A stretch of 64,000 nt of DNA from a virus, in the IMG/VR virus record IMGVR_UViG_3300045988_076381; one strand, given 5' to 3'. Under the pieces are notes generated by a model, which worked only from the letters and a program-made list of their open reading frames with translations, was not told the DNA's origin and ran no database searches. This document shows positions 1-64,000 of this stretch, in pieces. The position numbers were made by a program, and so were the translations under genes. Each line of letters starts with the position of its first letter. Within the stretch, counting starts at the first letter, position 1.

Positions 1-145
1 CTATCATTTAACTTATTTTCTATTTTTAATACACACTTATTTTGAATAGTGCAAATATATTAATAACTTGCAGTCAAAACAAGATTTATATATTTAAATT
101 TAAAAATATAAGAAATAATATGTTTAACGCGTTAAATTATAGAGT

Positions 146-460
146 ATGAAATTTAATCTTAGTAAAATAGACTTTAGTCTATTAAAAGTTCCAGATTTGG
201 ATTTAGAGGAATTTAATAATGTTATAGAGAAGTATTTAGGTAAAGAATCTGCGGAATTTCTTAAAAAGGGCGGGAAAATTTATATTAAGAAAAAGAATCG
301 TGGAAAATTTACAGAGTCTGCTAAAAGAGCTGGACAATCTGTTCAAGAACATGCTAGATCAGTATTAAATGATCCAAATGCTACACCTCTACAAAGGAAA
401 AGAGCTAACTTTGCACGTAATTCTGCTAAATGGAAACATAAAGGAAAAAAGAAGAAGTAG
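146..460 (+). CDS. hypothetical protein, Lys/Arg-rich C-terminus
   Basis: 104-aa ATG ORF with no competing ORF; no family recognised. Confidence 0.5.
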   Translation: MKFNLSKIDFSLLKVPDLDLEEFNNVIEKYLGKESAEFLKKGGKIYIKKKNRGKFTESAKRAGQSVQEHARSVLNDPNATPLQRKRANFARNSAKWKHKGKKKK

Positions 461-796
461 GATTTATATATAATCTTATATTTAAATGATATCTAATACT
501 TCCAATAGCAAAATCCCACCCCTTCCTGTCTGGGCGATATTATTTAAATCTTCTTCCAAACCAGAACTCTTTCTACTAATTCTCAAGAAATTCAATATTT
601 TACATCTAAAGAATCCGTATATAAAGAAATGATTCAATCTAATCCAAAATTTGATGCTGAAGTTGATTTGGATAATATAAAACGAAGGGTTCTTTCATAA
701 GAATTTAATAAAGAGTAGGAATATTATATATAATAAACCTTCAGGAATAATGTCTAATATTATATAATAATATAAAAACAAGTAATATATAAATAA

Positions 797-1243
797 ATGA
801 GCACTGATTATTTAAATGAGGATAAAATAATAGCATTATTAAAAAAGACTCAAGCAATGGTTGCCGGAACAGCCAATGTTTCAAGTGGAACACTACAAAC
901 AATCTTTTATAATCACGAATATATAAATAACGTTACTGCTTCTATAATCTCTAATTCAGATGATAAAGGGATAAGAATAACAGTAGGATATAAAAACTCT
1001 ACTTTAGCTTCTAGATATAAAAATTTATTATGTATAACTCCTTTTCTATCAGAGAATGTAAATGTCTCGGATGAAAATTATCTATCTACAACATTTAAAT
1101 CTGCAATAAGTGGAAGTACTGTCGTCTCTTATTATATATATATTTATGATACAAATAATGGAGCAAATCTTAAACAAGGTAACTATATAAGCTTCTTAAT
1201 TCCTAATATTAATGATTCTAATGAACTATTAAGTAACAACTAA
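797..1243 (+). CDS. hypothetical protein
   Basis: 148-aa ATG ORF; no family recognised. Confidence 0.5.
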   Translation: MSTDYLNEDKIIALLKKTQAMVAGTANVSSGTLQTIFYNHEYINNVTASIISNSDDKGIRITVGYKNSTLASRYKNLLCITPFLSENVNVSDENYLSTTFKSAISGSTVVSYYIYIYDTNNGANLKQGNYISFLIPNINDSNELLSNN

Positions 1244-1256
1244 ATAATATTTAACT

Positions 1257-1481
1257 ATGAAAAATTTTTGGAATAAAGTAAAGGGATTCTTTTATAAAAT
1301 CCTAAATTATAAAGCTGTTAAGGTTATTATCTCAGTTTTATTATCTGCCGGATTAACTTATTTATTTAAATCTGCATTAGTATTTTTCTGCTTCTTAGTA
1401 TTATGGTATTTATTATATATCTTAATAGATAAGTGGGTAAAGAAAAATGACAATGAGGAATTAAATAAATTACATATTTAA
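1257..1481 (+). CDS. small membrane protein
   Basis: 74-aa ORF with two long hydrophobic stretches (VIISVLLSAGLTYLF, VFFCFLVLWYLLYILI). Confidence 0.5.
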   Translation: MKNFWNKVKGFFYKILNYKAVKVIISVLLSAGLTYLFKSALVFFCFLVLWYLLYILIDKWVKKNDNEELNKLHI

Positions 1482-1492
1482 ATTTTATATAT

Positions 1493-1532
1493 AAAAAAAT
1501 ACCCTATAACAATTAAGTTATAGGGTATTTTC
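1493..1532. terminator. bidirectional intrinsic terminator between convergent genes
   Basis: Perfect 10-bp stem accctataac/gttatagggt (1501-1510 / 1517-1526) preceded by an A-run and followed by atttt. It lies between the + gene ending at 1481 and the - gene ending at 1573. Confidence 0.6.
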
Positions 1533-1572
1533 ATTTAACATTATTAACACATAAATAAACACGCAAAGAAGA

Positions 1573-2202
1573 CTACTTGCTTATATTTTCAATCATCTCC
1601 TTAATAAAATTAAGGGATTTAAGATAATCGTCATTTGTTATATATTCTATATCAGAACTTTTTAACATTTCCTTTACCATCTCTCCGAAATTAGAAAATA
1701 ACTCATTTATATCAGGACTAGTACATTTAACCTGATCTATCGGTAATTTATTACTAGCTATAGGTGCTCCGATAGTAATCCCAACTTTAGCATAATCTGG
1801 AATTTTATCTAAATCAGGATTATTTAATTTATTTTCTAACTCATCTAAAGAATCTTCTTCTTCGTTAGGAATTTTATTTAAAGTTCTATCTAATTTCTCA
1901 TCGATAAGATTTAACGATGTCTCTATATCAATTCCATCATAGTCTTCTTCTCTATGGAAGTTATCTAACTTAGATAATATCACTTTAAGTCTATCCTCAA
2001 TCATATCAAAATAATCAGAGAAGCTCTTATTCATTTCTAATAGTTCTCTTAAATTCTTTTTATTCTCACAATCTCCTTCATTAAAATACTGAATAATTTG
2101 AACTAATTTCTCAATTCCGATTTTAGCATTATTCATTACATCCATCATAGAAGCATTTATACATTCTAACTCCTTATCACTAATAAGTTTTTCCATAATC
2201 AT
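1573..2202 (-). CDS. hypothetical acidic protein
   Basis: 209-aa ORF with its own TAtaTTTG box upstream. Confidence 0.55.
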   Translation of the reverse strand: MIMEKLISDKELECINASMMDVMNNAKIGIEKLVQIIQYFNEGDCENKKNLRELLEMNKSFSDYFDMIEDRLKVILSKLDNFHREEDYDGIDIETSLNLIDEKLDRTLNKIPNEEEDSLDELENKLNNPDLDKIPDYAKVGITIGAPIASNKLPIDQVKCTSPDINELFSNFGEMVKEMLKSSDIEYITNDDYLKSLNFIKEMIENISK

Positions 2203-2221
2203 ATTTTTAATTTAACATATA

Positions 2222-2229
2222 CAAATATA
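2222..2229 (-). promoter_or_regulatory. Bacteroidota-type -7 box TAtaTTTG
   Basis: Reverse complement of caaatata, 20 nt upstream of the start at 2202. Confidence 0.5.
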
Positions 2230-2269
2230 CTAAGATTATAGATCTAATCCTAAGATTAAATGTTAAATT

Positions 2270-2509
2270 TTATAAATTAAGATTTTTTCTTAATTCCGGA
2301 ATAATATTATTCAAATCCTTCTTCACAGCCCCTTGTCTATCTAAATACGATAGTTCTGGATATTTAATCTTTCCAAATTCATCTATAAACTCTATTGAAT
2401 CCTGAGATTTAAATTCAGGATCTGATATTATTATTGTTTTTATTTTATTTAAGTTATTCATTACATAACTATACATCACTAATACATTTTGCATTATATT
2501 ACCGTCCAT
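2270..2509 (-). CDS. hypothetical protein
   Basis: 79-aa ATG ORF with its own -7 box. Confidence 0.5.
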   Translation of the reverse strand: MDGNIMQNVLVMYSYVMNNLNKIKTIIISDPEFKSQDSIEFIDEFGKIKYPELSYLDRQGAVKKDLNNIIPELRKNLNL

Positions 2510-2544
2510 ATACTATTTGTTTAACTTTATAAATTATGTCACTA

Positions 2545-2552
2545 CAAAGATA
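2545..2552 (-). promoter_or_regulatory. Bacteroidota-type -7 box TAtcTTTG
   Basis: Reverse complement of caaagata, upstream of the start at 2509. Confidence 0.5.
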
Positions 2553-2618
2553 GTATATCTTTAATATTTAAAGAATGTATATATTATATAACAATAACAT
2601 GTGCAATTTAATTTATAC

Positions 2619-3071
2619 CTAATCAATTGCCCCTCCATTTGCTGGCGGAAGTTTTGGAGAGGTATTAGTTACAATAGTATCTAATTTAGTATTTGCCTGA
2701 ATTAAATTAGTATCTATACTAGAGGTATTCGTATGTATAGAAGTAGTTGTATCCTTTATCTGTCCTAAAGTTTCTTTAACAGGATCTAAATCAACATCAA
2801 TATTAGCTAGAGATGCTAATGCTGTATCTAATTTAGCACTAAATGTAGTAGTTAAATTCTCTATTTTAGTTATTAAATCTTGTATTTTAGTATTTGTCGT
2901 ATCTATCTTAGTATTAGTAGTATTTAATTCATTTACTACTGCTGATAATTTCTCTGTTAATAAAGCTATATTCTCTGTATTAAAATCTCCTACTCCTTCC
3001 TTAATCCCTTGTAAAAGTTGGAGGTATAGCTCATTGTAATTGGTTGTTTTATAAAAATCGTTTACGTTCAT
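2619..3071 (-). CDS. hypothetical coiled-coil protein, Thr/Asn-rich
   Basis: 150-aa ORF with heptad-like repeats (TNTKIDTTNTKIQDLITKIENL). Confidence 0.55.
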   Translation of the reverse strand: MNVNDFYKTTNYNELYLQLLQGIKEGVGDFNTENIALLTEKLSAVVNELNTTNTKIDTTNTKIQDLITKIENLTTTFSAKLDTALASLANIDVDLDPVKETLGQIKDTTTSIHTNTSSIDTNLIQANTKLDTIVTNTSPKLPPANGGAID

Positions 3072-3081
3072 TGTGATATAT

Positions 3082-3291
3082 TTAAATTATAAGTTCTATT
3101 ATTTTAGTATTGTCTGTATTTAAAATTTCTTCATTTTTGCATGGTTGAAGTTTATATGTATAACTCTCCTCTTCTGGAGTATATTTAGGTTCGGAGATTA
3201 TTTTATAATATCGTTGTAGTCCTTCTTTTATATAAAATGATTCTGGAAAAGTTAATGTTATTGGTGTAGATTCAAAAGTTGGATTTTGCAT
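3082..3291 (-). CDS. hypothetical protein
   Basis: 69-aa ATG ORF with a TAccTTTG box upstream. Confidence 0.45.
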   Translation of the reverse strand: MQNPTFESTPITLTFPESFYIKEGLQRYYKIISEPKYTPEEESYTYKLQPCKNEEILNTDNTKIIELII

Positions 3292-3315
3292 AAAAGGATT
3301 GATTGTTATGATTTA

Positions 3316-3323
3316 CAAAGGTA
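3316..3323 (-). promoter_or_regulatory. Bacteroidota-type -7 box TAccTTTG
   Basis: Reverse complement of caaaggta, upstream of the start at 3291. Confidence 0.45.
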
Positions 3324-3353
3324 TGTGGTTTTTGTGAGAAATCCTAAAGAAGA

Positions 3354-4108
3354 TTAAGATTTAATTATATTATCATATTTAACTCCATTCCAATAAGGAT
3401 ATAGATAATAATCATCAAGTTTAGCATTTCCGATTCCTACATATTTTTCAAATTCGTCTAATTCATTTATTGGAGTATTCTTGAAATCATCTATTAAACG
3501 AGTATAAAAATCTAGAATAGTAAAATTATTAAATAATACTGTACTTTCTTTATATCTTTCTACTTTTATAAAACCTAAATCCTCTAACAATTTCTCTCTT
3601 TTAATTAAAATATTTTTAGATTTAATCTTTAAAAGTTTTTGTAATAGAGATTTAGTAATAATTAATTTTGGATTTAAGTTATATTGTTTGAAAAATGAAG
3701 TTAGTAATAAACATATAACTCTAATTTCTATATTTCCAACAGGACTACATACAATATATAAATCACTAAAATTATCGCAGAAAGTATATTCATAAACATA
3801 CTCTCCACTATGAGAGATTACATTTTCTTCTGCTTGTTCTTTTGTTTTATCTTCTTCTTTTTTATCTTCTTTGATTGGGATATAATCTTTAAAGATTGTA
3901 ACAACTTTATCTGAATTAAACCATTCTGGCGATCTATTCTATATTCTTCACATAATTTATGTAAATTAGATTCATCTTTACGACTTCCTTCTTTCGAATC
4001 TAATAATATGGCTGTAGGGTTATGTTGTTTATATTGATCAAATCTATGTTCTAAATTAGTAGTATATCCTATTTTATATAAATTTCCTGATTGAATTAAG
4101 TATATCAT
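3354..4108 (-). pseudogene. T5orf172 (GIY-YIG-superfamily) domain protein, disrupted by a 1-nt frameshift near 3927-3934
   Basis: ORF 3818..4108 carries IYLIQSGNLYKIGYTTNLEHRF...LHKLCEEYRID. The expected EWF end of the domain (SPEWFNSDKVV...) continues in another frame with no start codon and runs uninterrupted into ORF 3354..3590. Confidence 0.6.
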
Positions 4109-4566
4109 TCTATTTCGTATTTAATAATAGTGTTAAATTCTCTACAATTTTTTAATGCTTCTTCAATTTGGTTTGTATTTCCTTTAAAAAAATATCTCGG
4201 ATTTAAATAATAGATTCCTTTATATGTAGGATCTTTAAATATAACATTTTTTTTACATAAGGAAGTTAAACAATTTTTTATTGTTCCTTCTGTAATTCCA
4301 CAATTATTTATTATATCCGCTTTTAATTTCATATTAATAACTATCTGATTTCCATATTCCTTATCTACTTCTTTTATATATTGTGAATTTTTCCATAAAT
4401 ATAAAAGTACTTTATATTCACTCATCGTTTTTATTCCAAGTAATCCTGTTATATCCTCTAAATATACTTGAATAAATTCACTAGATTTAGTTTTCTTTAC
4501 TATTTCAAACTCTTGAAGAGTTTCTCCCGCAAAAGTGTTAGTAATTTCTTCTTTAGTTATATTCAT
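4105..4566 (-). CDS. RepL-like / winged-helix DNA-binding protein (putative)
   Basis: 153-aa ORF. The pattern FIQVYLEDI...YKVLLYLW...GITEGTIKNCLTSLCKKNVI...YYLNPRYFFKG resembles the RepL-type layout, from memory only. Confidence 0.4.
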   Translation of the reverse strand: MNITKEEITNTFAGETLQEFEIVKKTKSSEFIQVYLEDITGLLGIKTMSEYKVLLYLWKNSQYIKEVDKEYGNQIVINMKLKADIINNCGITEGTIKNCLTSLCKKNVIFKDPTYKGIYYLNPRYFFKGNTNQIEEALKNCREFNTIIKYEIE

Positions 4567-4586
4567 AATTATTTAATTTTACATTA

Positions 4587-4594
4587 CAAATATA
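4587..4594 (-). promoter_or_regulatory. Bacteroidota-type -7 box TAtaTTTG
   Basis: Reverse complement of caaatata, 21 nt upstream of the start at 4566. Confidence 0.5.
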
Positions 4595-4642
4595 ATAATA
4601 TAAATTTATATTACCAAATATAAAAGACTGAAATTTTTAATC

Positions 4643-4695
4643 ACTCCCCAAATGACTTATGTCATTCCCCAGATGACTAACCATAATTTGGGGAA
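4643..4695. repeat. three copies of a TCCCCA(A/G)AT motif (two direct, one inverted), operator/iteron-like
   Basis: cactccccaaatgactta, cattccccagatgactaa, then the inverted aatttgggga. They lie just upstream of the promoter of the RepL-like gene. Confidence 0.5.
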
Positions 4696-5063
4696 TTACT
4701 AATTCTCTTGTAACTAGTTGATTGTCAGTATGTTATATAAAATTCTCTTATCTAAAGATTTAACCTCAATCATCTCCGATGATTTCGGATCTACCCCTAC
4801 CCCCTTCAAAGGGGTAAGTTTTTTTGCTTCGCAAAAAATCTTGAGCTGGGAGTCTCTTTATATTTAAAATTTATCTATTATATAAAATTTATATTTAAAT
4901 ACCTCATATATTTAAAATTCCCATATATCTTAAATATTTTATATTTAATACAATCTTCATACCTCATTCCGAAGAAAATTTAAAAATTTTATTTTATTTA
5001 AATCCTAAAATTTCATACTTTTCCTCTTAAGAAATTGTAAAATGGAGGAGAAATTTATTGTAT

Positions 5064-6092
5064 TTATATTAAATCTATATTATTTAAGTTATTATATATA
5101 TTCACAATCCTTTCCTTAAATTCTTTAATAGATAAATTACTCTTCATTACATTAATCTTATCCTCACAAATAACAATATTTCCTTTTATATATCCTTTAT
5201 TAGAATCTATCCTATCCACAGAAGGTCTATAATCTTTTGAAAACGGGATTCCAGAATAATAACATTTCCCCTCTTGTGCTTTGTACATCTCATTTAAATA
5301 TTCTTCTGTAATATCCAATTCCTTTTTTATATTATTTTTATTACTATAATTATATTTTCTATACTCACAATTTCTTTTACATTTATCTAATAACCACTTT
5401 CCTATATTTTCCCATTTCTTTTCTTCCTCTTCATCTCGTGCACACTTACTACATAAGAAATTTCTATGCTTATCAAATTTAGAAGGATCTGTTTCTCCAC
5501 ATTTTATACATAATTTATCAGAGTGTTTATATATAACCCTTTCTTCAGTATTCTCACCTTTTAATAATTTAGAATTAACTTGATATCCTTTAGGTGTTTT
5601 TAAAAGAGTGTACTTAGGATGTGAGATTTTTAAAGTTATATCTTTTGTATTCTTAAGTATTCCAAATAAACCTTCTGTATTAAATTCTTTTAATCTTCTT
5701 GTAATATTATAAATAGTTCCAATAACACAATCTATATTATTATCATCTAAAATTCGTTTTAATTCTCTAGCTGGAATTTTATCATATGATGGTAGAATGT
5801 TATAAAACATTAGAATGAAAGCTTTGTTGTTTAATGTTAGATCTGGATTAGTTAAAAAATCTGGACAAGATAATGATGTATGAATTTTAAATCTTGGAGC
5901 GAAGCCATTGCTGGAACAATCTTCAATATCTCCAGATGAAATTAAATGTTTTGTGGATACTTTTATTACTTCATCACTTATACCGTAAGTAGATAATTGG
6001 GAAGATAAAATACTTGCAATTTCGTCTTCTTCTTTAAATGCATTAAGGATTCTTAATACTACTTCTAATTTAAAATTTTCAATTGTTTTCAT
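5064..6092 (-). CDS. HNH-like nuclease-domain protein with zinc ribbon (putative)
   Basis: 342-aa ORF with CIKCG...CSKC, then a C-terminal GKCYYSGIPF...SVDRIDSNKGYIKGNIVICEDKINVMKSN (DRID...N...K HNH-variant pattern). Confidence 0.4.
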   Translation of the reverse strand: MKTIENFKLEVVLRILNAFKEEDEIASILSSQLSTYGISDEVIKVSTKHLISSGDIEDCSSNGFAPRFKIHTSLSCPDFLTNPDLTLNNKAFILMFYNILPSYDKIPARELKRILDDNNIDCVIGTIYNITRRLKEFNTEGLFGILKNTKDITLKISHPKYTLLKTPKGYQVNSKLLKGENTEERVIYKHSDKLCIKCGETDPSKFDKHRNFLCSKCARDEEEEKKWENIGKWLLDKCKRNCEYRKYNYSNKNNIKKELDITEEYLNEMYKAQEGKCYYSGIPFSKDYRPSVDRIDSNKGYIKGNIVICEDKINVMKSNLSIKEFKERIVNIYNNLNNIDLI

Positions 6093-6118
6093 ATTATGTT
6101 TTTTGTTGTTTAGTTATA

Positions 6119-6126
6119 CAAAGATA
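6119..6126 (-). promoter_or_regulatory. Bacteroidota-type -7 box TAtcTTTG
   Basis: Reverse complement of caaagata, 27 nt upstream of the start at 6092. Confidence 0.5.
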
Positions 6127-6336
6127 GAGTAGATAATCTAAATAAAAAATAATTTTTAAAATTTTTTGTATTTTAAAGTAGATAGGGTTTTTAGTTTTAT
6201 ATTGTTCTATAATAACTAAGCAAAAATAAAAATTTTTTTATAAAAAATTTCTGTAGCTCTGAAAATTTAAGATCTATCACACCCTACACCCCGTGACCAT
6301 CTTTGAATAAAAAACATTAAATAAAACGTAAAGATT

Positions 6337-6762
6337 ATGAAAGGTAGAAGTAAATTTTCACAAGGTCTGTCTAAAGAATTATTAAATTCCCCAGTTATAG
6401 TTCGTAACGCAGAAGGCGGACGTGAAATTGGAGACGTTGTCGACTTAAGTAATGCAACATTTAACCCTGAATATAAGTTCACAACTCAGGATGGACAAGA
6501 ACGTGTTGTTCAAGGTTTTGTTCGTGGAGAGGGAGAAGCACAAACACTGGTTATCTCTTTATCTCAGCTCGTAAACAGAGTCAATGGACTGGATGAGGCA
6601 AAATCGGGGTTAATGAAGCAACTCCGGAAATGCACGACCTTAGGAGAAATCCTAGAGGTTATGGATGATGTTGAAGCTGTCAAAGTCATTGACGTGAAAC
6701 GCGTCCCGAATCGTTTCGTTCCTGGCACAGAAAGAACTCTGTGTCTCTGGGATGAGGCTTAA
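6337..6762 (+). CDS. hypothetical protein in a GC-rich island
   Basis: 141-aa ATG ORF. Codon and GC usage differ visibly from all neighbours. A strong terminator hairpin follows. Confidence 0.6.
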   Translation: MKGRSKFSQGLSKELLNSPVIVRNAEGGREIGDVVDLSNATFNPEYKFTTQDGQERVVQGFVRGEGEAQTLVISLSQLVNRVNGLDEAKSGLMKQLRKCTTLGEILEVMDDVEAVKVIDVKRVPNRFVPGTERTLCLWDEA

Positions 6763-6763
6763 T

Positions 6764-6795
6764 ATAAAGGATAGCTAATGCTATCCTTTATTTAT
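6764..6795 (+). terminator. intrinsic terminator
   Basis: 12-bp stem ataaaggatagc/gctatcctttat, loop taat, then a T-rich tail. Confidence 0.6.
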
Positions 6796-6832
6796 ATTAT
6801 GTATTATTATTAAAAAATTAACACAAGATATC

Positions 6833-7243
6833 ATGAAAAAGATTAAAAATTTAACACAAGAAGATTACAAAGAACTGAGTCAAAAACTTAACTCACTCAA
6901 AAGAGAAAATCTACATCATCCAATGGAGAAATCCTATATAAGAAAGGAATTAGCTAAAATTCTCCCAATTAGAGAAGGATTAATTTTAAAATTCCTGTCT
7001 GAGGTAGGTATTTTAGAAAATACTTCCACAAGAACTGTGGACTGGACTGATGAAAATCCTATTTATGTAGGAAAAGTTAAAAGTGCTCTGGAATTATTTA
7101 GAGAATATAATCTAGAACGTAATATGAGTATTACAGAAGCAAGAAAGCAAAAATCATTCTCTGTTGAGGATGCGATAAAACTATTGCTCGAAACAGGAGA
7201 GTATAAAATATATAAAAGAAAAATCGAATGGGTTGAAATATGA
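6833..7243 (+). CDS. hypothetical protein
   Basis: 136-aa ATG ORF. Confidence 0.5.
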   Translation: MKKIKNLTQEDYKELSQKLNSLKRENLHHPMEKSYIRKELAKILPIREGLILKFLSEVGILENTSTRTVDWTDENPIYVGKVKSALELFREYNLERNMSITEARKQKSFSVEDAIKLLLETGEYKIYKRKIEWVEI

Positions 7244-7254
7244 CCTATTCGATT

Positions 7255-7297
7255 TACCTAGAATGGTTAATGAAGGTTCGTTTCCTTCACTAGGTAC
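7255..7297 (+). other. tRNA-like minihelix (acceptor stem + T-arm only)
   Basis: tacctag...ctaggta is a 7-bp acceptor-like stem. It encloses aatggttaat and a T-arm gaagg-ttcgttt-ccttc. There is no anticodon arm. Confidence 0.3.
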
Positions 7298-7307
7298 TAA
7301 GGGAGTT

Positions 7308-7348
7308 GTGATAATATTTTTTAAGTGATAATATTTTTCAAGTGATTA
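7308..7348. repeat. iteron-like direct repeats (A)GTGAT(A/T)A with 17-nt period
   Basis: gtgataatattttt at 7308 and 7325 and gtgatta at 7342. A further tgtgattc at 7369 lies inside the hairpin tttgtg...cacaaa. Confidence 0.5.
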
Positions 7349-7585
7349 GAAGTGAGAGATGGGATTTTTGTGATTCTAAACCACAAATTTCCCCCTTCTC
7401 ACAGCATTAATCCACAACACCACTAAAAATTTTCTCCATAGTTCGTAAAACCATGGAAAATCCTGTGTTAATGAAAGAGGTGAGACAAGTTCTAATCTTG
7501 AACCCTAATCACCTCTTATTTGCCTCTAGTATCAATAAATATATAAGCTGTCGTGTCTATAATTTATAACTTTAAATTTAAAATT

Positions 7586-7735
7586 ATGGAATCAATATTA
7601 ATTATTTTAACAGTACTTAATGCAGTATGTATAACTGCGTTAATAGTATTATTACAAAACATTAAAAAGACAGCTAGTCCTTGGATGTATAGAATATATC
7701 TATTCTTTACAATATTAGCTCTTCTCTTTTGTTAA
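7586..7735 (+). CDS. small membrane protein
   Basis: ATG-initiated 49-aa part of track ORF 7553..7735; two hydrophobic segments. Confidence 0.4.
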   Translation: MESILIILTVLNAVCITALIVLLQNIKKTASPWMYRIYLFFTILALLFC

Positions 7736-7892
7736 ATAAGAGTTATAATATAAATTACAAGGATTGTTAGATAAAGATCTATGATATATTATCTAGATCA
7801 ACATATTCAGATCGCTAGAAATATGATTATGATATATGTTTAAACATATGATGATAAGTATATAATTATATATCTTATTTAAGGATATGTAA

Positions 7893-7965
7893 GGTCCCAT
7901 AGCGTAAAGGTTAACGCAAAACACTCATAATGTTGAGATTCTAGGTTCAAGTCCTAGTGGGACCA
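7893..7965 (+). tRNA. tRNA-Met (anticodon CAT; could also be a lysidine-dependent Ile2 type)
   Basis: Hand-folded cloverleaf: acceptor ggtccca/tgggacc, D stem gcgt/acgc, anticodon loop ctCATaa, T-arm ctagg-ttcaagt-cctag. Confidence 0.85.
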
Positions 7966-8090
7966 CGATATTGATTTTCAGGATTTCTGAGGTTTAGAAT
8001 TTCTGGATTAATGTTTTTTGTAATTTTTTTCATGATCAGTGTTTAACATTAGCAACATTTAATGAGATGTGATATCTCCTTCCTTATTAA

Positions 8091-8113
8091 GGAGAGTTAA
8101 TACTCTCCTTTTT
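8091..8113 (+). terminator. intrinsic terminator-like hairpin
   Basis: ggagag-ttaata-ctctcc followed by ttttt. It overlaps an alternative hairpin ctcctt...aaggag (8076-8094). Confidence 0.45.
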
Positions 8114-8229
8114 AAATTTGTTTATTATGAGAAAGATAGATATAAAATACATAATGACAATAATAGGAATATTTATATTTCTATTATTATTATCTTCATT
8201 AGAATCAATCATTAATTCTATTTAAATAA

Positions 8230-8303
8230 GAGCGAATATCCAAATTGGTTAAGGGAATAGTCTGCAAAACTATATTGTGAGAGTTCGAATCTCTCTTCGC
8301 TCT
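8230..8303 (+). tRNA. tRNA-Cys (GCA)
   Basis: Acceptor gagcgaa/ttcgctc, anticodon arm atagt-ctGCAaa-actat, T-arm gagag-ttcgaat-ctctc. Confidence 0.85.
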
Positions 8304-8420
8304 CATTAAATATTATATTTAAAAGGTTATATTCGGAAATATATAAGAATGATATCTTTTAAATACTTTAAAATTATATTAATTAAAATAAATAAAAATA
8401 ATCTTTTAAATATAATAATT

Positions 8421-8690
8421 ATGAAGATCGTGATTAATAGATCCGGAATTGGATTAAATCTATCTCTACCAGCTATAGAGTATTTAATTAAATATAAAGT
8501 AATTAAGTCTCCATTAGATATGAGAAATATTAATAGGAGTAGCCCAAGATTGGTAAGATGTATCGAAGTATTAGGAGATAACGCATCTTTAGATATGTTA
8601 GAAACGATAACAGTTAGAGATGATTTTAAATATAAAATCTCTGAAATCCAAATAGGTAACATCCATAGAGAAATTATCCTCATGGAGTAA
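8421..8690 (+). CDS. hypothetical protein
   Basis: ATG-initiated part of track ORF 8349..8690. The antisense ORF 8327..8683 is low-complexity Ile/Leu and is rejected. Confidence 0.4.
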   Translation: MKIVINRSGIGLNLSLPAIEYLIKYKVIKSPLDMRNINRSSPRLVRCIEVLGDNASLDMLETITVRDDFKYKISEIQIGNIHREIILME

Positions 8691-8858
8691 GATATTTACA
8701 TATGTAAATCTAATTAGTGTACAATAATTAGATATTCCAAGCTCTACTGGTTACAGAGTATAAATAAACCTAGATTTTTAGATTTCCAAATTGACCTAAA
8801 ATCTAATATCTTAGGATTAGATATAAAATAAGCGTGGAATACTTATTGTTAAATCAAC

Positions 8859-8928
8859 TTCTTAGTAGTTTAACTGGTGAAAATGTCATATACAGTAGGA
8901 AATATTAGTTCGAATCCAATCTAAGAAG
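8859..8928 (+). tRNA. tRNA-like sequence, probable pseudo-tRNA (anticodon arm not foldable)
   Basis: 7-bp acceptor ttcttag/ctaagaa, D-loop with GG, T-arm attag-ttcgaat-ccaat (one A-C mismatch). I could find no 5-bp anticodon stem. Confidence 0.3.
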
Positions 8929-9088
8929 TGATAAAGAAACTCATATAATTCATATCTTAATATTAACCCGAAAAAAGGGCAACAGTAGGGTTGGGGTGGG
9001 TTCAGTGCCCTTGAGATAGTATCAAAATCAGCAATAATGCAGATGAGCTGTAACCACCCCTTTTATTAATAATTTTGTTTATATTCTA

Positions 9089-9160
9089 TGCGAGATAGTG
9101 TAAAGGTAACATCCTAGGCTCATAACCTAGAGGATGGTGGTTCGAATCCATCTCTCGCTA
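9089..9160 (+). tRNA. tRNA with CAT anticodon (Met, fMet or Ile2 type)
   Basis: Anticodon arm ctagg-ctCATaa-cctag, T-arm ggtgg-ttcgaat-ccatc, acceptor gcgaga/tctcgc with a mismatched 1:72 pair and a short D stem. Confidence 0.7.
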
Positions 9161-9396
9161 CTATATAATAGACTTCAGATATTTAACGCGGAATATAGAA
9201 GTTTGTTATATTTTATAATTATGCATGCTAATTATAAATCCCAACTCATCCTATGTCTAAGGGGAGTATAAATTAAAAGCAGATCCATCTTTTTGAGTTT
9301 GTATTGGTAATGAGAATAACTCTATAACTTAGAAATGTTATAAAACTTTCTTGAATTTAAGATATAAGGTTTGGGAACTTACATCATTAAATTAAC

Positions 9397-9471
9397 TCCT
9401 CAGTAGCTCAGTTGGCTAGAGCAGCGGACCGTTAATCCGTAGGATCGTAGGTTCAAGTCCTACCTGAGGAG
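9397..9471 (+). tRNA. tRNA-Asn (GTT)
   Basis: Acceptor tcctcag/ctgagga, D-arm gctc-agttggctaga-gagc, anticodon arm gcgga-ccGTTaa-tccgt, T-arm gtagg-ttcaagt-cctac. Confidence 0.9.
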
Positions 9472-9915
9472 CATAATAAAGAGTGTAGTACTAGTGTAGG
9501 ACTCAACGTAACTTATAGGTTTTGTATTGTACATATAAATTTAGTCCTATTGGGTGTCGTATAACCCAACTTAGCTATCGAGTACGGTTAATGATAGCAT
9601 TTTTATCGAACTTTCATAAAAATAATTATATGAGAAACAAGCATTATTTCCTAATAGATTAATCTGATAAACCGTATATTGGAGTTGATACACTTATAAT
9701 TGTCTAATGCAGCTTCGTATTATAAGAAGCAAGTCAATATAAGAAATCAGTTCAGAATAATGTATTGTATTCGACGTGGGATTTAAAATTGTATTTATGT
9801 GATAGATGTATAGAGAGAAGATTAAGACGGAAAATATCTGGAGAAGATCTAATTCCAAATGATCCTGTTAATAATTTATATATACAAATATGTCTAGATT
9901 TATAATTTATTAATT

Positions 9916-10299
9916 ATGAAAAAGAGAGAACTCCCAAAAGAAGTAAAGAGATGGATTAAATTTTTTATAAAAACTAATGCTTATTATAATTTTGATTGGG
10001 CATTTATGTTAGATGTAGAAAAAGAGAAATTAACTCAATGTATTAAATTTTTTACTGATAACGGATGTCATATTAATAATTCCAGAATAATTTCGAAGAT
10101 GCAATTGGCTGTGAGATTATTAGATATTGCTAGGGATGAGGATTTAGATTTTAAAGGTTATGTAAATACTAAGAATATAAATAGATTTATTTCTATAGAT
10201 AAATATGATATTGATATTCTCCCAACTCTTCGAACTGAAAAAGCGTGGTATTTATATAATAAATTAAGATATTATTATATGAAAGAATGGTGGGATTAA
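9916..10299 (+). CDS. hypothetical protein
   Basis: 127-aa ATG ORF embedded in the tRNA region. Confidence 0.5.
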   Translation: MKKRELPKEVKRWIKFFIKTNAYYNFDWAFMLDVEKEKLTQCIKFFTDNGCHINNSRIISKMQLAVRLLDIARDEDLDFKGYVNTKNINRFISIDKYDIDILPTLRTEKAWYLYNKLRYYYMKEWWD

Positions 10300-10308
10300 A
10301 TATATTAT

Positions 10309-10394
10309 GCTAGAATGGTGAAATTGACAGACACTCAGGACTTAAAATTCTGTGGATAGTAATATCCGTGTGGGTTTGAATCCCACTTCTAGTA
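10309..10394 (+). tRNA. tRNA-Leu (TAA), long variable arm
   Basis: Acceptor gctagaa/ttctagt, anticodon arm cagga-ctTAAaa-ttctg, variable stem ggata/tatcc, T-arm gtggg-tttgaat-cccac. Confidence 0.85.
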
Positions 10395-10686
10395 CTATCT
10401 AGATGTAGCAAAATCAGTGAAGTTAAATACAGAAATACGCTTCGTAAGAGAACCTGTAGTCCTTAAAGGATAGTGGTGACACTGAGCCAATCTATTTATA
10501 TAGAAGGTGAGATTCCAAAAACTACAATATTTATAGGGAATCAATCATATAAGAAATTATATGAAATCTCTGATAATCTATAGTGCCTTATAGAAAAACA
10601 GGGGATGAAGTTAAGGCACAAACTTCATTGGGATATATTCCCGGCGAAAGAGATTTTATATATCTCTGGATCTGATTATTTAATAG

Positions 10687-10749
10687 TACTTTGTGCATCG
10701 GATGCACTCCGAGGGATGTGAGGTTAAGGTTCGACTCCTTACAAAGTGC
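10687..10749 (+). other. tRNA-like element lacking a D-arm
   Basis: Acceptor-like tactttg/caaagtg, canonical T-arm taagg-ttcgact-cctta, and an internal hairpin tcgga-tgcac-tccga. It is too short for a cloverleaf. Confidence 0.3.
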
Positions 10750-10779
10750 CTAAGTAGTAATTATTTAAATATTCATATT

Positions 10780-11679
10780 ATGGAAATTAGAAATGAGAAT
10801 AAAGTATTTTTTGGAGAGAGTGGTATTACTTCTACTTCTGCTACATATTTATGTAACATTGCTAGGGAGTTATTAAAAGATATAGAATCATCTTTAAATA
10901 ATATCTCCTTCATTACTGAGGAAGTAACACTCTTTGGATCTGAGAATAAGATTAGAACTAAAGAAGGATATAATTTATCCGAACTATCTGATCTAGATTC
11001 TAAACTTACTAAAGCTGCACAACTAAAAGCATTTATAGCATGGATGAGTGAAGGAATCAAAGCAAAAGATGTGGAAAGTGAGAAACTTAGAGAATATACT
11101 TTATCTGATTTTATAAAGGATTTCCCTGAATATGTAGTACAGAGGTCTAAAGATTCTACACTAGATCCTAATTATGGACTTGGGAAATTAGATGTTTCAG
11201 AACGGGTTAAATATCTCTTCTCAGAAGCTTTAACTTCTTCAATTGGGAAATATATTCATAATAATGGTGCTTTAAGAAAAGCTTATAGCGAGCTTTTAAA
11301 TATTGCACATAACAAAGTGAATATAACCACAGAAGCAAAAGATTCTATAGTTGTAGTCACTAATAAAATCCCAAGTGTGGATACTAAAAAAGTAGAAAAG
11401 ATTATGCTTAAATATCAAGATTTACGAAGAGAGAATGAGAAGGTTCTGAACTCTTTGAAATCTAAGATAAAAAGTTATGATCATGAATATCAAATATATC
11501 TTACTCTTGAAGATAAAGCAGCTTCAGAGTCGTATAATGAAAAGATGGAAGTAGTACGTTCAAAATATAATGAATATGTATTAAATAAGAGATCGGAAAT
11601 TGAGAAACTTAAAATCATCATCCCAGATGGTTTAAGGAGTATTTATAACGATCTTCATACCATCTCAAAAGAAAAATAA
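10780..11679 (+). CDS. hypothetical protein (coiled-coil-rich)
   Basis: The first ATG of track ORF 10693..11679 is at 10780. The upstream part of that ORF is the tRNA-like element. Confidence 0.55.
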   Translation: MEIRNENKVFFGESGITSTSATYLCNIARELLKDIESSLNNISFITEEVTLFGSENKIRTKEGYNLSELSDLDSKLTKAAQLKAFIAWMSEGIKAKDVESEKLREYTLSDFIKDFPEYVVQRSKDSTLDPNYGLGKLDVSERVKYLFSEALTSSIGKYIHNNGALRKAYSELLNIAHNKVNITTEAKDSIVVVTNKIPSVDTKKVEKIMLKYQDLRRENEKVLNSLKSKIKSYDHEYQIYLTLEDKAASESYNEKMEVVRSKYNEYVLNKRSEIEKLKIIIPDGLRSIYNDLHTISKEK

Positions 11680-11957
11680 ATAAAGTAGGTAATACTTAAA
11701 TCCATTTGGATGGAGGTATTTTTATATGTATAGATTATATATATAATAAAATTTAGCTAAATAATATAGACGATAATATAAACTATTAATGCGAAAGAAT
11801 CCTCAAAAGATGTTTTTATTTAAATAAATATACTTATTTAAATATAAACTATACTCCTCTTTCTGTCTTAACCTTAGTCCTTGAGAGGATTCTTGCCCTT
11901 GACATATTCTTTGGCTGTATTTATATAATCTATACATAACTATTTTTAATAAACATT

Positions 11958-12028
11958 TGTCCTATAGTATAATGGTAATACATCTGGTTTTGGTCCAGAG
12001 AATTGAGGTTCAAATCCTCGTAGGACAA
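11958..12028 (+). tRNA. tRNA-Gln (TTG)
   Basis: Acceptor tgtccta/taggaca, D-arm gtat-aatggta-atac, anticodon arm tctgg-ttTTGgt-ccaga, T-arm tgagg-ttcaaat-cctcg. Confidence 0.85.
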
Positions 12029-12070
12029 CAATTCTATAATGGGAATTTTTAGATTGATTATTTCTTATAG

Positions 12071-12107
12071 AAAAGTCTGGACAAATTTTGTTTGGACTTT
12101 TCTTTTC
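12071..12107 (+). terminator. terminator-like hairpin after tRNA-Gln
   Basis: aaaagtc...gactttt stem with inner caaa/tttg pairing, followed by cttttc. Confidence 0.45.
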
Positions 12108-12411
12108 ATTCAATAGATATTGAAAAATTCGAAAACATATGATAAATTCTCCAAATAGTTATTTAACTGAATATTATATAAATAAAGTTTTGTTTATATA
12201 ACTCTTTAAAAGACTGTAAAATATTAAAATTTCAAAACTAAACGGATTCTATGGCTTATAAGTAGAATACCCCTTTCTGTCTATTTTATCAAGCCTAGAT
12301 ACTCTAAAACTATTTTTAAGTCAACTTCCAGATATGGTATGTTTGGACTATTATAGATTTTTGGAGTTCTAGGCTTTTTTATTTTCATTTTTCAAACTCG
12401 GATTTTCAAGT

Positions 12412-12765
12412 ATGATTATCGTGAATGTATTAATTAGATATAATGATCTCGTTTTATTATTTAAAAAGAGGCATAAAAATGTTTGGGATTCTCTTGAAGG
12501 TCCATTATTTAGAGCTGAAACAATGGAATCTTGTGCTAGTAGAATAGTGAAAGATTCTATTAATCATAGGTTTAAAAGAGAGAAGTTTATAAGGGTTGAT
12601 AGAGACAATGATTTAGATGGACAGAGATATTTCTATTCTATTACTTTAGATCATATTCCGGAATTTATACAGCTTCCAGAAGATTTAATTTCTTGTAAAT
12701 GGTTTAGTATGCAGGATTTAAAACATGTTAAAATATCTAAGAATTTAAAAGTATTGTTTAATTAA
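12412..12765 (+). CDS. Nudix-fold-like protein with degenerate Nudix box
   Basis: G-x5-E-x7-R spacing (GPLFRAETMESCASRIVKDSIN), but the REx2EE glutamates are replaced. Confidence 0.35.
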   Translation: MIIVNVLIRYNDLVLLFKKRHKNVWDSLEGPLFRAETMESCASRIVKDSINHRFKREKFIRVDRDNDLDGQRYFYSITLDHIPEFIQLPEDLISCKWFSMQDLKHVKISKNLKVLFN

Positions 12766-12776
12766 ATATTATTATT

Positions 12777-12869
12777 ATGGCAGAATATAAAAATGAAGAT
12801 AGTGCTGGAGTAATTGCTTTTGGAGTTATTTTAATAATCTTAACTCTTTTAGGAATAATAAATCCATGA
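12777..12869 (+). CDS. small membrane peptide (30 aa)
   Basis: ATG ORF MAEYKNEDSAGVIAFGVILIILTLLGIINP. Its stop overlaps the next start (ATGA). Confidence 0.35.
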   Translation: MAEYKNEDSAGVIAFGVILIILTLLGIINP

Positions 12870-13339
12870 GAATAACTTCCAGAGAGAGATTTAAGGATTA
12901 TTTTAAATCTACTAAGACTATATATGGGAGAACTGTTAAAGGTACCTCTAATATATTAGATCTTAGAGAGAATAGGGTATTTAAAACAAATGGTAAATTT
13001 GGGGTTAATTGGATGGGATGGATGATATTAAAGTCCTCCGGATTTGGGTATTGGTCTATCTCATCCATGAAACCTCATCCTATTTATTCTATAAAAGAGG
13101 ATGGGGATAAATATGATTTAAATGTGATAAAAGATACCTTAAACAAGAGAAGTACTAAAGATTATCCCAATTTATCTATAAAAGAATTATTCGATATAAT
13201 CTCCCCAGAATTTAATGGAATGGTTTATATAGGAGATGAGCTTGATAGCGATCAATCATTCTTAAATTCTCTTAGATATAAATTAAATCCCAAATTTGAT
13301 TTAAATAGTGTTAAAAGTAAAAAGATGTTTATATATTAA
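12866..13339 (+). CDS. hypothetical protein
   Basis: 157-aa ATG ORF. Confidence 0.55.
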   Translation: MRITSRERFKDYFKSTKTIYGRTVKGTSNILDLRENRVFKTNGKFGVNWMGWMILKSSGFGYWSISSMKPHPIYSIKEDGDKYDLNVIKDTLNKRSTKDYPNLSIKELFDIISPEFNGMVYIGDELDSDQSFLNSLRYKLNPKFDLNSVKSKKMFIY

Positions 13340-13351
13340 AATACACAAAAT

Positions 13352-13702
13352 ATGAATGAAGGAGTTACTAAAGCTACATATTTAAATAGCATCATTTCAA
13401 GTTTATCTGACAAAATTGATACTAGATTTATTTCGGATGGAAAACATACATTTGGGGAATTATACGATTATATAGCATATTTAGAAGCTTTATATTTAAC
13501 TCAGACCAATGTATATAAAGCAGTTAAACGTACCATAAATAATACTACTTTTATAGTAGTAAAATCTCGTGAATTCCCTCAGGGAGATGTAATTCAGACA
13601 AGTAAACTATATCCGATTAAATATATAGATCTATTTGCAGATATTCCAGAGGATAAGGAAATATCTCTAGTTAATATTCCACTCACTGATTTTTATATAT
13701 AA
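13352..13702 (+). CDS. hypothetical protein
   Basis: 116-aa ATG ORF. Confidence 0.55.
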   Translation: MNEGVTKATYLNSIISSLSDKIDTRFISDGKHTFGELYDYIAYLEALYLTQTNVYKAVKRTINNTTFIVVKSREFPQGDVIQTSKLYPIKYIDLFADIPEDKEISLVNIPLTDFYI

Positions 13703-13704
13703 TT

Positions 13705-13944
13705 ATGAGTACAGAAATACTTTCATATAATAAATTCCAAGAGGTTTTAAATCCTTATAAGGAATTTTGTGTGGAGATGTGTGAGGTTTTAGATACTACA
13801 AGAGTTCTTATATCTGAAATATTATCTATCACTCCTCTTAATTTAGAGCTTCCGGATATAAATAGAATTATTGAAGAGAATCAATTAGATTTAGATTTAA
13901 CAACTGAGAAATTATTACTTGAAATTGATAAAATGTTTGTGTAA
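13705..13944 (+). CDS. hypothetical protein
   Basis: 79-aa ATG ORF, tightly tiled. Confidence 0.5.
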   Translation: MSTEILSYNKFQEVLNPYKEFCVEMCEVLDTTRVLISEILSITPLNLELPDINRIIEENQLDLDLTTEKLLLEIDKMFV

Positions 13945-14180
13945 TGGATATTATATATTTAGAATGTGAATGTAATTGCTCTGAACATTTAATTCGCTTC
14001 ATCTCTTATGAAGGGGAAGAGGAGATTTATATAGAATATTATTTAAATCCGGAATTGAGTTTTTGGAAGAGATTGAAAATTGCTATTAAATATTTATTTA
14101 ATAGAAAATGTAAATTCGGAGCATTTGATGAAGTAATTGTAAATAAGGAAAGATTAAAAGATCTTTTAAATAAATTATAA
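13944..14180 (+). CDS. hypothetical Cys-rich small protein
   Basis: 78-aa ORF starting MDIIYLECECNCSEH; 1-nt overlap with the upstream stop. Confidence 0.5.
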   Translation: MDIIYLECECNCSEHLIRFISYEGEEEIYIEYYLNPELSFWKRLKIAIKYLFNRKCKFGAFDEVIVNKERLKDLLNKL

Positions 14181-14184
14181 TAAA

Positions 14185-14355
14185 ATGTATATTATTGTAG
14201 GTTTTATATTATTATTATTGTCATGGGGTATATACTACCATGCTGAGAATTACTGTGAGTTAGAGCTTGGAGAATTTGAAAAGCTTATAGCCATAATACT
14301 AATGATGTTCAGTCTATTGTTAATTCCTATAGCAATATTTCAGAAATTATTATGA
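14185..14355 (+). CDS. small membrane protein (56 aa)
   Basis: ATG ORF below the track cutoff with two hydrophobic segments. Its stop overlaps the start at 14352. Confidence 0.4.
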   Translation: MYIIVGFILLLLSWGIYYHAENYCELELGEFEKLIAIILMMFSLLLIPIAIFQKLL

Positions 14356-15023
14356 TAAATATAGCAGAAATAATAAAAAGATTTCCAGAAAATTTTAAGT
14401 ATTATAACATACTTACTGGAATTTGTACAGTAGAAATACTTGAGAATGATGATATTGAAATTTTTCCAGGAAATATTATACTAAATAAATATGGACAACA
14501 TTCATCTTTTGAAGCTTCTGAATGTATCTTATTTCCTAAAAAAGACTATCGGGATTGGGAGACTTATTTGATTGATTCTGGATATAGAATAAATATCTTT
14601 TCTAGATTGGCAGGATTAGATATATCCAATAGAATGTTTTATTATGAGGGTATTGGAGATTGCAAGATTGAATTGAATTTCGAAAAACATACTATTGAAG
14701 TATATACATCTACTTCACCTGATTGCGTAGATATATTAAATGAATTTGGATTTGGTTACACATTTTTAAAACTTTCTAAATATTCTTCTTATTTAGACTG
14801 GTTGAATATTCCTAAAGAGTTACCACTTGGAGCTTTAGTAGTTGCATCAAATAATAAAACATTTTGGTCAATAGGAACATATGAAGGAAATCAATGTGTA
14901 ACTACAACTTTTCCAAAAAGGATAAGTACAAGATATCAGTATATAGTTCTATATAATTTATTCAATTTAGAAACAGGAGAATTTCCGGAATCTGAAAATT
15001 ATGGATGTGCTAAAAAGGATTAG
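14352..15023 (+). CDS. hypothetical protein
   Basis: 223-aa ATG ORF. Confidence 0.55.
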   Translation: MINIAEIIKRFPENFKYYNILTGICTVEILENDDIEIFPGNIILNKYGQHSSFEASECILFPKKDYRDWETYLIDSGYRINIFSRLAGLDISNRMFYYEGIGDCKIELNFEKHTIEVYTSTSPDCVDILNEFGFGYTFLKLSKYSSYLDWLNIPKELPLGALVVASNNKTFWSIGTYEGNQCVTTTFPKRISTRYQYIVLYNLFNLETGEFPESENYGCAKKD

Positions 15024-15082
15024 AATGAAGTATATTATATTCATTACCGGATATATTATAGCTATATCTGCATTTATTAAAT

Positions 15083-15523
15083 ATGAAATATATAGTTTAT
15101 ACAGATGGATCTTACAGAGCCTCCAGAAAACAAGGAGGATATGCAGTAGTCTTTTATGATTCCGATATGAATCTTATTAAATACGTATTTAAAGGAATTA
15201 AGAATACAACTAATAATCGTTGTGAGTTAATGGGATTTATTTCAGCATTGAAACATCTCCCATTTAACTCCGAAGTTGTTATATATTCTGATTCTGAATA
15301 TGTATTAAATCCGATTAAAAAAGGATGGATTTATAATTGGATAAAGACTAATTTTAAAGATAAAAAGAATGAAGATTTGTGGAGAGAAGTTATTGATTTA
15401 TTACCTCATTATAAATTATCTCTTGAGTGGGTTAAAGGACATGAGGAAGATGAAGGAAATAATTTCGCGGATATGTTAGCTCAACATTCATCAATAATTG
15501 ATTTAAAAGATAATGAAGACTAA
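15083..15523 (+). CDS. rnhA: ribonuclease HI
   Basis: YTDGS...GGYAVV...NNRCELMGFISAL...IYSDSEYV...W...GH.GNNFADMLA shows the RNase H DEDD layout. Confidence 0.85.
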   Translation: MKYIVYTDGSYRASRKQGGYAVVFYDSDMNLIKYVFKGIKNTTNNRCELMGFISALKHLPFNSEVVIYSDSEYVLNPIKKGWIYNWIKTNFKDKKNEDLWREVIDLLPHYKLSLEWVKGHEEDEGNNFADMLAQHSSIIDLKDNED

Positions 15524-15758
15524 AAAGACATTAAACGATTTCTTGATATGGTTAAAGTGTTCTGGTTTATTAACGGTATATTTTGAAACAATCAATAATA
15601 TATCATCTTCCTATAATATAATAAGAAATTTAGATGCAAATAATCCAGATACTTTATTTGATATTATTCCTAAGGATCTAGGACAAGAATCAGTATTACC
15701 GAAAATAGATTGGGATTATATAAAAGCGTTATATACTCATTGGTTATTAGATATTTAA
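15513..15758 (+). CDS. hypothetical protein
   Basis: 81-aa ATG ORF overlapping the rnhA end. Confidence 0.5.
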   Translation: MKTKKTLNDFLIWLKCSGLLTVYFETINNISSSYNIIRNLDANNPDTLFDIIPKDLGQESVLPKIDWDYIKALYTHWLLDI

Positions 15759-15873
15759 TATATGTTTAACTAGATCTAATCTATATCAAAATAAGTAAAA
15801 GGAGTTTTTATTATAAAAATTATAATAATCTGTGTATAGCAGCTGAAATAGAATATTTACTAATTTATTACAT

Positions 15874-16161
15874 ATGATAATAATAGAAAGCGACTTTAAA
15901 ATAGAAGAAGGTTCATCTCCTGCTAGATATGATCTATATCTAAAGAAGATTATAAATAAAGGAAAAAAAGATACCTCCGGAAAGAGTTTAGAGAGAGAGG
16001 ATTGGATATTAGAAGGATATGATATATCAATGCCTACAATCCTCAAAACTCTTTCTCATCATTTAACAGATAAAAAGTTAAACGAATGTTCCTTAAAAGA
16101 ATATATAAAAGCGTATAAAGACACTATTAATCATTTAAATACTATAATAAATGATTGCTGA
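15874..16161 (+). CDS. hypothetical protein
   Basis: 95-aa ATG ORF; preferred over antisense 15786..16046. Confidence 0.5.
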   Translation: MIIIESDFKIEEGSSPARYDLYLKKIINKGKKDTSGKSLEREDWILEGYDISMPTILKTLSHHLTDKKLNECSLKEYIKAYKDTINHLNTIINDC

Positions 16162-16393
16162 AATAAAAGTAATAATCAATAAGGAAGAGCTTGAACAAGC
16201 GGATAAAATGGGAGTATACAAAGAACCAGTCTATACCACTACTCCATTTGGATTTCATCTAGATGATGTAGAATTATTTTACTTAAATGATAATAAGAAT
16301 AAAGAAATAACACTTAGAATAGATAGAGAGTATTTTGTTATTAAATACGATCTTTCTATTTTAAATAAATTAAAACTTAAATTTAATAATTAA
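16151..16393 (+). CDS. hypothetical protein
   Basis: 80-aa ATG ORF. Confidence 0.5.
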   Translation: MIAEIKVIINKEELEQADKMGVYKEPVYTTTPFGFHLDDVELFYLNDNKNKEITLRIDREYFVIKYDLSILNKLKLKFNN

Positions 16394-16698
16394 TGAAAAG
16401 TTGGTATGTATATATTGTAGATTTTAATTCTACTAAATTAGAGCAGTATGATGTAATGCCTTATTTCTTAGGAAGTGCAAGACAGCAGAAATTTGAATCT
16501 TCTGATTTAGAAGAGTGTAAAAAATTTATAAAGAAAGAAGGTATGTATATGTTTTGGGCTAGATGTGAGTGGGAAATTCTAATTTCTCCTTGGCCTTCTG
16601 TAAAAGATAAATACTTTAAAATAGATGTCTGGGATCAGATAAATATGAATTTAGATGTTTTTGCAACTGTATTTATTGAAAATTTAAATAATAAATAA
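16393..16698 (+). CDS. hypothetical protein
   Basis: 101-aa ATG ORF. Confidence 0.5.
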   Translation: MKSWYVYIVDFNSTKLEQYDVMPYFLGSARQQKFESSDLEECKKFIKKEGMYMFWARCEWEILISPWPSVKDKYFKIDVWDQINMNLDVFATVFIENLNNK

Positions 16699-16699
16699 A

Positions 16700-17050
16700 A
16701 TGAAAGAAATAATACAATATATAGAAGATGTTTTTACTGATAATAATGGGTGTCAACGAAAATTTATTATCTGTGCTGTAACCATCTCAAACTCATCTGG
16801 AAAATTTACTCGTTTCGGGATTTCTGTAGCAAGAAAGGAGGATATGGCTAAATATTCTTTAGAGTTAGGAAAGAGGATAGCATACGGAAAGGCTTGTAAA
16901 CGTCCTTTTATATTTGTTGAATGTAACAGAATAGAAGGAATGAATCAAGAAATTTGCAATACTTATTTAAAAACATTTGCTAAGTATTTTAAAGAAGATC
17001 CCTCATTTGCTCTTAAATGGTTTAAATCTCCACGTAATAATAAAAAATAA
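16700..17050 (+). CDS. hypothetical protein
   Basis: 116-aa ATG ORF. Confidence 0.5.
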   Translation: MKEIIQYIEDVFTDNNGCQRKFIICAVTISNSSGKFTRFGISVARKEDMAKYSLELGKRIAYGKACKRPFIFVECNRIEGMNQEICNTYLKTFAKYFKEDPSFALKWFKSPRNNKK

Positions 17051-17343
17051 TGTCTCGAATTTTTAAGAAGAATAATTCTTATATATATCCTACAGAAGAA
17101 TTTATTTATGAAGTTTTATTATATAAACGAGAAGGTAATATTATCTCAATTCAAGATAGTAAAACTTTAAAATCTAAGACATATATTCCGGAAAAGACAA
17201 TAGCTCCTAAAAAGTCTAATACATTTACGTATATGGATTTAATAGGAGCTCCAGAAAAATGGTTATATGATAATGGATATATTGAAACTGATTCGGAGGA
17301 ATTAGTAAAAAAGAAATTTAGGAAAAATAAAAGTAATATTTAG
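17050..17343 (+). CDS. hypothetical protein
   Basis: 97-aa ATG ORF. Confidence 0.5.
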   Translation: MSRIFKKNNSYIYPTEEFIYEVLLYKREGNIISIQDSKTLKSKTYIPEKTIAPKKSNTFTYMDLIGAPEKWLYDNGYIETDSEELVKKKFRKNKSNI

Positions 17344-17370
17344 TATTAATAATTATAAATAAAATATCTT

Positions 17371-17703
17371 ATGGAAAGTTATTATAATCTCGGAATCGTT
17401 AAAATGACAACTGGAGAATCAAGTAGAGGATTAATTCTTAAAAGAGAACTTTCTTTGGATGAATGTAAGTATATTCTTTCTGAAATATTTGGAATTAAAT
17501 TATACACACGTGAAGATTTTGATGATGAAGAAGAATATCAAGAGCAAATGGATAAGTATAAAGATACTATAAACGCTTGGCTTAAGGGAGACCGTGACGA
17601 TCAATATATATTAGATTCTTATATGAGTTATTTGGTGAATAGCCTAGGGATAATGAATATGGTTTTAATCATTGATTATTTGAAAAAATTATCAGTTATT
17701 TAA
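17371..17703 (+). CDS. hypothetical acidic protein
   Basis: 110-aa ATG ORF with an Asp/Glu-rich centre. Confidence 0.5.
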   Translation: MESYYNLGIVKMTTGESSRGLILKRELSLDECKYILSEIFGIKLYTREDFDDEEEYQEQMDKYKDTINAWLKGDRDDQYILDSYMSYLVNSLGIMNMVLIIDYLKKLSVI

Positions 17704-17873
17704 AAGTTAAAAAGAAAAAGATTCTAAAGGAAATTACTTATGTTTACTACACCTTGTTTTATCGGAAAATACTTCAGAACTTCGCAAGAAGTTAGAGGAA
17801 TTGGATACTATCTCCACCATCTGAAAAGAAACTTTATGAACAATAGTAGAAGAATTAATTTCACATTTTAAAC

Positions 17874-18152
17874 ATGAAAACAAAACTTCTTAAGAAACTT
17901 AGAAGAAAAGTAAAGAATGACATTAAATATAGCTATATAGATGACTTAGTATATTTATGTGATTCAAACCTTGAAATTTATCTTACTTTAAAATATCCAG
18001 AATTTATAAAAACATCTGATAAATATCTATATAAAGTATTAAAAGAACATAGAATAGAGAGAATACTAGAATATATTAAAGAACTTAGAAAGAATAAAAA
18101 TTTTAAGAAGTCTAATATGGAGAATAGAATTAATTATATAAATAACTTATGA
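17874..18152 (+). CDS. hypothetical protein (paralogue of 19380..19673)
   Basis: Shared N-terminus MKxKLLKxLRxK. Confidence 0.5.
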   Translation: MKTKLLKKLRRKVKNDIKYSYIDDLVYLCDSNLEIYLTLKYPEFIKTSDKYLYKVLKEHRIERILEYIKELRKNKNFKKSNMENRINYINNL

Positions 18153-18622
18153 AAAATATAACTATTGAAGTTCAGATAATTGTAAATTAATTAAAGAAGA
18201 CGATACAACTTTTAAAGTAATTACAGAAAGAGAACCTAAAACTTGGAAAGATTTTTGTGATATTGTACCAGTTATAAATGAATATTATATAGATCAATTT
18301 TCAAACGTGCGTTCGATAAGCTCTGGTAAAAGAGATCCTATGTATGATAGAAATTTATGTGCAACCAGAGAAGAAGCAGAAGCTATTGTAGCCCTTATTC
18401 AACTAAGAAGATTAAAAGTTGAATGGGATAAATATGAGAAAAAATATTTGTTCAAAAGGTATTTTTAAATACTATATTATATGGGACTACGGCAATAGTT
18501 GTTTAACTATAGGTGAAGGACTTTCAAACCATCTCTTGGAATTTAACTCTAGAGATAGTGCCTCAGAATTTATAACTTGTTCCAGTTATTTACTTGAAAA
18601 AGCTAAATTATTTTTACATTAA
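18149..18622 (+). pseudogene. decayed paralogue of 27905..28375 (two frameshifts)
   Basis: Three frames together spell MKNITIEV / DNCKLIKEDDTTFKVITEREPKTWKDFC...EEAEAIVALIQLRRLK / KYYIIWDYG...EFITCSSYLLEKAKLF. This is colinear with MKTVTIEIPDDSELIKEGNIYKICQVIPKTWEEFC...VEAEATLALTQLIRLRK... Confidence 0.55.
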
Positions 18623-18627
18623 TTTCA

Positions 18628-18987
18628 ATGAAGCAAGAATTAAAAGATAAGGAAGTAATATTATGTGCAGCTATTCACTATGATAATGGATTAGAATATC
18701 CACATCAATCCATTTACGGAGTTAAAACTGGATTTGTTTTATGTGGATATAGACATCTAAATATTATCGGAATACTTCCTACTAATATCTATTTTAAAAA
18801 GACTAATGAAAATAGTGTACAGGTAGCATGGAACGAAAATTGTCCAAAGCATGAAAGTTATCAAGGATTTCTTACTTCTACTGGTAGATTTGTTGGTAGA
18901 AGAGAAGCAGCACAAATAGCGTTACACTCAGGACAAATTAAAGAGTTAAAATTTGGAATTGAATTATATAGTGAAGATTTATATTAA
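18628..18987 (+). CDS. hypothetical protein
   Basis: 119-aa ATG ORF. Confidence 0.55.
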   Translation: MKQELKDKEVILCAAIHYDNGLEYPHQSIYGVKTGFVLCGYRHLNIIGILPTNIYFKKTNENSVQVAWNENCPKHESYQGFLTSTGRFVGRREAAQIALHSGQIKELKFGIELYSEDLY

Positions 18988-18999
18988 TTAAAATATGTT

Positions 19000-19266
19000 A
19001 TGCCACTTATTATTGTTGTTAGTTTTATTATTATAGGTGTATATGTAATAATAAATATAATTGATGAAGAGTTTGATTTAAAAGATTATATCTATTTTAT
19101 CCTAATTACACTCGGAATATTTTTGGGAGGTATAATTGAAGACTACAAACAAGAATCTCAAAACAGTTCTAAATCTAAAATAGACTACACAAAAAATTCA
19201 GAAGTATTAAATAGTATAGATACTCTAGTTACATACAGAGATAGTGTTCTCCTTATATTTAAATAA
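19000..19266 (+). CDS. membrane protein
   Basis: 88-aa ORF with two N-terminal hydrophobic helices. Confidence 0.5.
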   Translation: MPLIIVVSFIIIGVYVIINIIDEEFDLKDYIYFILITLGIFLGGIIEDYKQESQNSSKSKIDYTKNSEVLNSIDTLVTYRDSVLLIFK

Positions 19267-19379
19267 AGCATATTTATGGCTACAAGGATCTTTAATATGG
19301 AAGGATAATGGAAAGGTTTCTATTGTAGATCTATCTCTCATTCTAGAATATCTAAAGGGAATAATATTATCTGAATAAT

Positions 19380-19673
19380 ATGAAAGTAAAACTGTTAAAA
19401 AGACTAAGAAAAAAATCTATTAAAAATATTTATATACGTCCTCCGAAATTTCCTTGGGAATCTTATAAAATTATCACTCCTATACAAGATGATGTAGTAG
19501 TAATATATTTTTATACTCTAAAAGATATAAAAATCAGTGAAAGAATGCTTATAAATAAAAGGAGGGAGTATGTCTTAGATATAATTTATTCCATGCGATC
19601 ACAATTTAATAAAATTATAGCTAAGAAATATTTTACTAAGGAATTAAATAGAATTAATAAATTAATACCCTAA
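19380..19673 (+). CDS. hypothetical protein (paralogue of 17874..18152)
   Basis: 97-aa ATG ORF with the shared N-terminal motif. Confidence 0.5.
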   Translation: MKVKLLKRLRKKSIKNIYIRPPKFPWESYKIITPIQDDVVVIYFYTLKDIKISERMLINKRREYVLDIIYSMRSQFNKIIAKKYFTKELNRINKLIP

Positions 19674-19677
19674 ATTT

Positions 19678-19902
19678 ATGTGGATAGCGAGAGAAGAAAA
19701 TGATGATTTATATTTATTTAGATATAAACCTTATAAATCTGTACGTCATTGGGTTGCTGATGAACAAGATCCGTCTAAATATCGTTTTAGAATAGATAGA
19801 GAATTATTCCCAGAAATTACTTTTTATAATAGTCCCAAAGAAGTTATTCTTCAGCTTAAGGAGAAAATAACTAAAGTATCAATATTAAACCAGACTATAT
19901 GA
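19678..19902 (+). CDS. hypothetical protein
   Basis: 74-aa ATG ORF. Confidence 0.5.
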   Translation: MWIAREENDDLYLFRYKPYKSVRHWVADEQDPSKYRFRIDRELFPEITFYNSPKEVILQLKEKITKVSILNQTI

Positions 19903-20486
19903 GAAAAATAGGAATATTCTTAGGAAACTTTGATCCTCCTACTATATGTCATCAAAATATAATTAGGAATATTGTAAATTATAATTTCTTAGATGAAATC
20001 TTTATTGTTCCTAAATATAGAAGTGTTAAAGAATCATATTCCACACTTTTTACAGATAGAGTAACTATGTGTAAGAGAGCGTTTAAACCATTTAAAAAGG
20101 TTACTATATCTAATATGGAAAGTTTAATAGCTTCTACAGATATGAAAACCTATAGAGAAGGGGTTCCATCTTGGAAGACTATTGAATTCTTTAAGAATAT
20201 AAAAGATATTGAATTATATATAATAACTACATTCCCTGGATATTCCAAAATTCCTAATTGGGATAAGGGTGAGGAGATATTAAAGGATAATAAATTTATT
20301 GTTCTTTGTGAAACTAAAGATTTAGGGAAATTATCTGAAGATATTATTAGTATACCTTTATATGATCATATCAATATTACATCTAATAAAATTCGGAATT
20401 ATATAAGATTAGATTCTAATCCGTTTCCCTTAGTTCAGAAAGATGTACTTGATTATATTTACAAACATAATCTTTATATAGGATGA
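19899..20486 (+). CDS. nicotinamide/nicotinate mononucleotide adenylyltransferase (NMNAT/NadD-like)
   Basis: N-terminal GNFDPPTICH fits the G-x-F-x-P-x-(T/H)-x-x-H motif, and C-terminal NITSNKIR fits ISSTxxR. Both are hallmarks of this nucleotidyltransferase family. Confidence 0.75.
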   Translation: MRKIGIFLGNFDPPTICHQNIIRNIVNYNFLDEIFIVPKYRSVKESYSTLFTDRVTMCKRAFKPFKKVTISNMESLIASTDMKTYREGVPSWKTIEFFKNIKDIELYIITTFPGYSKIPNWDKGEEILKDNKFIVLCETKDLGKLSEDIISIPLYDHINITSNKIRNYIRLDSNPFPLVQKDVLDYIYKHNLYIG

Positions 20487-20851
20487 GATATTATATTACA
20501 GGACATCGAGATTTATCTAAAGAGGAGTTTAGTAAAATTTATATTCCGGAAATAGATAGAATTATTCAGGAAGATTCTAATGCAGTATTCTTAGTTGGAG
20601 TATGTGAAGGTGTTGATTTATATACTATACAGTATTTAAATAAATACTCTATTCCAGTTCAAGTATACGGTCCGAATTTGGATATTAAAAATGATCTTAT
20701 AAGATTACATTTATATCCAAGTTATGAAAAATCTGCTTTAGAGATGATTAAAAATTCAGATAAAACTATCGGATTTATTAAACCTGGTAGAGAAAATTCT
20801 AGTTTTACTGCTCTAAATGTTTTAAAAAGGTATATAATAAACAAATCTTAA
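20483..20851 (+). CDS. SLOG/YpsA(DUF1273)-like Rossmannoid protein (putative)
   Basis: MRYYITGHRD...FLVGVCEGVDLYTIQYL resembles the ITGxR...G-x-x-G-x-D layout. There is a 4-nt ATGA overlap with the NMNAT gene. Confidence 0.4.
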   Translation: MRYYITGHRDLSKEEFSKIYIPEIDRIIQEDSNAVFLVGVCEGVDLYTIQYLNKYSIPVQVYGPNLDIKNDLIRLHLYPSYEKSALEMIKNSDKTIGFIKPGRENSSFTALNVLKRYIINKS

Positions 20852-20862
20852 ACTTAAATAAT

Positions 20863-21272
20863 ATGAATAGAAAAGAAAGAACTATCTCCGAAAATATGGA
20901 GAAATTAATGATAGACCAAATCTCAAGAGAATTATATAATCATAATGTATATAGAACATATGCGAATTACTATTATGTAAGAGGATTGTTTAAATTACAT
21001 CTTTATTATGAGATGAGATCTAACGAGGAATATAATCATCATCAATGGATTGTTGATAGATTATATAGAGCCGGAGTTGATTTTAATTATCCAGAAGTAC
21101 CAGCTATTAAATCTAATCATGTTATATTAAAGCCAGAAGATAGTTTTCAGAAAGTAGTAGATTTAGAGATTGAAACTACTATGTATATAAATAAAATGAT
21201 AGAAACTGCGAAAGAGGAGAAGGATTGGCAGACGGAGGGATGGTTAAAGAGGACGTTAAATGAAGAGCAGAT
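20863..21272 (+). CDS. ferritin-like protein, exon 1 of 2
   Basis: Four-helix ferritin pattern (QISRELYNHNVYRTYANYY...SNEEYNHHQWIVDRL...DLEIETTMYINKMIETA...). The ORF runs into intron sequence after LNEEQ. Confidence 0.7.
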
Positions 21273-21464
21273 AAACTTTTGTCTGAAAGTATGGTAACAT
21301 ACAGGTGAATAGATCAAAATCGATGAAGTCTAATTTAGATAATATCGAGGTAAGTATGAATTTAAAGGATTCATACCACTGTAACGCGTAGGTGTTGAAA
21401 CTATTAATTATTTATAAATTATATTTTTGCAGAAGAGATAATTGTTTTTATCGTGGAAGAATAT

Positions 21465-21472
21465 TAACTTTG
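21465..21472 (+). promoter_or_regulatory. -7 box TAacTTTG inside the intron, upstream of the endonuclease gene
   Basis: Matches TAnnTTTG, 31 nt upstream of ATG 21503. Confidence 0.4.
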
Positions 21473-21502
21473 TATTTATTACATTTTAATATTTAAATTC
21501 TT

Positions 21503-22270
21503 ATGGATAAAAACAGAAAACTAGAATTTGAGGGAAAGATATTTCCTACGAATAATTGTGGCGAGCTAAAAATCATCGAATATAATGGAGCAACTAATGT
21601 AGTGGTGGAGTTTATTACTACTAAAACTATACATTCTACCACTATGAATAACATCAAGAAAGGATCAGTATCCGATCCTATGTATCCAACAGTATATGGA
21701 ATAGGATATATGGGTATAGGAGAGTATAAAAGTAGGACTGGGACTAGTCCTCAAACAACTTGCTATAAACGATGGAAAGAAATTCTTAATCGATGCTATA
21801 ATCCTAAATGTTCTGCTTATAAATTTTATGGAGGAAATGGAGCAATTATATGTGAAGAATGGAAAAATTTCCAAAATTTTGCATCTTGGTGGTATTCTAA
21901 CTTTCCAAATTGGGAAGGAATTAAAATTGCTATAGATAAAGATTTATTATGTAAGGGAAATAAGGAATATTGTCCTGAATACTGCTGCTTTTTACCTCAA
22001 GAAATAAACGAAGCTCTTACTTTAAGAAAAAAGGAAAGAGGGGATTATCCAGTTGGAGTACGGTTAAAAGAAGGAAAAATTATTGCTCAAATTAATTACA
22101 TGGGAAATAAAAAACATTTAGGAACATTTTCCACTGTTGAAGATGCTTTTGCAAAATATAAAATAGAAAAGGAAAAGTGTATGAAAGAATATGCTGATAA
22201 ATACAAAAATATACTTTCGGAGAGAGTGTATCAAGCATTATATAACTACACTATAAATATAGATGATTAA
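21503..22270 (+). CDS. intron-encoded AP2-domain homing-endonuclease-like protein
   Basis: C-terminal GVRLKEGKIIAQINYMGNKKHLGTFSTVEDAFAKYK is an AP2-like DNA-binding motif. The ORF lies wholly inside the intron. Confidence 0.55.
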   Translation: MDKNRKLEFEGKIFPTNNCGELKIIEYNGATNVVVEFITTKTIHSTTMNNIKKGSVSDPMYPTVYGIGYMGIGEYKSRTGTSPQTTCYKRWKEILNRCYNPKCSAYKFYGGNGAIICEEWKNFQNFASWWYSNFPNWEGIKIAIDKDLLCKGNKEYCPEYCCFLPQEINEALTLRKKERGDYPVGVRLKEGKIIAQINYMGNKKHLGTFSTVEDAFAKYKIEKEKCMKEYADKYKNILSERVYQALYNYTINIDD

Positions 22271-22441
22271 TAGAATAAAATATACCCAAGAGTGATCTAC
22301 TCCTACAGGTAATGCTGAGGATGAAAATGTACGCTGAACCGTCTGATGATTAAATCAGAATATCTTTATTTACATCTTCAATAAAGTAAGGAGGAGACTC
22401 CCGGAAGTAAGAGATAAAAAACTCTTACGATAACAAAATTG

Positions 22442-22604
22442 GGAAGAAGAAGATGTTAGCCGAATAATCCTAACAATGTCTGAGGAAGATACTGACTGGC
22501 AGACTAAGGAAGATACTATTCTATCATATTATAATGGATTGAATAGAGTAATAGAAGGAGATAGAGATATTATTGACAATAACTCTTTTCTTAAACAAAG
22601 ATAA
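22442..22604 (+). CDS. ferritin-like protein, exon 2 of 2
   Basis: In-frame continuation (M)EEEDVSRIILTMSEEDTDW...FLKQR, stop at 22602-22604. Confidence 0.65.
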
Positions 22605-22623
22605 TAATTTAATATAATAACTT

Positions 22624-23268
22624 ATGTTAGTTCTAGATAATATTAATTCAGTCTCGGATGTAATTACAAATTCCTCATCGGAATTATTTGTAATAAACGA
22701 TAAAAATACTACATTAGACCATCTTAAGAATATAATCAATCCTATATTAGATGGTTATTATGAACCATTTGTATTTAATTTAGATACGTTTAGAAAATGG
22801 GTAGAAAGTTCCGAAGAGGATAATTCTACGGATATAGACGCATGTTTTCAGACTATATACGACTGGTTCATTGATTTAGAGTGTCCTAGTGGTTTAACTT
22901 ACTATATTAGGGATACTCTTTATAAGTTACGGTTAGAGGACTATATTAAATTAGAAAATAGTCTACTTAAAGAATTATACGCGGAATTAATTAAAAAGTA
23001 TGATACTAATTATTCCTCATATAAAGAAATTGAAGCTTTTCTTCAAACATATGATGAAGACAAAATAAACAAAATCATAGACTATTTGCTAAATACAAAT
23101 TTCGAATATGACATTCGAAAATTAAATGGAAAGATTATTCTCCTTTCCGAGGAGGAGAATTCCATTTCATGTAGTAGAAAATTTAACCGCTCAGAATTTG
23201 CGGAAGATTCTGATGTATTTCAATGGCTTGAGCATAATTTTAATATTACATATTATCATTTAGGATGA
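22624..23268 (+). CDS. hypothetical protein, SD(I/V)ITNSSSE-motif family member 1
   Basis: N-terminal NSVSDVITNSSSELFVI. Confidence 0.6.
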   Translation: MLVLDNINSVSDVITNSSSELFVINDKNTTLDHLKNIINPILDGYYEPFVFNLDTFRKWVESSEEDNSTDIDACFQTIYDWFIDLECPSGLTYYIRDTLYKLRLEDYIKLENSLLKELYAELIKKYDTNYSSYKEIEAFLQTYDEDKINKIIDYLLNTNFEYDIRKLNGKIILLSEEENSISCSRKFNRSEFAEDSDVFQWLEHNFNITYYHLG

Positions 23269-23690
23269 GATTTAAAATACATTCAATATCAGATATTATA
23301 ACAAACAGTAGTTCAGAAGTATTTCTTGTTTCTAAAGATAGTGAGATAAAGAATATAAAAGGATTGCAAGAGAAACTGAATTTAGGAGACGTATCTGATT
23401 TACTAAAGTTTATACATACTTATAGTTGGGGTATAGATAAAGACTATAATTATGGAGATTTATGTATAACACTTGATCATATACGTGATATAACTAATGC
23501 TTTCAGTAACTACTTCAATGATAGTGACTGGGATGATAATATCTCAAAAATAGGTATATTACGTGATGAGATGTACAAAGTATTTGCTGAGAGTTTTAAA
23601 GATATAGTAGCTATAGTAATAGATAATGGCTATTATTATGAATTTATTGCAAATAATCCAAATTTAAAATATGAAAACTTTCCATATTAA
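23265..23690 (+). CDS. hypothetical protein, SD(I/V)ITNSSSE-motif family member 2
   Basis: N-terminal KIHSISDIITNSSSEVFLV; ATGA overlap with member 1. Confidence 0.6.
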   Translation: MRFKIHSISDIITNSSSEVFLVSKDSEIKNIKGLQEKLNLGDVSDLLKFIHTYSWGIDKDYNYGDLCITLDHIRDITNAFSNYFNDSDWDDNISKIGILRDEMYKVFAESFKDIVAIVIDNGYYYEFIANNPNLKYENFPY

Positions 23691-23979
23691 AATTCATTCT
23701 ATTTCAGATATTATTACTAATAGTAGTTCCGAGACCTTTTGTTTTATTTATAGTGAAGATATATCTAAAGTATTAAAAGTATTATCTCCTTATTTTGGGA
23801 ACTATGATGTTTTTGATGAATGTTGTGCACAAATATATGGTCCTTTTCAAGAAGGTATAGAGGATCCTTATATTGAAATTAGATGTTCCGAAGATTATAG
23901 ACCTTCGTTACTAGAAGAAGGATTAAGATATGTATTAGATAAAAATAATATTGATTATACAATATCAAAAGAAGAATAA
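23671..23979 (+). CDS. hypothetical protein, SD(I/V)ITNSSSE-motif family member 3
   Basis: N-terminal KIHSISDIITNSSSETFCFI; 20-nt overlap with member 2. Confidence 0.6.
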   Translation: MKTFHIKIHSISDIITNSSSETFCFIYSEDISKVLKVLSPYFGNYDVFDECCAQIYGPFQEGIEDPYIEIRCSEDYRPSLLEEGLRYVLDKNNIDYTISKEE

Positions 23980-24271
23980 AAAATATCTTTATATATGGAG
24001 TCAATAATAGAGTTCCAATAATTTTTGTATTTGATTCTAAATACTATAATGAAACTACTATAAGTAATATATTAAATAAACTATTAGAGCCTGAGGGAAG
24101 ATCATACGAAGATTTCTTTAGAAAGATCCAACCGGCTATTGAAGTAACAACATGCTGCAATCCTAAAGACTTAGTAGTACTAACTTATGAGATACCCTAT
24201 TGGATGAGACTTTATTTAGAGAATTTACATAATGTAAAAGGTTATAGTTGTTTAACTTTATAAATTAAGAG

Positions 24272-24739
24272 ATGAAAGATTTTAAACACTTTGGAGTTAG
24301 GTTTAAAGGTATAAGTAGTTGTAATTATACCGCAATATGGAGTAATTTAATTACAATACGTCTTGGAGATAAAGAGATTAAAGAACTTCCAGCAGATAAA
24401 GCTGAGTTTTATGACGTTTCATTAGGAGATAAATGTGTTACTGGGAAATGTAATTTCTGCTTAGTACCAGAAACACATATACTTACTAATGAGGGTGATA
24501 AATATATAACAGACATAAAAACAGAAGACTTAGTGTTTTCTTACAATGAGTGTAGTGGAGATATTGAGTTAAAAAAAGTAGACCAAGTATTTGAAAGAGT
24601 ATATGAAGGAGAACTTATTGAAGTGGTTACAGAAATCGGAACTTTAAGACTGACTCCGAATCATAAAATATATACTAGAAATAGAGGATGGATTGCAGCG
24701 TGTAATCTACAAGTGTCAGACGAATTGTTAGAATTTTAA
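24272..24739 (+). CDS. radical-SAM-like protein N-terminal fragment fused to the N-terminal half of a split intein
   Basis: 62 aa of host sequence end in DKCVTGKCNF. Intein block A follows (CLVPETHILT), then block B (TPNHKIY), then a stop. Confidence 0.75.
   Translation: MKDFKHFGVRFKGISSCNYTAIWSNLITIRLGDKEIKELPADKAEFYDVSLGDKCVTGKCNFCLVPETHILTNEGDKYITDIKTEDLVFSYNECSGDIELKKVDQVFERVYEGELIEVVTEIGTLRLTPNHKIYTRNRGWIAACNLQVSDELLEF
24458..24736 (+). mobile_element. split intein, N-terminal half (about 93 aa)
   Basis: Starts at Cys63 (CLVPETHILTNEGD...) and contains TxxH. Several stop codons follow in every frame before the next ORF. Confidence 0.7.
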
Positions 24740-24773
24740 TATCCGAAAAGTTGGAAGTATTAAAATAGATTAT

Positions 24774-24781
24774 TATTTTTG
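24774..24781 (+). promoter_or_regulatory. -7 box TAttTTTG upstream of the free-standing HNH gene
   Basis: Matches TAnnTTTG, 31 nt upstream of ATG 24812. Confidence 0.4.
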
Positions 24782-24811
24782 TATATAAAATAATAACTAA
24801 TTTTAATACTT

Positions 24812-25933
24812 ATGAAAACATGTAAATATTGTGGATGTGATATATCCCACCTAAGAGCTAATGCTACCACTTGTGGATCGAGAGAATGTATAAATGCGTA
24901 TAGAAGAGAACGTAAATCCAAACCTAAGGAGCCAAGAACTTGCGAAATTTGTGGAACGTCTATAGACGATCTTCCTGGACAAAGGAGAATTTGTAAAAAT
25001 CCAGAATGTGAAGCGGAGCAAAAAAGAAGAAAATATGCACAGGCCTTAAAAGAAAAAATATGTAAAAAATGTGGAGATACTTTCCTTGGCACTTCTAAAC
25101 AAACCTGTTGTGAAAACTGTAGAAAACATAAAGATATAACATTTAAAGTTATAGAACAGAAAGTAGTTTGTGAAGATTGTGGAGCCTTACTAAGGACCGA
25201 AAGTAAAAAAGTTAATGGAAAAACTAAGGAGATTATAGCAAAAGGAATGTGTGATGATTGTAAACAAAAACATAGAGAGAAACTTAGTTTACAAATGAAA
25301 GAACATAATCCTATGTTTGATCCTGAGATAGTTAAAAAAACTTCGGAGACAAGACGATATAAGTATCTACAAAAATGTGAAGAAGAAGAAAGGCTTCCTT
25401 ATGTAAGAAAAGGATGTAAAGGTGAAACTAGGGAAGAAATGATTCAAAGAATGAAAGAACACAATCCTATGTTTGATCCTGAAACTAGAGCAAAGGTCAG
25501 CAAAACTCTTAAAGAAAAAATTTTATCTGGAGAAATTATTTATGCTAAAGGTCCAGAACATCATTTGTGGAAAGGTAATAGAAATTTTAATAAGGCAGTA
25601 CGTATAGAATTAAGAAAATGGGTTAAAGAACAAATGGAAAAGGTTCATTATATATGCCAAAAATGTGGGAAAACACGCACCGAATTACATGTACACCATT
25701 TACATCCATTAAGGGATATAATTTTGGATACTTTAAATAAAAATAATTTAACTATCATAGATATAAATAGTATGGAGGGTTCAGAACAATATTTTGATAT
25801 AATTAAACAAATAATTGAATATCATTATCAACATAATGATATCGGAATTGTTGTTTGTCCCCAATGTCATAATGAACTAGATAGTTATTATAAAAGAAAA
25901 ACTCATGAAAATAGTAAGTATAAAGAAAGTTAA
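24812..25933 (+). CDS. free-standing HNH homing endonuclease with zinc ribbons and NUMOD3-like repeats
   Basis: Many CxxC pairs, the duplicated motif MKEHNPMFDPE(I/T)..K.S.T, and C-terminal HVHHLHPL...VVCPQCHNELD (HNH). Confidence 0.75.
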   Translation: MKTCKYCGCDISHLRANATTCGSRECINAYRRERKSKPKEPRTCEICGTSIDDLPGQRRICKNPECEAEQKRRKYAQALKEKICKKCGDTFLGTSKQTCCENCRKHKDITFKVIEQKVVCEDCGALLRTESKKVNGKTKEIIAKGMCDDCKQKHREKLSLQMKEHNPMFDPEIVKKTSETRRYKYLQKCEEEERLPYVRKGCKGETREEMIQRMKEHNPMFDPETRAKVSKTLKEKILSGEIIYAKGPEHHLWKGNRNFNKAVRIELRKWVKEQMEKVHYICQKCGKTRTELHVHHLHPLRDIILDTLNKNNLTIIDINSMEGSEQYFDIIKQIIEYHYQHNDIGIVVCPQCHNELDSYYKRKTHENSKYKES

Positions 25934-26009
25934 TTATAATGGAAAGGTATATAATATTGGAGTGAGAGATAATAATAATTATTTTGCATCTAATATTTTA
26001 GTACATAAC
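25905..26009 (+). mobile_element. split intein, C-terminal half (35 aa)
   Basis: MKIVSIKKVNYNGKVYNIGVRDNNNYFASNILVHN ends in the canonical HN, followed by the +1 Cys. Confidence 0.7.
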
Positions 26010-26786
26010 TGCTATGTATCTTCTAATCCAAATGGGGAGTATTATACTAATGTATGTGAAACATGGAAGAAGTTTATTGCTACATTTGCTCCAGATAAGA
26101 AAGAAAAGAATATCACTATCACAGAAAAACCCTTTCAAATAGCGATTGGATCTGAAGGCTCTGCGGACGAGTCGCCGGAGTTCTGTGATTTCTTGGAAAC
26201 TGTATATAATACTGGAGTAGTTCCTAATTATACTACTAACGGAGTAATTCTATCATATTATGATAAGCCTGGAACAGAATATTATGACTTGGCGAATAAA
26301 ATCCTTAAATATACTCACGATTATGTAGCAGGAGTTGCTGTCTCGTTTGGAAACAAATCTCTCCGATCTTATGCAGAAAATGCTATAAAAGGATTATTAG
26401 AAAAAGGAGATTGTCATATTAATATTCATCATATAATATCTGATAAAGCCTCTGTACAAGACTTTATAGATAGTTGGTATAATTACTCAGACGATATAAA
26501 ATATCATGTCCTATTGCCTCTAATGCCCTCTGGAAGGTCTACTAAAGGATTAGAACCAGGAGTATGGGAAATTCTAGAAAAAGCGATTAAAGATTTAAAT
26601 ATTACAAATGTTGCCTTTGGAGCTCATTTTTATAAATATCTAACAGATTCATCAATTAAAGCTTGGATATATCCTCCCGAAAGTTTAAGTAAGAATATGA
26701 TTCTTAAAAATGGGAAAGTTATTATTACTCCAAGCTCCTTTGATTTAACTCCTATTAAAACATTTGATTTTAATGAGAAAATATAA
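25905..26786 (+). CDS. split-intein C-terminal half fused to the radical-SAM-like protein C-terminal fragment
   Basis: After the 35-aa intein half comes CYVSSNPNG...QIAIGSEG...PNYTTNG. The joined exteins give CVTGKCNFC (C-x4-C-x2-C). Confidence 0.7.
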   Translation: MKIVSIKKVNYNGKVYNIGVRDNNNYFASNILVHNCYVSSNPNGEYYTNVCETWKKFIATFAPDKKEKNITITEKPFQIAIGSEGSADESPEFCDFLETVYNTGVVPNYTTNGVILSYYDKPGTEYYDLANKILKYTHDYVAGVAVSFGNKSLRSYAENAIKGLLEKGDCHINIHHIISDKASVQDFIDSWYNYSDDIKYHVLLPLMPSGRSTKGLEPGVWEILEKAIKDLNITNVAFGAHFYKYLTDSSIKAWIYPPESLSKNMILKNGKVIITPSSFDLTPIKTFDFNEKI

Positions 26787-27093
26787 AAAGAAAAAGAACA
26801 GGTATAGACCAAATAAGGTCTATCCTGTTAAGGATATGCTAATAATAATGGTGAATGAGGAATTAAGACCTTACAATAAAACAGTAGATGATATAAAGGG
26901 TATTGAAGAATGGTATAATTTATATACTTTTAACACTAAATCTCAAGAAGAAGTTTGGAAAGATTATTGTAATAAATTAATTCGTAGACATTTAACTCCT
27001 TGGTATATAGATAAAAAACATGCGAGAATACAGCTCAGTTGGGTAGCACTACAAGTTGGATTATATCCGAAATATTTAAAATATGAAAATTAG
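26773..27093 (+). CDS. hypothetical protein
   Basis: First ATG of track ORF 26764..27093. Confidence 0.45.
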   Translation: MRKYKKKKNRYRPNKVYPVKDMLIIMVNEELRPYNKTVDDIKGIEEWYNLYTFNTKSQEEVWKDYCNKLIRRHLTPWYIDKKHARIQLSWVALQVGLYPKYLKYEN

Positions 27094-27877
27094 AGTAATA
27101 GGAGATCTTCATGGTAGAGATTGGTGGAAGAGAAAAGTTGAAACTGGAGATTCTGATTTAAATATTTTCTTAGGGGATTATGTTGATTCTTATATTGTTT
27201 CTGATGAAGGAATAATAAATAATTTATTAGATATAATTGAATTTAAGAAAGCATATGAGGATAAAGTAATATTATTATTGGGCAATCATGAATTTAATTA
27301 TATTTCTCCTTATATAGGTTATTGTTCTGGATATAGATATAGTATATCTGATAAACTCCAAGATATTTACAGAACCAATCTGCACTTATTTAAATTAAAT
27401 TACAATATTAAGATATATAATCCAGAAACGGAAAAGATAGATAGAACTTACTGGTTTTCTCATGCCGGAATTACAAGTAAATGGTTATCTTTTTATGGAC
27501 AAATATTTAATAATATTGAGAATGAAAAAGATATAGCTTTTAATCATTTATACTATCCTAATCTCTGCGAAAAGATAAATTTATCTATAGATTCTTATAG
27601 ATATTTATCTCAAGTAATGTCTATATCTATGTGTAGAGGTGGTAGTAATTTCTATGGTGGACCATTATGGTCAGATATGTTAGAATCTAAAAGAGATTTT
27701 CTTAAGTATGATCCAGAAATTCCTTTATATGATGCTCCTGTAATACAATACGTAGGACATACCACAGTAAATCCAGAAGAACAAACAGTTTTCAGAGATA
27801 AAGACTCAAGAAGTGAAATTCATTATTGTGATTTTGGAAATAGTGCAGAATATAATGATATTATAATCGAAGTATGA
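27083..27877 (+). CDS. PPP-family (lambda-like) Ser/Thr protein phosphatase / metallophosphoesterase
   Basis: GDLHGR, GDYVDS and GNHE motifs in canonical order. Confidence 0.8.
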   Translation: MKIRVIGDLHGRDWWKRKVETGDSDLNIFLGDYVDSYIVSDEGIINNLLDIIEFKKAYEDKVILLLGNHEFNYISPYIGYCSGYRYSISDKLQDIYRTNLHLFKLNYNIKIYNPETEKIDRTYWFSHAGITSKWLSFYGQIFNNIENEKDIAFNHLYYPNLCEKINLSIDSYRYLSQVMSISMCRGGSNFYGGPLWSDMLESKRDFLKYDPEIPLYDAPVIQYVGHTTVNPEEQTVFRDKDSRSEIHYCDFGNSAEYNDIIIEV

Positions 27878-27904
27878 AGAATATTTATGTAAATAAAAAT
27901 AATT

Positions 27905-28375
27905 ATGAAAACAGTAACTATTGAAATTCCTGATGATTCAGAACTTATAAAAGAAGGAAATATCTATAAAATTTGTCAGGTAATACCTAAAACTTGGGAA
28001 GAATTTTGTAATAGAACACCTATTAGACGGGAGTATTTTATAGGTTATGATTCAAAAATAAATTTAAGAGAGAATAAAGGCAGAGCTTTTTGTGGGGATA
28101 GAAATTTATATGCATCAGAAGTAGAAGCAGAAGCCACATTAGCTCTTACTCAACTGATAAGGTTACGAAAAGCTTGGGTAGGTGAATGGGATCCAGAGAA
28201 AGCATGCGCGAATATTTATTATATCCAAAGTACGATAGATGGAGAATTAACAGTATCATTTATATCACGTTATGTATACCGTCATACTCTTACGTTCCCA
28301 TCTAAAAGTATGACAACGCAATTTATAGAATGCTTTAGAGATTTATTAAATAGAGCCAATAGATTTTTAGCATGA
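27905..28375 (+). CDS. hypothetical protein (intact paralogue of pseudogene 18149..18622)
   Basis: 156-aa ATG ORF. Confidence 0.55.
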   Translation: MKTVTIEIPDDSELIKEGNIYKICQVIPKTWEEFCNRTPIRREYFIGYDSKINLRENKGRAFCGDRNLYASEVEAEATLALTQLIRLRKAWVGEWDPEKACANIYYIQSTIDGELTVSFISRYVYRHTLTFPSKSMTTQFIECFRDLLNRANRFLA

Positions 28376-28800
28376 GAGATCAGGTTTTATCAATAGATCA
28401 AATGAAACATCTAAAAGACTTAGATATTGATACTAGCGAAGCTACTTTATATTGGACACGTCGTTGTCATGGATGTAAAATTGACGACGATTCTACAGGA
28501 GAGTGGTTTCTTAGTCTACAGAAAGAGTTTCAGGTAATTGGATTTATATCTTATGAAGTGATTCCAACTTTTACCCTCCAAGATTTATTGAATGTTATCC
28601 CTCCCAGGGTATCCTCTAGATCAAATGAAGTATTTTCTCTTAGAATAGAAAGATGTATAGATGAGTGGGGAGTATACTACAGGACTATTGAGGATAGTGA
28701 CGGAAGTAAACTTTTCGCTCCAATTTATGGGGATACGTTACTAGAAGCTGTTTATGAAACGCTTTGTTATCTTGCTGAAAATAATTTACTTAAAAAATAG
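28372..28800 (+). CDS. hypothetical protein
   Basis: 142-aa ATG ORF with ATGA overlap. Confidence 0.55.
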   Translation: MRDQVLSIDQMKHLKDLDIDTSEATLYWTRRCHGCKIDDDSTGEWFLSLQKEFQVIGFISYEVIPTFTLQDLLNVIPPRVSSRSNEVFSLRIERCIDEWGVYYRTIEDSDGSKLFAPIYGDTLLEAVYETLCYLAENNLLKK

Positions 28801-28894
28801 AAATTATGATGAATAAGGACTGATAATATGGGATATATTGAAGACTATATAAAAGGAGGCTATGATAAAGTAATTCTCAGAAGCCGTCTCCTAT

Positions 28895-29155
28895 GTGAAA
28901 GATAATATCAATTGCCCATTTGATAAAATATCCGGATATCCAGAGTATGCAGATACTAAGGAACACTCCGGATATGTATACGTTGAAAAATATACATTAC
29001 ACGGAGATACTTACTATGTAGCAAAAGGACGATCCAATCTCTCCTTAAAAAGAGAAGGTGATAATAGCGAAGATAATTTTCATTGCCTTGTTGATAAAAA
29101 GACAGTATTTAAGCACTGCCATTTCGACTATTTCTACAAATTTATTATCAAATAA
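28895..29155 (+). CDS. hypothetical protein (GTG start, uncertain)
   Basis: 86-aa ORF with no in-frame ATG near the 5' end. Confidence 0.35.
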   Translation: MKDNINCPFDKISGYPEYADTKEHSGYVYVEKYTLHGDTYYVAKGRSNLSLKREGDNSEDNFHCLVDKKTVFKHCHFDYFYKFIIK

Positions 29156-29215
29156 AACATATTAATGACGAAAACAAGAATTTGAACAATTAAAAAACCA
29201 CTAAATATAATTGAG

Positions 29216-29968
29216 ATGAAAAAAGTAAACAAACCAGTTAAAGCATATAAAGGATTTAACAAGCATATGCAATGTACGCTCAATGGGAAAATTTTCCAGT
29301 ACGAAATTGGTAAGGAATATAAAGAAGATAAGGCTGATTTATGTCATTGCGGTTTTCATGCTTACGAGAACCCTCTTGACGTTCTGAGTTATTATAATAA
29401 CATTGATGACAAATTCTGCGAAGTAGAATTAGATAAAATTGATCCAAATAGAAATAAAGATTCGAAAATATGCGGAAAGAAAATAAAGATTGGTATTGAA
29501 ATAGGATTCTTAGGCTTATTTAAAGCGGGAATTGAATGGATTAAAAATAAAACAATATTTACAAAAGAAGATTTTAAAAAATTACCTTCCAGTTATAATG
29601 CTAAGATCAGTTCTTCTGATTATAATGCTAGGATCGGTTCTTTTAGTGATTACGCTCGGATCGGTTCTTCCGGTGAATACGCTCAGATCGGTTCTTCCGG
29701 TGATGGTACTAAGATAGGCTCCTCCGGTAATGGTGCTAAAATCAGTTCTTCTGGTGATGATTGTGTCATAATGTGCGCTGGTATTAATTCATCAGCTAAA
29801 GCAAAAATAGGGTCATGGATTACTCTTGCAGAATGGAAGTATTCAGAAGAAAAACAAAGAGATATCCCATTTTCAGTTGTAACAAAACAAGTAGATGGAA
29901 TTGAGATAAAAGAAGATGTGTACTATACCTTACAAGATGGTAAATTTAAAGAATCAAAACAACACTAA
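29216..29968 (+). CDS. hypothetical protein with an internal 9-aa tandem repeat (beta-solenoid-like)
   Basis: N-terminal KAYKGFNKHMQC...CHCGFHAYENPLDVLSYY, then six xxAxIGSSGxx units. Confidence 0.6.
   Translation: MKKVNKPVKAYKGFNKHMQCTLNGKIFQYEIGKEYKEDKADLCHCGFHAYENPLDVLSYYNNIDDKFCEVELDKIDPNRNKDSKICGKKIKIGIEIGFLGLFKAGIEWIKNKTIFTKEDFKKLPSSYNAKISSSDYNARIGSFSDYARIGSSGEYAQIGSSGDGTKIGSSGNGAKISSSGDDCVIMCAGINSSAKAKIGSWITLAEWKYSEEKQRDIPFSVVTKQVDGIEIKEDVYYTLQDGKFKESKQH
29594..29758 (+). repeat. six tandem 27/30-nt coding repeats
   Basis: Units start at 29594, 29621, 29651, 29678, 29705 and 29732 (for example tacgctcGgatcggttcttccggtgaA / tacgctcAgatcggttcttccggtgaT). Confidence 0.85.
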
Positions 29969-30284
29969 TACCAGACAAAAAGCAAGAATCCGATGAAGTT
30001 GTAAGTATCCATCGGTTCGACATGCTTTCCAGGTATGTGAAAATGATATCATGAACAGGAAGATAAATACATTTAAATGTCTTGTAAACGGCGATATTTC
30101 TTTATCTTGGAATGAGAATAATATTCTTAACTTATAATACTGATAAAAATTTAAAAAAATTGGAGAAATGTATACAGTAAATTTATGTAGATGTCCTTAT
30201 TGTGGATCTTACCACTATGAATTAACAGGTTTTACATTCAGGGCTAATTATAATTACTTTTATTATACTTATATGTAAAGGAGC

Positions 30285-30485
30285 ATGAATAAGTATAATT
30301 TTTTATTGCGTGCAATTTGTTTGTTTCTACTTAGTTACATCTTTGGGGTTTTGGTTTATGGTTATATACACAAAGAAACACCATCCGCTATTGACGTATA
30401 TCGTGGAAGAACGGAATTAGAAATAACTATGATTATTAGAGACTCTACTATAGTTAGTAGAGATAGTATTGTAGTATTTAAATAA
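30285..30485 (+). CDS. small membrane protein
   Basis: 66-aa ORF with an N-terminal hydrophobic helix. Confidence 0.45.
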   Translation: MNKYNFLLRAICLFLLSYIFGVLVYGYIHKETPSAIDVYRGRTELEITMIIRDSTIVSRDSIVVFK

Positions 30486-30492
30486 AACTTTT

Positions 30493-30963
30493 ATGAATGA
30501 TATTGATTATTTAAGGTTGTTCGAAAGCCTTCCTCACTGTGATAGTATGTGTAATATCGTAGAAGATTGGGGTTATGCGCCCAATCTTTATTACTTTGAT
30601 CAGGAATGGCATGTTAGTTGGATCGACAGTGCCGAAGGAGATTGCTTGTGTGATTTTGTAGGAAAATCTCCGGAAGAAGCTATCATTAACGCTCACAGAA
30701 GTATTATTATTACAGATAACTCTATAAAATTCTATAATATATTAATACCAAAAGATGAAAATAACTTAGTAAATGATATTTGGAATACTGAAGAGGAATT
30801 ACCAGAATATCATAAATTACTCTTATGTTTACATAAGAAAGGTAAATTTCTAGCTATATTACAAGAAAATCATTACTTATTCACCGTTCCTGGAAGTCTT
30901 ATATATCATTTTGAGGATATTATAAAATGGGCATATGCTGATGAAATTTTTCCTAAAATATAA
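30493..30963 (+). CDS. hypothetical protein
   Basis: 156-aa ATG ORF. Confidence 0.55.
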   Translation: MNDIDYLRLFESLPHCDSMCNIVEDWGYAPNLYYFDQEWHVSWIDSAEGDCLCDFVGKSPEEAIINAHRSIIITDNSIKFYNILIPKDENNLVNDIWNTEEELPEYHKLLLCLHKKGKFLAILQENHYLFTVPGSLIYHFEDIIKWAYADEIFPKI

Positions 30964-30967
30964 ATCT

Positions 30968-31360
30968 ATGGGTAGAAATATAATTAAAAAGATTTTCTCT
31001 ACTCCTAAATCTCCCAAACCATTAATATATAAAAATATTAAAAATTATATAAAAGAAAAACGTAATTCCAAACACCATTCACAAAAAGAAATATATAACA
31101 TATTAATAAAAGCAAAAGAAGCATACTTAGATTGTATAGAACATAATGGTGTATTAATGGGAATGTGTTATTATATACGAAGTATTCCAGAAGTACTTTA
31201 TTATATCCCAATTGCAGAACAGATTCCAAAATTTAATGAAAAGTTTTTACTTGGAATTTCTGATATACTAATTGGATATTGGTGGCCGCGTACTGATACA
31301 GAATCTAGAATCAAAGCATTTGATAAATTAATTGATTATTATAATCCAAAAGGAGTATAA
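30968..31360 (+). CDS. hypothetical protein, YWW(P/D)-RIKAFDKLI family (short member)
   Basis: ATG at 30968 avoids overlap with the upstream gene. C-terminal GYWWPRTDTESRIKAFDKLIDYY. Confidence 0.55.
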   Translation: MGRNIIKKIFSTPKSPKPLIYKNIKNYIKEKRNSKHHSQKEIYNILIKAKEAYLDCIEHNGVLMGMCYYIRSIPEVLYYIPIAEQIPKFNEKFLLGISDILIGYWWPRTDTESRIKAFDKLIDYYNPKGV

Positions 31361-31389
31361 TAATATAGAAGTAATAATTTATATAAAAT

Positions 31390-31608
31390 ATGTTAAGTAC
31401 ACATGAAATATACAAACTATTTAGATTGCTCTTATCATCGTACAAATGAAGATGATTAGGATATGATGAAGAAACAGAAATATATTGTTATCTATCAGAT
31501 AGATATGTAGGGGTAACAAAGATACGATGGTTAGAGAATGGCTATAGTTATATTAATACTCCTAGTGATTATCCTCTAGGAGATATAAATAAAATTAATG
31601 AAAATTAA
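31390..31608 (+). pseudogene. small ORF interrupted by two in-frame TGA codons (31447, 31453)
   Basis: A single frame reads MLSTHEIYKLFRLLLSSYK*R*LGYDEETEIYCYLSDRYVGVTKIRWLENGYSY.... It loosely resembles the N-terminus of 30493..30963. Confidence 0.4.
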
Positions 31609-31610
31609 AT

Positions 31611-32012
31611 ATGAAGAAACAAGAAAATAATAAATATAAACCATTCAATCTCGAAGAAGCTAAAGCCGGAAGACCTGTTTGTACAAGAAATGGACAAGAA
31701 GTAAGAATTATTTGCTTTGATGCTAAATCAGAGAATTATCCTATAGTAGCTTTAGTTAAAGAAGGATATTCCACACAGGAATATTTATGTGCTTATACCA
31801 ATGAAGGCAAAGTTTGTCGTAACGGTCTTATGCATACCTTAGATCTTGTAATGCCTTTAAAAAAGAAAACAGGATGGATTAATATATATCATGTAGATGG
31901 TGAAGATACTGTATCAGGCATAAAATGTATTTATACAACAGAGAAAGATGCCAGAACAAATGCGATAATAAGCGAAGCTGTTGACACTATCCAGATAGAG
32001 TGGTATGAATAA
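31611..32012 (+). CDS. hypothetical protein
   Basis: 133-aa ATG ORF. Confidence 0.55.
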   Translation: MKKQENNKYKPFNLEEAKAGRPVCTRNGQEVRIICFDAKSENYPIVALVKEGYSTQEYLCAYTNEGKVCRNGLMHTLDLVMPLKKKTGWINIYHVDGEDTVSGIKCIYTTEKDARTNAIISEAVDTIQIEWYE

Positions 32013-32023
32013 AATTAAATATT

Positions 32024-32722
32024 ATGAGTGAACTTAAGGATCGATTATTAAAGCAATTAGAGACAGACTATTCAGAGGATGCCAGAAACTGTCTTAAAAT
32101 ATATGAAACCATTAAAAAGTTAAATGGAGGGAGTATCCCTAGTGATCAATGGATGGTATTATCCAGAGTTCAACATTTAGGAACCCATATAGATCCTACG
32201 AGAGTTTATTCCCCTTCTGAAATAGGTTACATATTCCTAAAAGGATTAGAAAAAGATAACGAGATGAAAGTATTATCAATAACAGAAGTAGAGGCTAGGA
32301 TGATTTATTCAAGTATATCCGGAGAATTTAAGAAAAAGCTTGAAGATATCTTCGGAATAGAGAGACTTACATTGAGTTTCCAGGACCTGGTGAAGACCTA
32401 TGAGGATGCATGTGAAATCACAGGATCAGTTCCTGATATAGAATATGATGACAGGTCTGAATTGGCACGTTTAAAACTGATACAGATCTATAAGGCCTCT
32501 AATATATTGAATGATAATTGGAAGCTTACCCCTCTTGGTACTCAATGTGCATTTTACCCGTCTTTTATGTGGAAGGAAGGTAAACTTGTATGCGGTGATA
32601 TATGTCATACTTTATACGGTGTCTCCTATGATCCTAAATTATGTTGCGGAAAAGAAGATGATGCTTTTTACATAGGAACTCATTTTATTGATCTATATAG
32701 GGATTACTTATTACTAGAGTAA
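32024..32722 (+). CDS. hypothetical protein
   Basis: 232-aa ATG ORF. Confidence 0.55.
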   Translation: MSELKDRLLKQLETDYSEDARNCLKIYETIKKLNGGSIPSDQWMVLSRVQHLGTHIDPTRVYSPSEIGYIFLKGLEKDNEMKVLSITEVEARMIYSSISGEFKKKLEDIFGIERLTLSFQDLVKTYEDACEITGSVPDIEYDDRSELARLKLIQIYKASNILNDNWKLTPLGTQCAFYPSFMWKEGKLVCGDICHTLYGVSYDPKLCCGKEDDAFYIGTHFIDLYRDYLLLE

Positions 32723-32723
32723 A

Positions 32724-32900
32724 ATGGAAATACAGGAAATAAAAATTGATGGGATAACGTATATAGAGAACGAGGACTCAAGAGTATGTAATGATTGTGC
32801 TCTTAAAGATAAAGAAGAATGCTATATCCTTATACAGGGAGATGAAGTCACACTCTGTAATCTATTCTCAGGACATGTACTTAAAATAAAGGAGGATTAA
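32724..32900 (+). CDS. small Cys-containing protein (58 aa)
   Basis: ATG ORF just below the track cutoff; fills the gap exactly. Confidence 0.4.
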   Translation: MEIQEIKIDGITYIENEDSRVCNDCALKDKEECYILIQGDEVTLCNLFSGHVLKIKED

Positions 32901-32902
32901 CT

Positions 32903-33235
32903 ATGTTTCCAATTAATTTTATAATAGCTTTTACAATAATTGTTTTATTTCTTGTTTTTGCTGCTCAAGAACTTCGTGATAGAGATATTAATTCCTATAA
33001 CAAGTATAAAGTTTTAGAGAATGAAAACGGATGTTATGTTGTTAAATATGTAAAATATTATCTCTACGGATTTATTCCTATGTGGAGATGGCTTAAGAAG
33101 AAATGTCCTATTAGCTTGGATGAAGAGGTTGTCGAATTTCAACATAAAGAATTAGCACATAATATTATGTTAGACTACTACGAATTGGCTCGCCATGATT
33201 ATAATATAACTAAGATCAAAAATAAAACACTTTAA
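32903..33235 (+). CDS. membrane-anchored hypothetical protein
   Basis: 110-aa ORF with an N-terminal hydrophobic helix. Confidence 0.5.
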   Translation: MFPINFIIAFTIIVLFLVFAAQELRDRDINSYNKYKVLENENGCYVVKYVKYYLYGFIPMWRWLKKKCPISLDEEVVEFQHKELAHNIMLDYYELARHDYNITKIKNKTL

Positions 33236-33238
33236 CAA

Positions 33239-33481
33239 ATGACAGAAGAACAAATTAGAGATTATAAAATAGCAGCAAGAACAAAAATTGCTCTCTTAAA
33301 CAAACACTCTATAGTTACGGAAAATTTAGACATGGATGGTATATTTACTTCTAATATACTTGATAATTGTAGCAGTTTATCTTATAAGTGTTATACAACG
33401 TATACAGAATTACAAAAAGAAGTTGATGATGCTTTTAAAAAAGCTATTGAAAGAATCACTAATATTATATCTGAAATATAA
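33239..33481 (+). CDS. hypothetical protein
   Basis: 80-aa ATG ORF. Confidence 0.5.
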   Translation: MTEEQIRDYKIAARTKIALLNKHSIVTENLDMDGIFTSNILDNCSSLSYKCYTTYTELQKEVDDAFKKAIERITNIISEI

Positions 33482-33483
33482 AT

Positions 33484-34296
33484 ATGGAAAGTTTACTATA
33501 TTATTCTATTAAATTAATATACGGCTTCTTATATAAAGAGCCTTTAAATTCTATAAAGACATTAGAATTTTTTGATTCACATATAACTAAATCACTATCA
33601 GAAATTAAAGATTTTGATAAATATGCTATGGATTTATGTATTAGAAATCTAATAATATATATGTATAATCCAACTAGTTTATATACAATAGACTGGATAA
33701 ATAATATCGTCCGCTATATACGACATGTAATGGATAATACTGATATCTTAAATATTTTATATAATACAAATAAATCATCAGACTATGATATTTTAGAATC
33801 AAGTTTTCAAGCTAGTTATGAAGATTATATAGATATAACATTACCAGATTCTCAAAAATATGCAATATTTTCTCTATCCGGATTAGGAATAGATAGTGAT
33901 ACATATAACAAATACACTTATAATGAAAAATTTTCGGAATTATTACAAAGAGTGGTATATAGAAGAATTATAAAAATTGATAGACCACAGAAAATTACAT
34001 TAGTAGACATTTTAAAAGATGCAAAAGAACTATATTTAAAAAGTATTAATAATAATATTGAAGTAGGAATGTGTGATTGTATCAAAACTGCTCTAGAATG
34101 TAATCCATTACTTCATATAGGTAGAGGACTTGGTAATTCTTTAGATATAGAACCTCTTTCAATGATTCCGGAGTTTAATCCTGATCATTTTGGAATAAGC
34201 AAAAGATATGATCATTATTGGTGGCCAATAGACGATTATCATTCAAGGATAAAGGCTTTTGATAAATTAATATCTGAATATAGATTAAATAAATAA
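33484..34296 (+). CDS. hypothetical protein, YWW(P/D)-RIKAFDKLI family
   Basis: C-terminal HYWWPIDDYHSRIKAFDKLISEY. Confidence 0.55.
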   Translation: MESLLYYSIKLIYGFLYKEPLNSIKTLEFFDSHITKSLSEIKDFDKYAMDLCIRNLIIYMYNPTSLYTIDWINNIVRYIRHVMDNTDILNILYNTNKSSDYDILESSFQASYEDYIDITLPDSQKYAIFSLSGLGIDSDTYNKYTYNEKFSELLQRVVYRRIIKIDRPQKITLVDILKDAKELYLKSINNNIEVGMCDCIKTALECNPLLHIGRGLGNSLDIEPLSMIPEFNPDHFGISKRYDHYWWPIDDYHSRIKAFDKLISEYRLNK

Positions 34297-34316
34297 CTAA
34301 ATTAGTATTTAAAGAG

Positions 34317-35135
34317 ATGTTACCTATATTATACCAAATTAGATATATTCATAACGTTTGTATGAAATTTCTAAAGGAAGTAAACTTTGATGAGGCTGTA
34401 GATATGTACATAGATGAACGTACTAGATCCACTTGTTTAATTGAAAGAATTAGACTAAATAATTTTCGGAATCTTTTAATGGAAGGTGTAGAAAACTCTA
34501 CAGATTTAAAGGTTTTTTCAAGAAATTGTGTAAAATTTCTTACTAAAGCTTTTAGTAGCTCTGATATAATAGAAGCTTTTACTCATTGTAATGTAAATGG
34601 ATCGTGGGAGGAATTTGAGTATAGTTATAGGATTTGGTATTCGAATATATTAGGATATAATGTTGTAAATCCTGATATATATAATCTTAATTATATACTA
34701 CAAGGAGGAGAGGGGCTTAAAAATTCCTGGAAAGATAATTCCTGTAATTTTAATCTACTGCTCACTTATATAAACAGATATAATCATGAACCTCCTAACT
34801 ATTATCCAAACGAACTAAAAATATCTATTCTAAAAGATGCTAAACGTATTATAAAATTAAAAAGTATATCAGGGTTATGTTTAGCTCTTAAGGCATCTTT
34901 TCAATGTCAACCAAAATTTTACTATCATAATGGTATAAAAGAAATACCAAATCTATCTACAGCATTACAATATTATTTTCCAGAGTTTAATAAGGATAGA
35001 TTTGCTCCGTATTGTACTGATTATAATGGTTACTGGTGGGATCCTGATGATAAAACTTCAAGAATGGAGGTATTATCTACATTAATAGATATATATGAAA
35101 GAAAACTAAATGATGAAAACCCTTTATCATGTTGA
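34317..35135 (+). CDS. hypothetical protein, YWW(P/D)-RIKAFDKLI family (divergent)
   Basis: C-terminal GYWWDPDDKTSRMEVLSTLIDIY. Confidence 0.55.
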   Translation: MLPILYQIRYIHNVCMKFLKEVNFDEAVDMYIDERTRSTCLIERIRLNNFRNLLMEGVENSTDLKVFSRNCVKFLTKAFSSSDIIEAFTHCNVNGSWEEFEYSYRIWYSNILGYNVVNPDIYNLNYILQGGEGLKNSWKDNSCNFNLLLTYINRYNHEPPNYYPNELKISILKDAKRIIKLKSISGLCLALKASFQCQPKFYYHNGIKEIPNLSTALQYYFPEFNKDRFAPYCTDYNGYWWDPDDKTSRMEVLSTLIDIYERKLNDENPLSC

Positions 35136-35180
35136 ATAAGTTTTTATTAGAACACATGAAGGAAAATAACTTATACTTTA

Positions 35181-35190
35181 GGGGGGGGGG
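35181..35190. repeat. G10 homopolymer tract
   Basis: Ten consecutive G in an AT-rich intergenic region, 86 nt upstream of ATG 35276. Confidence 0.95.
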
Positions 35191-35275
35191 ATTTAAGTAA
35201 AAATATAAGATCTCCAGCTATAGAATAATAAATATTGTAACTAAATTAATTATAAACCTTAAATTTATTATATCT

Positions 35276-35596
35276 ATGGCAAAAGAATTTATAACAGAAA
35301 ATGATATATCAAGTGCATTTACACAAGTAAATTCCTCAGACGGGTGTGTTATATTACCTGGAGGTATATGTTTTCAATGGGGAAGTGTAGTTGCTAATAG
35401 TGGTTCTAGGGAAGTAACTGTAAGTTTTAGTAAAACTTTATCTGCTATATATCAAGCATATGTTAGTGTACAACATTATGTAAGCGAGGGAGGTTATATA
35501 GCATATGTAAGAGGATTCTCTACTACAAATTTAACATTATATAAATATGGGTCCACTGCAAATACACTTAGATGGTTTGTTGTGGGGAGAGTTTAA
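35276..35596 (+). CDS. tail-fibre-tip-like (gp53-like C-terminal domain) protein, stand-alone
   Basis: VILPGGICFQWGSVVANSGSREVTVSFSKTLSAIYQAYVS resembles the LPxGxxxQWG...V.F domain found at tail-fibre C-termini, from memory. Confidence 0.45.
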   Translation: MAKEFITENDISSAFTQVNSSDGCVILPGGICFQWGSVVANSGSREVTVSFSKTLSAIYQAYVSVQHYVSEGGYIAYVRGFSTTNLTLYKYGSTANTLRWFVVGRV

Positions 35597-35680
35597 TATT
35601 ATTTAAATAAAACGTATAAAAACTAATTATTCTAATAATTATTTAAATTCTTATTTATAAATGAAAGGATAAAATCTCTA

Positions 35681-36046
35681 GTGTATAATAAAAATATCTA
35701 TGCACATCCTACTCCTATAACAGCAAGGGTAGAAGTAGTTGAGAAAGAAGAAGGATTATACAGTACGTATATATTTAAAGATTTAGATCTGGAAAATGAA
35801 TATTATATGATAACTAAATATCCAAATTGGAATCAAGGTCCTATAAATATCGGGGATATTGGATATGTTACTTATTATATAATAATCGCAGGAGTATCTA
35901 AATGGTATATTAATTCTGGAGAAAATGTAAAAGAAGTATATACTCCATATAATTATACTCATTTAGCTCTTGTTAAATTTATTAAAGATAATTCTAATAT
36001 AATTAAAAAAGATAAAGATAATAAACTTAAAATAAAAATTATTTAA
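35681..36046 (+). CDS. hypothetical protein (GTG start)
   Basis: 121-aa ORF. Confidence 0.4.
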   Translation: MYNKNIYAHPTPITARVEVVEKEEGLYSTYIFKDLDLENEYYMITKYPNWNQGPINIGDIGYVTYYIIIAGVSKWYINSGENVKEVYTPYNYTHLALVKFIKDNSNIIKKDKDNKLKIKII

Positions 36047-36058
36047 ACACATAAAGTT

Positions 36059-36919
36059 ATGACATTATTAAAAGAAAGACTATTAGAAGCACAAGAAAGA
36101 AAAGAGAATGATATTAAAAACTTTACATGGTTATATCCGAAAGATAGAGATAATGGAAATGTTCAGAATGAGGTTAAATTAGTCTCTTGTACTGAGGAAC
36201 AACTTAAAGGGTTCTATTCCCATTGTAATAAAATGTTATATAATGATTCCAAGGAGAATCCCGGAAGAGTTAATGTGTTAAAAATAATTCAGGACCAAAT
36301 TACAAAGATTGGAGTCGAGTTAATGCTTCGAGATTTCGAAGCTAAGAATGAGAATTTCGATAGATTCTCTTTCGCATTATCTATCGATGAATTCTTGGAA
36401 AAGAATAAAGATGTAGATCCCAAAGTTGCTACAATTAAGAACTTTATTAAAGTAGCTAGGAAATATGAAGATTTAACTTTACATTCTGTATATGAAGGAT
36501 GTATTGGGAAGTTGGGATTGTTTGAGAATCCTCATATCACTAAATCTTTTATTCTTAGAATGGGGCTATGGATGAGTAAAATGGCTGGAGATCATAAGAA
36601 ATTAAAAGAGTGGGCTGAATTAAATAAATTATCCAGCTTAAATCCTATGGATAAAGTATATAAATATTTAAGACTTAAAGAACATGATAAATTAAGATCT
36701 AATCCAACCGGATTAACTTTATCCCAGATAAAAGGGATGTTAGAAATTACTAACCATCCTAAAAAGTATAGTGAATTAACTACAGAACAGCTAACAACTC
36801 TTAGATATAGGGTATTATTAGACTTAAGAACTAGTGTAAGAAGTCATATCTCAAGATGGGAAACTTTAAAGCATCAGATTGAATTGGTTGCTGAATCCAA
36901 AGGATTTAAATTGCTTTAA
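36059..36919 (+). CDS. hypothetical protein
   Basis: 286-aa ATG ORF immediately upstream of the polymerase. Confidence 0.55.
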   Translation: MTLLKERLLEAQERKENDIKNFTWLYPKDRDNGNVQNEVKLVSCTEEQLKGFYSHCNKMLYNDSKENPGRVNVLKIIQDQITKIGVELMLRDFEAKNENFDRFSFALSIDEFLEKNKDVDPKVATIKNFIKVARKYEDLTLHSVYEGCIGKLGLFENPHITKSFILRMGLWMSKMAGDHKKLKEWAELNKLSSLNPMDKVYKYLRLKEHDKLRSNPTGLTLSQIKGMLEITNHPKKYSELTTEQLTTLRYRVLLDLRTSVRSHISRWETLKHQIELVAESKGFKLL

Positions 36920-36920
36920 A

Positions 36921-38852
36921 ATGGATTATGAAGTATACGATATAGAATGTTTATCAAATCTATTTACATATACTGGTTACGATTTAAATTCTAAAGAATA
37001 TTTTCAATTTGTAATACATGATTCTAAAAATGATTATGAGTTATTATATAATCATCTAAAAGGAAGAAAATTAGTTCAAATTGGATTTAATAATGAAGGA
37101 TATGATTATCCTGTAATACATCATTTATTAAATCATTATGATGAATATGTAACTAAATCTGGACATCTTCTCTCTCAATGTATTTATCAAAAATCTCAAG
37201 AAGTAATTATGATGGAATTTTCTGAGATTGCAGATAGAAATAAATTTATTCAACAAATAGATTTATATAAAATACATCATCTAAATAACAAAGCTCGAAT
37301 TTGTTCTCTCAAACAACTAGAGGTTTATATGCGAATGAGAAATGTAGAGGAAATGCCATTTAATCATACTCATTGGTGTTCAGAAGAGGATATTAAATCT
37401 ATTCTTTTATATAATCTTAATGATGTAAAAGCTACTACTTTATTCTTTTTTATGACAATTGGAAAAACTGATAATCCAATATATAAAGGAAAGGATAAAA
37501 TATCATTGAGATTAAATTTAAATAAAAAATATAAATTAGGATGTTTAAATTTCCCAGATGTTAAAATCGGAGAACAACTTATTCTTAAATTATATTGTGA
37601 TAAAACTGGATCTAGAAAATGGGATATAAAACAATTAAAATCTCCTAGAAATAGTATTAATTTAAAAGAATGTGTTCCGAAATGGGTAGCATTTAAAACT
37701 AAGGAATTTAATCAATTGTTAAATAAGATTAATTCTACGGTTATATCTAATACTAAAGGGGAATTTAATGAAAGTGTTATATTTCATAATATTAAAATGG
37801 AATATGGTACCGGAGGTTTACATTCTAATGCTGATCCCGGAATTTATAAATCTAACGATGAATGGATTATATATGATCAAGATGTTGGATCGCTATACCC
37901 CTCTTTAGCTGTTACATTAGGATTATATCCCGAACATTTAGGTAAAATCTTTACTGAAATTTATAATGAGATAGTAAGTACTAGATTAAAAGAAAAAAAG
38001 AAACCTAAAAAAGAAAGAGATATGGTTATTATGGAAGGATTCAAACTTGCTGCTAATGGAATTTACGGTAAGTCTGGAGAAGAGTCCTCTTTCTTATATG
38101 ATCCTTTATATACAATGAAAACAACAATTGCTGGACAATTATTTTTATCAATGTTTACTGAAAAATTAGTAAATGCTTGTCCAGAAATTAAATTTATACA
38201 ACATAATACTGATGGACTTACGTATTTAGTTAAAAGGTCACATTTATCTTTAGTTAAAGAAGTAACTAAAGAAATGGAAGACTTAACTGGATTATATATA
38301 GAAGATAATATGTACAATCTCTTAGTAATGAGGGATGTAAACAGTTACTTGGCTAGATACGAATCTGGAGATGTTAAATATAAAGGAATATTTGAAATAG
38401 ATTCCGAATGTTATAAAAATCCTTCGATGAGAATTGTACCTTTAGCTTTATCTAATTATTTCCTTAATAATATTCCAGTATCAGAAACTATATATAATCA
38501 TAAAGATATATTTGATTTTTGTATGTTACATAAATCAAATTCAAATTTTACAAGTTTTATGAGAAACGGAGAAGATATTATTAAATTAGATAGAATTACT
38601 AGATATTATATATCTAATAAAGGGTATGAATTAATAAAAATAAAATCTAATGGTAAAGATTTAAATTTATCTAAATTTAATCAAGGAGAAAATAGAATTA
38701 ATGTCGGATACAGAACTACATTATTTAATAAATATATAGAACTTCCTATTGATAAATATGATATAAATTATAAATTTTATATTAGAGAATGTAATAAAAT
38801 TATAGATATAATAGAACCAAAACAAATGGTATTTGATTTTTGGAAATTATAA
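36921..38852 (+). CDS. family B DNA polymerase with 3'-5' exonuclease domain
   Basis: ExoI YDIECL, ExoII NNEGYDYPV, ExoIII YNLNDVKAT, motif A DVGSLYPS, motif B KLAANGIYGKSG, motif C HNTDGL. The ATG at 36921 follows the upstream stop. Confidence 0.9.
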   Translation: MDYEVYDIECLSNLFTYTGYDLNSKEYFQFVIHDSKNDYELLYNHLKGRKLVQIGFNNEGYDYPVIHHLLNHYDEYVTKSGHLLSQCIYQKSQEVIMMEFSEIADRNKFIQQIDLYKIHHLNNKARICSLKQLEVYMRMRNVEEMPFNHTHWCSEEDIKSILLYNLNDVKATTLFFFMTIGKTDNPIYKGKDKISLRLNLNKKYKLGCLNFPDVKIGEQLILKLYCDKTGSRKWDIKQLKSPRNSINLKECVPKWVAFKTKEFNQLLNKINSTVISNTKGEFNESVIFHNIKMEYGTGGLHSNADPGIYKSNDEWIIYDQDVGSLYPSLAVTLGLYPEHLGKIFTEIYNEIVSTRLKEKKKPKKERDMVIMEGFKLAANGIYGKSGEESSFLYDPLYTMKTTIAGQLFLSMFTEKLVNACPEIKFIQHNTDGLTYLVKRSHLSLVKEVTKEMEDLTGLYIEDNMYNLLVMRDVNSYLARYESGDVKYKGIFEIDSECYKNPSMRIVPLALSNYFLNNIPVSETIYNHKDIFDFCMLHKSNSNFTSFMRNGEDIIKLDRITRYYISNKGYELIKIKSNGKDLNLSKFNQGENRINVGYRTTLFNKYIELPIDKYDINYKFYIRECNKIIDIIEPKQMVFDFWKL

Positions 38853-38860
38853 ATATTTGT

Positions 38861-39067
38861 ATGGTAACCAACGAAGAATTATCTCTTAAACTTGATCAAG
38901 TTCTTAGAAATCAGGAGGAATTAAAAACAATAGGATTAGTAACAATCCAAATTCTAAATAAATTTATAGAACATGAGAAAGGTCCAGAAGATTTTATCAG
39001 AAATATAATAGCTAATATAGCTGGAGATGAAATAGAATGGAATAGAAGAGGACAGTATATAAAATAA
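38861..39067 (+). CDS. hypothetical protein
   Basis: First ATG of track ORF 38840..39067. Confidence 0.45.
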   Translation: MVTNEELSLKLDQVLRNQEELKTIGLVTIQILNKFIEHEKGPEDFIRNIIANIAGDEIEWNRRGQYIK

Positions 39068-39073
39068 GTTAAT

Positions 39074-39325
39074 ATGATAGAGTTAAAAATACTTCCAAAA
39101 TTTTATGATGATATTATATATAAGGATAAGAGATTCGAAGTAAGAAATATTATAGATAGAACATTTAAACTCGGAGATCTAATTCTTTTAAGAGAATATT
39201 ACAAAGGAGAATATACTGATCGAGAATGTATTATAAAGATTATATATATTCTAAAAGATCCTGAATATTGTAAAGAAAATACATGTATCTTTGGATTTGA
39301 ATTAATTACCACTAATCACATATAA
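39074..39325 (+). CDS. ASCH/DUF3850-like PUA-fold protein
   Basis: KDKRFEVRNIIDRTFKLGDLILLREY pattern. Confidence 0.5.
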   Translation: MIELKILPKFYDDIIYKDKRFEVRNIIDRTFKLGDLILLREYYKGEYTDRECIIKIIYILKDPEYCKENTCIFGFELITTNHI

Positions 39326-40506
39326 TGAAAAAAGAAGATAGAATAAAAGAGTTAATAGAACTCTGGAGAAAAAATAATGGGAGAGGTAGAATAATTCTCC
39401 CTAATCAATTTGGGAAACAATTATTATTATCTAAAGTATTAGAGATTTTTTTAGATAAAAATCCTTCTTCTGAGGTATTTATTATAACTCAAAACTATTC
39501 TTCTTCTTATCAATGGAATATGTGGTTATATACTCAGAAGTTACATAATAAATGTAAAGCTTATAGTATTTCTTATATATTAAGTAATTTATCTACCTTT
39601 ACTAAATTCCCATTCTTGATAATTGATGATGTAACTAATGAGAAAAGTTTATACAGTATTTTAAAGATTCCTTATAAATTCTTATTATCTATAACTTCTT
39701 TTTACGATTTAAATTATTTAAAATCTCTTCCAATTGTTGGAGAAATTACTAAAGAGGAAGCAATATCTAATAAATGGATTAATAATTATAAAGAGTATAA
39801 AGTTATTATAAATGTAGATGATTTAGATTTATATAAAGAGCATGATCAGAAATTCTATAAATATATGAAATTATTTAACTATGATCTTACTCTAGCAATG
39901 AATTGTTTATCATCTAAAAAAGTAAGAGAGGAATTTAGTAAATTAAAAAATTGTAAAATCGAATTAGTTAATGCTTGTACTTTTGGAATTTATAGAGAGC
40001 TTAAATGGAGAAAAGATTTCGTATTTTTTCATCCGAAGAAAAGAGAATTAACTGAAAAGATTTTAGAATATAATAAATTTAAAAGAGTAATTATATTCTC
40101 TCCAACTATAGAAGAATCATATAAATATGGGGATATTCAGTATAATAGTAAATTATCTGATAAACAGAAATTTGAAGCACTAAAGTATATTAGATTTCCA
40201 AATCCGATATTAGTATCTGCTGTAAATGATATCTCTCATGAGATAAATGCACAATTTGATGTGGAGATTATTACATGTAATAATTCATCTAATATATTGA
40301 AAGAAAATAGATTAAAGTTAATAAAAGATGAGGGTAAAATTTTCACATTCGTCATCAAAAATACTATGGAAGAGGCTTGGTATAAATTAAGTACTTTAGA
40401 TAATGATTATATAACAATTACTGAAAAAATGCTACAAAGAGTTTTAGATGGTGAAGAAATTCTCGAAGAAAGAATAGAAGGACCAGAAATGATTTTTAAT
40501 TATTAA
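39325..40506 (+). CDS. putative SF2 helicase-like protein (degenerate motifs)
   Basis: LPNQFGKQ (P-loop-like) and LIIDDV (Walker-B-like) in a replication-module context. Confidence 0.35.
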   Translation: MKKEDRIKELIELWRKNNGRGRIILPNQFGKQLLLSKVLEIFLDKNPSSEVFIITQNYSSSYQWNMWLYTQKLHNKCKAYSISYILSNLSTFTKFPFLIIDDVTNEKSLYSILKIPYKFLLSITSFYDLNYLKSLPIVGEITKEEAISNKWINNYKEYKVIINVDDLDLYKEHDQKFYKYMKLFNYDLTLAMNCLSSKKVREEFSKLKNCKIELVNACTFGIYRELKWRKDFVFFHPKKRELTEKILEYNKFKRVIIFSPTIEESYKYGDIQYNSKLSDKQKFEALKYIRFPNPILVSAVNDISHEINAQFDVEIITCNNSSNILKENRLKLIKDEGKIFTFVIKNTMEEAWYKLSTLDNDYITITEKMLQRVLDGEEILEERIEGPEMIFNY

Positions 40507-40508
40507 TT

Positions 40509-40901
40509 ATGGAAGATTTATCCCCAAAAGTAGTATTAAAGAATTTATTGAGATTAGATCCTCATAAATTCTCATTGGAAGATGATGGTGAGAGATTTGT
40601 ATTAAAAACATCTTCTTCTGATATTACAAAGTATATTATTAGTTTTTATAAAAAGACTAATGTAATCTTTTTTACAATCTCTAAAAATGTACAGACTTTT
40701 AGTTACATGATTATAGAACAGGATATTGCAAAAAAGATACGTACTTTGATAGATACTATAGAACTAAGTGTCTTAGCTACTAGTTTATGTGAAATACTTG
40801 ATATTCTCGATGAAAATGACAAAGCGGAAGAATCATCCACGAAAATATGTGAGGCATGTGGATTTCCTATAGATGTAACTACATATACTAAAAATGGATG
40901 A
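40509..40901 (+). CDS. hypothetical protein
   Basis: 130-aa ATG ORF. Confidence 0.5.
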   Translation: MEDLSPKVVLKNLLRLDPHKFSLEDDGERFVLKTSSSDITKYIISFYKKTNVIFFTISKNVQTFSYMIIEQDIAKKIRTLIDTIELSVLATSLCEILDILDENDKAEESSTKICEACGFPIDVTTYTKNG

Positions 40902-40939
40902 GTACGTACTAGATGTAAAAATTGTAAAATTTAAATATT

Positions 40940-41203
40940 ATGCCATATTATAAAATATTAATGAATGTACCATGTACACAAGTTAAAGAAATTGAAGTAT
41001 ATGCCGAATCAAAAGATGAGATTAAGGAGCTTTTCAAATATGATATGTGTATAGATAGAGATCCTAAACAAGGAGAATTTGGGGATATTGCATATTATAA
41101 TTGTATAGAAGATCTTGTAGAGATATCTACTACCGTAGATACATACTATGATGAACCAGTTATATATGAGGATCTTGAATCTATAACAGAAATTTCAGAT
41201 TGA
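40940..41203 (+). CDS. hypothetical protein (tandem paralogue A)
   Basis: MPYYKILMNVPC...VYAESKDEIKELF. Confidence 0.5.
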   Translation: MPYYKILMNVPCTQVKEIEVYAESKDEIKELFKYDMCIDRDPKQGEFGDIAYYNCIEDLVEISTTVDTYYDEPVIYEDLESITEISD

Positions 41204-41206
41204 TTT

Positions 41207-41458
41207 ATGCCATATTACGATATATCGTTAACCATTCCTTGTGATGTAAAAGTCTCAACTACTGTGTATGCAGAGTCCGAAGAAGAAATTAAATGTTTCA
41301 TAAATAAGGGCTATATAAATAGAAATGCTACAAATATAATTGAAGATATTGGTAACTTTTATAATGCTTATGATTTAGTTGAGCTTGCTAATATAGTTGA
41401 TATAGAACCAAACGCAATTGGAGAACAATATATAGATCTTATAGAAGAATTAAACTAA
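41207..41458 (+). CDS. hypothetical protein (tandem paralogue B)
   Basis: MPYYDISLTIPC...VYAESEEEIKCFI. Confidence 0.5.
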   Translation: MPYYDISLTIPCDVKVSTTVYAESEEEIKCFINKGYINRNATNIIEDIGNFYNAYDLVELANIVDIEPNAIGEQYIDLIEELN

Positions 41459-41505
41459 CACTATTCCATTCACGTAACATCTAATAAACTAGAATTAACC
41501 GTGCT

Positions 41506-41540
41506 TGTTTGTGTTATATTGTATAACAATATAAACAAAC
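41506..41540. promoter_or_regulatory. imperfect 14-bp inverted repeat upstream of the replication genes
   Basis: gtttgtGttatattg - tataa - caatataaacaaac (one bulged base). Confidence 0.4.
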
Positions 41541-41544
41541 ATTA

Positions 41545-42201
41545 ATGGAAAAAATCTCAATCTCATTAGATCGTGAATTAGATCTAATGACACAATATAA
41601 TCTATCAGCCGAGGAATGGTGGATTATACAATTATTATTTCTCGCTCAATATCCTGAGGGAAGGATAGATCCTTTAGAACGATATAGTAAAATTATAGGT
41701 GGATTTAAATATGATATAATTGAATCTCTCCAATCTAAAGGAGTATTAAAAAAGATGAATATTAAAAAAGGAGATCATTTTGAGATAGATGATTTACAGT
41801 TTAATTATGTAAAAGGTGAAGATAAGAAAACATATCCATTAGATATTCCATTCACTGCTAATTTTATTAAGTCTTATTTAAAACATTCTGGGGAATTAGG
41901 GAAGGAATTGTTCCTAGAATACCCAAGTTTTATATACATTAATAATTCTCCTGTAAATGCTCGTAGTATAACGACTGGGAATCATTTCGGATCTATGGAA
42001 GATTTCTTTTTCTTTTACGGAAAGACTATAAAATGGAATCCAACATTACATAGAGAAATAATTGACCTGCTACAATGGGGAAAAGAAAATGATATGATAA
42101 AAATGGGGATTTCTACATTCGTTATTAACCAATCATGGATTGCTTTAAAAGAGGCTAGGGATAAGGGTATGGGATCGGTGGATATAAATACTCTTATATG
42201 A
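41545..42201 (+). CDS. hypothetical protein (possible replication organiser by position only)
   Basis: 218-aa ORF with ATGA overlap with the helicase gene. Confidence 0.5.
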   Translation: MEKISISLDRELDLMTQYNLSAEEWWIIQLLFLAQYPEGRIDPLERYSKIIGGFKYDIIESLQSKGVLKKMNIKKGDHFEIDDLQFNYVKGEDKKTYPLDIPFTANFIKSYLKHSGELGKELFLEYPSFIYINNSPVNARSITTGNHFGSMEDFFFFYGKTIKWNPTLHREIIDLLQWGKENDMIKMGISTFVINQSWIALKEARDKGMGSVDINTLI

Positions 42202-42344
42202 ATTTAATTGATTCTTTTTATCAAAAAGTAGAAGAAGGGAAGAAAGGGAATAATATGGGTATACCATCCGGATTTCCTAAATTGGATAAGTATATATATG
42301 GTATACAAAGAAGGTTTATGAGCACAGTTATTGCCGATTCGGGT
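42198..42344 (+). CDS. DnaB-like SF4 replicative helicase, exon 1 of 2
   Basis: Ends ...VIADSG, the first half of the Walker A motif. Confidence 0.75.
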
Positions 42345-42657
42345 AAATTAAGTGCCCCTATTTAATACAAATAAATAGAAAACCATTTGAATTGCTAGGA
42401 ACTCGCGAAGATTTAGTAACTAAAACATCAGAAGAAATTCTAAATGTAAATGTTAAAAATACTAAATTATGTGATAATTAGCAGCTAAGCTCCTAAGGAT
42501 GTAATCTATGGAGAAAGTTCAACGACTATCTCGAAAGAGAGTAGGGCTAAGTAGCTCGAAGCGGATGGTATAATATTTTAATATTATAATGAAATAGTCT
42601 AATCTTACACGAAAGTGTAAGAGTATATATGGAAACGATATATACGTAATATAATTG
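42345..42657 (+). mobile_element. group I intron (family A), ORF-less
   Basis: gttcaacgacta at 42517 (classical R element), gaaatagtc at 42591 (S-like), gccc 11 nt in can pair with exonic gggU, and a terminal G. Removal gives ADSG-AGKSS. Confidence 0.75.
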
Positions 42658-43638
42658 GCAGGTAAGAGTTCTGTGGCCATATTCATGTATATCTATAAAC
42701 CTTTAGTTTATTCCTTAGAACATCCAGAGATACCTGTAAATATTCTCGCATTAAGCTTTGAAATGTCAAAAGAAGTACTTCTCGCTAAACTTCTCTCTCT
42801 TTATATCCTTGATAAATATCATATTGATATTAGTTATTCTGAAATATTCTCATTAGATAAACCTGTTTCAAACGATAAACTTAAATACATCTACGATGCT
42901 AGGGATTGGTTAACTAAAGTAGATGATAAATTAACCATCTACGATACTCCTTTAAATTCCACTGGAGTATATAATATCCTCAGAGCATGGGCTGGATATT
43001 TTGGGAAGTTTGAAACAGACGATAATGGTGAGAGGTATATAAAGAATGATAGAAATCAATATTTAATAGCAGTATTAGACCATTGTAAGTTATTAAAGAA
43101 TAATGGTTCCGGAATTAAGCATGAAATAGATGAAACAGCTAAACATTTTATTTATTACCGTAATCTGTGTGATATGACAATATGCGCTGTTCAACAAGCT
43201 AATAGACAATTTAAATCTATGGATAGAAGAAATTCCGAACATAATTATCTCGAATTACAAGATGCTCAGGATACTGCGGACATGACACAAGCATCAGAAA
43301 TTGTTATTGGTGTCTATCATCCATTCAGAGAGAAGAAGGCTAAGTGTGAAGGGTTTGATATTAAGAAATTACGAGATAACTTTAGGTTGATCCAATTGCT
43401 TAAAGGACGATTTGGACAGTCTGATGTTGTTGAGGGTTGTATTTTCCAAGGAAGTATAGGATATTTTAAAGAATTAGATCCTCCCGAAGATGGAAAGAGA
43501 TTTGATTACGGTAGAGTTCTGAGAATGGATTATTTATTCGAAGAATTTGATAATCAACAAAAGAAAAAAGAAGAGTTAGATAGAGTTATTAAAGAAGATG
43601 AAGAAGATGAAGTACTTGAATTTAATTTTAATGTATAA
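42658..43638 (+). CDS. DnaB-like SF4 replicative helicase, exon 2 of 2
   Basis: AGKSS (Walker A), SFEMS (H1a), AVLDHCKLL (H2), QQANRQ (H3). Confidence 0.8.
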   Translation, partial: AGKSSVAIFMYIYKPLVYSLEHPEIPVNILALSFEMSKEVLLAKLLSLYILDKYHIDISYSEIFSLDKPVSNDKLKYIYDARDWLTKVDDKLTIYDTPLNSTGVYNILRAWAGYFGKFETDDNGERYIKNDRNQYLIAVLDHCKLLKNNGSGIKHEIDETAKHFIYYRNLCDMTICAVQQANRQFKSMDRRNSEHNYLELQDAQDTADMTQASEIVIGVYHPFREKKAKCEGFDIKKLRDNFRLIQLLKGRFGQSDVVEGCIFQGSIGYFKELDPPEDGKRFDYGRVLRMDYLFEEFDNQQKKKEELDRVIKEDEEDEVLEFNFNV

Positions 43639-43725
43639 ATGGCTATAGTATTACCAACAAGTAAAATACAACCAACAGAAACTGAACCTAGGGTATTAGT
43701 TATATTCTCGAAGCCAAAGAGTGGT
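43639..43725 (+). CDS. Sak4/AAA_24-like ATPase, exon 1 of 2
   Basis: MAIVLPTS...RVLVIFSKPKSG ends in the middle of the Walker A motif. Confidence 0.7.
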
Positions 43726-43765
43726 AAATTTTATTAAAATATTTGGATAAGTAAAATTTTATGGA

Positions 43766-43773
43766 TATCTTTG
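43766..43773 (+). promoter_or_regulatory. -7 box TAtcTTTG, with TTTG 20 nt upstream, inside the intron
   Basis: TTTG at 43742-43745 and TAtcTTTG at 43766, 29 nt upstream of ATG 43802. Confidence 0.5.
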
Positions 43774-43801
43774 TAATTATTATTAATACAAATATATAAT
43801 T

Positions 43802-45025
43802 ATGAAGAATAAAATTTTACAACTAAGTAAGAATTGTAATAGTCTAGAAATAGCTAGAATACTATCATTATCTCTAAATGAAGTAGAAAAAGTTTTAATT
43901 GATGAATATTTTCAAAAGAAATGGAAGATATCTAAAAAGGATCTTGAAGAATTAGCTGCAAGAATCTATAATGAATCTCCAACTCTACTATCAGATGAAT
44001 TTAATATATCAGAAGTAACATTAAAAAAATATTTAGCAGATTGCAAATTGTTTAATACTAAGAAAAATGTTATCTATGTTCAAAAATCAGAGGAAGAAAT
44101 TGAAAAATTAGTTCCGGATATAGTTTTAGATTATAATAACCAATTATCTATTGCACAATTAATGGTTAAATATAAGTTATCTAAAGATAAAGTTAAAGAA
44201 ATTTTACATAATAATGAAATTTCAACCGGAAAAGTGACCTGTAATGAACATATATTTGATATAATTGATTCGGAAGAAAAGGCATATTGGCTAGGGTTCC
44301 TATATGCAGATGGAGCAGTGGGGAGTGCTGATAATACTATTGAATTAGCATTAAAACTTTTGGATTGTAAACATCTATATAAATTCAAAACTTTTATAGA
44401 AGCCAAAAGGGATATAAAAATAGAAACTAGTAAAGTTAAAAGATGCAGATTCTCTGTAAGTAGTAAACATTTAAAGTCACAACTTATTAAATTAGGTTGT
44501 ACTCCTCAAAAGTCCTTAACTCTTAAATTTCCAACTAAAGAACAAGTTCCAGATGACTATATCATTCCATTTATAAGAGGGTATTATGATGGAGATGGAA
44601 TATTAACATATAGTTGTTCTACCACTGGTAGAACAGTTTTAGCTACTGGTATGTTGGGAACTGAAAATTTTTTAACTGGAGTTTTAAGTAAGTTTAAGTA
44701 TCCATTACATTCTATTTTGCGTTTAGCTAGTTTGGAAGGATCAAGCGAATGTAAACAAGTAAATTGGTCAAAAACTGATTCTGAGGAGTTTTTAAATACT
44801 ATTTACAAAGATGCTACAATTTTTTTGGATAGAAAATATTTACGATACAAATATTTTAAAGACAATGGATTTGCCGTCCAAAAAAGTAATTTTTTGGATA
44901 ATGACAGAGCAATATCGGAAGAGTCTAAACAATGGATTAATCAGTATTTTAGTATAGATATTGATTCCTTATTGCATGATAATTCCGAGATAAATATAGA
45001 AAGTAACGATTCTATATCATCGTAA
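43802..45025 (+). CDS. intron-encoded LAGLIDADG homing endonuclease (double-motif)
   Basis: YWLGFLYADGAV and FIRGYYDGDGIL. The stop codon lies inside the conserved intron block tcgTAAcgcg. Confidence 0.85.
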   Translation: MKNKILQLSKNCNSLEIARILSLSLNEVEKVLIDEYFQKKWKISKKDLEELAARIYNESPTLLSDEFNISEVTLKKYLADCKLFNTKKNVIYVQKSEEEIEKLVPDIVLDYNNQLSIAQLMVKYKLSKDKVKEILHNNEISTGKVTCNEHIFDIIDSEEKAYWLGFLYADGAVGSADNTIELALKLLDCKHLYKFKTFIEAKRDIKIETSKVKRCRFSVSSKHLKSQLIKLGCTPQKSLTLKFPTKEQVPDDYIIPFIRGYYDGDGILTYSCSTTGRTVLATGMLGTENFLTGVLSKFKYPLHSILRLASLEGSSECKQVNWSKTDSEEFLNTIYKDATIFLDRKYLRYKYFKDNGFAVQKSNFLDNDRAISEESKQWINQYFSIDIDSLLHDNSEINIESNDSISS

Positions 45026-45203
45026 CGCGTAGGTGTTGAAACTGTATTTATTTAAATACAGAATAAAATATACCCAAGAGTGCTCTGCTCCTATTTAATA
45101 GGATGAAAAAGTACGCTAAACTGGATCAGAAATAACTGATCGATAATCAATGAGGGAAACCTCCAGAACTAAAAGATAAAAAGCTTTTAGGATAATATAA
45201 TTG

Positions 45204-45995
45204 AAATCAACGGCTTTAAGCCTATTAGATAATAACTTAATACTAGATACAGAAAAGGGAACAGCGTATATTGAAGCATTAAAAGTAGATATTTCTTCAG
45301 TTAAAGATATATTAGAAGTATGTAAACAAGTTAAGGCAGCAGGATATCCTTATAAATATATAACTCTAGATACTTTAACTTCTTTAGAGGAAATTCTACA
45401 ACCGTATGCTTTAAATCTATGGAAGAAATCTAACGCATATAATCCAGAAAAGAATCCAGAACAACTAAAAGTAACTGATGTATATAGTTTACCTTTTGGG
45501 TTAGGCCAAAAGTATATGAGAGATTCATATTTAGCAGTAATCGGATTATTACAACAAGTATGTAAAAGAATTATTCTAGTATGTCATTCAAAAGATGCGA
45601 AAATAAATGAAAATGAATTAACTATAAAAGATATTGATTTAGCTGGAAAATTATCTGATATTATTGCATCTAGATATGATGGAGCTGGATATTTATATAG
45701 GGATATAAATGATAATACTATTATTACTTTTGATATAAAACAGCTTGCAGCAGAATGTAAATGTAGAGTTCCTAGATTAGATGGTAAGAAGTTTGTATTA
45801 ATCGAGAATCGAAATGGGGAATTAATACCTCATTGGGATCGTATTTATTCTTCCGAACCTTATAGTGGAGAAGATGTAGTTACTACTCCCCAGATTAATG
45901 TTACAGATATTTTAGATAAGGAAGATCAATCTGAAAATTCTAACATATCTGAAGAGGAATCTGAAGTAGATAAACTTTCAAATATAGAATTATAA
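45204..45995 (+). CDS. Sak4/AAA_24-like ATPase, exon 2 of 2
   Basis: KSTALSLLDNNLILDTEKG...ITLDTLTSLEE...; acidic C-terminus. Confidence 0.7.
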   Translation, partial: KSTALSLLDNNLILDTEKGTAYIEALKVDISSVKDILEVCKQVKAAGYPYKYITLDTLTSLEEILQPYALNLWKKSNAYNPEKNPEQLKVTDVYSLPFGLGQKYMRDSYLAVIGLLQQVCKRIILVCHSKDAKINENELTIKDIDLAGKLSDIIASRYDGAGYLYRDINDNTIITFDIKQLAAECKCRVPRLDGKKFVLIENRNGELIPHWDRIYSSEPYSGEDVVTTPQINVTDILDKEDQSENSNISEEESEVDKLSNIEL

Positions 45996-45996
45996 A

Positions 45997-46683
45997 ATGG
46001 AAATAGAACTTAATCTTATAGTTACTCTATCGGATAATTTAAAAGTTACTGGAGTTAGAATTAATAAACCATCCGACTCTTTTGAAGAAGCAGCTTCTAA
46101 AACTATTGCTGTAGTAACTCCTAAAAGATCTAAATCTAAAAAAGATCAGGATACAATAGTTCTGGAAGATAATAAACTAGTATTAACTCAGAAGTTATTA
46201 GATATAATTAATGCTGAACCAGGAGATAGATTACTAGTCTCTTTTAAAGAAGAGAATGGTATTTACTTTCCAGTAATTGCTAAATCAGAAGTTTTTGCGG
46301 ATCCAGAATCTGGAAATAAATTAACTAAAAGTCTTACTCTTTCTTATAGAGGAAAACAGAGAGAACAGTTATTAATCTATGGTACAAAATTTAGATTCGA
46401 GGAAACTTCCGAAAATTCTAAAACATGTAAATTAATTGGAGATAAAGAAGTTAAAGCAGATGATAAAGTTATTAAATCTAATAAAGATATTGTAACTTTT
46501 GATTCTAACGAATCAGAAGATGATACAAAGAAAACTTATACAAGGGAATTAAAAACTCCTTTTGAAGTTACTTTGGAAGATGAGGGAGATTATGAGATTC
46601 CGACAGATCTTAAAAATTTAGATTTAGAGGGATTAGAAGAAATAAATCTAGATGATGAAACACTTTTTAATTTAACTAATTAA
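45997..46683 (+). CDS. hypothetical protein
   Basis: 228-aa ATG ORF. Confidence 0.55.
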   Translation: MEIELNLIVTLSDNLKVTGVRINKPSDSFEEAASKTIAVVTPKRSKSKKDQDTIVLEDNKLVLTQKLLDIINAEPGDRLLVSFKEENGIYFPVIAKSEVFADPESGNKLTKSLTLSYRGKQREQLLIYGTKFRFEETSENSKTCKLIGDKEVKADDKVIKSNKDIVTFDSNESEDDTKKTYTRELKTPFEVTLEDEGDYEIPTDLKNLDLEGLEEINLDDETLFNLTN

Positions 46684-46697
46684 TTTATTTAAACATT

Positions 46698-47423
46698 ATG
46701 GCACTAAATTTTGGAGCAGATTTTAACAACGCAGGAGAACACACATTAGCTAAAGGAAGTTATTTACAAGGTGATAAAATTCATATTGTTAAATTAAAAG
46801 AAGCGAAAGCTGATAGACAAAAATTAAAAGATGGAAGGGAAGTAGATACTATCAACGTAGTATTTGAGGATGAAAATGGAGCAACTTTTGAAGATAGAAC
46901 CTTTGAATTAACACAAGACTCTATTGAAAGAAAAACATTCGGATGGGGAACTTCTGCGTCTATGTATGATTCCGCAGTATTAAAGTTCCGGTGTTATATT
47001 GAACACTTCGCACCTAAATATAATGAAAAACTAATTAAAGGAGAAGTAAAACTTGAAATGAAGAGCTGGAAACAATTCCGGGATTCGATGGTTGCAATTC
47101 TCCAAGCTGTTATTAAACAAAAGACTCCTGTATGGTGTAAACTTAAATTAATTAAGAATAGCTCAGGATTTGCCAGTCTTCCTTTCTTTGCAGCAGTAGA
47201 TAAAGAAGGAAATGCGTATGTAAACAATAACTTTATCGGCAATGTAGAAATTTTGAAACAACAAGATAGAGATATTGCATTTACTGCTTCTGAAATCAAG
47301 AAGATTAAAGCTAGAGAAGAAGCTGCTTCTGGAACTGCTACTTCCACAGAAGAATTAATTTCTTCTAATCCGGAGGAAATTTCGGATATTAATATGGAAG
47401 ATTTTGAAAATATGACTCTGTAA
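46698..47423 (+). CDS. putative ssDNA-binding protein
   Basis: Position between the ATPase and primase genes, and an acidic C-terminal tail EEISDINMEDFENMTL; no motif-level proof. Confidence 0.35.
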   Translation: MALNFGADFNNAGEHTLAKGSYLQGDKIHIVKLKEAKADRQKLKDGREVDTINVVFEDENGATFEDRTFELTQDSIERKTFGWGTSASMYDSAVLKFRCYIEHFAPKYNEKLIKGEVKLEMKSWKQFRDSMVAILQAVIKQKTPVWCKLKLIKNSSGFASLPFFAAVDKEGNAYVNNNFIGNVEILKQQDRDIAFTASEIKKIKAREEAASGTATSTEELISSNPEEISDINMEDFENMTL

Positions 47424-48481
47424 TGGGAGTTAACCTCAGTAAAGTAGATGTTTCTAGTCCTTTAATAGCTGATTACGATTCCGTGTTCTCTGAGAAGTTA
47501 ACTCAAGAATTATTACTTAGATATAATTCAGAAGAAACTTATATGGAACATTATTTGGGAATTCCAGTTAAAAAAGGATTATTTAAATCCCCACTTAGAA
47601 AAGATAATACTCCTACATGTGCATTTTTTAGAGATAGTGCAGGAAGATTGGTATTTAAAGATTTTAGGGGCGATTTTTATGGAAATTTTATTGAGGTAGT
47701 TAAGTATAAATATAATGTTTCTTATTCTAAAGCGTTAGCAATTATTGCTAATGACTTTGGGATAAGAAAAAATATTAACTTTCCAGTTAATAAATCTTGT
47801 ATAAAAGAATATACTAATTCGAAATTTGAAAAAACAGAGGGATCTATTATTAAAGTTAAAATTAAGGATTTTACGGAAGAGGAATTAAAATGGTGGGGAA
47901 AATTTGGAATAAGTCTAAATACTTTAAAGAAATTCTTTGTGTTCTCCCTAGAACTAGTGTATTTAAATAATGAAATATTCTCATTTAGCACCTCTAAAAA
48001 GTTTCAGTTTGGGTATTACTATCCCACTAAGGATAAAGAGAAGCAATTGTGGAAAATTTACTACCCGATGAATAAAAAATATCGCTTCATAACTAATTAT
48101 AAGAAAAGTATAATTCAAGGTATTCATAACATGCCGAAGAATGGAGAATATTTAGTAATAACTAAATCCCTTAAAGATGTTATGTGTTTATATGAACTTG
48201 GAATACCCGCAATTGCACCTAATTCAGAAAATCAGTTTGTGAGTGATGTTTTATATTCTAAATTAAAAGAAAGATTTAAGAAAATATTCTTGTTTTATGA
48301 TTCTGATTTAGCTGGGATTAGTAATATGAATAAAATTAGAAAGAAATTTTCTGATATACTTCCTATATATATTCCGAGGAGATATAAGGCTAAAGATATA
48401 TCAGATTTTTATTCTAAATATGGAAGTTTAAAAACTTTCGACTTAATAGAAAATACGAAAAGGTTATATTTAAATGGATAA
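47423..48481 (+). CDS. DNA primase (TOPRIM domain)
   Basis: LVITKSLKDVMCLYELGIPAIAPNSE and FYDSDLAG (DxD) in the C-terminal half, with a primase-like N-terminal region. Confidence 0.65.
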   Translation: MGVNLSKVDVSSPLIADYDSVFSEKLTQELLLRYNSEETYMEHYLGIPVKKGLFKSPLRKDNTPTCAFFRDSAGRLVFKDFRGDFYGNFIEVVKYKYNVSYSKALAIIANDFGIRKNINFPVNKSCIKEYTNSKFEKTEGSIIKVKIKDFTEEELKWWGKFGISLNTLKKFFVFSLELVYLNNEIFSFSTSKKFQFGYYYPTKDKEKQLWKIYYPMNKKYRFITNYKKSIIQGIHNMPKNGEYLVITKSLKDVMCLYELGIPAIAPNSENQFVSDVLYSKLKERFKKIFLFYDSDLAGISNMNKIRKKFSDILPIYIPRRYKAKDISDFYSKYGSLKTFDLIENTKRLYLNG

Positions 48482-48668
48482 AGTACAAAAAATAGAATTA
48501 GAAGAATGTATAGTTGATATAGATGCTGCTTTACATAGTATTTCTAATTTTAGAAACAAATATCATGATAGTGTTTTTAATACCTTAGAGATAATACATT
48601 GTCTTGACCTAATAAAAATATATACTAATTCTTTAAAACATCTCCTAAAAAATTCAGTAGAAGAATAA
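48474..48668 (+). CDS. hypothetical protein
   Basis: 64-aa ATG ORF. Confidence 0.45.
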   Translation: MDKVQKIELEECIVDIDAALHSISNFRNKYHDSVFNTLEIIHCLDLIKIYTNSLKHLLKNSVEE

Positions 48669-48706
48669 CAAATATTTAATACATAGAGAAAGATTTAAAG
48701 TAATTT

Positions 48707-49210
48707 ATGAAAGATTTAAAAATCATCTGTGATATAGATGGAATAGTTGCAGATTTTATGGGACATTATAAAAAATGGTTTAATGTAGATACATATCCAT
48801 CTAGATTACAAGAGTATGCAATATTAAAAAACGTATACAATTTAAGGAATAATAAGAAATTTTGGACAACCGTTCCTAAATTAAGAGATATTAATTTCCC
48901 TATAGTTGCTTATTGTACTAAAAGAATTAATTCTAAATCATATACTAGGGAATGGATAATTAAAAATAATCTTCCTGATAAACCTATTTATCAAATGGTA
49001 TGTTACTCTGGAAATAAATCTAGATTGATCAAGGGGAAGTGTGATGTATTTATTGAAGACTCTATAACTAATTTTATAGAGTGTAATAAATCAGGAGTGT
49101 TTACATTATTACTGACTACTCCAGAGAATAAATATTACGATACCTCTCTTAGAATCGATTCATTAAATTACCTAGATATTATAAATAAATATAATGAATA
49201 TAATTATTAA
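48707..49210 (+). CDS. 5'(3')-deoxyribonucleotidase (HAD superfamily, NT5C-like)
   Basis: N-terminal ICDIDGIVADF matches D-x-D-G-(V/I)-x-A-D-F. Confidence 0.7.
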   Translation: MKDLKIICDIDGIVADFMGHYKKWFNVDTYPSRLQEYAILKNVYNLRNNKKFWTTVPKLRDINFPIVAYCTKRINSKSYTREWIIKNNLPDKPIYQMVCYSGNKSRLIKGKCDVFIEDSITNFIECNKSGVFTLLLTTPENKYYDTSLRIDSLNYLDIINKYNEYNY

Positions 49211-49213
49211 ATT

Positions 49214-49666
49214 ATGGAACTCTCGCAATTAGAATTGGAACAATTAGAAGTTAATGAATTATTTAAACAATTAGCCACCTTTAATTGTAATCTTGGATGG
49301 TTATTATATGATATCTCTAAAACTAAATATAGATTTAATAATCAAAATTATTTAAATATTGCATACGGATTAGATCAATCTACAATAGTGCGATATAAAT
49401 CTCCTACAGAGTATGTAGATATAATGAATTTATTTAACAGAAATTTATTTAGGAATATTATATTCGAATACTTAGATAATTATTTTGGAGAAAATTTTAG
49501 AAAATTTAAAAATATAGAAGTAATTCCAGAAGGTCAGGCATATATTCATATTACTGTTCAGAATGAAGAATGTGAAAATAATATTAAAAAGGCTTTAAAA
49601 GAAGTACTTCCAGATTATTTTGATTACATTTTTATAGAAATTGTAGAGTATAATGAATATAATTAA
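49214..49666 (+). CDS. hypothetical protein
   Basis: 150-aa ATG ORF. Confidence 0.5.
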   Translation: MELSQLELEQLEVNELFKQLATFNCNLGWLLYDISKTKYRFNNQNYLNIAYGLDQSTIVRYKSPTEYVDIMNLFNRNLFRNIIFEYLDNYFGENFRKFKNIEVIPEGQAYIHITVQNEECENNIKKALKEVLPDYFDYIFIEIVEYNEYN

Positions 49667-50105
49667 ATATAAATCAGAATATAAAACCTTTGTAAATGAT
49701 GCTATTTTATCGTATTTAAATAGTTATATCACAGATAGCGAAGAAAAAGGATTTTTAAGTCTCATACATTATATTGCAAAAAATTATAGGTCTAAACTAC
49801 AAGATATTAAATACTATATTAGAGAAGCATTTATAAATTATTCTCCAAATGGATTGGATAATATACTTAAATGTATATTTAGTGAAATGATTAAAGATAT
49901 AATGGATAAAAAGATTTATAATACATGTAATGTATATAACAACATATCCTTTAATGCCCAATATATTAACTCAGAATTAAAATTATTCGTAGAACATGGT
50001 ACTTATATAGATTATCATGAAGCAAAACAATTCTGTTCTGAACTAAAACGACTCTTCCCAGATATTAATATATATAATACCATAAATAGAATAATTGAAG
50101 AATAA
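49653..50105 (+). CDS. hypothetical protein (tandem paralogue A)
   Basis: KGFLSLIHYIAKNYRSKLQDIKYYI. Confidence 0.55.
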   Translation: MNIIKYKSEYKTFVNDAILSYLNSYITDSEEKGFLSLIHYIAKNYRSKLQDIKYYIREAFINYSPNGLDNILKCIFSEMIKDIMDKKIYNTCNVYNNISFNAQYINSELKLFVEHGTYIDYHEAKQFCSELKRLFPDINIYNTINRIIEE

Positions 50106-50145
50106 AAGAAATATTTTAATTAAATTACATAATTGTAATAAAAAT

Positions 50146-50586
50146 ATGCTTATATATAAAGAAGAATATAAAGATGATTTCGATGATAATATCCTAAGAT
50201 GTTTAACTTGTATCCAAACTAATAATGAGGTAAAGGGATTTTTATGTCTTATTCATTATTTAAAGGAACGATATAGAAGCAACTTATTTAATATCAAATA
50301 TTATATATTGAATAACTTTAAACCAACTGCAATTGAAGAAGCCTTAGGAAAAATATATGAAAATACATTTATTGAAATAATTAAAGATTTATTAGATAAT
50401 AAATTTAATGAAATTTGCGATTTTGTAGACTATTTTATTCTATATACTAATTCCAAGTTTGAATTATTTATAGAATTTTATACGGATACAAGATTAATAG
50501 AAGGGAAGGAGTTTTTCGATAATTTAAAACAACTTATTCCTGATATTACTATACATAGAACTGTGAATGGAGAACTTCGGGACTGA
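50146..50586 (+). CDS. hypothetical protein (tandem paralogue B)
   Basis: KGFLCLIHYLKERYRSNLFNIKYYI. The ATG at 50146 aligns with the paralogue A start. Confidence 0.55.
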   Translation: MLIYKEEYKDDFDDNILRCLTCIQTNNEVKGFLCLIHYLKERYRSNLFNIKYYILNNFKPTAIEEALGKIYENTFIEIIKDLLDNKFNEICDFVDYFILYTNSKFELFIEFYTDTRLIEGKEFFDNLKQLIPDITIHRTVNGELRD

Positions 50587-51361
50587 TTTAATATCTAGAG
50601 AAGTATTATCTAAATTTAAGATAAAAATATTATCAATAAATAGTTTAGATATAACTGATGAAGTATATTTTTCTGATAAATATTCTAATTATATATCTAA
50701 TTCTAAATTAAAACTGATAAATCCTAATGAAGGAGGATCATTTAAAACATATTTAGAAGGATTAAAATCTAAATCTACTGGATCTCTGGATTTAGGATCA
50801 GCAGTTCATGAGTTAGTTCTACAAAATGAATCATTTGAATTAAATTCTTATATCAAACCATCTGGTAAAATTGGGAAAGTTATAGAGGTTGTATTTAAAT
50901 ATAGAAATAAGGGATATTCCATATTAAATGCAATTCGAAAAGCTTCCGAAGAAGTTTCTTATTACATATCTCAATTAACTGATACAAGAATATCTAATAT
51001 AATCTCATCTGGATTTAAATATTATCTTTATTTATATAAAAATAAAGATATTAAATATGATAAAGAACAAATAATCTTGGATGAAAAATCTAGGGAAACT
51101 TGTATAAAATGTGTAGATTCTATTAGAAGAAATTCTGATGCAATGAATCTCCTTTCCCCAGATGAATTTTCATTAGATCAGTATTTAAATAAGAATGAGG
51201 ATACTATAGTGATGGAAATAGTAGTAACCTTCCCTAACAGTACTTCCGATCCAAATGCAGAAGAAGTAAGTATTTTGTTAAAGTTAAAAGCTAAGATAGA
51301 TAATTGGAATTTAAATATAGATGAGGGTTTATTAAATCTAAATGATTTAAAAACTACAGGT
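50567..51361 (+). CDS. PD-(D/E)XK (RecB/Cas4-like) exonuclease, exon 1 of 2
   Basis: GSAVHE...; ends LNLNDLKTTG (D...K catalytic region). Confidence 0.65.
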
Positions 51362-52636
51362 AAGTAAAATTTTTTTATTGTATTTTATTTGTTTTATTTC
51401 ATTAAATGTATTTAATTTGTATATTATTAAATTATACAATAAAAATACATTTATGAATAATCTAAATCAAGCTATTAGTGATTACGAACATTTATTTATA
51501 GGAATTTGTGAATTAAGTAAAAAATATAAAATTCCTAATAAAGAAATTAGAAAAGCGTTAGAAGATAAAGGATATTATTTAGGAAAAGGAGTATCTCCAA
51601 AAAGTGTTGTGCATATTAAACTTGCAGTAGAGGAATATAAAAATATTCTTAATGCTGGTGAAGAACCTAATATTCATCAACTGGCATTAAAGTATGATAT
51701 TTCCGATACGTCTATAAAAGACAATTTAATTAGATTAAATCTTCCTGTTGTAAGATACCCTAAAAAAATCCATTTTGATGAACATGTCTTTGATGTTATA
51801 GATACTGAAGAAAAAGCATATTGGCTAGGATTTTTAACTGCTGATGGGTATATTTATAGTAGAGATAATACATTTGGAATTAGTCTAGCTAGTATAGATA
51901 AGCATCATGTAGAAAAATATGCCACATTTCTTAAATGTCCTCAACATGTTAAATTTAAGAATAACGAATATGCTGGAATATATAGATGTGATTTAGGAAA
52001 CGCTCATGTAAAGCAAGTATTACAAAAATATGGATTTACTGCTTCTAAATCTTTTGACTGTACCTTTTTAAAAGACCAGTTTTTTGCAAATTCCGATTTA
52101 ATAAGACATTATATTAGAGGATATTTTGATGGAGATGGCTGTGTCAGTTATAAAAAAAAGTATAGAAAAACAATTAATGCCACTATTTATATTCCGATAG
52201 TTTCTATAGTTGGAACAGAAGCTTTTTTACAAGAATTAAGAAATAAATCAAATTTAATTTGTCTTTTTCAGTCACAACAAAATCTATGGAATTTATATGG
52301 ATCTGGAAAAAAGGCAAAAGATTTTCTTTATTACATTTATAATAACGCTACTATTTATTTAGATAGAAAATACAATATTTATAGAAATTATATTGCCCCA
52401 CACTTAGAGAAATCAAGTGTTCCGCAGTGGCCAATATCGGTGGATACTGAAATGTAAATACCGAGATAAATTCAGAGATTACGAAAGGCTCTGAATCATC
52501 GTAACGCGTAGAAGGTGAATAAATATAATCCTTCCAAGAGTGGCTGCCACCTTAAAGGGTGAAAATGTACGCTGAACTATATCGAATAACAAGATATAGA
52601 AATAAAGGATAAAAAGCCTTTATGATAACAAAATTG
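51362..52636 (+). mobile_element. group I intron (family B) carrying a LAGLIDADG endonuclease gene
   Basis: Blocks gtaacgcgtag (52501), ccaagagtg (52534), aaaatgtacgctgaac and the 3' end gataacaaaattg. Removal gives DLKTTG-KPWYLFPG. Confidence 0.75.
51453..52457 (+). CDS. intron-encoded LAGLIDADG homing endonuclease
   Basis: YWLGFLTADGYI and YIRGYFDGDGCV; the first ATG of track ORF 51378..52457 is at 51453. Confidence 0.85.
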   Translation: MNNLNQAISDYEHLFIGICELSKKYKIPNKEIRKALEDKGYYLGKGVSPKSVVHIKLAVEEYKNILNAGEEPNIHQLALKYDISDTSIKDNLIRLNLPVVRYPKKIHFDEHVFDVIDTEEKAYWLGFLTADGYIYSRDNTFGISLASIDKHHVEKYATFLKCPQHVKFKNNEYAGIYRCDLGNAHVKQVLQKYGFTASKSFDCTFLKDQFFANSDLIRHYIRGYFDGDGCVSYKKKYRKTINATIYIPIVSIVGTEAFLQELRNKSNLICLFQSQQNLWNLYGSGKKAKDFLYYIYNNATIYLDRKYNIYRNYIAPHLEKSSVPQWPISVDTEM

Positions 52637-52948
52637 AAACCATGGTATTTATTCCCAGGATCTATAGTAAAAGAAACAGGAGAATTTGTTGAAGGTTCCT
52701 TTCAACATTATCATTACTATCGCCAATTATCTATGTATTTCTGGATGCTCAAGCAATATCTAACTTCGGAAGGATATAAATTAAACAAATCTTATTTAAA
52801 TATAATCTCTGTACAAACTATTCCTAATTATTCTACAGTAGTATTTAGAATCCCAAATAAATGGTTTGTTAAAGGATTGAAGGAATTTAAAACCTTACTA
52901 TCATACGCTGCTTATGCTGAATATAATAAAGAAAAAATATTATCATGA
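52637..52948 (+). CDS. PD-(D/E)XK exonuclease, exon 2 of 2
   Basis: KPWYLFPG...HYYRQLSMYFWML (QxxxY motif of RecB-family nucleases). Confidence 0.65.
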   Translation, partial: KPWYLFPGSIVKETGEFVEGSFQHYHYYRQLSMYFWMLKQYLTSEGYKLNKSYLNIISVQTIPNYSTVVFRIPNKWFVKGLKEFKTLLSYAAYAEYNKEKILS

Positions 52949-53352
52949 TCCCATATAGAGATGATGTTTTAATATCAGAACAAATAGTGCAAGATTTAGT
53001 TAATCAGTTTAATAACTTAACTCAAGAAGAAAAAGAAAGATTTTTTAAAAAGGTTTTATGTATTGGTTCTCTAGCTGTAGACTCTTTAGATGCTGTTACA
53101 GCTTTAATATCTATACTTATTGCTGTATATAGAAAATATGCTGAGAAGCATCCGGATGTTTCTATAGAGAAGTTTACTAAAGCATTTTTAAAGGATACTA
53201 TATCTGCCTATGATGATTCATGGATGGAGAATTTTTTACCTTTATGTAAAGCTATCACAGATTGTAAAAAAGTAAATCTATGTGGAGCAAAGAATCTTGA
53301 GGAATGTAAATCTAAGATAAATAATGTATTAGATAAATTACTTCCATTTTAA
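52945..53352 (+). CDS. hypothetical protein
   Basis: 135-aa ATG ORF with ATGA overlap. Confidence 0.5.
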   Translation: MIPYRDDVLISEQIVQDLVNQFNNLTQEEKERFFKKVLCIGSLAVDSLDAVTALISILIAVYRKYAEKHPDVSIEKFTKAFLKDTISAYDDSWMENFLPLCKAITDCKKVNLCGAKNLEECKSKINNVLDKLLPF

Positions 53353-53426
53353 TATAGGAGTATCACTACTTTAGATAAAAACAATACCTCACTAGAAATT
53401 ATTAATAAATTTTTAGTGATTACTAT

Positions 53427-53457
53427 TTTGATAACATTAAAAATCCCCTTATCTTTG
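53427..53457 (+). promoter_or_regulatory. Bacteroidota-type promoter (-33 TTTG, -7 TAtcTTTG)
   Basis: TTTG at 53427-53430 and TAtcTTTG at 53450-53457 with a 19-nt spacer; 66 nt upstream of ATG 53523. Confidence 0.6.
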
Positions 53458-53522
53458 TACTATCAAATTGAGGGAAAATATAACAACTTAAATATTTATT
53501 AACCTATAAAAATTTTAGAATT

Positions 53523-54101
53523 ATGGCAAAATTGTTTATGACCAATGTAAAAGGATTTAGTAAAGAAGAAGCAATGTGTGAACTTCCGTTAGAAATTAAT
53601 CAAAATGCAACTGCGAAATGGCGTGCTGCTGGAGAACCTACTTTTGGTTCAGATGATTTCCGAGCATTCGCTGAGAACTTCATCAGCAACAAACATATGA
53701 TTACTGGAGCTGGTGCTTATATTCAGAAAACTTCTCCTGTAGCTGATACTCGTACGAAACCTTATAAAATTGTAAACTTCAAGAAAGAAGGTAAGACTAA
53801 ATGGGAAACCGTATATAATGTTTGTGAAGCAGAATTTAACTTAGATAAAGAAGGTAAATTTAAATCAATTGAATCAATTGGTATGCCTGTAGATCAATCT
53901 GCTGTTAATAAGGCTGATGCCGAACGTAAAATGCGTGAATTGATTGCTCAAAATAAACGTAATTATGTAGTAAGAAAGACTAAAGAAGTTGTTGAGGATG
54001 AAGCTTCTAAGAACGGAGAAATCTTGTGTGCAGGTGTTTATACTCCGTCAATTACTACTAAACAAGGAGAATTTTATGTATTTGGATTAGTTAAAGAATA
54101 A
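53523..54101 (+). CDS. hypothetical protein, probably highly expressed
   Basis: 192-aa ORF that looks GC-richer than its neighbours, forming its own promoter-to-terminator unit. Confidence 0.6.
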   Translation: MAKLFMTNVKGFSKEEAMCELPLEINQNATAKWRAAGEPTFGSDDFRAFAENFISNKHMITGAGAYIQKTSPVADTRTKPYKIVNFKKEGKTKWETVYNVCEAEFNLDKEGKFKSIESIGMPVDQSAVNKADAERKMRELIAQNKRNYVVRKTKEVVEDEASKNGEILCAGVYTPSITTKQGEFYVFGLVKE

Positions 54102-54145
54102 TCTTAAATATAATAAAATATTTATATAAATATATAATCAATCAG

Positions 54146-54182
54146 AAGGGTGTAATATTAATTTATTACACCCTTTATTTTT
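54146..54182 (+). terminator. intrinsic terminator
   Basis: 12-bp stem aagggtgtaata/tattacaccctt followed by tattttt. Confidence 0.7.
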
Positions 54183-54237
54183 AAAAACATAACAGTAATA
54201 ATTTTAACAGTGTTGCTACTTAAAGCCGTGATTAAAT

Positions 54238-55395
54238 ATGAAACTAGAATTATCTAAATCGATCTTAGAATCCATCTCAAGTAGAGTAAATAACGATATT
54301 TTTACATTTGATGATGTAGAAAGTGAATATAAATTCGATAATATTCAAGAAAAGTTATATAATAGATTATATAAAAACTATCAGGATTTAACTCCACCAC
54401 AATTTGATTTAGATACATTTAGATTCACATATAAAATACTTTGTCAAAACTCTGGAGTGAAGAAGACTCCTCAGAAACAATTAAATAAAGTTAAGGATAG
54501 AAAAATTGTATATGATGCTACTACTGATGAATCTTTCGAAAGTAGAATTGTTGGTTCATCTGTAAGAGATGAAGAAGGTAAAGTAATACATTATGAATTT
54601 AGAATCCTTATTAGAGATAAAGAATCTTTTGAAGGTACTCTCACATTATCTGAAATGCAGGATATTTATGTTGGATATTCTAATAGAGGATATAATTTAT
54701 CAGCTAGGAAATTGTCTGAGAAATTCCCACAATATGATTTGATTCAATTAAAGAAGATTTTAAGAGCATTTCAGATTACTAAAGATTGTTACCCTTTTGC
54801 TCCACATATTGCAGAAAGTAAGAGTAAAGAGGAATTAGAAAGGATGTTATTAGATTTAAAATTACATTCTGCTTCTAAGAACGCTGATAGAGATGAGATA
54901 CAAGATAAGAATAAATATATCTTAGAATTAACTAAGGAACTTAACAAGTATAGGGATAAAGAAACATTCGTTAAGGATTTACTTAGAATTCCTGTTAAAT
55001 ATAATACTCCTATAACGCCTTTATATTCCGATGCTAATGAATATACTAATACGTTAGTTATATTCTTATCTGATATGCATATTGGAGCTTATAATCCTAA
55101 ATATGGATTTATACAATTGGAAGATTATAATAAAGAAGAAATTAGTAGGAGATTAGATAAAGTATATAATTTTATTATTAATAAATTATTTGATAATTTA
55201 ATTATCTGTAATTTAGGAGATAGTGTAGATTCTTATAAAGGTGAAACTGTTAGAGGTCATGAATTACCTACTACTATTACTCCAAAAGAACAATCTAAGA
55301 TGTATTTAGATGTTATGTTAGAGTTCTTTAATAAATTACTTGATTATGTAGAAAATTCTCATATTAAATATATTTGTATTGGAGATTCAAATCAT
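54238..55395 (+). CDS. Mre11/SbcD-like metallophosphoesterase, exon 1 of 3
   Basis: FLSDMHIG (motif I), NLGDSVD (II); ends IGDSNH (III minus the final Asp). Confidence 0.7.
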
Positions 55396-55697
55396 TGATT
55401 GTATTTAAATACAATTTGTGCTAATAATAAGAAATTATTATTCGAAACTAGGTTAACTGCTGGGACGCCTGAGATGGTAATCAGCAACCAAGCTACAGAT
55501 TTAAATTCTGTAGAAGGCTCATCGACTATTCCTGAAATGGAAGTAGAATCAAGCGATTCGAAATGCCTAGCCCTTAGCATTATATCTAACACAGATATAG
55601 ATGAAGGTGAAGATATAGTCAGTTCTCATATTAATAAGGAAGTATGAGGAGGTTTTATTAACCCGTATAAGAGTAGCGAACTTATATGAACACGAAG
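55396..55697 (+). mobile_element. group I intron (family A), ORF-less
   Basis: aagatatagtc at 55610 is an exact match to the S element and tcatcgacta at 55519 is R-like. A P1 hairpin places U55395 opposite G55418. The intron ends in G. Removal gives GDSNH-DGDW. Confidence 0.7.
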
Positions 55698-55835
55698 GAC
55701 GGTGACTGGGGATGGCTAAATAATATTGTTCTTGCCTCTAAATTAGAGCAATTAAATATAGAATCTTATATTTCCGATCTTCCAATTGATAAATTTGATG
55801 TTGGAAATAATTCTATACTATTCATGCATGGTGAT
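55698..55835 (+). CDS. Mre11/SbcD-like metallophosphoesterase, exon 2 of 3
   Basis: DGDWGWLNNIV...NNSILFMHGD; 138 nt, in frame with both neighbours. Confidence 0.65.
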
Positions 55836-56405
55836 ATATTTTTCATATTTTTAATATAATTATTTGGGTTCCATAGAAATAATTTATATTTGTTAAATAA
55901 TAATATATTTAATAAATAAAGATCATTCTAAAATGCTCCTTTCCTTATTAGGAACAGAAGATTTTTAAATTCTATACAAGATGTATTTTCTACTAAGTAC
56001 ACTTTGGAATATAATCATAATGATAAGAATTCTAAAACTAGAGTACTAGAAATAGCTTGTAGACCAGGGCTTAACATTTTACATAAATTATATTCACACT
56101 CAAAAATATATTTAAAAAGAAAATATGAAAGATATTTAGAATATTGCCGTCTATATGAGGAATCATATAGAGAATTAGAAACCAATAACGGGGAAGGCTG
56201 TGATGTCAATCCCGTGATAAGTACAGAAAGTAAAGAGTCTGTGCCATCGTAACGCGTAGAACTTGAACCTCGAAAGAGAATAAAATAGTTCCAAGAGTGG
56301 TTTCTACCCCAACACTTTTATAAGTAGTGGGTAAAAAGGTACGCTGGACTATAGCAAAAAGAAGCTATAGAAGTTAGGATAAAAAGCCTAACGATAACAA
56401 AATCG
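55836..56405 (+). mobile_element. group I intron (family B) with a decayed LAGLIDADG gene
   Basis: Blocks gtaacgcgtag (56249), ccaagagtg (56291), aaaaggtacgctggac and the 3' end gataacaaaatcg. Removal gives FMHGD-KDSDSQFKG. Confidence 0.7.
55933..56252 (+). pseudogene. remnant of a LAGLIDADG homing endonuclease gene
   Basis: Fragments LLGTEDF and ...IYLKRKYERYLEY...SVPS-stop are colinear with the C-terminal third of 43802..45025 (MLGTENFL...IFLDRKYLRYKYF...SISS-stop). Both LAGLIDADG motifs are missing and the frame is broken. Confidence 0.6.
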
Positions 56406-56702
56406 AAAGATAGCGATTCCCAGTTTAAAGGAATGCCTCTTACATTGAATGATAGAACAATAAATTGGGTAAATGATTATATTTATGATTCTGGATTAAA
56501 ATTTAAAGACAATCTCTATGTAGTAAAAGGAGATTTACATCAATATGCTATAACAGAATCCAGAAGGTTTCAATATATTTCTGTTCCAAGTTTATATGGA
56601 TCTTCTAATTATATAGCTGCTAATTTTGGGAAGACTAAATGGGGAGTAGGTTTTATGGAAGTATTTAATGACCATGTAACAACTGGAGTAATTAAGGAGT
56701 AA
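56406..56702 (+). CDS. Mre11/SbcD-like metallophosphoesterase, exon 3 of 3
   Basis: KDSDSQFKGMPL...VVKGDLHQYA (GxH motif). Confidence 0.65.
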   Translation, partial: KDSDSQFKGMPLTLNDRTINWVNDYIYDSGLKFKDNLYVVKGDLHQYAITESRRFQYISVPSLYGSSNYIAANFGKTKWGVGFMEVFNDHVTTGVIKE

Positions 56703-57223
56703 TGAAAGGATTTCTTGCAACATTCAGTACAAGAGAATATATTAATATAGATAATATTCAGAAAATAGATACTTATTGTTATAATAATTATAATCTTACT
56801 TCAATATTATCATTTAGAAAATGTAAAGTTAATGAAGATATTGTTTTAGATTGTGGTGTAGATGGATTTTATATAGAATGCTCTCCAGAATTACGTAAGT
56901 TATTTTTAGATACTAAAATGTCTCTTAAAGAATTTTTAGATATCCTTAAATTAGCAACGACTCTAGACGATTATGAGTTATTTATTTGTTGTTTATATTA
57001 TTTTAATAATCCTAGAAGGATAGTAGATCTTGAAGATGGATTAAAATATTTTTTACAGGAGTGTAATTCTAATTCTGATTATATAGATATCTATAAAGAT
57101 ATATATGGAACTTATATAGAAAGTATTCCTCTATATCCATTCTATATAAATTTTAAAGATTTTATTGAAAATAATTACTTAGCTATTAACTTTAATAATA
57201 CGGAATATATATTCGAAAAATAA
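56702..57223 (+). CDS. hypothetical protein (paralogue family, member 1)
   Basis: LKEFLDILKLATTLDDYELFICCLYYFNNP. Confidence 0.55.
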   Translation: MKGFLATFSTREYINIDNIQKIDTYCYNNYNLTSILSFRKCKVNEDIVLDCGVDGFYIECSPELRKLFLDTKMSLKEFLDILKLATTLDDYELFICCLYYFNNPRRIVDLEDGLKYFLQECNSNSDYIDIYKDIYGTYIESIPLYPFYINFKDFIENNYLAINFNNTEYIFEK

Positions 57224-57237
57224 ATACAATAAACACA

Positions 57238-57783
57238 ATGAATGCATTTATATTTTTATCAGAGGATTCTTCTAAAACTCCTATATTATATTTAGATAAT
57301 CCTCAGGAAGTTCGTGAATTTTGTAAGAAAAATGATATCGATTTAAATAGTTATACTGATGCAAATTGGGATCTTACTTATGCTATTGAGGATTCTGATT
57401 ATTCTGTATGTATATCTGATATAACTTCTAAGGAATTTAGAAACTTTTTAAAAGATTACTGCATGAATCTTTGGGATGTAGTAGATTTTATTACATTATC
57501 TAAAAAACTTAATGAATTTGATTTATATATCAGTATTTTATATTATAGTGAGGATTTTATAGAAAATATACTTGAAGAATACCCAAAAGCTCTTAAACGA
57601 TTTATAGGAGCTCTAGAGCTAAATCATAGTACAGAGAGTATTAAAGCTTTAGTAGACCTAGTTTTTAAAGAGAACATAAATACAGATTGTATAAATTATA
57701 TAAATGTAGATGATATATTAAATGATTTGGATATAGTAGAAACTGAAAATTTAAGTTATTTATTTAATCCAAATATACAGTAA
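57238..57783 (+). CDS. hypothetical protein (paralogue family, member 2)
   Basis: LWDVVDFITLSKKLNEFDLYISILYYSEDF. Confidence 0.55.
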   Translation: MNAFIFLSEDSSKTPILYLDNPQEVREFCKKNDIDLNSYTDANWDLTYAIEDSDYSVCISDITSKEFRNFLKDYCMNLWDVVDFITLSKKLNEFDLYISILYYSEDFIENILEEYPKALKRFIGALELNHSTESIKALVDLVFKENINTDCINYINVDDILNDLDIVETENLSYLFNPNIQ

Positions 57784-57787
57784 TTAA

Positions 57788-58345
57788 ATAATAATAAAGG
57801 GATTTATATATAATAGAAATGAGGGAATTGAACATCCTCTAATTTATCTCAATGATGATAACTTTTTTGAGTTTTGCAATAATAATCATATAGATACATC
57901 TTTTAAATTTGAAGAGTGTAAAGATACTTACAAAGGGATAATTTATAATATTCCAAATACACAGTTTTCTGTATGTTTGAATATCGCAGAAAAAGACCTA
58001 AAATACTTAATAATGGATGATTTAACTCCACTTGGTGTTGATATTAAGGAATTAAGAAATATTGTTATTTTTTACAATGATTGTTGGGGAGAAGATGTAG
58101 CTGCATTTATTCTATATCGTGTCCTTGGATGTATAACAAGCCTAGATACAGAAGATTTAGATTATTGTCTAGAACAATATGTAGGAAAAGTATGTGATGA
58201 GGATTATTTTACATTGTTCACAAAGCAACTTAATATAGTTATCGATCCTCTATTAGAGGACTATGTAGATTATAGAAGTTATATTATAGAACACTTTACA
58301 CTAGCAGAATATAAAGATGATATATATGTTTTTAACCTTTATTAA
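57788..58345 (+). CDS. hypothetical protein (paralogue family, member 3), start codon unresolved
   Basis: The open frame from 57788 is homologous to the N-terminus of member 2 but has no ATG, GTG or TTG before TTG 57977. Confidence 0.4.
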   Translation: MIIKGFIYNRNEGIEHPLIYLNDDNFFEFCNNNHIDTSFKFEECKDTYKGIIYNIPNTQFSVCLNIAEKDLKYLIMDDLTPLGVDIKELRNIVIFYNDCWGEDVAAFILYRVLGCITSLDTEDLDYCLEQYVGKVCDEDYFTLFTKQLNIVIDPLLEDYVDYRSYIIEHFTLAEYKDDIYVFNLY

Positions 58346-58384
58346 CATTTAAACTCAGATTTATTTTTATAATTAAATTAGTAT

Positions 58385-59146
58385 ATGGAAGTAACATTAG
58401 AACAATTACTAAAAGGAAAAGCAACACAAATAGGAAAGAAAGAATTCTATTCTACTAAGGATTATATAGATCCCTTTCTTCAATCTATGAGTAAATTTAC
58501 AGATGAATTTATCTGTAAAGTAAAAGAACCAAAACAAATTAGTATTGGTGAAGAGAAAGATGTAATGTATAATAGGGTTTATATTCAAGCAGTTTTACCT
58601 AAAAACTATTGGGAGTATGAAGATCATCAGCAAGTAATATCTTTAATTTATGGATTAGATTGTAAAGTCCCAGTAGTAAAAATTTTTAGAGGAGGGATTA
58701 ATATGGCGTGTTTAAATCTTTGTGTGTTTAATGCTACATATTTAAATACACAAGTATTAGAGCCACAAAAGATGTATGATATTTCTCCCATTAAAAACCT
58801 AATGAATTTAACAGATGATTTAGGAGTTAAGATTAAAAAATTAAAGAATACATTTATATCTAGAGATAAAGTAGATATGACTAATACTCTGGGCAAATGG
58901 GTAGATTTTTGTATTAAATCTGAGTATAAAAGTGATTTCGGAAAAGCTAAATTATCCCCAACTACTGCAATATCTGCATATAAAAATTTAGTTTTAAATC
59001 CCGACTCAGAGTATTATATTCCGGAAGATGAGGAAGTTTCGTTATTTACCGCATATAACGCATTTACTGAATTATTAAGGGATGATAAAGATGTTGTCAA
59101 TCCTTTTGAAAAGAATTTACTTTTAAATAATTTATTTGAAATTTAA
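58385..59146 (+). CDS. DUF3871/DUF932-like protein (putative)
   Basis: RGGINMACLNLCVFN resembles the GFxNmVCxNLC core of that family, from memory. Confidence 0.4.
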   Translation: MEVTLEQLLKGKATQIGKKEFYSTKDYIDPFLQSMSKFTDEFICKVKEPKQISIGEEKDVMYNRVYIQAVLPKNYWEYEDHQQVISLIYGLDCKVPVVKIFRGGINMACLNLCVFNATYLNTQVLEPQKMYDISPIKNLMNLTDDLGVKIKKLKNTFISRDKVDMTNTLGKWVDFCIKSEYKSDFGKAKLSPTTAISAYKNLVLNPDSEYYIPEDEEVSLFTAYNAFTELLRDDKDVVNPFEKNLLLNNLFEI

Positions 59147-59147
59147 T

Positions 59148-59741
59148 ATGTACAATGATCAATCTAATGCTTTAGGAGAATTTATTTTTCAATCTAAATA
59201 TGCTAGATATAATTCTAATCTGAAAAGGAAAGAGACCTTTGAGGAATCTGTAGATAGAATATTACAGATGCATTTAAAACATCTTAAAGATAAATATCCA
59301 GAAGTATTAAATAATGCAGAATTTAATAATGATTTATTAGAAGCTTTTGAGGAGTATAAAAATAAAAATGTTTATGGATCTCAGAGAGCTTTGCAATTCG
59401 GAGGCGATCCTATTTTAAGAAAGAATGAAAAAATCTTCAATTGTTCATATACGTATATAGATAGTCTAGAAAGATTTGAGCAAATTGAGTATTTACTGTT
59501 ATGTGGTTGTGGAGTGGGGTGTTCTGTTGAATATAAACACGTAAATATTCTTCCCATGATGCCTGAAAGACTTAATAGCTCGGTTGAAGAATATGTAATC
59601 GGGGACAGTATTGAAAGTTGGAGTTTAGCTATTGGTAGATTAGTTCAATATTATTTTAATTCTAACGTAACTTATCCTAAGTTTGATTATTCTAAAATTA
59701 GACCTAGTGGAAGTTTAATATCAGGCGGATTTTTGGCACCT
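59148..59741 (+). CDS. ribonucleotide reductase large (catalytic) subunit, exon 1 of 3
   Basis: LLCGCGVGCSV...YSKIRPSGSLISGGFLAP. The ATG at 59148 follows the upstream stop. Confidence 0.8.
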
Positions 59742-60573
59742 AAAATGTCTGGGATTTAATAAAGCGATTTATTATCTAAACTTTCTTAATTGCTGGGAAC
59801 TCCTAAAGCATTTTCTTACTAATTATTAATTTTAAATACTATAGTGACAATGGAAAATGATGTTACAATGGACAATCAGCAGAATTTATCTCTCTTCACT
59901 CCGGTAAAAGGTTATGAAGATTATTATTTAATTAACGAAGATGGAGATGTTTATTCTATTAGAAGTAAGAGATTACTAACTTCTCATTATAAGCATCGAT
60001 ATTGGCAATATGAATTTAATGTAAACGGAAAGGTTACTTATCCACAAAAACATAGATTAGTGGCTTTAACATTTATTCCTAATCCGGACAATAAGCCGTA
60101 TGTGAATCATATTGATGGTAATAGAAATAATAATTATGTATCTAACTTAGAATGGTGTACAGCTAAAGAAAATACGGCTCACGCTAGAAGAGTTGGATTA
60201 ATAACCGATGATGAATATGTAGAATATACTTTATTAAATTCTAATAAAGAGGTATTATACTCTGCTTTCGGATATAAGAAATTTTTACAAAAGACAGGAA
60301 TGTCTGATGGTGTTTTATATAGAAGTAAAAATACAAATAAACCAATAAGTAGAAGGAAATTTAAAGGATGTTATGTTTATGTAAACAGACAGCCTAAAGG
60401 ACGTAAAGAGATATAGATTTTCAACGACTATCCCGAAGGGAGTACATTACAAGCTAATGGTAATGGAAACAGAAAGCATCTCTCGTAGATGTTGATATAG
60501 TCTGATCTTATATGAAAATATAAGCAGTTCATAAGAGAACGCAGTAATTCTTGCGAGATTACTGGAACACTTG
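59742..60573 (+). mobile_element. group I intron (family A) carrying a NUMOD4-HNH endonuclease gene
   Basis: ttcaacgacta at 60420 (R), gatatagtc at 60494 (S), agcagttcataagagaacg near the 3' end, and a terminal G. Removal gives GGFLAP-GPNGL. Confidence 0.8.
59850..60416 (+). CDS. intron-encoded HNH homing endonuclease (NUMOD4 + HNH_3 type)
   Basis: GYEDYYLINEDGDVYS (NUMOD4) and VNHIDGNRNNNYVSNLEWCTAKENTAHA (HNH). Confidence 0.85.
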   Translation: MENDVTMDNQQNLSLFTPVKGYEDYYLINEDGDVYSIRSKRLLTSHYKHRYWQYEFNVNGKVTYPQKHRLVALTFIPNPDNKPYVNHIDGNRNNNYVSNLEWCTAKENTAHARRVGLITDDEYVEYTLLNSNKEVLYSAFGYKKFLQKTGMSDGVLYRSKNTNKPISRRKFKGCYVYVNRQPKGRKEI

Positions 60574-61338
60574 GGACCAAATGGTTTAAGAAATGCTCTA
60601 AATAAAATAGATTCTTTACTAGATAATGTTCATAAAACTACTAGAAAACTCTCTCCACTTAACTGTGCTGATATATTATCACACTGTGCAGACAGTGTAC
60701 TTTCGGGTGGTGTGCGCAGGTCTGCTTTAGCTATATTATTCTCTCCTAATGATGAGGAGATGTATAATTCTAAAGTAGGTAATTGGTTTTATGATAATCC
60801 TCAACGTGGAAGATATAATGCTTCTGTTGCTTTGGAGAGAAGTGATGATAATAAAGAAGTATTTAATAAAATCTTTGAATCTACTAAAGAATATGGAGAA
60901 CCTGGGTTTTTCTTTAGGTCTGATTCTGGTATAGGTTGTAATCCATGCTTCGAGATTGGTTTTAAACCCGTACTAGAAATACAGAAACCTGATGGAGTAT
61001 CTAAACAAACCGGGATACAGTTTTGTAATTTGATCTCTATCTCAGGTAAAGAATCTACAACAGAAGAAAAATTCTATAAACAATGTAAAGCAGCTGCTAC
61101 TATTGGAACAATTCAAGCTACATATAATTCTTTCCCTTTCTTGGGTGAAGTAACAGAGCAATTAGCTAAGAATGATCCATTAATTGGAGTATCTATTAGC
61201 GGGATTATGATGAATCCTGATATATTATTAAATGAAAATATTCTGCGTAAAGGAGCTGAGATTATTAAAGAACAAAATAGCAAAATAGCTAACTTACTAA
61301 GAATTAATCCTGCATCTAGGACTACTTGTATTAAGCCT
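60574..61338 (+). CDS. ribonucleotide reductase large subunit, exon 2 of 3
   Basis: GPNGL...LSGGVRRSA...EYGEPGFFF...CNPCFEI...FCNLISI...TTCIKP. Confidence 0.8.
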
Positions 61339-61607
61339 AAAATATTGGGCATTTAAATAGTAATATTTAAATATAAACACCGTGAATTGCTGGAATGGTT
61401 TATTTCTATATAAACCTAATCAGCAGCCAAGTTAAATCGGGTTCAACGACTATCTAGAAATAGAGTACAGTGTAAGCTAATGACACTGGAAGCGCGGTGC
61501 TCCTATTATTTAAATAGGATGATGATATAGTCTAATCTATATGGTGACATATAGCAGTTCATAAGAGAACGTATATAAGAGTTGCGTCTTATATAGAATA
61601 TATAATG
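61339..61607 (+). mobile_element. group I intron (family A), ORF-less
   Basis: gttcaacgacta at 61441 (R), gatatagtc at 61524 (S), and the same agcagttcataagagaacg block as the first RNR intron. Removal gives TTCIKP-DGNISTL. Confidence 0.8.
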
Positions 61608-62705
61608 GATGGAAATATAAGTACCTTAACTGGAAACACTCCCGGATGTCATGGTCAACATGCGAAAAGATATATCCGGAGAGTTCAGGTTAATAAAGAA
61701 GAAGAAGCAGGTAAAGTATACGCTAAATATAATCCTAAAGCAGTAGTAGAATCTGTTTGGTCTAATAATCATACTGATAATTGTATTATGTTCGCAATAG
61801 AATCGGATGATAACGTTAAAACCAAATCGGAATTACTAGGAATTAAACAATTAGAAGTAATTAAATTACTATATAACAACTGGATTCTTCCAGGAATGGT
61901 AGATCCTACTAATCCTGTATGTAATAATGTATCTAATACTGTTATAGTTCCAAATCAAGATTGGCATAGAGTAAAAGATTGGGTATGGAATAATAAAAAC
62001 TTTATTGCTGGAGTATCATTTATTCCTTCAACTGGAGACATTACTTTTACACAACCTCCATACTCAGAAGTATTTATCCCAGAAGAATTAGTGGAAATGT
62101 ATGGGGACGGAGTAATATTTGCCTCAGGTCTAATCGTAGATGCAGAAAAAACTTTCGGGAATTTGTGGAAAGCTTGTGATACATTTAATTATAAAGGGGA
62201 GAAACTATATTCTACTGTTGAAGATGCTAAAGAATTTATTAAAGAACTTAATGTAGCAGAAGATCCCTCTTATTTAAATAAACCTCATTCTGAATGGGTA
62301 AAAGCTAATTCAATTCAATATAATAATTGGGTTAAAGTATTATCCATATTGGGATATACAGAAGAATTCATAGATGAAATTTTAGATTCTGATATAGAAA
62401 TTCCAATTGCAGAAATTCAGAAGTATTTAGATAAAACAGCATTTACTAATATAAAAAATCTAAATACTAAAAGAGATATAATGCGGAGAATGAAGAAGTT
62501 CGGAGATACATATTTCGGAGAAGATTATAGTACTATGATTGAAGCTCTTAAATATGTACAATTATATCATGATTGGTGTGATATAACTAGAAACTATACT
62601 CCTATCGATTGGACTACAGTTAAATGGAAAAAAGTATTAATTGATGCAGATACAACAGGAGCTCAGGCTTGTTCTGGAGGACAATGTGATATAACTAAAA
62701 TATAA
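61608..62705 (+). CDS. ribonucleotide reductase large subunit, exon 3 of 3
   Basis: DGNISTLTGNTPGCHG... and the C-terminal redox pair CSGGQC; class I versus class II not resolvable by eye. Confidence 0.8.
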   Translation, partial: DGNISTLTGNTPGCHGQHAKRYIRRVQVNKEEEAGKVYAKYNPKAVVESVWSNNHTDNCIMFAIESDDNVKTKSELLGIKQLEVIKLLYNNWILPGMVDPTNPVCNNVSNTVIVPNQDWHRVKDWVWNNKNFIAGVSFIPSTGDITFTQPPYSEVFIPEELVEMYGDGVIFASGLIVDAEKTFGNLWKACDTFNYKGEKLYSTVEDAKEFIKELNVAEDPSYLNKPHSEWVKANSIQYNNWVKVLSILGYTEEFIDEILDSDIEIPIAEIQKYLDKTAFTNIKNLNTKRDIMRRMKKFGDTYFGEDYSTMIEALKYVQLYHDWCDITRNYTPIDWTTVKWKKVLIDADTTGAQACSGGQCDITKI

Positions 62706-62712
62706 TAAGTAT

Positions 62713-62907
62713 ATGAAATATAGAATTACTTATACAGTATCTTGTGATTCTACATTTTATGTAGATATCGATGCAGATAATGAAAAAAAAGCAATAGATA
62801 AATTTAGTTCCGGATACTGGGATTACGATGAAGAAATACTTATAGACTCTTCTTGTTTAGATCCAGAAATAGAAAATATTCAAGTAATAAATGGGGAGGA
62901 TGTTTGA
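62713..62907 (+). CDS. hypothetical protein
   Basis: 64-aa ATG ORF. Confidence 0.45.
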   Translation: MKYRITYTVSCDSTFYVDIDADNEKKAIDKFSSGYWDYDEEILIDSSCLDPEIENIQVINGEDV

Positions 62908-63098
62908 TGAAATATACTATTCACAATTTAAGCAACGGATTGTACTGGGACGATACCTGTGAACTATTTAGAACTGGAGGATTAGTTCCATTATATAATA
63001 CAGAAGATGAAGCTAAAAATGTTATAATTAAAAAAGAATTGAAAGAATGTGAAGTACTTCCAGTTTTATTAATTCCAAATCCTGACGATAATGATTAA
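62907..63098 (+). CDS. hypothetical protein
   Basis: The ATG at 62907 overlaps the upstream stop (TGATGA). The longer track start at 62853 is rejected. Confidence 0.45.
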   Translation: MKYTIHNLSNGLYWDDTCELFRTGGLVPLYNTEDEAKNVIIKKELKECEVLPVLLIPNPDDND

Positions 63099-63276
63099 AT
63101 CTTTTTATGCTATATATAATCCTAAATTATCTAATTATTACAATCCTATAACAAAAGAGTTTGGAGTGTATAATACTAACGCTATTTATAATAAAGATAC
63201 TGCTCTTAAATATATAGATCAAGATGGACTAAAAGGTTGTGAGTTAAAGATTATATATAAATATTTTAAATCATGA
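63091..63276 (+). CDS. hypothetical protein
   Basis: 61-aa ATG ORF. Confidence 0.45.
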   Translation: MIKSFYAIYNPKLSNYYNPITKEFGVYNTNAIYNKDTALKYIDQDGLKGCELKIIYKYFKS

Positions 63277-63572
63277 TATTAAATTTTATATATAATAGTC
63301 TGGAATCTGATATCGATCCTTTCGATATTCTTCCTCCTGATAATGATATAGAGAATTTAAATATAAATTATTATGATATATCATATACTAAGGATAAGAA
63401 AAAGGGAAGAGCTATATTAAATAAATATGCTGCTAGAGAACTTCCAGTATTTGAATTAACAGACGACGACGGGAATTATTTATATTTTTCTTATGCAGAA
63501 AGTAGATTGTATAAATTAACCAAAGAATTTATTATATCTAAAGTAAAAGAATACGAACATAATAAAGAATAA
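63273..63572 (+). CDS. hypothetical protein
   Basis: 99-aa ATG ORF. Confidence 0.5.
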   Translation: MILNFIYNSLESDIDPFDILPPDNDIENLNINYYDISYTKDKKKGRAILNKYAARELPVFELTDDDGNYLYFSYAESRLYKLTKEFIISKVKEYEHNKE

Positions 63573-63585
63573 ATATATTTTATCT

Positions 63586-63840
63586 ATGTTAGCAGAAGAT
63601 CTCAAAATTGGAGATATTATACTTGTAGAAGGAGGAAGTAGTAATTATAATATAGAAATTTTGGATATATCATCACCTAATATTAAATATAGATATACTG
63701 ATTTACCTAAAACTAATAATTGGGCAGACTTTTCTACGTTTAATAAAACTTTTAAAATACTTGAAATATTAAAAGAAGGAGATGGAAAAAGAAAAGGAAA
63801 TAAAACTATAACAGTATCAAAGAAATCTAAGAAAAAATGA
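63586..63840 (+). CDS. hypothetical protein, Lys-rich C-terminus
   Basis: 84-aa ATG ORF. Confidence 0.5.
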   Translation: MLAEDLKIGDIILVEGGSSNYNIEILDISSPNIKYRYTDLPKTNNWADFSTFNKTFKILEILKEGDGKRKGNKTITVSKKSKKK

Positions 63841-64000
63841 AAGTAAAAATATATAATAAATCTAATAACGAACTACCTAAATATAAAACATCTGGGGCAG
63901 CAGGGATGGACGCAAGGGCTAGCTTTAGTAATATTGATCCAAAAGATTTAATTAAATATGGTCCTGTTGTATATACTTTAGATGCGGAAACAAAAAAAAT
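63837..64000 (+). CDS. dut: dUTPase, 5' partial (runs off the window)
   Basis: MKVKIYNKSNNELPKYKTSGAAGMDARA matches dUTPase motifs 1-2 (LPxYxTxGxAGxDL). Confidence 0.8.
   Translation, partial: MKVKIYNKSNNELPKYKTSGAAGMDARASFSNIDPKDLIKYGPVVYTLDAETKK

What the first reader, a model, noticed from the sequence alone, without database searches (positions are those of the whole stretch)
20863..62705. Eight group I introns plus a split intein within about 42 kb, all in DNA or nucleotide metabolism genes
Six genes are each broken into pieces that rejoin in frame only if a structured, conserved non-coding block is removed.

The inferred junctions are:
- ferritin-like: EEQ|M|EEE
- DnaB-like helicase: DSG|AGKS
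- Sak4-like ATPase: KSG|KST
- PD-(D/E)XK nuclease: DLKTTG|KPW
- phosphoesterase: GDSNH|D and FMHGD|K
- RNR: FLAP|GPNG and CIKP|DGN

Supporting points:
- Every insertion falls in a catalytic or nucleotide-binding motif, as expected for homing elements.
- Every 5' exon ends in T and every inferred intron ends in G.
- With the intein, that makes nine self-splicing elements in seven genes, a very high density for one genomic region.
Basis: partly seen in the sequence, partly recalled or inferred. Interest (0 to 1): 0.85.

Follow-up and report, generated by a model that had tools for sequence, protein, structure and literature searches.

The report
Eight phage introns plus split intein
A 42-kb stretch of an uncultured crAss-like phage genome carries eight self-splicing group I introns and one split intein in seven genes, but intron-crowded gut-phage genomes of this kind have already been described, so this is a very clean example rather than a new kind of thing.

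Summary
The finding is real and its interpretation is essentially right. There are eight intervening sequences: ferritin-like 21273-22441; DnaB 42345-42657; Sak4 43726-45203; PD-(D/E)XK nuclease 51362-52636; phosphoesterase 55396-55697 and 55833-56405; class II RNR 59742-60573 and 61339-61607. Each follows a U that pairs with a G of an internal guide sequence, and each ends in G.

- Four "class Y" introns have the classic P/Q/R/S core. Three of them score 67-102 bits on Rfam RF00028.
- Four "class X" introns are invisible to RF00028. They fold into a group I core (P3-P7 pseudoknot, P4-P6, P7.1, P8, P9) with strong covariation across 60 relatives.
- Near-identical IMG/VR phage contigs carry precisely intron-less alleles at all eight sites. 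They also carry an intein-less allele.

Two corrections. The second phosphoesterase junction is FMHG|K, not FMHGD|K. The intein host is a radical-SAM enzyme of unknown role, so "all DNA/nucleotide metabolism" is overstated.

High intron and intein density is already published for crAss-like Zeta phages (Yutin 2021) and Jug phages. The split intein matches the "fractured gene" layout (Dassa 2009). Verdict: new member of a known kind, moderate interest.

The parts
20863..21272 (+). Ferritin-like gene, exon 1 (ends ...GAG CAG AT)
   Evidence: Pfam Ferritin 1.5e-16 on the spliced product. The intron-less alleles L199-L201 read CAGAT|GGAAG.
21273..22441 (+). Class X group I intron (1169 nt). P1 guide sequence GTCTG lies at 21281-21285. 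The HNH/AP2-type homing endonuclease ORF 21503-22270 sits in the P7.1 loop.
   Evidence: Relatives carry 320-nt versions without an endonuclease gene and about 725-746-nt versions, one of which (L203) holds a different, GIY-YIG-like ORF.
22442..22604 (+). Ferritin-like gene, exon 2
24272..24739 (+). Radical-SAM-family gene, first half: N-extein 24272-24457 (ends ...KCNF) plus N-intein 24458-24736 (93 aa, starts CLVPETH, contains TPNH), then the stop codon.
   Evidence: Pfam PT-HINT 32.3 bits and Intein_splicing 26 bits. Sequence. Intein-less alleles read KCPW|CYVD.
24812..25933 (+). Free-standing HNH endonuclease gene between the two intein halves
   Evidence: phrog_1271 HNH endonuclease 3.5e-16. 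Pfam HNH is weak. Four stop codons separate it from the N-intein ORF.
25905..26786 (+). Radical-SAM-family gene, second half: C-intein 25905-26009 (35 aa, ends ...ILVHN) plus C-extein 26010-26786 (starts CYVSS). It is in a different frame from the first half.
   Evidence: Pfam Intein_splicing positions 122-155.. Homologues carry PF04055 Radical_SAM.
42198..42344 (+). DnaB-like helicase, exon 1 (ends ...ADSG)
42345..42657 (+). Class Y group I intron (313 nt, no ORF), inserted in the Walker A motif
   Evidence: RF00028 83.1 bits. The intron-less allele L154 is identical over 300 nt of flanking exon. A 1194-nt variant with a GIY-YIG ORF occurs in L164.
42658..43638 (+). DnaB-like helicase, exon 2 (starts AGKS)
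43639..43725 (+). Sak4-like ATPase, exon 1 (29 codons, ends ...PKSG)
43726..45203 (+). Class X group I intron (1478 nt). The LAGLIDADG ORF 43802-45025 lies in the P1 loop, and its 3' end overlaps the guide sequence (G at 44873) through P6.
   Evidence: phrog_4645 4e-52.. 21 related loci (about 16 contigs) lack the intron.
45204..45995 (+). Sak4-like ATPase, exon 2 (starts KST)
50567..51361 (+). PD-(D/E)XK nuclease, exon 1 (ends ...DLKTTG)
51362..52636 (+). Class X group I intron (1275 nt). The LAGLIDADG ORF (51378/51453-52457) lies in the P1 loop. The guide-sequence G is at 52395.
   Evidence: Pfam LAGLIDADG_3.. Intron-less alleles read TTG|KMW.
52637..52948 (+). PD-(D/E)XK nuclease, exon 2 (starts KPW)
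54238..55395 (+). Mre11/SbcD-like phosphoesterase, exon 1 (ends GDSNH)
55396..55697 (+). Class Y group I intron (302 nt, no real ORF), inserted in the GNH(D/E) motif
   Evidence: RF00028 67.0 bits. Intron-less alleles read CAT|GAC.
55698..55832 (+). Phosphoesterase, exon 2 (DGDWGW...FMHG). The end is corrected from 55835 to 55832.
   Evidence: Intron-less homologues read LHG|KD. P1 pairs ATGGT with GCCGT.
55833..56405 (+). Class X group I intron (573 nt). It holds a remnant of a LAGLIDADG gene (ORF 56004-56252, equal to the C-terminal 82 aa of the 351-aa ORF of relatives). The guide-sequence G is at 56146.
   Evidence: Relatives carry about 1290-1313-nt (full endonuclease gene), 312-nt (no endonuclease gene) and empty forms.
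56406..56702 (+). Phosphoesterase, exon 3 (starts KDSDS)
59136..59741 (+). Class II (RTPR-like) ribonucleotide reductase, exon 1 (ends ...FLAP)
59742..60573 (+). Class Y group I intron (832 nt). The HNH_3 endonuclease ORF 59844-60416 is inserted after P4 5' (P element at 59788). The R element is at 60421 and the S element at 60495.
   Evidence: 13 related loci lack the intron.
60574..61338 (+). RNR, exon 2 (GPNG...CIKP)
61339..61607 (+). Class Y group I intron (269 nt, no ORF)
   Evidence: RF00028 101.7 bits. The intron-less allele L179 is identical over 300 nt of flanks.
61608..62705 (+). RNR, exon 3 (starts DGN)

Best explanation
The region is the replication and nucleotide-metabolism module of an uncultured phage with a crAss-like replication module. 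Nine mobile self-splicing elements have invaded it.

Eight are group I introns.
- After transcription each folds into the group I ribozyme core.
- The last exon U pairs with a G of the intron's internal guide sequence in helix P1.
- An external guanosine attacks that site.
- The freed exon then attacks after the intron's terminal G, which joins the exons in frame.
- The intact ferritin-like, DnaB, Sak4, nuclease, phosphoesterase and RNR proteins can then be translated.

Four introns (ferritin, Sak4, nuclease, RNR-1) still carry a homing endonuclease gene. One (phosphoesterase-2) carries a remnant, and three carry none. The endonucleases cut intron-less alleles of co-infecting relatives, and repair copies the intron in.

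The ninth element is a split intein. The two halves of a radical-SAM gene are translated separately, with a free-standing HNH endonuclease gene between them. The intein halves associate and ligate the exteins by protein trans-splicing at CNF|CYV.

Shown here: the sequence anatomy, the RNA folds, and the precise presence/absence of every element. Inferred: actual splicing, homing and trans-splicing.
For: (1) Spliced ORFs are colinear with single protein families and with uninterrupted homologues. For example, the RNR aligns in one piece over 98% of its length to a Rhizobium phage RTPR.

(2) RF00028 scores 101.7, 83.1 and 67.0 bits for three introns. RNR-1 has the same P, R and S elements and partial hits.

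(3) The class X core occurs in more than 120 IMG/VR contigs. On a 60-sequence alignment a group I structure gives:
- P3/P7 pseudoknot, P4, P5, P6, P7.1, P8, P9, P9.2
- 91.5% of cells paired against 29-44% for slid controls
- 31 of 43 pairs with compensatory changes
- 0 of 500 shuffles as good

(4) All eight 5' splice sites have a U.G pair plus 3-5 bp of exon-guide pairing, and all introns end in G.

(5) Contigs 90-100% identical carry alleles that lack each intron exactly at the predicted junction. For DnaB and RNR-2 there are 0 mismatches in 300 nt of flank.

(6) Homing endonuclease ORFs are present: LAGLIDADG, HNH and AP2-type. Relatives show full, degenerate, endonuclease-less and empty states of the same introns. 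Flank mismatches cluster within +-15 nt of the junction for the endonuclease-bearing Sak4 and RNR-1 introns.

(7) Intein evidence:
- Cys1, TPNH, a terminal HN and a +1 Cys are present
- Pfam HINT/Intein_splicing hits fall on both halves
- the halves are in separate frames with stop codons between them
- the same layout occurs in 3 related contigs
- the intein-less allele KCPW|CYVD occurs in 16 related loci
Against: - There are no RNA data, so splicing is not observed.
- The class X introns are not matched by Rfam RF00028. The phosphoesterase-2 copy gave no hit when scanned with lax filters, and none was reported in the 44-kb E-value scan.
- RNR-1 reaches only 19.8 bits.
- P1 exon pairing is short (3 bp) for the nuclease, phosphoesterase-1 and RNR-1 introns.
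- The Intein_splicing Pfam scores (26.0 and 22.5 bits) are below the curated cut-off of 35.8. Only PT-HINT passes.
- The window's own copies are in the alignment used for the covariation test.
Confidence: 0.92

Rival explanations
1. Some of the eight elements are dead relics. The ribozyme no longer splices efficiently, so the host gene in this particular genome is a pseudogene or depends on a helper. The best candidates are the phosphoesterase-2 intron, which holds only an endonuclease remnant, and the introns with 3-bp P1 pairing.
For: The phosphoesterase-2 intron carries only the C-terminal 82 codons of a 351-codon LAGLIDADG ORF. P1 exon pairing is 3 bp in three introns. This genome carries all nine elements, whereas no relative sampled does. 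That pattern could reflect a non-viable assembly variant.
Against: The remnant-bearing intron keeps an intact core identical to that of relatives with full or no endonuclease gene. Exons show no frameshifts or stop codons. The deletion that removed the endonuclease gene spared exactly the part that doubles as P2-P6. Three-base-pair P1 exon pairing is not unusual for group I introns (own knowledge).
Confidence: 0.06
2. The gene pieces are translated separately and work as non-covalent subunits. The intervening blocks are just intergenic DNA with inserted endonuclease genes (free-standing homing endonucleases that split genes, without RNA splicing).
For: Free-standing endonuclease genes that split genes do exist in phages. 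The intein locus in this same window is an example at the protein level.
Against: Several downstream pieces lack a start codon at the junction, and several upstream pieces are tiny (Sak4 exon 1 is 29 codons). Breaks fall inside Walker A and metal-binding motifs. The intervening blocks have conserved, covarying group I structure and RF00028 hits. Three have no ORF at all.
Confidence: 0.01
3. The radical-SAM gene is simply inactivated by a decayed intein. A formerly contiguous intein was broken by endonuclease-gene rearrangement and no longer trans-splices.
For: Only 3 of 19 related loci share the split arrangement and the others have no intein. Pfam Intein_splicing scores are below the cut-off. 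The function of the host gene is unknown, so it may be dispensable.
Against: All catalytic intein residues are kept (Cys1, TxxH, terminal HN, +1 Cys). Both halves have sizes typical of natural split inteins (93 and 35 aa). Both exteins are intact ORFs 95-97% identical to the uninterrupted protein. The layout matches the published 'fractured gene' class (PMC2677866).
Confidence: 0.12

Closest known systems
Intron- and intein-rich crAss-like phages, Zeta and Delta groups (Yutin et al. 2021, PMC7886860)
   Same: [quoted passage not shown] The affected genes include ATP_43b, which I take to be the Sak4-like ATPase (own reading). [quoted passage not shown] The window's primase is most similar to crAss-like primases among annotated phages. 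Its helicase-Sak4-primase order matches crAss-like cr6_1, which has a class X-like core next to an endonuclease gene in front of its helicase. Related contigs reach 155-167 kb.
   Different: Membership of the Zeta group was not tested here, because no TerL, MCP or RNAP lies in the window. No stop-codon recoding is seen in this region. That paper found introns through their endonuclease domains. Here three of the eight introns have no ORF, and the RNA cores were analysed directly.
Jug (jumbo gut) phages (PMC12880540)
   Same: On average 18.5 group I introns per genome, split RNR and polymerase genes, HNH and LAGLIDADG endonucleases, and splicing confirmed by metatranscriptome reads.
   Different: Those genomes are 360-402 kb and their RNR is class III nrdD. 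Here the related contigs are at most about 167 kb and the RNR is class II RTPR-like. The local density here is higher: 9 elements in 42 kb.
Phage T4 td / nrdB / sunY introns (subgroup IA2; own knowledge)
   Same: Group I introns in nucleotide-metabolism genes of a phage. They have extra helices between P7 and P3 (P7.1/P7.2), endonuclease ORFs looped out of the core, and are polymorphic among relatives.
   Different: T4 has three. Here there are eight in one quarter of the genome length, from two distinct sequence families. In three of them the ORF lies in the P1 loop and overlaps P2-P6.
[quoted passage not shown] 2009, PMC2677866)
   Same: The layout is identical: N-extein plus N-intein ORF, a separate endonuclease gene, then C-intein plus C-extein ORF. 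It is mainly found in phage.
   Different: The host here is a radical-SAM-family protein, not one of the DNA synthesis or repair enzymes listed in that abstract. The endonuclease is HNH, whereas half of their loci carried a Vsr-like family.
PhiPA3 intron endonuclease gp210 (PMC11620839)
   Same: [quoted passage not shown] Related phages that lack the intron are potential targets.
   Different: A competitive function was demonstrated there. Here only the polymorphism pattern that would allow it is seen.

Membership tests
Group I intron | The 5' splice site follows a U that forms a U.G wobble with the internal guide sequence in P1 | tested here: met
   All eight have a U.G pair plus 3-5 bp of exon-guide pairing. 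For the phosphoesterase-2 intron this holds only at 55832|55833, which is also the junction demanded by intron-less alleles.
Group I intron | The intron ends in G (omega G) | tested here: met
   All eight.
Group I intron | Conserved catalytic core: P3-P7 pseudoknot, P4-P6 domain, P8, P9 | tested here: met
   Class Y: full-length alignment to the RF00028 model. Class X: 9 helices with 91.5% of cells paired, 31 of 43 pairs compensatory, slid controls 29-44%. P7 itself is invariant, so it is uninformative.
Group I intron | Score at or above the Rfam RF00028 gathering threshold (50 bits) | tested here: inconclusive
   Met for DnaB (83.1), phosphoesterase-1 (67.0) and RNR-2 (101.7). Not met for RNR-1 (19.8, model split by the endonuclease gene) or for the class X introns. 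The phosphoesterase-2 copy was scanned with lax filters and gave no hit, and none of the four was reported in the 44-kb scan. I take RF00028 to be insensitive to some subgroups (own knowledge). With default filters on the whole window it also missed the 83- and 67-bit hits.
Group I intron | Precise absence from homologous alleles (a mobile insertion, not part of the gene) | tested here: met
   All eight sites.
Group I intron | Guanosine-dependent self-splicing of the transcript | not testable with these tools
   Needs an in-vitro splicing assay or RNA-seq.
Split intein ('fractured gene' type) | Intein blocks: Cys/Ser at position 1, TxxH in block B, terminal (H)N, nucleophile at +1 | tested here: met
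   CLVPETH..., TPNH...ILVHN|C. Pfam PT-HINT is above its cut-off, and Intein_splicing is below its cut-off on both halves.
Split intein ('fractured gene' type) | [quoted passage not shown] | tested here: met
   Stop at 24737-24739, four stops in the spacer, HNH ORF 24812-25933, C half in another frame. The same layout occurs in L204, L205 and L216.
Split intein ('fractured gene' type) | An uninterrupted host gene exists in relatives | tested here: met
   KCPW|CYVD is contiguous in 16 related loci, and 320-aa homologues are 93-97% identical.
Split intein ('fractured gene' type) | Protein trans-splicing activity | not testable with these tools
   Needs co-expression of the two ORFs.
Zeta-group crAss-like phage | Phylogenetic placement by TerL, MCP or RNAP; genome of 145-192 kb | not tested
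   The marker genes are not in the window. Only indirect support exists: similarity of the primase to crAss-like primases, synteny with cr6_1, and related contigs of up to 167 kb.

The most novel reading that the evidence does not exclude
The nine elements are not just parasites. They act as a polymorphic arsenal. This genome carries every element seen at these nine sites, while about 30 near-identical contigs carry none to about five. Its endonucleases would cut the replication genes of any co-infecting relative, giving interference competition as shown for the PhiPA3 intron. Selection for this would explain why density in this lineage is so high.
Probability: 0.2. Interest if true: 0.6.

Novelty: new member of a known kind. 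Interest (0 to 1): 0.35.

Why it matters
It gives a fully resolved, base-accurate map of nine self-splicing elements in one phage replication module. Natural intron-less and intein-less alleles serve as built-in controls.

Every stage of the homing-endonuclease life cycle is visible within one phage population: full gene, remnant, endonuclease-less intron and empty site.

This is useful in three ways:
- for annotating gut-phage genomes, where split genes are routinely miscalled
- for showing that RF00028-based screening misses most of these introns
- as a natural system for studying intron homing and competition among co-circulating phage strains

It does not reveal a new mechanism.

Tried and rejected
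- Whole-window Rfam scans found only one intron, both at gathering threshold and in E-value mode on 44 kb. Re-scanning short stretches recovered two more. RNR-1 stayed below threshold because its endonuclease gene splits the model.
- Megablast of 22 kb against the phage collection gave only short hits to intron cores and endonuclease genes, so there is no close cultured or deposited relative.
- Pfam gave nothing for the phosphoesterase or for the intein host. A PDB sequence search for the intein host gave only spurious repeat matches, and NCBIfam gave nothing. Its radical-SAM identity comes only from precomputed Pfam hits and one source name on homologues.
- I considered group II introns and rejected them. 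Three of the introns are only 269-313 nt with no ORF, and the ORFs that are present match homing endonucleases, not reverse transcriptases.
- A tblastn-based occupancy table misreports the ferritin and intein sites, because HSPs run a few residues into the insert. For those two sites I rely on the flank and motif searches.
- P2 was not included in the column-based covariation test because MAFFT did not keep it in register.
- I did not build a covariance model, since nhmmer profiles already showed no further copies.

Full report
**What is there**

The + strand between 20863 and 62705 holds a phage replication and nucleotide-metabolism module. Six genes in it are each broken into two or three in-frame pieces. 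I joined the pieces at junctions that put a T at the end of each 5' exon and a G at the end of each insert. This gives single ORFs of 190, 375, 292, 368, 529-530 and 822 codons.

Each spliced product matches one protein family in a single stretch that runs across the junction(s):
- Ferritin PF00210
- DnaB_C / phrog_19
- AAA_24 / Sak4-like phrog_124
- PDDEXK-like / exonuclease VIII phrog_412
- phage exonuclease phrog_22398/284
- ribonucleotide reductase phrog_367

The RNR is a class II RTPR-like enzyme. It aligns in one piece over 98% of its length to an uninterrupted Rhizobium-phage RTPR, and locally to L. leichmannii RTPR.

**Two intron families**

The eight inserts fall into two sequence classes.

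Class Y comprises DnaB 42345-42657, phosphoesterase-1 55396-55697, RNR-1 59742-60573 and RNR-2 61339-61607.
- These carry the classic group I P, Q, R and S elements.
- Rfam RF00028 scores 101.7 bits for RNR-2 in the whole-window scan.
- The DnaB and phosphoesterase-1 introns were missed in the 64-kb and 44-kb scans. They score 83.1 and 67.0 bits when only a short stretch is searched. This is a filter effect worth knowing about.
- RNR-1 has an HNH_3 endonuclease gene (59844-60416) inserted after the 5' strand of P4. The model therefore finds only its two halves, at 19.8 and 10.6 bits.
- The 3' half of RNR-1 is plainly homologous to RNR-2.

Class X comprises ferritin 21273-22441, Sak4 43726-45203, nuclease 51362-52636 and phosphoesterase-2 55833-56405.
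- These share GTAACGCGTAG...CCAAGAGTG...GTACGCTGAAC...GATAACAAAATTG.
- RF00028 did not match them. The phosphoesterase-2 copy gave no hit when scanned with lax filters, and none of the four was reported in the 44-kb scan.
- Reading the four copies side by side suggested a group I fold with P3, P4, P5, P6, P7, an extra helix P7.1 between P7 and the 3' strand of P3, P8 and P9 hairpins.

To test that fold I scanned IMG/VR for the two invariant motifs. More than 120 contigs matched. I aligned 56 diverse copies with the four window copies and counted pairs for the structure I had drawn.
- 91.5% of cells form standard pairs, against 29-44% when the 3' partners are slid by 1-3 columns.
- 31 of 43 pairs show changes on both sides.
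- No shuffle out of 500 reaches the observed covariation.
- P3 (6 bp) spans P4-P6 and interlocks with P7. This is the pseudoknot that defines the group I core.

Class X is therefore a genuine, widespread phage group I family that the Rfam model does not see.

**Splice sites**

All eight 5' exons end in a U that can pair with a G followed by 2-4 further exon-guide pairs, and all introns end in G.

In the Sak4, nuclease and phosphoesterase-2 introns the guide sequence lies 300-1150 nt downstream of the splice site. The LAGLIDADG ORF sits in the P1 loop, and its last ~110 nt double as guide sequence, P2, P3, P4, P5 and P6. The stop codon is the TAA of the conserved CGTAACGCG.

This predicts the junction FMHG|K.

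**Natural controls**

Protein-guided scans of IMG/VR returned dozens of contigs up to 167 kb long that are 90-100% identical to the window in these genes. At every one of the eight sites some of them lack the insert exactly at the predicted junction:

| Site | Intron-less junction |
|---|---|
| ferritin | CAGAT\|GGAAG |
| DnaB | GGT\|GCA |
| Sak4 | KSG\|KST |
| nuclease | TTG\|K |
| phosphoesterase-1 | CAT\|GAC |
| phosphoesterase-2 | LHG\|KD |
| RNR-1 | AP\|GP |
| RNR-2 | CCT\|GAT |

- The phosphoesterase-2 result confirms the corrected junction.
- For the ORF-less DnaB and RNR-2 introns, intron-less alleles exist with 0 mismatches in 300 nt of flanking exon.
- For the endonuclease-bearing Sak4 and RNR-1 introns, about half of all flank differences lie within 15 nt of the junction. 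One is a switch of serine codon family (TCC versus AGT). This is as expected for co-conversion or target-site divergence.

The same introns occur in several states:
- phosphoesterase-2: about 1290-1313 nt with a 351-codon LAGLIDADG ORF; 573 nt with a remnant (this window); 312 nt without ORF; empty site.
- ferritin: 1169 nt (this window); about 725-746 nt, of which one copy (L203) holds a different, GIY-YIG-like ORF; 320 nt; empty site.
- DnaB: 313 nt (this window); 1194 nt with a GIY-YIG ORF; empty site.

No sampled contig has all nine elements. This window does.

**The intein**

ORF 24272-24739 encodes 62 extein residues followed by a 93-residue N-intein (CLVPETH...TPNH...) and a stop codon. 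A 72-nt AT-rich spacer with further stops follows, and then an HNH endonuclease gene (24812-25933). ORF 25905-26786 is in another frame. It begins with a 35-residue C-intein (...ILVHN) followed by CYVSS....

Sixteen related loci have the uninterrupted gene (...KCPW|CYVD...), and three share the split layout. This is the 'fractured gene' arrangement of Dassa et al. 2009.

The spliced 320-residue protein has no Pfam, NCBIfam or PDB sequence match of its own. It does have more than 800 homologues, and many of those carry PF04055 Radical_SAM. The intein sits inside the cysteine cluster.

**Insertion sites**

- Walker A in DnaB and Sak4
- three residues after the D-x-K of the nuclease
- the GNH(D/E) and H-G motifs of the phosphoesterase
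- the conserved GG.ASGP and KPSGT loops of the RNR
- a glutamate-rich stretch near the end of the ferritin domain

'Catalytic' is shown only loosely for the RNR and ferritin sites. Two of the seven genes, ferritin-like and radical SAM, are not demonstrably DNA or nucleotide metabolism.

**Who is it, and is it new**

There is no close relative in the deposited-phage collection. The primase is most similar to crAss-like primases among annotated phages. The helicase-Sak4-primase order matches crAss-like cr6_1, which has a class X-like core beside an endonuclease gene in front of its helicase.

Three published precedents apply:
- Yutin et al. [quoted passage not shown] The affected genes included ATP_43b, which I take to be the Sak4-like ATPase.
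- A 2025 paper confirms the trend for Zeta phages, which also carry class II RNR.
- Jug phages average 18.5 introns per genome, with splicing confirmed by RNA reads.

The phenomenon is therefore known. What this window adds is a particularly dense stretch (9 elements in 42 kb), exact boundaries, an RNA-level demonstration for an intron family that Rfam misses, and a population snapshot of the homing cycle.

**Verdict**

It is a new member of a known kind, of moderate interest. Splicing, homing and trans-splicing remain inferred until RNA or biochemical data are obtained.

Noticed in passing
L181 3975-4249; L193, L184, L197 (RNR residue 326|328); L196, L197, L198, L182 (breaks near residues 160-172 and 207-250): Related contigs carry further introns at other sites of the same RNR gene. 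One is a ~273-nt class Y-like intron that splits the catalytic CNPC|FE motif. Across strains the gene has at least five insertion sites.
   Followed up: partly
window 1-64000 (method): Rfam cmscan on the whole window, and on 44 kb in E-value mode, missed RF00028 hits of 83 and 67 bits. Both appear when only 0.4-1.1 kb is searched. Screening long phage contigs with default filters badly undercounts group I introns.
   Followed up: yes
L002-L121 (class X cores); e.g. L004, L020, L024, L025, L026, L042, L063, L110: Many unrelated IMG/VR copies of the class X intron have the guide sequence TTGCCGT and a 3' exon that begins AAR-(ACN/TCN/AGY). They sit between the G and the K(S/T) of a P-loop, as in the window's Sak4 gene. 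This intron family seems to specialise in Walker A codons.
   Followed up: no
L203 (ferritin intron, 725 nt) versus window 21503-22270: The same ferritin intron carries a 129-codon GIY-YIG-like ORF in one relative and an HNH/AP2-type ORF in the window. The endonuclease cargo has been swapped within one intron.
   Followed up: partly
window 42345-42657 and 61339-61607 versus L154, L179: ORF-less introns are present or absent between genomes whose flanking 300 nt are identical. Gain or loss was therefore very recent and left no co-conversion tract. How endonuclease-less introns move is unexplained; possibilities are a trans-acting endonuclease, plain recombination, or precise loss.
   Followed up: no
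window 7893-12029: A tRNA cluster (Met, Cys, Met, Asn, Leu, Gln by ARAGORN). Rfam calls a seventh tRNA at 8859-8928 (37.7 bits) that ARAGORN does not report. No suppressor tRNA was seen.
   Followed up: no
window 22624-23979; 30935-31360 with 33484-35135; 40940-41458; 49214-50586: There are several runs of small paralogous ORFs. Three consecutive genes share an N-terminal S-D-(I/V)-I-T-N-S-S-S-E motif. Three genes share a C-terminal YWWP...SR(I/M)..(F/L)..LI motif. Two begin MPYY. Three adjacent ~150-aa genes resemble each other. Their functions are unknown.
   Followed up: no
window 55399-55647: An 82-codon TTG-initiated ORF lies entirely inside the 302-nt phosphoesterase-1 intron. It has no family match and is most likely spurious.
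   Followed up: partly

Follow-up and report, generated by a model that had tools for sequence, protein, structure and literature searches.

Eight group I introns of two structural types very probably interrupt six genes of a crAss-like gut phage, judging from sequence. The window analysed is a 64,000-nt stretch of IMG/VR record IMGVR_UViG_3300045988_076381 from a divergent crAss-like phage. The nearest relatives of its helicase are crAss-like replicative helicases. The introns span positions 21273-61607, and all features below lie on the + strand. An exon T precedes each element and a G terminates it. Removing the elements regained the ferritin, the DnaB_C helicase, the PDDEXK protein and the class II ribonucleotide reductase, and the junctions predicted in the ATPase, helicase and ferritin genes are exact joins in intronless alleles of related phages. 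These results bear out the element boundaries of a preliminary description of this DNA, whose motif strings were all found in place, far beyond chance, with the ORFs positioned as described. Its division into two distinct group I families also stands, with family A matching RF00028 and family B defined by a covarying fold.

Family A is the canonical, classical phage type, with hairpins P7.1 and P7.2 between P7 and P3'. Three members score 101.7, 83.1 and 67.0 bits against RF00028 and an HNH gene interrupts the fourth. The R element occurs as GTTCAACGACTA at 42517 and 61441, with TTCAACGACTA additionally at 60420, and the S element as AAGATATAGTC at 55610 and GATATAGTC at 55612, 60494 and 61524. 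Family A nuclease genes (HNH or GIY-YIG) sit in the P5 or P1 loop. The ORF-less 313-nt intron at 42345-42657 (83.1 bits) lies in the P-loop of a DnaB-like helicase, between ADSG and AGKSS. Among relatives this site is intronless in 10, carries 313 nt in 10 and carries 1194 nt with a GIY-YIG ORF in two; the window's copy keeps, as its long P5 extension, the 3' remnant of a GIY-YIG gene that has been deleted. The ORF-less 302-nt intron at 55396-55697 (67.0 bits), the first of two in a metallophosphoesterase-like gene (between GDSNH and DGDWG), is present in the same form in relatives. The class II ribonucleotide reductase gene has two introns. The 832-nt intron at 59742-60573 (3' half, 19.8 bits against RF00028) holds an HNH gene at 59844-60416 (HNH_3, PF13392, E 1e-8), which begins in P5 and, on visual inspection, overlaps both P4' and P6. 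The second, at 61339-61607, is 269 nt long and ORF-less (between CIKP and DGNIS; 101.7 bits). The spliced reductase aligned to 1L1L continuously over both junctions.

Family B comprises the introns at 21273-22441, 43726-45203, 51362-52636 and 55836-56405. They share GTAACGCGTAG (at 21381, 45022, 52501 and 56249), CCAAGAGTG (at 22286, 45074, 52534 and 56291), GTACGCT (at 22329, 45111, 52567 and 56339) and a 3' block that reads GATAACAAAAT at 22429, 52624 and 56393 and ATAATATAATTG at 45192. Four copies of GTAACGCGTAG compare with 0.07 expected by chance, and four of CCAAGAGTG...GTACGCT with 0.00; all are on the + strand and within the proposed elements. The blocks correspond to J6/7 plus the P7 5' strand (GTAACGCGTAG), the junction following P7.1 plus the first two bases of P3' (CCAAGAGTG), J8/7 plus the P7 3' strand (AAA(T/G)GTACGCT) and the 3' tail closing in the terminal G (GATAACAAAATYG). 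They lie in equivalent core elements and are not of exon origin.

Between P7 (GCGUA/UACGC) and P3', family B has one composite P7.1/P7.1a hairpin with a conserved internal loop, UGAA...AAUA(A/U)AAU, and its P9.1 hairpin has the loop AUAAAAAG. Strong covariation among 33 relatives was found for a group I fold from P3 to P9.1 with a P3/P7 pseudoknot, this support excluding P7, which the search pattern fixed. Of 1239 pair cells, 96.9% hold standard pairs; shuffled controls reach 72% and slid partners 29-44%. Both sides vary in 26 of the 38 pairs, and pairing in P9 and P9.1 stands at 99.6%. The PDDEXK intron has a short P1 (GGU/GCC and two A-U pairs), and an A-C mismatch occurs in P1 of the metallophosphoesterase-gene intron. 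Model R1 matched exactly the four family B introns; its alignments to family A introns are weak yet keep register (19.8 bits for 55396-55697). RF00028 at E<=10 matched no family B element, including a compact 320-nt ORF-less copy, so the grounds for membership are architecture, covariation and genetic behaviour instead of a match to a curated model. By their predicted fold, the family B elements are group I introns. A pattern scan of IMG/VR gave at least 122 matches on at least 120 stretches, with at least 67 clear relatives among the matches listed. The family also occurs in 79 phage records, including Staphylococcus, Clostridium, crAss-like and Lak phages, and in 32 GTDB genomes. Family B is a widespread phage type beyond the reach of the Rfam model.

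The LAGLIDADG genes of family B are predicted to sit in the P1 loop and to be translated across the ribozyme to the first in-frame stop. The 1478-nt intron at 43726-45203 interrupts the P-loop of an AAA_24-type ATPase between PKSG and KSTAL (R1 118.9 bits at 44902-45117). Its core comprises the IGS (44870-44877), P2 (44878-44897), P3 (44905-44911), P4 (44915-44920 with 44983-44988), P6 (44996-45015), the P7 block (45022-45032), P7.1/P7.1a (45033-45073), P3' (45081-45087), P8 (45089-45103) and J8/7 with P7' (45106-45117). Its 407-aa LAGLIDADG gene (43802-45025; phrog_4645, E 4e-52), whose homologues have PF14528, reads over the IGS, P2, P3, P4-P5 and P6 to a TAA stop inside GTAACGCGTAG. The conserved domain extends to LDRKY, at about residue 350, beyond which the ribozyme encodes the tail. 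A UAA in the P7 block likewise ends the intact ORF of the metallophosphoesterase intron in the relative L040. The 1275-nt intron at 51362-52636, in a PD-(D/E)XK gene whose spliced product matches DUF3799, scores 152.5 bits with R1 at 52424-52573 (IGS 52392-52399; P2 52401-52419; P3 52427-52433; P7 block 52501-52511; P7.1 52512-52533; P3' 52541-52547; P8 52548-52561; P9 52577-52599; P9.1 52602-52623). Its LAGLIDADG gene (51453-52457; 334 aa from ATG; PF14528, E 1e-10; phrog_4645, E 4e-44) has its UAA stop inside the P5 loop, and the product is 33% identical to the ATPase-intron enzyme. P1-loop placement is supported by the ORF-less relatives L031 and L083, in which P1 is a compact GGU|AAUA...UAUUGCC hairpin; L020 combines the same core as in L083 with about 815 further nt.

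The 570-nt intron at 55836-56405 in the metallophosphoesterase-like gene has lost its LAGLIDADG gene (R1 144.8 bits; remnant ORF 56004-56252; IGS 56143-56150; P2 56151-56170; P7 block 56249-56259; P7.1 56260-56290; P8 56305-56333). In the relatives L040 and L061 the intron is 1307 nt long and its ORF, of ~350 aa, is intact. The two versions are 99.6% identical in the 3' 493 nt, and ~737 nt are missing from the window copy, which is a deletion derivative of the longer intron.

In contrast to the P1-loop LAGLIDADG genes, HNH/AP2-like, GIY-YIG and T5orf172-like genes sit in the P7.1a loop of family B. The 1169-nt ferritin intron (21273-22441; R1 65.5 bits at 21320-21422 and 32.5 bits at 22268-22335) has the IGS GTCTG at 21281-21285, P2 at 21289-21302, P3 at 21311-21316 and the P7 5' block at 21381-21391. 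P7.1 pairs 21392-21395 with 22282-22285 and P7.1a pairs 21401-21408 with 22266-22273, followed by P3' (22293-22298), P8 (22301-22321), J8/7 with P7' (22324-22335) and P9.1 (22408-22427). The P7.1a terminal loop holds a gene for a predicted 255-aa HNH-type homing endonuclease with an AP2-like C-terminal region (21503-22270; phrog_953 'HNH endonuclease', E 1e-60); a Pfam search of this protein gave no match. The LAGLIDADG and HNH/AP2-like genes thus occupy different peripheral loops of homologous ribozymes, as first described, and the ATPase intron has the gene-bearing loop of the ferritin intron in empty form, as a small hairpin. The ferritin gene is intronless in L146, L149 and L151 (NEEQ joined to MEEED), and across related phages it occurs in intronless, empty-intron, HNH, T5orf172-like and 470-nt non-coding forms. 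With three different inserts or none in the P7.1a loop of orthologous introns, this is true cassette turnover. The cassette exchange claimed initially is seen among the orthologous ferritin introns of related phages but is not supported for the ferritin/ATPase pair, where a piece of ribozyme appears to have been swapped instead.

The ATPase intron reached this genome by homing from another phage. Among 23 relatives the gene is intronless at the exact junction in 21, and two carry a 1478-nt intron identical at 1477 of 1478 positions; the window's intron matches that of L131 at 1477/1478. In the window's ATPase exons, donor-like sequence is limited to -7 to +34 and a second patch from +143 to +231; outside -259 and +255 these exons are recipient-like. 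An ATPase-site intron with a P1-loop LAGLIDADG gene was also found in diverged relatives, with endonucleases 54-68% identical, and this phage lineage's three LAGLIDADG paralogues (two from the window plus the intact L040 ORF) are just 32-39% identical. The association of LAGLIDADG with the ATPase site is thus old and not a fresh invasion.

The cores of the ferritin and ATPase introns, which had been called nearly identical, are just 75% identical over 159 aligned core positions, with a family mean of 68%. A 22-mer is common to 21381 and 45022 and a 23-mer to 22272 and 45060, with a hairpin at 45042. The ATPase intron's specific ferritin likeness is confined to P7.1-P3'-P8. Its P7.1-P3'-P8-P7' segment (45033-45117), a probable gene-conversion tract, is 90-93% identical to ferritin introns versus 76-78% to ATPase-site orthologues. 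Informative sites divide 3:13 in the segment, 16 sites in 85 nt of the ribozyme's most constrained part, versus 39:8 upstream (Fisher p about 7e-6), where the ferritin intron aligns poorly in the three-way comparison, and 15:6 past the segment. This mosaic points to a swapped ribozyme piece and not to swapped endonuclease cassettes. It suggests gene conversion of the P7.1-P8 segment rather than recent duplication, and we infer that the resident ferritin intron was the donor.

Descent without recombination is a doubtful but serious alternative, in which the P7.1-P8 likeness would reflect subclade descent and structural constraint, with the orthologues L176, L178 and L180 having diverged there. 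The small number of informative sites favours it, as do the abundance of family-wide conserved positions in the segment and the closest orthologue, L180, which has the window intron's P8 type and 3' domain type. The sharp switch at the invariant P7 block argues against it. Furthermore, P7.1a is just 3 bp long, and the P7.1 stems differ, in the four ATPase-site orthologues whose P7.1 region was read free of an insert (L176, L178, L180 and L181; in L182 that region holds a long one). The window's ATPase intron, by contrast, carries a long hairpin and the ferritin-type stem, which is also present in ferritin introns of genomes lacking the ATPase intron.

Gene conversion was also weighed against the preliminary proposal of a recent duplication within this genome, which would have placed copies of one ribozyme in the ferritin and ATPase genes before a LAGLIDADG cassette entered a loop of one copy and an AP2-type cassette another loop of the other. 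The two introns are mutually nearest in the sampled set (75% is the 89th percentile of pairs) and have the same 3' domain type. They share the 22-mer and 23-mer, which are confined to this phage clade, and the HNH gene is an addition, since ferritin introns without an ORF exist. However, the shared stretches consist mostly of family-wide invariant or conserved positions. The ATPase intron's upstream half and its LAGLIDADG gene are orthologous to ATPase-site introns of diverged phages in the same DnaB/AAA_24 context, and over alignable pairs that half is about 70% identical to the ferritin intron. With the LAGLIDADG paralogues so divergent and all in the P1 loop, and with the ATPase intron acquired by homing, recent duplication is improbable. 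That family B is some other kind of insertion, such as another class of ribozyme or an unspliced insertion that split genes tolerate, is highly improbable although RF00028 found no match at any threshold tried: the insertion sites fall within catalytic motifs (one separates the Gly and Lys codons of a P-loop), removal is exact relative to intronless alleles, the covarying fold has group I helix order with a bulged P7 and the expected exon-terminal U and intron-terminal G, R1 aligns in register to bona fide group I introns, and no reverse transcriptase is present, nor was a group II signature noticed in a casual look.

The td, nrdB and nrdD(sunY) introns of phage T4, with those of SPO1 and Twort, are subgroup IA2 phage introns. 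The introns described here resemble this type in being predicted self-splicing group I introns of nucleotide-metabolism and replication genes, with loop nuclease genes and a patchy distribution among related phages. Family A matches it down to P7.1, P7.2 and the R and S elements, whereas family B has other P7 sequences and the single composite P7.1/P7.1a hairpin. Unlike in T4, where intron endonuclease genes are located in P6a and P9.1, the P1 loop holds endonuclease genes here, and eight introns lie within 40 kb. Subgroup IA1, as reportedly described by Michel and Westhof in 1990, has a P7.1/P7.1a extension. By architecture family B is IA1-like, with one extended internal-loop hairpin between P7 and P3' and frequent LAGLIDADG genes.

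Splicing is expected to proceed as is usual for group I introns. The guide UUGCC (GUCUG in the ferritin intron) would pair with the exon end in a U-G wobble, a P7-bound guanosine would attack there, and the terminal G would then serve exon ligation. We infer both this catalysis and the activity of the endonucleases, by which the introns would spread by homing between co-infecting phages. The nuclease genes are separate loop modules, and their turnover, by gain, loss or replacement, does not depend on the ribozyme. Intron ORFs are said to be independently mobile elsewhere (work attributed to Mota and Collins in 1988, Sellem and Belcour in 1997, and Bonocora and Shub in 2009). The yeast omega intron reportedly passes through a homing cycle of invasion, degeneration and loss, an account credited to Goddard and Burt in 1999. 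Here too intronless, intact, degenerate and ORF-less states occur together and flanking exon is co-converted, but every state is seen at once in one phage population and in several genes.

Phage group I introns are also covered by Hausner et al. 2014 (PMC3984707). Intron- and intein-rich crAss-like phages are known from the Zeta and Delta groups (Yutin et al. 2021, PMC7886860) and the Jug phages (PMC12880540), with up to 14 introns per genome and LAGLIDADG intron ORFs previously reported; several crAss-like genomes have family B introns. Introns were located via endonuclease domains in the former study and via published subtype covariance models in the latter. RNA families, ORF loop positions and population-level gain and loss, absent from both, are given here. 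Work on Bastillevirinae (NAR 2025, PMC11878797), a different host and phage lineage, found intron subgroup decoupled from the associated nuclease, phage intron clades outside current subgroups, and parts of phage introns missed by Rfam/GISSD models. That study does not include one orthologous intron loop with several unrelated inserts, or conversion between co-resident introns. The introns of this phage are thus a real finding of a conceptually known sort, and the set is a well-documented example of an already known kind of mobile DNA.

The window carries eight introns of two families (coordinates on the + strand). Family A comprises 42345-42657 in the helicase gene, 55396-55697 as the first intron of a metallophosphoesterase-like gene, and 59742-60573 and 61339-61607 in the ribonucleotide reductase gene. 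Family B comprises 21273-22441 in the ferritin gene, 43726-45203 in the ATPase gene, 51362-52636 in the PDDEXK gene and 55836-56405 as the second intron of the metallophosphoesterase-like gene. All eight have an exon T directly upstream and G as the last intron base. Removing the intron restores a ferritin-like protein (PF00210), and the PDDEXK/DUF3799-like and metallophosphoesterase-like proteins are likewise restored. The joined helicase exons encode a DnaB_C helicase with its P-loop intact (ADSG|AGKSS) and the joined ATPase exons read PKSG|KSTAL, with Pfam AAA_24 found on the orthologues in relatives. The spliced class II ribonucleotide reductase aligns continuously with PDB 1L1L over both junctions. 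This exact exon restoration, together with intronless alleles, lends indirect support to the predicted self-splicing started by exogenous guanosine. A regular-expression scan of the window found no further family A cores, and a scan with R1, the covariance model that we built from the family B alignment, found no further family B cores, hence the total of eight.

The window has a G+C content of about 27%; almost every gene lies on the + strand, and tRNA genes form a cluster at 7.9-12 kb. Within that cluster Rfam reports a seventh tRNA-like match at 8859-8928 (37.7 bits) which ARAGORN did not call. Megablast against phage records found no close relative among deposited phages. The DnaB-like helicase has its best matches, 27-34% identical, among crAss-like replicative helicases, and IMG/VR holds about 20 closely related contigs of 80-167 kb.

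Family A was recognised by the Rfam group I model RF00028. Three members scored above the gathering score of 50 bits: 61329-61554 at 101.7 bits, 42335-42621 at 83.1 bits and 55401-55640 at 67.0 bits, the latter two in searches of 350-nt stretches. When 44-64 kb were searched, with either gathering or E<=10 thresholds, both of these were overlooked, and the 350-nt stretches recovered them. Filtering explains the loss of introns scoring 83 and 67 bits, a pitfall to bear in mind with AT-rich phage DNA. The fourth member, 59742-60573, matches only weakly and by its 3' half alone (60368-60524, 19.8 bits), its low score being due to the HNH gene that splits it. The RF00028 alignments of family A contain P3, P4-P6, P8 and P9, with an insert of some 31-38 nt left unaligned past GACUA. 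Judged by eye, this insert forms two hairpins, P7.1 and P7.2, the classical phage IA pattern. In the 59742-60573 intron the HNH_3 gene begins about 40 nt past the 5' strand of P4 and stops just before the R element, which, judged by eye, places it in P5, overlapping P4' and P6. The two ribonucleotide reductase introns also share an identical 18 nt, GCAGTTCATAAGAGAACG, just past P9 (60524-60541 and 61554-61571), and they seem more closely related to one another than to the remaining family A members.

Family B gave no match to RF00028 at E<=10, whether in a 44-kb scan, in the 320-nt ORF-less ferritin intron of a related contig (L147) or in 52375-52645. A pattern scan of IMG/VR found at least 67 clear family B relatives among the 122 matches listed, which lie on 120 stretches. 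We derived a structure by hand and tested it against an alignment of 33 distinct family B cores. Standard pairs filled 96.9% of 1239 pair cells, compared with 72% after shuffling and 29-44% when pairing partners were slid, and both sides had changed in 26 of 38 pairs. Pairing was high in every helix scored: P3 99%, P4 99.5%, P5 88%, P6 95.5%, P7.1 99% and P8 93%, with covariation in all four pairs of the P7.1 stem. P7 is uninformative for covariation because the search pattern fixed it. The 3' domain, made up of P9 and P9.1, is 99.6% paired and covaries strongly; for P9.1 the three consistent pairs were counted, its inner pairs being hit by asymmetric gaps in the MAFFT alignment. The helices follow the order P3-P4-P5-P6-P7-P3'-P8-P7', in which P3 crosses P7 to form the group I pseudoknot. 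The families share a P7 design of an A-U pair, a bulged C and five pairs, two of them changed between families (AAC-GACUA/UAGUC-U in family A, AAC-GCGUA/UACGC-U in family B). In the window R1 picked exactly the four family B introns, and it gave weak but in-register alignments to two family A introns (19.8 and 15.3 bits). This modelled fold indicates that family B is a group I intron family beyond the reach of RF00028. The extra helices between P7 and P3', recognised by eye in family A and covarying in family B, place both families in subgroup IA. Family B may resemble subgroup IA1 more particularly, because of its P7.1/P7.1a hairpin. Group II introns were rejected, since the fold is that of group I and an unsystematic look noticed no reverse transcriptase gene or domain V-like element.

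The four sequence blocks on which the preliminary description had defined family B fall on equivalent core elements in the covariation-supported alignment of 33 cores. GTAACGCGTAG is J6/7 with the 5' strand of P7, CCAAGAGTG is the junction following P7.1 with the initial two bases of P3', AAA(T/G)GTACGCT is J8/7 with the 3' strand of P7, and GATAACAAAATYG is the 3' tail including the terminal G. An exonic origin for the blocks fails, because intronless alleles lack them. Each string quoted from the window was present at the coordinate claimed for it; GTAACGCGTAG occurs four times against 0.07 expected, and the composite CCAAGAGTG...GTACGCT four times against 0.00. A full-text search of the literature with the block sequences returned unrelated primer matches and nothing else.

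Family B is not peculiar to this genome. Distant blastn found it in 79 phage records, led by phages of Staphylococcus (36) and Clostridium (15) and including several crAss-like, Lak, Bacillus and Leptolyngbya phages. The complete three-block pattern also occurs in 32 GTDB species genomes, chiefly gut Bacillota MAGs. Another gut phage (L164; MT835492.1 24546-28399) has a family B intron in its helicase P-loop at about 1670-2054, inserted at GGT|AAA, 6 nt downstream of the site of the family A helicase intron in the window; its LAGLIDADG gene is reduced to a degenerate remnant, and its P7 is a variant one (GUAGAGCGUAG / GUACGCC).

The ferritin intron has its guide sequence, GUCUG, only 8 nt away from the 5' splice site, with the exon end CAGAU as pairing partner. 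The other three family B introns have a conserved UUGCC(G/C)U in the equivalent position directly before P2, some 0.3-1.1 kb from the splice site, which pairs with the exon end GGU and the first As of the intron. Its reading frame differs between introns, so it is kept as RNA and not as protein. P1 of the ATPase intron consists of GUGGU|AAAU paired with AUUUGCCGU; P1 is weak in the PDDEXK intron and in the second metallophosphoesterase-gene intron. Guide and exon covary among relatives (GGU/GCC, CCGU/GCGG, CGCU/GGCG). In two ORF-less relatives (L031 and L083) this pairing takes the shape of a compact hairpin, GGU|AAUA...UAUUGCC, and another relative (L020) consists of the L083 core with about 815 nt at the position of the P1 hairpin. 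The distal pairing, the compact hairpin of ORF-less relatives and the guide/exon covariation together put the LAGLIDADG genes in the P1 loop. The three introns with a LAGLIDADG gene or remnant are inserted at G(G/A)T|AAA (43723-43728, 51359-51364 and 55833-55838). Several relatives interrupt Gly-Lys codons of P-loops. The conserved guide UUGCC pairs with GGU|AA.

Two LAGLIDADG genes were predicted in the window, at 51453-52457 (PF14528, E 1e-10) and 43802-45025 (phrog_4645, E 4e-52; PF14528 E 0.03, with homologues that carry PF14528). Besides the family-profile match, both motifs are readable (LGFLYADGA and IRGYYDGDG), and DNA cleavage by the products is predicted. The conserved domain ends at LDRKY and translation runs on through the guide sequence and P2-P6. 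Both the ATPase intron and the intact form of the metallophosphoesterase-gene intron have their stop codon, a UAA, within GUAACGCGUAG; in the PDDEXK intron it is a UAA in the P5 loop.

The putative endonuclease gene of the ferritin intron occupies another position. This HNH/AP2-like gene (21503-22270) matches phrog_953, phrog_2081 and phrog_374 ('HNH endonuclease') at E 1e-60 to 1e-42; Pfam HNH and AP2 gave no match at E<=1. The HNH label comes from PHROG, and the C-terminal AP2 likeness was judged by eye. CUAUUAAU/AUUAAUAG (21401-21408 with 22266-22273) close the P7.1a terminal loop in which the gene sits. The small hairpin at the equivalent place in the ATPase intron, CUGUAUUUAUUUAAAUACAG, is the empty form of the same helix. 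The proposal of two separate cassette positions was thus borne out by the fold, with LAGLIDADG genes in the P1 loop and the HNH/AP2-like gene in the P7.1a loop of homologous ribozymes. The P7.1a loop of other family B introns holds a GIY-YIG gene (L005 and L073) or, in L067, a homologue of the HNH gene of the window that is frameshifted.

Related phages carry these introns in several states. At the ferritin site, three close and two distant relatives have no intron, three have a 320-nt ORF-less intron and two have an intron with the HNH gene. In five others (L144, L145 and L156-L158) the P7.1a loop holds an unrelated 129-aa T5orf172/MUG113 (GIY-YIG-like) gene, and in a further five (L152:3540-4015; L153, L155, L159 and L160) a 470-nt insert without a long ORF. 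This insert has a higher G+C content, a better fold than shuffled sequence has (z = -3.8) and, at its end, a terminator-like hairpin followed by a U run; it has no Rfam match, and its sole likeness is a 44-nt stretch in Lak phages. At 570 nt, the second metallophosphoesterase-gene intron of the window corresponds to a 1307-nt intron from which an internal stretch has been deleted; in the longer form the LAGLIDADG gene (about 350 aa) is intact. The family A helicase intron is absent from 10 relatives, 313 nt long in 10 and 1194 nt long in two. In the long form (for example L122:428-1621) the P1 loop holds a GIY-YIG gene whose reading frame continues across P2-P5, and the long P5 extension of 42345-42657 is the leftover 3' end of that gene. 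In some relatives (L123, L125, L126, L133, L141 and L143) the helicase P-loop and the ATPase gene lie farther apart than in others, by about 376 or about 1390 nt, which suggests extra insertions in the helicase gene that the window lacks. The states seen across relatives are the stages expected of a homing cycle.

The ATPase intron is a mobile, homing intron, present or absent at an identical site and accompanied by co-conversion of the exons. The gene is uninterrupted exactly at PKSG|KSTALS in 21 of 23 relatives and carries the 1478-nt intron in two. The window intron is identical to that of the intron-bearing contig L131 at 1477 of 1478 positions, although the flanking genes differ. Exon markers of the window agree with L131 from -7 to +34, again at +143 and from +201 to +231, and with the intronless contig L121 at all informative sites beyond -259 and +255. 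The co-conversion tract flanking the intron covers 43719-43725 and 45204-45237. Intron-bearing alleles read CCAAAGAGTGGT|AAATCA and intronless alleles CCAAAATCCGGG|AAATCT (junctions: CCAAAATCCGGG|AAATCTACGG intronless, CCAAAGAGTGGT|AAATCAACGG in the intron-compatible exon), with identical protein. The accompanying changes are synonymous (TCC GGG to AGT GGT, TCT to TCA), and only the intron-bearing allele has the exon-terminal U and the guide-pairing bases. The visible tract marks a recent homing event.

The proposal that the ferritin and ATPase introns have nearly identical cores and descend from one recently duplicated ribozyme is not supported. The two are 75% identical over 159 core positions and 65% identical at variable positions, with a family mean of 68%; they are nearest neighbours in the sample. 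Beyond family-conserved sequence, the identical 22-mer and 23-mer that they share hold only a 4-bp P7.1 stem (GUGU/AUAC) and an internal-loop subtype. A specific link between the two introns nevertheless exists, because the exact 22-mer is confined in IMG/VR to the window's phage clade. The preliminary description stands in its observations and in part of its interpretation.

Homologues of the LAGLIDADG protein of the ATPase intron are 68, 60, 55 and 54% identical, and those with enough flanking sequence occupy the same site between DnaB and the ATPase gene, with AAA_24 in three of four loci. The protein query against viral contigs gave identical orthologues only, the diverged ones coming from a large protein search. 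We compared three segments of the window's ATPase intron with its ATPase-site orthologues and with ferritin introns, counting informative sites against L180, the closest orthologue. From guide sequence to P7 block it is 80-82% identical to the orthologues and identical to ferritin at about 70% of alignable pairs (L180:ferritin sites 39:8). From P7.1 through P3' and P8 to P7' the values are 76-78% for orthologues and 90-93% for ferritin introns (3:13), and in the 3' domain 68-74% and 73% (15:6). The first two segments differ by Fisher's test (p about 7e-6). The GUGU stem also occurs in ferritin introns of genomes without the ATPase intron, and ATPase-site orthologues with a readable P7.1 region have short P7.1a helices with other stems.

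The most economical reading of these comparisons is gene conversion, in which an old intron of the ATPase site, already carrying its LAGLIDADG gene, took the P7.1-P8 segment of the co-resident ferritin intron. We consider this somewhat more probable than not and rate it no higher because the segment is short and constrained and L180 already has the same P8 type and 3' domain type. More tentatively, a joint reading may be entertained that is somewhat less likely than not. In it, co-resident paralogous introns would swap pieces of ribozyme core, with crossovers anchored at GUAACGCGUAG, which is invariant, and at the blocks CCAAGAGUG and GUACGCU, and ribozyme segments would be shuffled as modules, beyond endonuclease genes alone. 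Family B may in addition be a widespread phage intron class, formally undescribed so far, in which translation of the P1-loop LAGLIDADG gene runs across some 150 nt of the catalytic core and, in the ATPase intron, up to the stop in the conserved P7 block. Endonuclease translation would thereby be tied to ribozyme misfolding.

The kind of system is already known and nothing of a new kind is revealed. It is textbook knowledge that endonuclease genes lie in peripheral loops, that ORFs can reach into the core and that ORF-less introns can be entered by ORFs (PMC3984707). In Bastillevirinae intron subgroup and nuclease are reported to be decoupled, and phage introns to be overlooked by Rfam and GISSD models (PMC11878797). 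Among described crAss-like phages are some with genomes of 145-192 kb and as many as 14 introns per genome (PMC7886860), and dense introns are known in both crAss-like and Jug phages (PMC7886860, PMC12880540). Added here are a structure that defines a phage intron family, widespread yet outside RF00028; three mapped endonuclease docking sites, the P1 loop, the P7.1a loop and P5, the last deduced from relatives; a population series in which a single loop of an orthologous intron is filled by several unrelated inserts; and a probable case of conversion between introns.

Intron models stand to gain from these data, since no part of family B is matched by Rfam, whose default filters on 64 kb lost two family A introns as well. 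So does the correct annotation of crAss-like genomes, in which such introns split P-loops and other core motifs. The window and about 20 close IMG/VR relatives form a natural series of intronless, empty, intact and degenerate states, with endonucleases of different families in the same loop. They provide data on the way in which ribozyme and endonuclease modules come together and degenerate in phages.

Follow-up and report, generated by a model that had tools for sequence, protein, structure and literature searches.

Organization of the locus

The window analysed here is a 64,000-nucleotide stretch of the IMG/VR virus record IMGVR_UViG_3300045988_076381. It contains the gene of a 320-aa protein with a predicted radical-SAM fold, which is interrupted between Phe62 and Cys63 (Table 1). 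The upstream half runs from the host residues directly into an intein-like stretch (CLVPETHILT...LTPNHKIY...DELLEF) and stops. The downstream half opens with intein-like residues ending in NILVHN, after which the host sequence resumes as CYVSSNPNG. An ORF for a putative HNH endonuclease lies between the two halves. This ORF shares its frame with the N-half, but four in-frame stops intervene (LEF-stop-YPKSWKY-stop-NRLLFLYIK-stop-stop-LILILM). The C-half is read in another frame and overlaps this ORF by 29 nt, with the IntC start codon lying within the final 29 nt of the ORF. As originally predicted, the ORF is independent of both halves and a single sequencing error could not fuse the three.

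Table 1. Coordinates of the features of the interrupted gene and of the inserted element in the window.
Feature	Position	Strand	Description
N-half ORF	24272..24739	+	155 aa: 62 host residues, then 93 intein residues and stop
N-extein coding part	24272..24457	+	62 aa, ending C55-VTGK-C60-NF; first two Cys of the triad
IntN	24458..24739	+	93 aa and TAA stop; Cys1, block B TPNH; net charge -9
Spacer	24740..24811	+	72 nt; three more in-frame stops; hairpin
Hairpin arms	24755-24779 / 24787-24811		25 nt each, 7-nt loop
TAttTTTG box	24774..24781		inside the hairpin
HNH ORF	24812..25933	+	373 aa, free-standing putative endonuclease
HNH core	about 25655..25870		C282-x2-C285...H295-H296...C349-x2-C352-H353, near the C-terminus
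C-half ORF	25905..26786	+	293 aa: 35 residues to NILVHN, then host residues
IntC	25905..26009	+	35 aa, MKIVSIKK...NNNYFASNILVHN; net charge +4
C-extein coding part	26010..26786	+	258 aa and stop; first residue Cys63
Whole inserted element	24458..26009	+	1552 bp; bounds from comparison with an uninterrupted allele (L007)

The bounds of the element are those given by an empty allele on a syntenic phage contig (L007). Window positions 24265-24461 align with 5994-6190 of that contig, and 26010-29425 with 6187-9604. Identity downstream of the insertion is 99.3%, and the C-extein is 99.7% identical in nucleotide sequence to the empty allele. Once the exteins are joined, the junction reads CVTGKCNF-CYVSS, that is, C55-x4-C60-x2-C63. 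Going by the sequence, Cys63 would have two roles, as the +1 splicing nucleophile and as the third cysteine of the cluster triad. The ORF coordinates, the division into host and intein residues, the junction and the cysteine spacing of the original prediction all match the sequence. The locus is a ‘fractured gene’, in which a split intein is combined with a free-standing putative HNH gene, and adds a new example to a known arrangement.

The interrupted gene

The healed 320-aa extein is colinear with its uninterrupted relatives, with 97% identity to P0001 at 100% coverage; its N-extein corresponds to residues 1-62 of uninterrupted 320-aa homologues. C55, C60 and C63 are conserved without exception across 45 homologues. 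The radical-SAM family profile PF04055 does not match the healed protein of the window at E<=1. It does match 30 of the 45 homologues at E<=0.01 (best 1.6e-7), weakly but recurrently, and many homologues of the healed extein carry a precomputed PF04055 assignment. No NCBIfam model matches the extein. PDB sequence searches with the extein, as a single sequence or as a profile, returned only designer-PPR repeats, which are spurious, and GDGT-MAS, matched below threshold at the Cys motif. A fold search was needed in their place. The AF2 model of the healed protein (pLDDT 91.9, pTM 0.91) was compared with the PDB using Foldseek, and the top 41 matches are all radical-SAM enzymes with TM-scores of 0.4-0.58, among them SuiB (2e-8), DesII, NifB, GDGT-MAS, EpeE, BlsE, PqqE and MoaA. 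On the strength of this model, the host protein has a radical-SAM fold, as had been proposed from the sequence.

The Cx4Cx2C spacing, which had been put forward as a new feature, is present in the window but has a narrower meaning. The canonical Cx3Cx2C occurs in P0043, P0062, L008, L014 and L016, which include other fractured alleles, and the longer spacing is particular to the window's sub-clade.

We rejected homology of the ‘ITNSSSE’ ORFs upstream to the N-domain found in a second radical-SAM family (nothing by BLASTP, hhalign probability 1.65%). The two have a short motif in common and nothing more.

The two intein halves

Profile searches of both halves support the proposed intein. When IntN and IntC are joined artificially, they exceed the Pfam thresholds for Intein_splicing (49.9 vs 35.8 bits) and PT-HINT (44.4 vs 27.7 bits), as well as the NCBIfam thresholds for intein_Nterm TIGR01445 (36.5 vs 24.5 bits) and intein_Cterm TIGR01443 (22.6 vs 15.6 bits). 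IntN alone passes PT-HINT with 32.3 bits against the same threshold of 27.7. On Intein_splicing the single halves are weaker (26.0 and 22.5 bits, threshold 35.8), and IntC aligns to positions 122-155 of that profile. Judged by these scores, the match is beyond chance and both halves are parts of a class-1 intein with a HINT fold. The nearest solved relative is the NrdJ-1 split intein (E 2e-8), which belongs to one of the original fractured genes (PMC2677866).

Conservation follows the residues expected to carry out splicing. The catalytic residues C1, T66 and H69 (TxxH), H127, N128 and C129 (+1) are invariant across six diverged copies, and so are N116, N118, Y119, F120, H127 and N128 of IntC. 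In addition, the halves are complementary in charge in five lineages, with IntN at -5 to -9 and IntC at +3 to +7.

The putative HNH gene

The 373-aa protein matches PHROG 1271, ‘HNH endonuclease’, with E 3.5e-16. Pfam HNH reaches 17.1 bits on it, under the threshold of 21.4, and matches 10 of 23 family members at E<=0.01. C282, C285, H295, H296, C349, C352 and H353 are invariant or nearly so in the family, giving a CxxC..HH..CxxCH pattern. We base the HNH identification on the PHROG match and this conserved pattern. The other part of the earlier label, NUMOD3-like, was not upheld: the NUMOD3 profile gave no match to the window's protein at E<=1 and none among the 23 family members at E<=0.01. 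Eight CxxC pairs are arrayed in the N-terminal part as putative Zn-ribbon modules for DNA binding, and the ORF holds two MKEHNPMFDPE repeats. A model of the protein (pLDDT 85, pTM 0.37) found no Foldseek match at E<=0.001 when used whole, and a PDB profile search with the family gave weak zinc-finger noise only.

The window also contains further nuclease ORFs, an HNH_3 ORF and one that is LAGLIDADG-like and has a PHROG 4645 paralogue.

Spacer hairpin and expression signals

The spacer between IntN and the HNH ORF can form an A/U-rich hairpin that ends at the HNH start codon. Its arms are 88% complementary, with an MFE of -18.6 kcal/mol and a z of -4.07. Similar hairpins precede the HNH ORF in L011, L014 and L016, and z ranges from -3.4 to -6.4 over the four lineages. 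The 75 nt at 24737..24811 (the spacer plus the stop codon of the N-half) have no mismatch to L017-L020, whereas the flanking coding DNA differs by 3-9% from the same contigs.

The HNH ORF had been credited with its own TAttTTTG box. The box is present, but its role as a promoter element is unsupported, since TANNTTTG occurs 79 times in the window against 91 expected and so shows no enrichment. A search for promoters of the three ORFs gave none that could be assigned, a sigma-70/terminator scan yielded no signal above shuffles, and neither a Shine-Dalgarno (SD) sequence nor a promoter could be assigned to the C-half. Rfam found no intron and no other RNA family in the focal region. An SD core precedes 4 of the 61 ORF starts in the window, below the 12% background. 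These few SD cores and the GC content of 27.5% are compatible with the proposed Bacteroidota host and are not evidence for it.

Alleles, distribution and selection

The layout is widespread across contigs. Six independently assembled contigs carry the element with 100% identity, and the exact N-half occurs on 55 (its 90% cluster holds 77 sequences). Both the site and the three-ORF layout recur in L011-14 and L016, where the HNH protein is 40-50% identical to that of the window, and the three-ORF set is found in other phage lineages, diverged to 40-60% identity. The identical assemblies and these diverged recurrences bear out the earlier claim that the arrangement is no sequencing artefact. Occupied copies have exteins that are as little as 38-62% identical, with the catalytic residues still invariant, and the ORFs are intact in several diverged lineages. 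Depending on the lineage, the HNH ORF is offset from IntC by +1 or -1 in frame, or is in frame with it across a gap of 42 nt. Of 80 IMG/VR loci, 3 are occupied, and 79 of 82 loci in the population are uninterrupted. Presence or absence of the element is thereby polymorphic at precisely this position in near-identical phages. All HNH family members with examined context sit at one site of the radical-SAM gene family.

The dN/dS values are 0.03 for ExtN (in comparison with L017), 0.03 for IntN, 0.10 for HNH, 0.11 for IntC and 0.08 for ExtC, with 38 synonymous and 18 non-synonymous changes in the HNH ORF. At the level of codon substitutions, these values show purifying selection on all five coding segments.

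In the empty alleles, differences are bunched at -6..-1 and +3..+11 around the insertion site, and the remaining ExtC is about 99% identical. This distribution fits endonuclease pressure or co-conversion; it could also reflect extein-intein co-adaptation instead of endonuclease resistance.

One site of the gene family is found in three occupied forms: a mini-intein (P0195), the three-ORF fractured form of the window and a two-ORF IntN-HNH fusion (L008, L010). IntN and HNH share one ORF in the relatives P0142, P0150 and P0178. Neither the 65 HNH-family clusters nor the best 150 IntN relatives include a fully contiguous IntN-HNH-IntC.

In GenBank phages, the radical-SAM protein has no homologue, and at the DNA level there is a match of only 64 bp. 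The DNA polymerase of the phage is about 34% identical to those of diverse GenBank phages, so no reference phage or host emerges. Two MAG contigs with matches, labelled Mycoplasmatota and Methanobacteriaceae, are probably mis-binned phage DNA; for this reason, we infer no host from them.

Proposed mechanism and alternatives

We read the locus, with a probability of about 85%, as the fractured gene of a radical-SAM-fold enzyme in an uncultured ~165-kb gut phage, carrying a selfish class-1 split intein and an HNH homing-endonuclease gene. Weighing against this reading are the missing PF04055 match of the window's own extein and its non-canonical cysteine spacing, the Pfam HNH score under threshold together with the empty Foldseek search of the whole nuclease model, and the failure to assign a promoter to any of the three ORFs. 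The two halves, ExtN-IntN and IntC-ExtC, would be translated apart, the latter from a start codon provided by the 3' end of the element. Acidic IntN and basic IntC would then associate and trans-splice: after an acyl shift at Cys1, Cys63 would attack, the terminal Asn would cyclise and an S-to-N shift would follow. The predicted product is the 320-aa enzyme with the junction peptide ...CNF-CYVSSNPNGEYYTNVCETWK and the C55/C60/C63 triad restored for [4Fe-4S]/SAM binding. Meanwhile, the HNH protein would cut intein-less alleles of co-infecting relatives near the conserved Cys-motif codons, and repair would copy the element into them (homing). Indirect evidence for such cleavage and mobility comes from the exact presence/absence polymorphism and from the site variants bunched at the junction. 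The hairpin at the HNH start may restrain translation of the nuclease.

A further idea, which we consider doubtful, is that splicing at the Fe-S triad acts as a checkpoint. The N-half precursor keeps a full C-x4-C-x2-C because the intein's Cys1 replaces Cys63, and it also has a Cys-3/Cys1 pair, as in the Pyrococcus abyssi MoaA intein. Given this cysteine pattern and this pair, trans-splicing, and with it maturation of an oxygen-labile enzyme, could be redox- or iron-sulfur-gated in the infected cell.

The homing step is where an alternative fares best. The nuclease may no longer home, or not only home, and be kept for cutting the genomes of competing phages (marker exclusion) or for a phage function. 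Such a role would suit the strong purifying selection on the HNH ORF in an element that is a minority allele, and the window does hold several more nuclease ORFs. We still regard it as unlikely: the HNH family members with examined context all occur at a single site of one gene family, a pattern characteristic of site-specific homing. The nuclease could, however, serve both exclusion and homing.

It is quite improbable that the intein halves only dimerise and hold together a two-chain enzyme without splicing, comparable to the intein-less NrdA of phage Aeh1, which is split by an endonuclease gene. Functional fragmented enzymes with element-derived interaction domains have precedent (PMC3045599), and the charge complementarity of IntN and IntC would equally serve plain association. 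On the other hand, every splicing residue is conserved under purifying selection. Moreover, the break falls inside a nine-residue Cys triad, and an unspliced complex would put about 128 intein residues between C60 and C63.

Decay of the locus is very improbable. Under this explanation, the insertion killed the radical-SAM gene, and the intein halves and the nuclease are relics being lost. The phage can do without the element, since most alleles are uninterrupted, and the C-half has no assignable promoter or SD; both observations would suit a pseudogene. Against it stand the low dN/dS in every segment, both intein halves and the nuclease included, the invariant catalytic residues despite such diverged exteins, and the ORFs kept intact in several lineages.

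Scarcely credible, finally, is the view that assembly or sequencing errors have broken up a contiguous intein containing a nested HNH domain, or that programmed frameshifting or readthrough yields one continuous product: although the HNH ORF is in frame with the N-half and single-ORF IntN-HNH relatives exist, four stops separate the two, six independent assemblies are identical, the contiguous form is absent from the clusters and relatives searched, and the HNH-IntC frame relation varies among lineages, which makes a conserved recoding signal implausible.

Significance

The fractured gene with its split intein and putative homing nuclease extends this arrangement past DNA-metabolism enzymes, to an HNH-type nuclease (predicted but unseen in 2009) and to abundant human-gut phages. 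The additional features are the HNH-type nuclease, a host protein outside DNA metabolism, the related mini-intein and IntN-HNH fusion forms, and the site-altered empty alleles. The split intein, a natural one with Cys1 and Cys+1 and a relative of NrdJ-1, is also a possible new tool for protein ligation, and the break within the Fe-S ligand triad makes the locus a clean test case for conditional splicing. In addition, one gene family offers a natural series of empty, site-variant empty, mini-intein, fractured and IntN-HNH fusion alleles, which is relevant to the homing cycle and to the acquisition of nucleases by inteins. A more doubtful reading is that the mini-intein, the fractured form and the IntN-HNH fusion could be living intermediates in the gain of nuclease domains by inteins.

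Comparison with known systems

Similar split inteins are known from cyanobacterial DnaE (Ssp/Npu). These are also naturally split class-1 inteins with Cys1 and Cys+1, an IntN of about 100 aa, an IntC of about 35 aa and acidic/basic complementarity. Unlike in the window, the DnaE halves lie at distant loci of a cellular host, without a nuclease.

MoaA, a radical-SAM enzyme, has the Cx3Cx2C motif. The intein in MoaA of P. abyssi is reported to have a native Cys-3 that can bond to Cys1, forming a redox trap (work of Callahan et al. 2011, summarised in PMC3922620 and PMC10663303). This position together with the motif would place the insertion just before the third Cys, as in the window, where C60 is the Cys at -3. 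The MoaA intein is contiguous, archaeal and without a free-standing nuclease. The radical-SAM host, put forward as new in the original prediction, has a precedent in this contiguous intein.

In the Aeh1 phage, mobE splits nrdA (PMC2677866 cites this case, and PMC3045599 deals with the assembly). There, a free-standing phage homing-endonuclease gene also divides a gene into two ORFs, overlaps the downstream part and has its translation restrained by a hairpin, as we propose for the window. The Aeh1 gene has no intein, and its halves assemble non-covalently.

Other phage inteins carry an in-frame HNH domain, and actinophage inteins have out-of-frame nucleases; invasion by a free-standing gene has been proposed as the origin of the nuclease (bioRxiv 10.1101/2025.01.02.630785). 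An HNH nuclease is associated with a phage intein in both cases, but the intein is contiguous there, whereas here the nuclease is a separate gene in the window, or, in L008 and L010, is fused to IntN alone.

The closest parallel is with the fractured genes of Dassa et al. 2009, such as the NrdJ-1, gp41-1 and IMPDH-1 loci (PMC2677866). [quoted passage not shown] The inteins are related in sequence as well, through NrdJ-1. The 2009 loci came from marine and lake metagenomes, in contrast to the gut here, and had GIY-YIG or Vsr-like endonucleases, an HNH in the same role being only predicted by the authors (PMC2677866). Their eight host proteins were enzymes of DNA synthesis or repair; in the window, the interrupted gene encodes a radical-SAM-fold enzyme, and the break falls within its Fe-S motif.

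Locus layout and insertion

Re-reading of the window bears out the three-ORF layout of the original prediction, with its coordinates and residue boundaries. The N-half encodes a host part (ExtN) followed by the first intein half (IntN), and the C-half encodes the second intein half (IntC) followed by the rest of the host protein (ExtC). As proposed, the middle ORF is cut off from the N-half by several (four) in-frame stops and lies in another frame than the C-half, but it shares the frame of the N-half. The C-half start codon falls 29 nt before the stop of the middle ORF.

Coordinates of features in the window and in related loci
Feature	Position	Strand	Details
N-half ORF	24272..24739	+	62 host residues ending DKCVTGKCNF, then 93 residues from CLVPETHILT, including LTPNHKIY
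Middle ORF, 373 aa	24812..25933	+	between N-half and C-half
C-half ORF	25905..26786	+	35 residues ending NILVHN, then CYVSSNPNG...
Two-ORF form	L008 5001..7563; L010 5001..6964		fused ORF of 563-573 aa, C-half separate
Tandem small ORFs	22624..23979		also in L007, L011, L016, L021, L041-45, L049-50, L061, L079, L100-101
Cytidylyltransferase-like and ferritin-like genes	19899..21297		upstream of radical-SAM cluster
Calcineurin-like phosphoesterase	27083..27877		just downstream of radical-SAM cluster
Ribonucleotide reductase pieces	59136..59759; 60571..61356; 61605..62705		profile positions 30-227; 237-517; 519-663
HNH_3 ORF	59844..60416		first gap of ribonucleotide reductase gene
Group I intron	61329..61554		second gap of ribonucleotide reductase gene; 101.7 bits
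Paralogous endonuclease ORFs	43802..45025; 51378..52457		PHROG 4645; latter also Pfam LAGLIDADG_3
tRNA gene cluster	7893..12029		ARAGORN 6 (Met x2, Cys, Asn, Leu, Gln); Rfam 7

The alignments show a real insertion. A syntenic contig with an uninterrupted gene (L007) matches the window on both sides (24265-24461 to 5994-6190; 26010-29425 to 6187-9604, the latter at 99.3% identity), and the alignment ends thus delimit an insertion of 1552 bp at 24458..26009. Three of the 80 best IMG/VR loci are occupied. The exact N-half occurs on 55 contigs (mostly ~160-170 kb), where IMG labels it 'intein/homing endonuclease', and the exact C-half protein on nine. A single ORF split by sequencing error is countered by the six retrieved contigs of those nine, which come each from another sample, are 100% identical across 24272..26786 and share the 155/373/293 aa layout.

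All close IMG/VR empty (intein-less) alleles carry a tight cluster of differences from the window's healed junction (ExtN and ExtC joined in silico): five of the six upstream bases are changed (AATTTC to CCGTGG), as are positions +3 and +9 to +11, turning NF/CYVS into PW/CYVD at the protein level. In L023-L039 and L043 (locus position ~4186), about nine substitutions lie within ~20 nt of the insertion site, and in most of these empty alleles the entire C-extein is still 98-99% identical to that of the window. L007 retains NF/CYVS and diverges further upstream. The cluster fits endonuclease-driven site variation or co-conversion; co-adaptation of extein and intein is an alternative explanation.

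The broken ends as intein halves

Profile searches identify the two broken ends as intein halves, as the original prediction held. The N-half matches PT-HINT (32.3 bits, threshold 27.7), residues 1-35 of the C-half match the final 34 positions of Intein_splicing, and the joined halves exceed the thresholds of Intein_splicing (49.9 versus 35.8 bits), TIGR01445 and TIGR01443. The best solved relative (E 2e-8) is the split intein NrdJ-1, one of those that interrupt the fractured genes of Dassa et al. (PMC2677866). Six diverged copies, when aligned, agree without exception at Cys1, at the Thr and His of block B, at the penultimate His and terminal Asn, and at the +1 Cys. The net charges of the halves are opposite, negative for IntN (-9) and positive for IntC (+4), and four other lineages have the same polarity, which is usual in natural split inteins. 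The halves are predicted to splice in trans. Separately, helicase-like N-halves (P0288, P0300) end in the same IntN family.

The host protein

Neither Pfam nor NCBIfam has a match for the healed extein itself, but a sequence search found 824 relatives, led by uninterrupted 320-aa proteins (93-97% identity, 100% length coverage), with which the junction CNF/CYVSS is exactly colinear. C55, C60 and C63 are invariant among the 45 homologues aligned; 30 of these 45 match PF04055 at E<=0.01. An AlphaFold model built from the same sequences reached a pLDDT of 91.9, and its top 41 Foldseek matches in the PDB are all radical-SAM enzymes (among them SuiB, DesII, NifB, GDGT-MAS, EpeE, BlsE, PqqE and MoaA). 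From the PF04055 matches of its relatives, the model and the fold matches we conclude that the host is probably a divergent radical-SAM-fold enzyme, in agreement with the predicted host. The predicted Cx4Cx2C spacing does appear on joining the exteins, but it is confined to the window's sub-clade, other members (fractured ones included) having Cx3Cx2C. In one homologue (P0108), the first two Cys of the triad are separated by a ~50-aa insertion, which is too short for an intein.

The putative nuclease ORF and its hairpin

Of the 'HNH/NUMOD3-like' label, the first part is probable and the second has no profile support. The 373-aa ORF matches PHROG 1271 (HNH endonuclease, E 3.5e-16) and has no match to the NUMOD3 profile; against Pfam HNH it falls below threshold, but 10 of 23 family members match. 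Conserved residues in the family are C282/C285, H295/H296 and C349/C352/H353, together with eight CxxC pairs in the first half of the protein. A whole-chain fold search with the HNH model was uninformative. All members whose context was looked up lie at the same site of the radical-SAM gene. The protein is predicted to cleave DNA.

The 72-nt spacer folds into a hairpin, its arms 25 nt long, which reaches to the HNH AUG (MFE -18.6 kcal/mol, z-score -4.07). Spacer and N-half stop codon together (24737..24811, 75 nt) show zero mismatches against the loci L017-L020, and adjacent coding DNA differs by 3-9%. In L011, L014 and L016, the HNH start is likewise covered by comparable hairpins, formed by unrelated sequences. 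The TAttTTTG box ascribed to the nuclease ORF is present and falls inside the hairpin, but across the window the motif occurs no more often than expected (79 found, 91 expected); sigma-70-like sites are at shuffle level.

Selection and age

Measured against L017 (a 95%-identical copy), dN/dS is 0.03 for ExtN, 0.03 for IntN, 0.10 for HNH (38 synonymous, 18 non-synonymous changes), 0.11 for IntC and 0.08 for ExtC. Diverged lineages keep site and layout at identities of 38-62% (exteins), 32-46% (IntN), 60-75% (IntC) and 35-50% (HNH). The low dN/dS and the shared site and layout indicate an element that is old and functional, neither a recent accident nor a relic.

Related forms and neighbourhood

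Two loci (L008, L010) carry a two-ORF form: one continuous reading frame runs through ExtN, IntN and HNH without the hairpin spacer, and an IntC-ExtC ORF follows. At the same site, P0195 has a mini-intein that is contiguous and lacks a nuclease. A fully contiguous IntN-HNH-IntC was not found among 65 HNH-family clusters or the best 150 IntN relatives. Related inteins, some split and some contiguous mini-inteins, lie at the equivalent Cys in a second family of phage radical-SAM proteins, which has an ATNSSS..DHQS..GGNDN domain at its N terminus (mini-intein and second-family sequences: P0195; P0199, P0205, P0207 and others; P0215, P0237, P0266). In the Dassa model, the two-ORF and mini-intein forms correspond to steps I and II and, in part, IIIa.

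L040, a 97%-identical relative without intein, has its radical-SAM gene broken by another insert, which follows QIAIG at residue 109 (2176..4636; also L010 6964..7388 and L022). The ~1.5 kb insert holds a 413-aa GIY-YIG ORF and no Rfam intron match, and the downstream part of the gene restarts without a start codon. On these comparisons, insertions have a second hot spot in this gene at QIAIG.

In nearly every related locus, 2-4 tandem small ORFs (94-243 aa) immediately precede the radical-SAM gene. They all start with S(I/V)SD(V/I)ITNSSSE(V/L)F and lack Pfam or PHROG matches; this conserved cluster may encode partners or substrates of the enzyme. The flanking cytidylyltransferase-like, ferritin-like and phosphoesterase layout is kept in related contigs. 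Elsewhere in the window, the ribonucleotide reductase gene lies in three pieces (59136..62705), and the two PHROG 4645 ORFs have helicase, Sak4-like and exonuclease genes as neighbours; homing nucleases seem to be plentiful in the replication module.

Comparison with known fractured genes

The locus shows every sequence-level feature of the fractured genes described by Dassa et al., and the original prediction is correct, with splicing and cleavage as inferred steps. A full-text literature search brought up no report of split inteins in phage radical-SAM proteins, but an intein in a radical-SAM motif is not new, since one with Cys-3 and Cys1 is known from P. abyssi MoaA (PMC3922620, PMC10663303). 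Of the 16 fractured loci of Dassa et al., 15 have hairpins, and the overlaps with the downstream half span 6-69 bp (PMC2677866); the window is alike in its 29-nt overlap and its hairpin at the endonuclease start. It differs in nuclease type and host class, as the endonucleases they saw were only GIY-YIG and Vsr-like (HNH was predicted) and the genes they found broken encoded enzymes of DNA synthesis or repair (PMC2677866).
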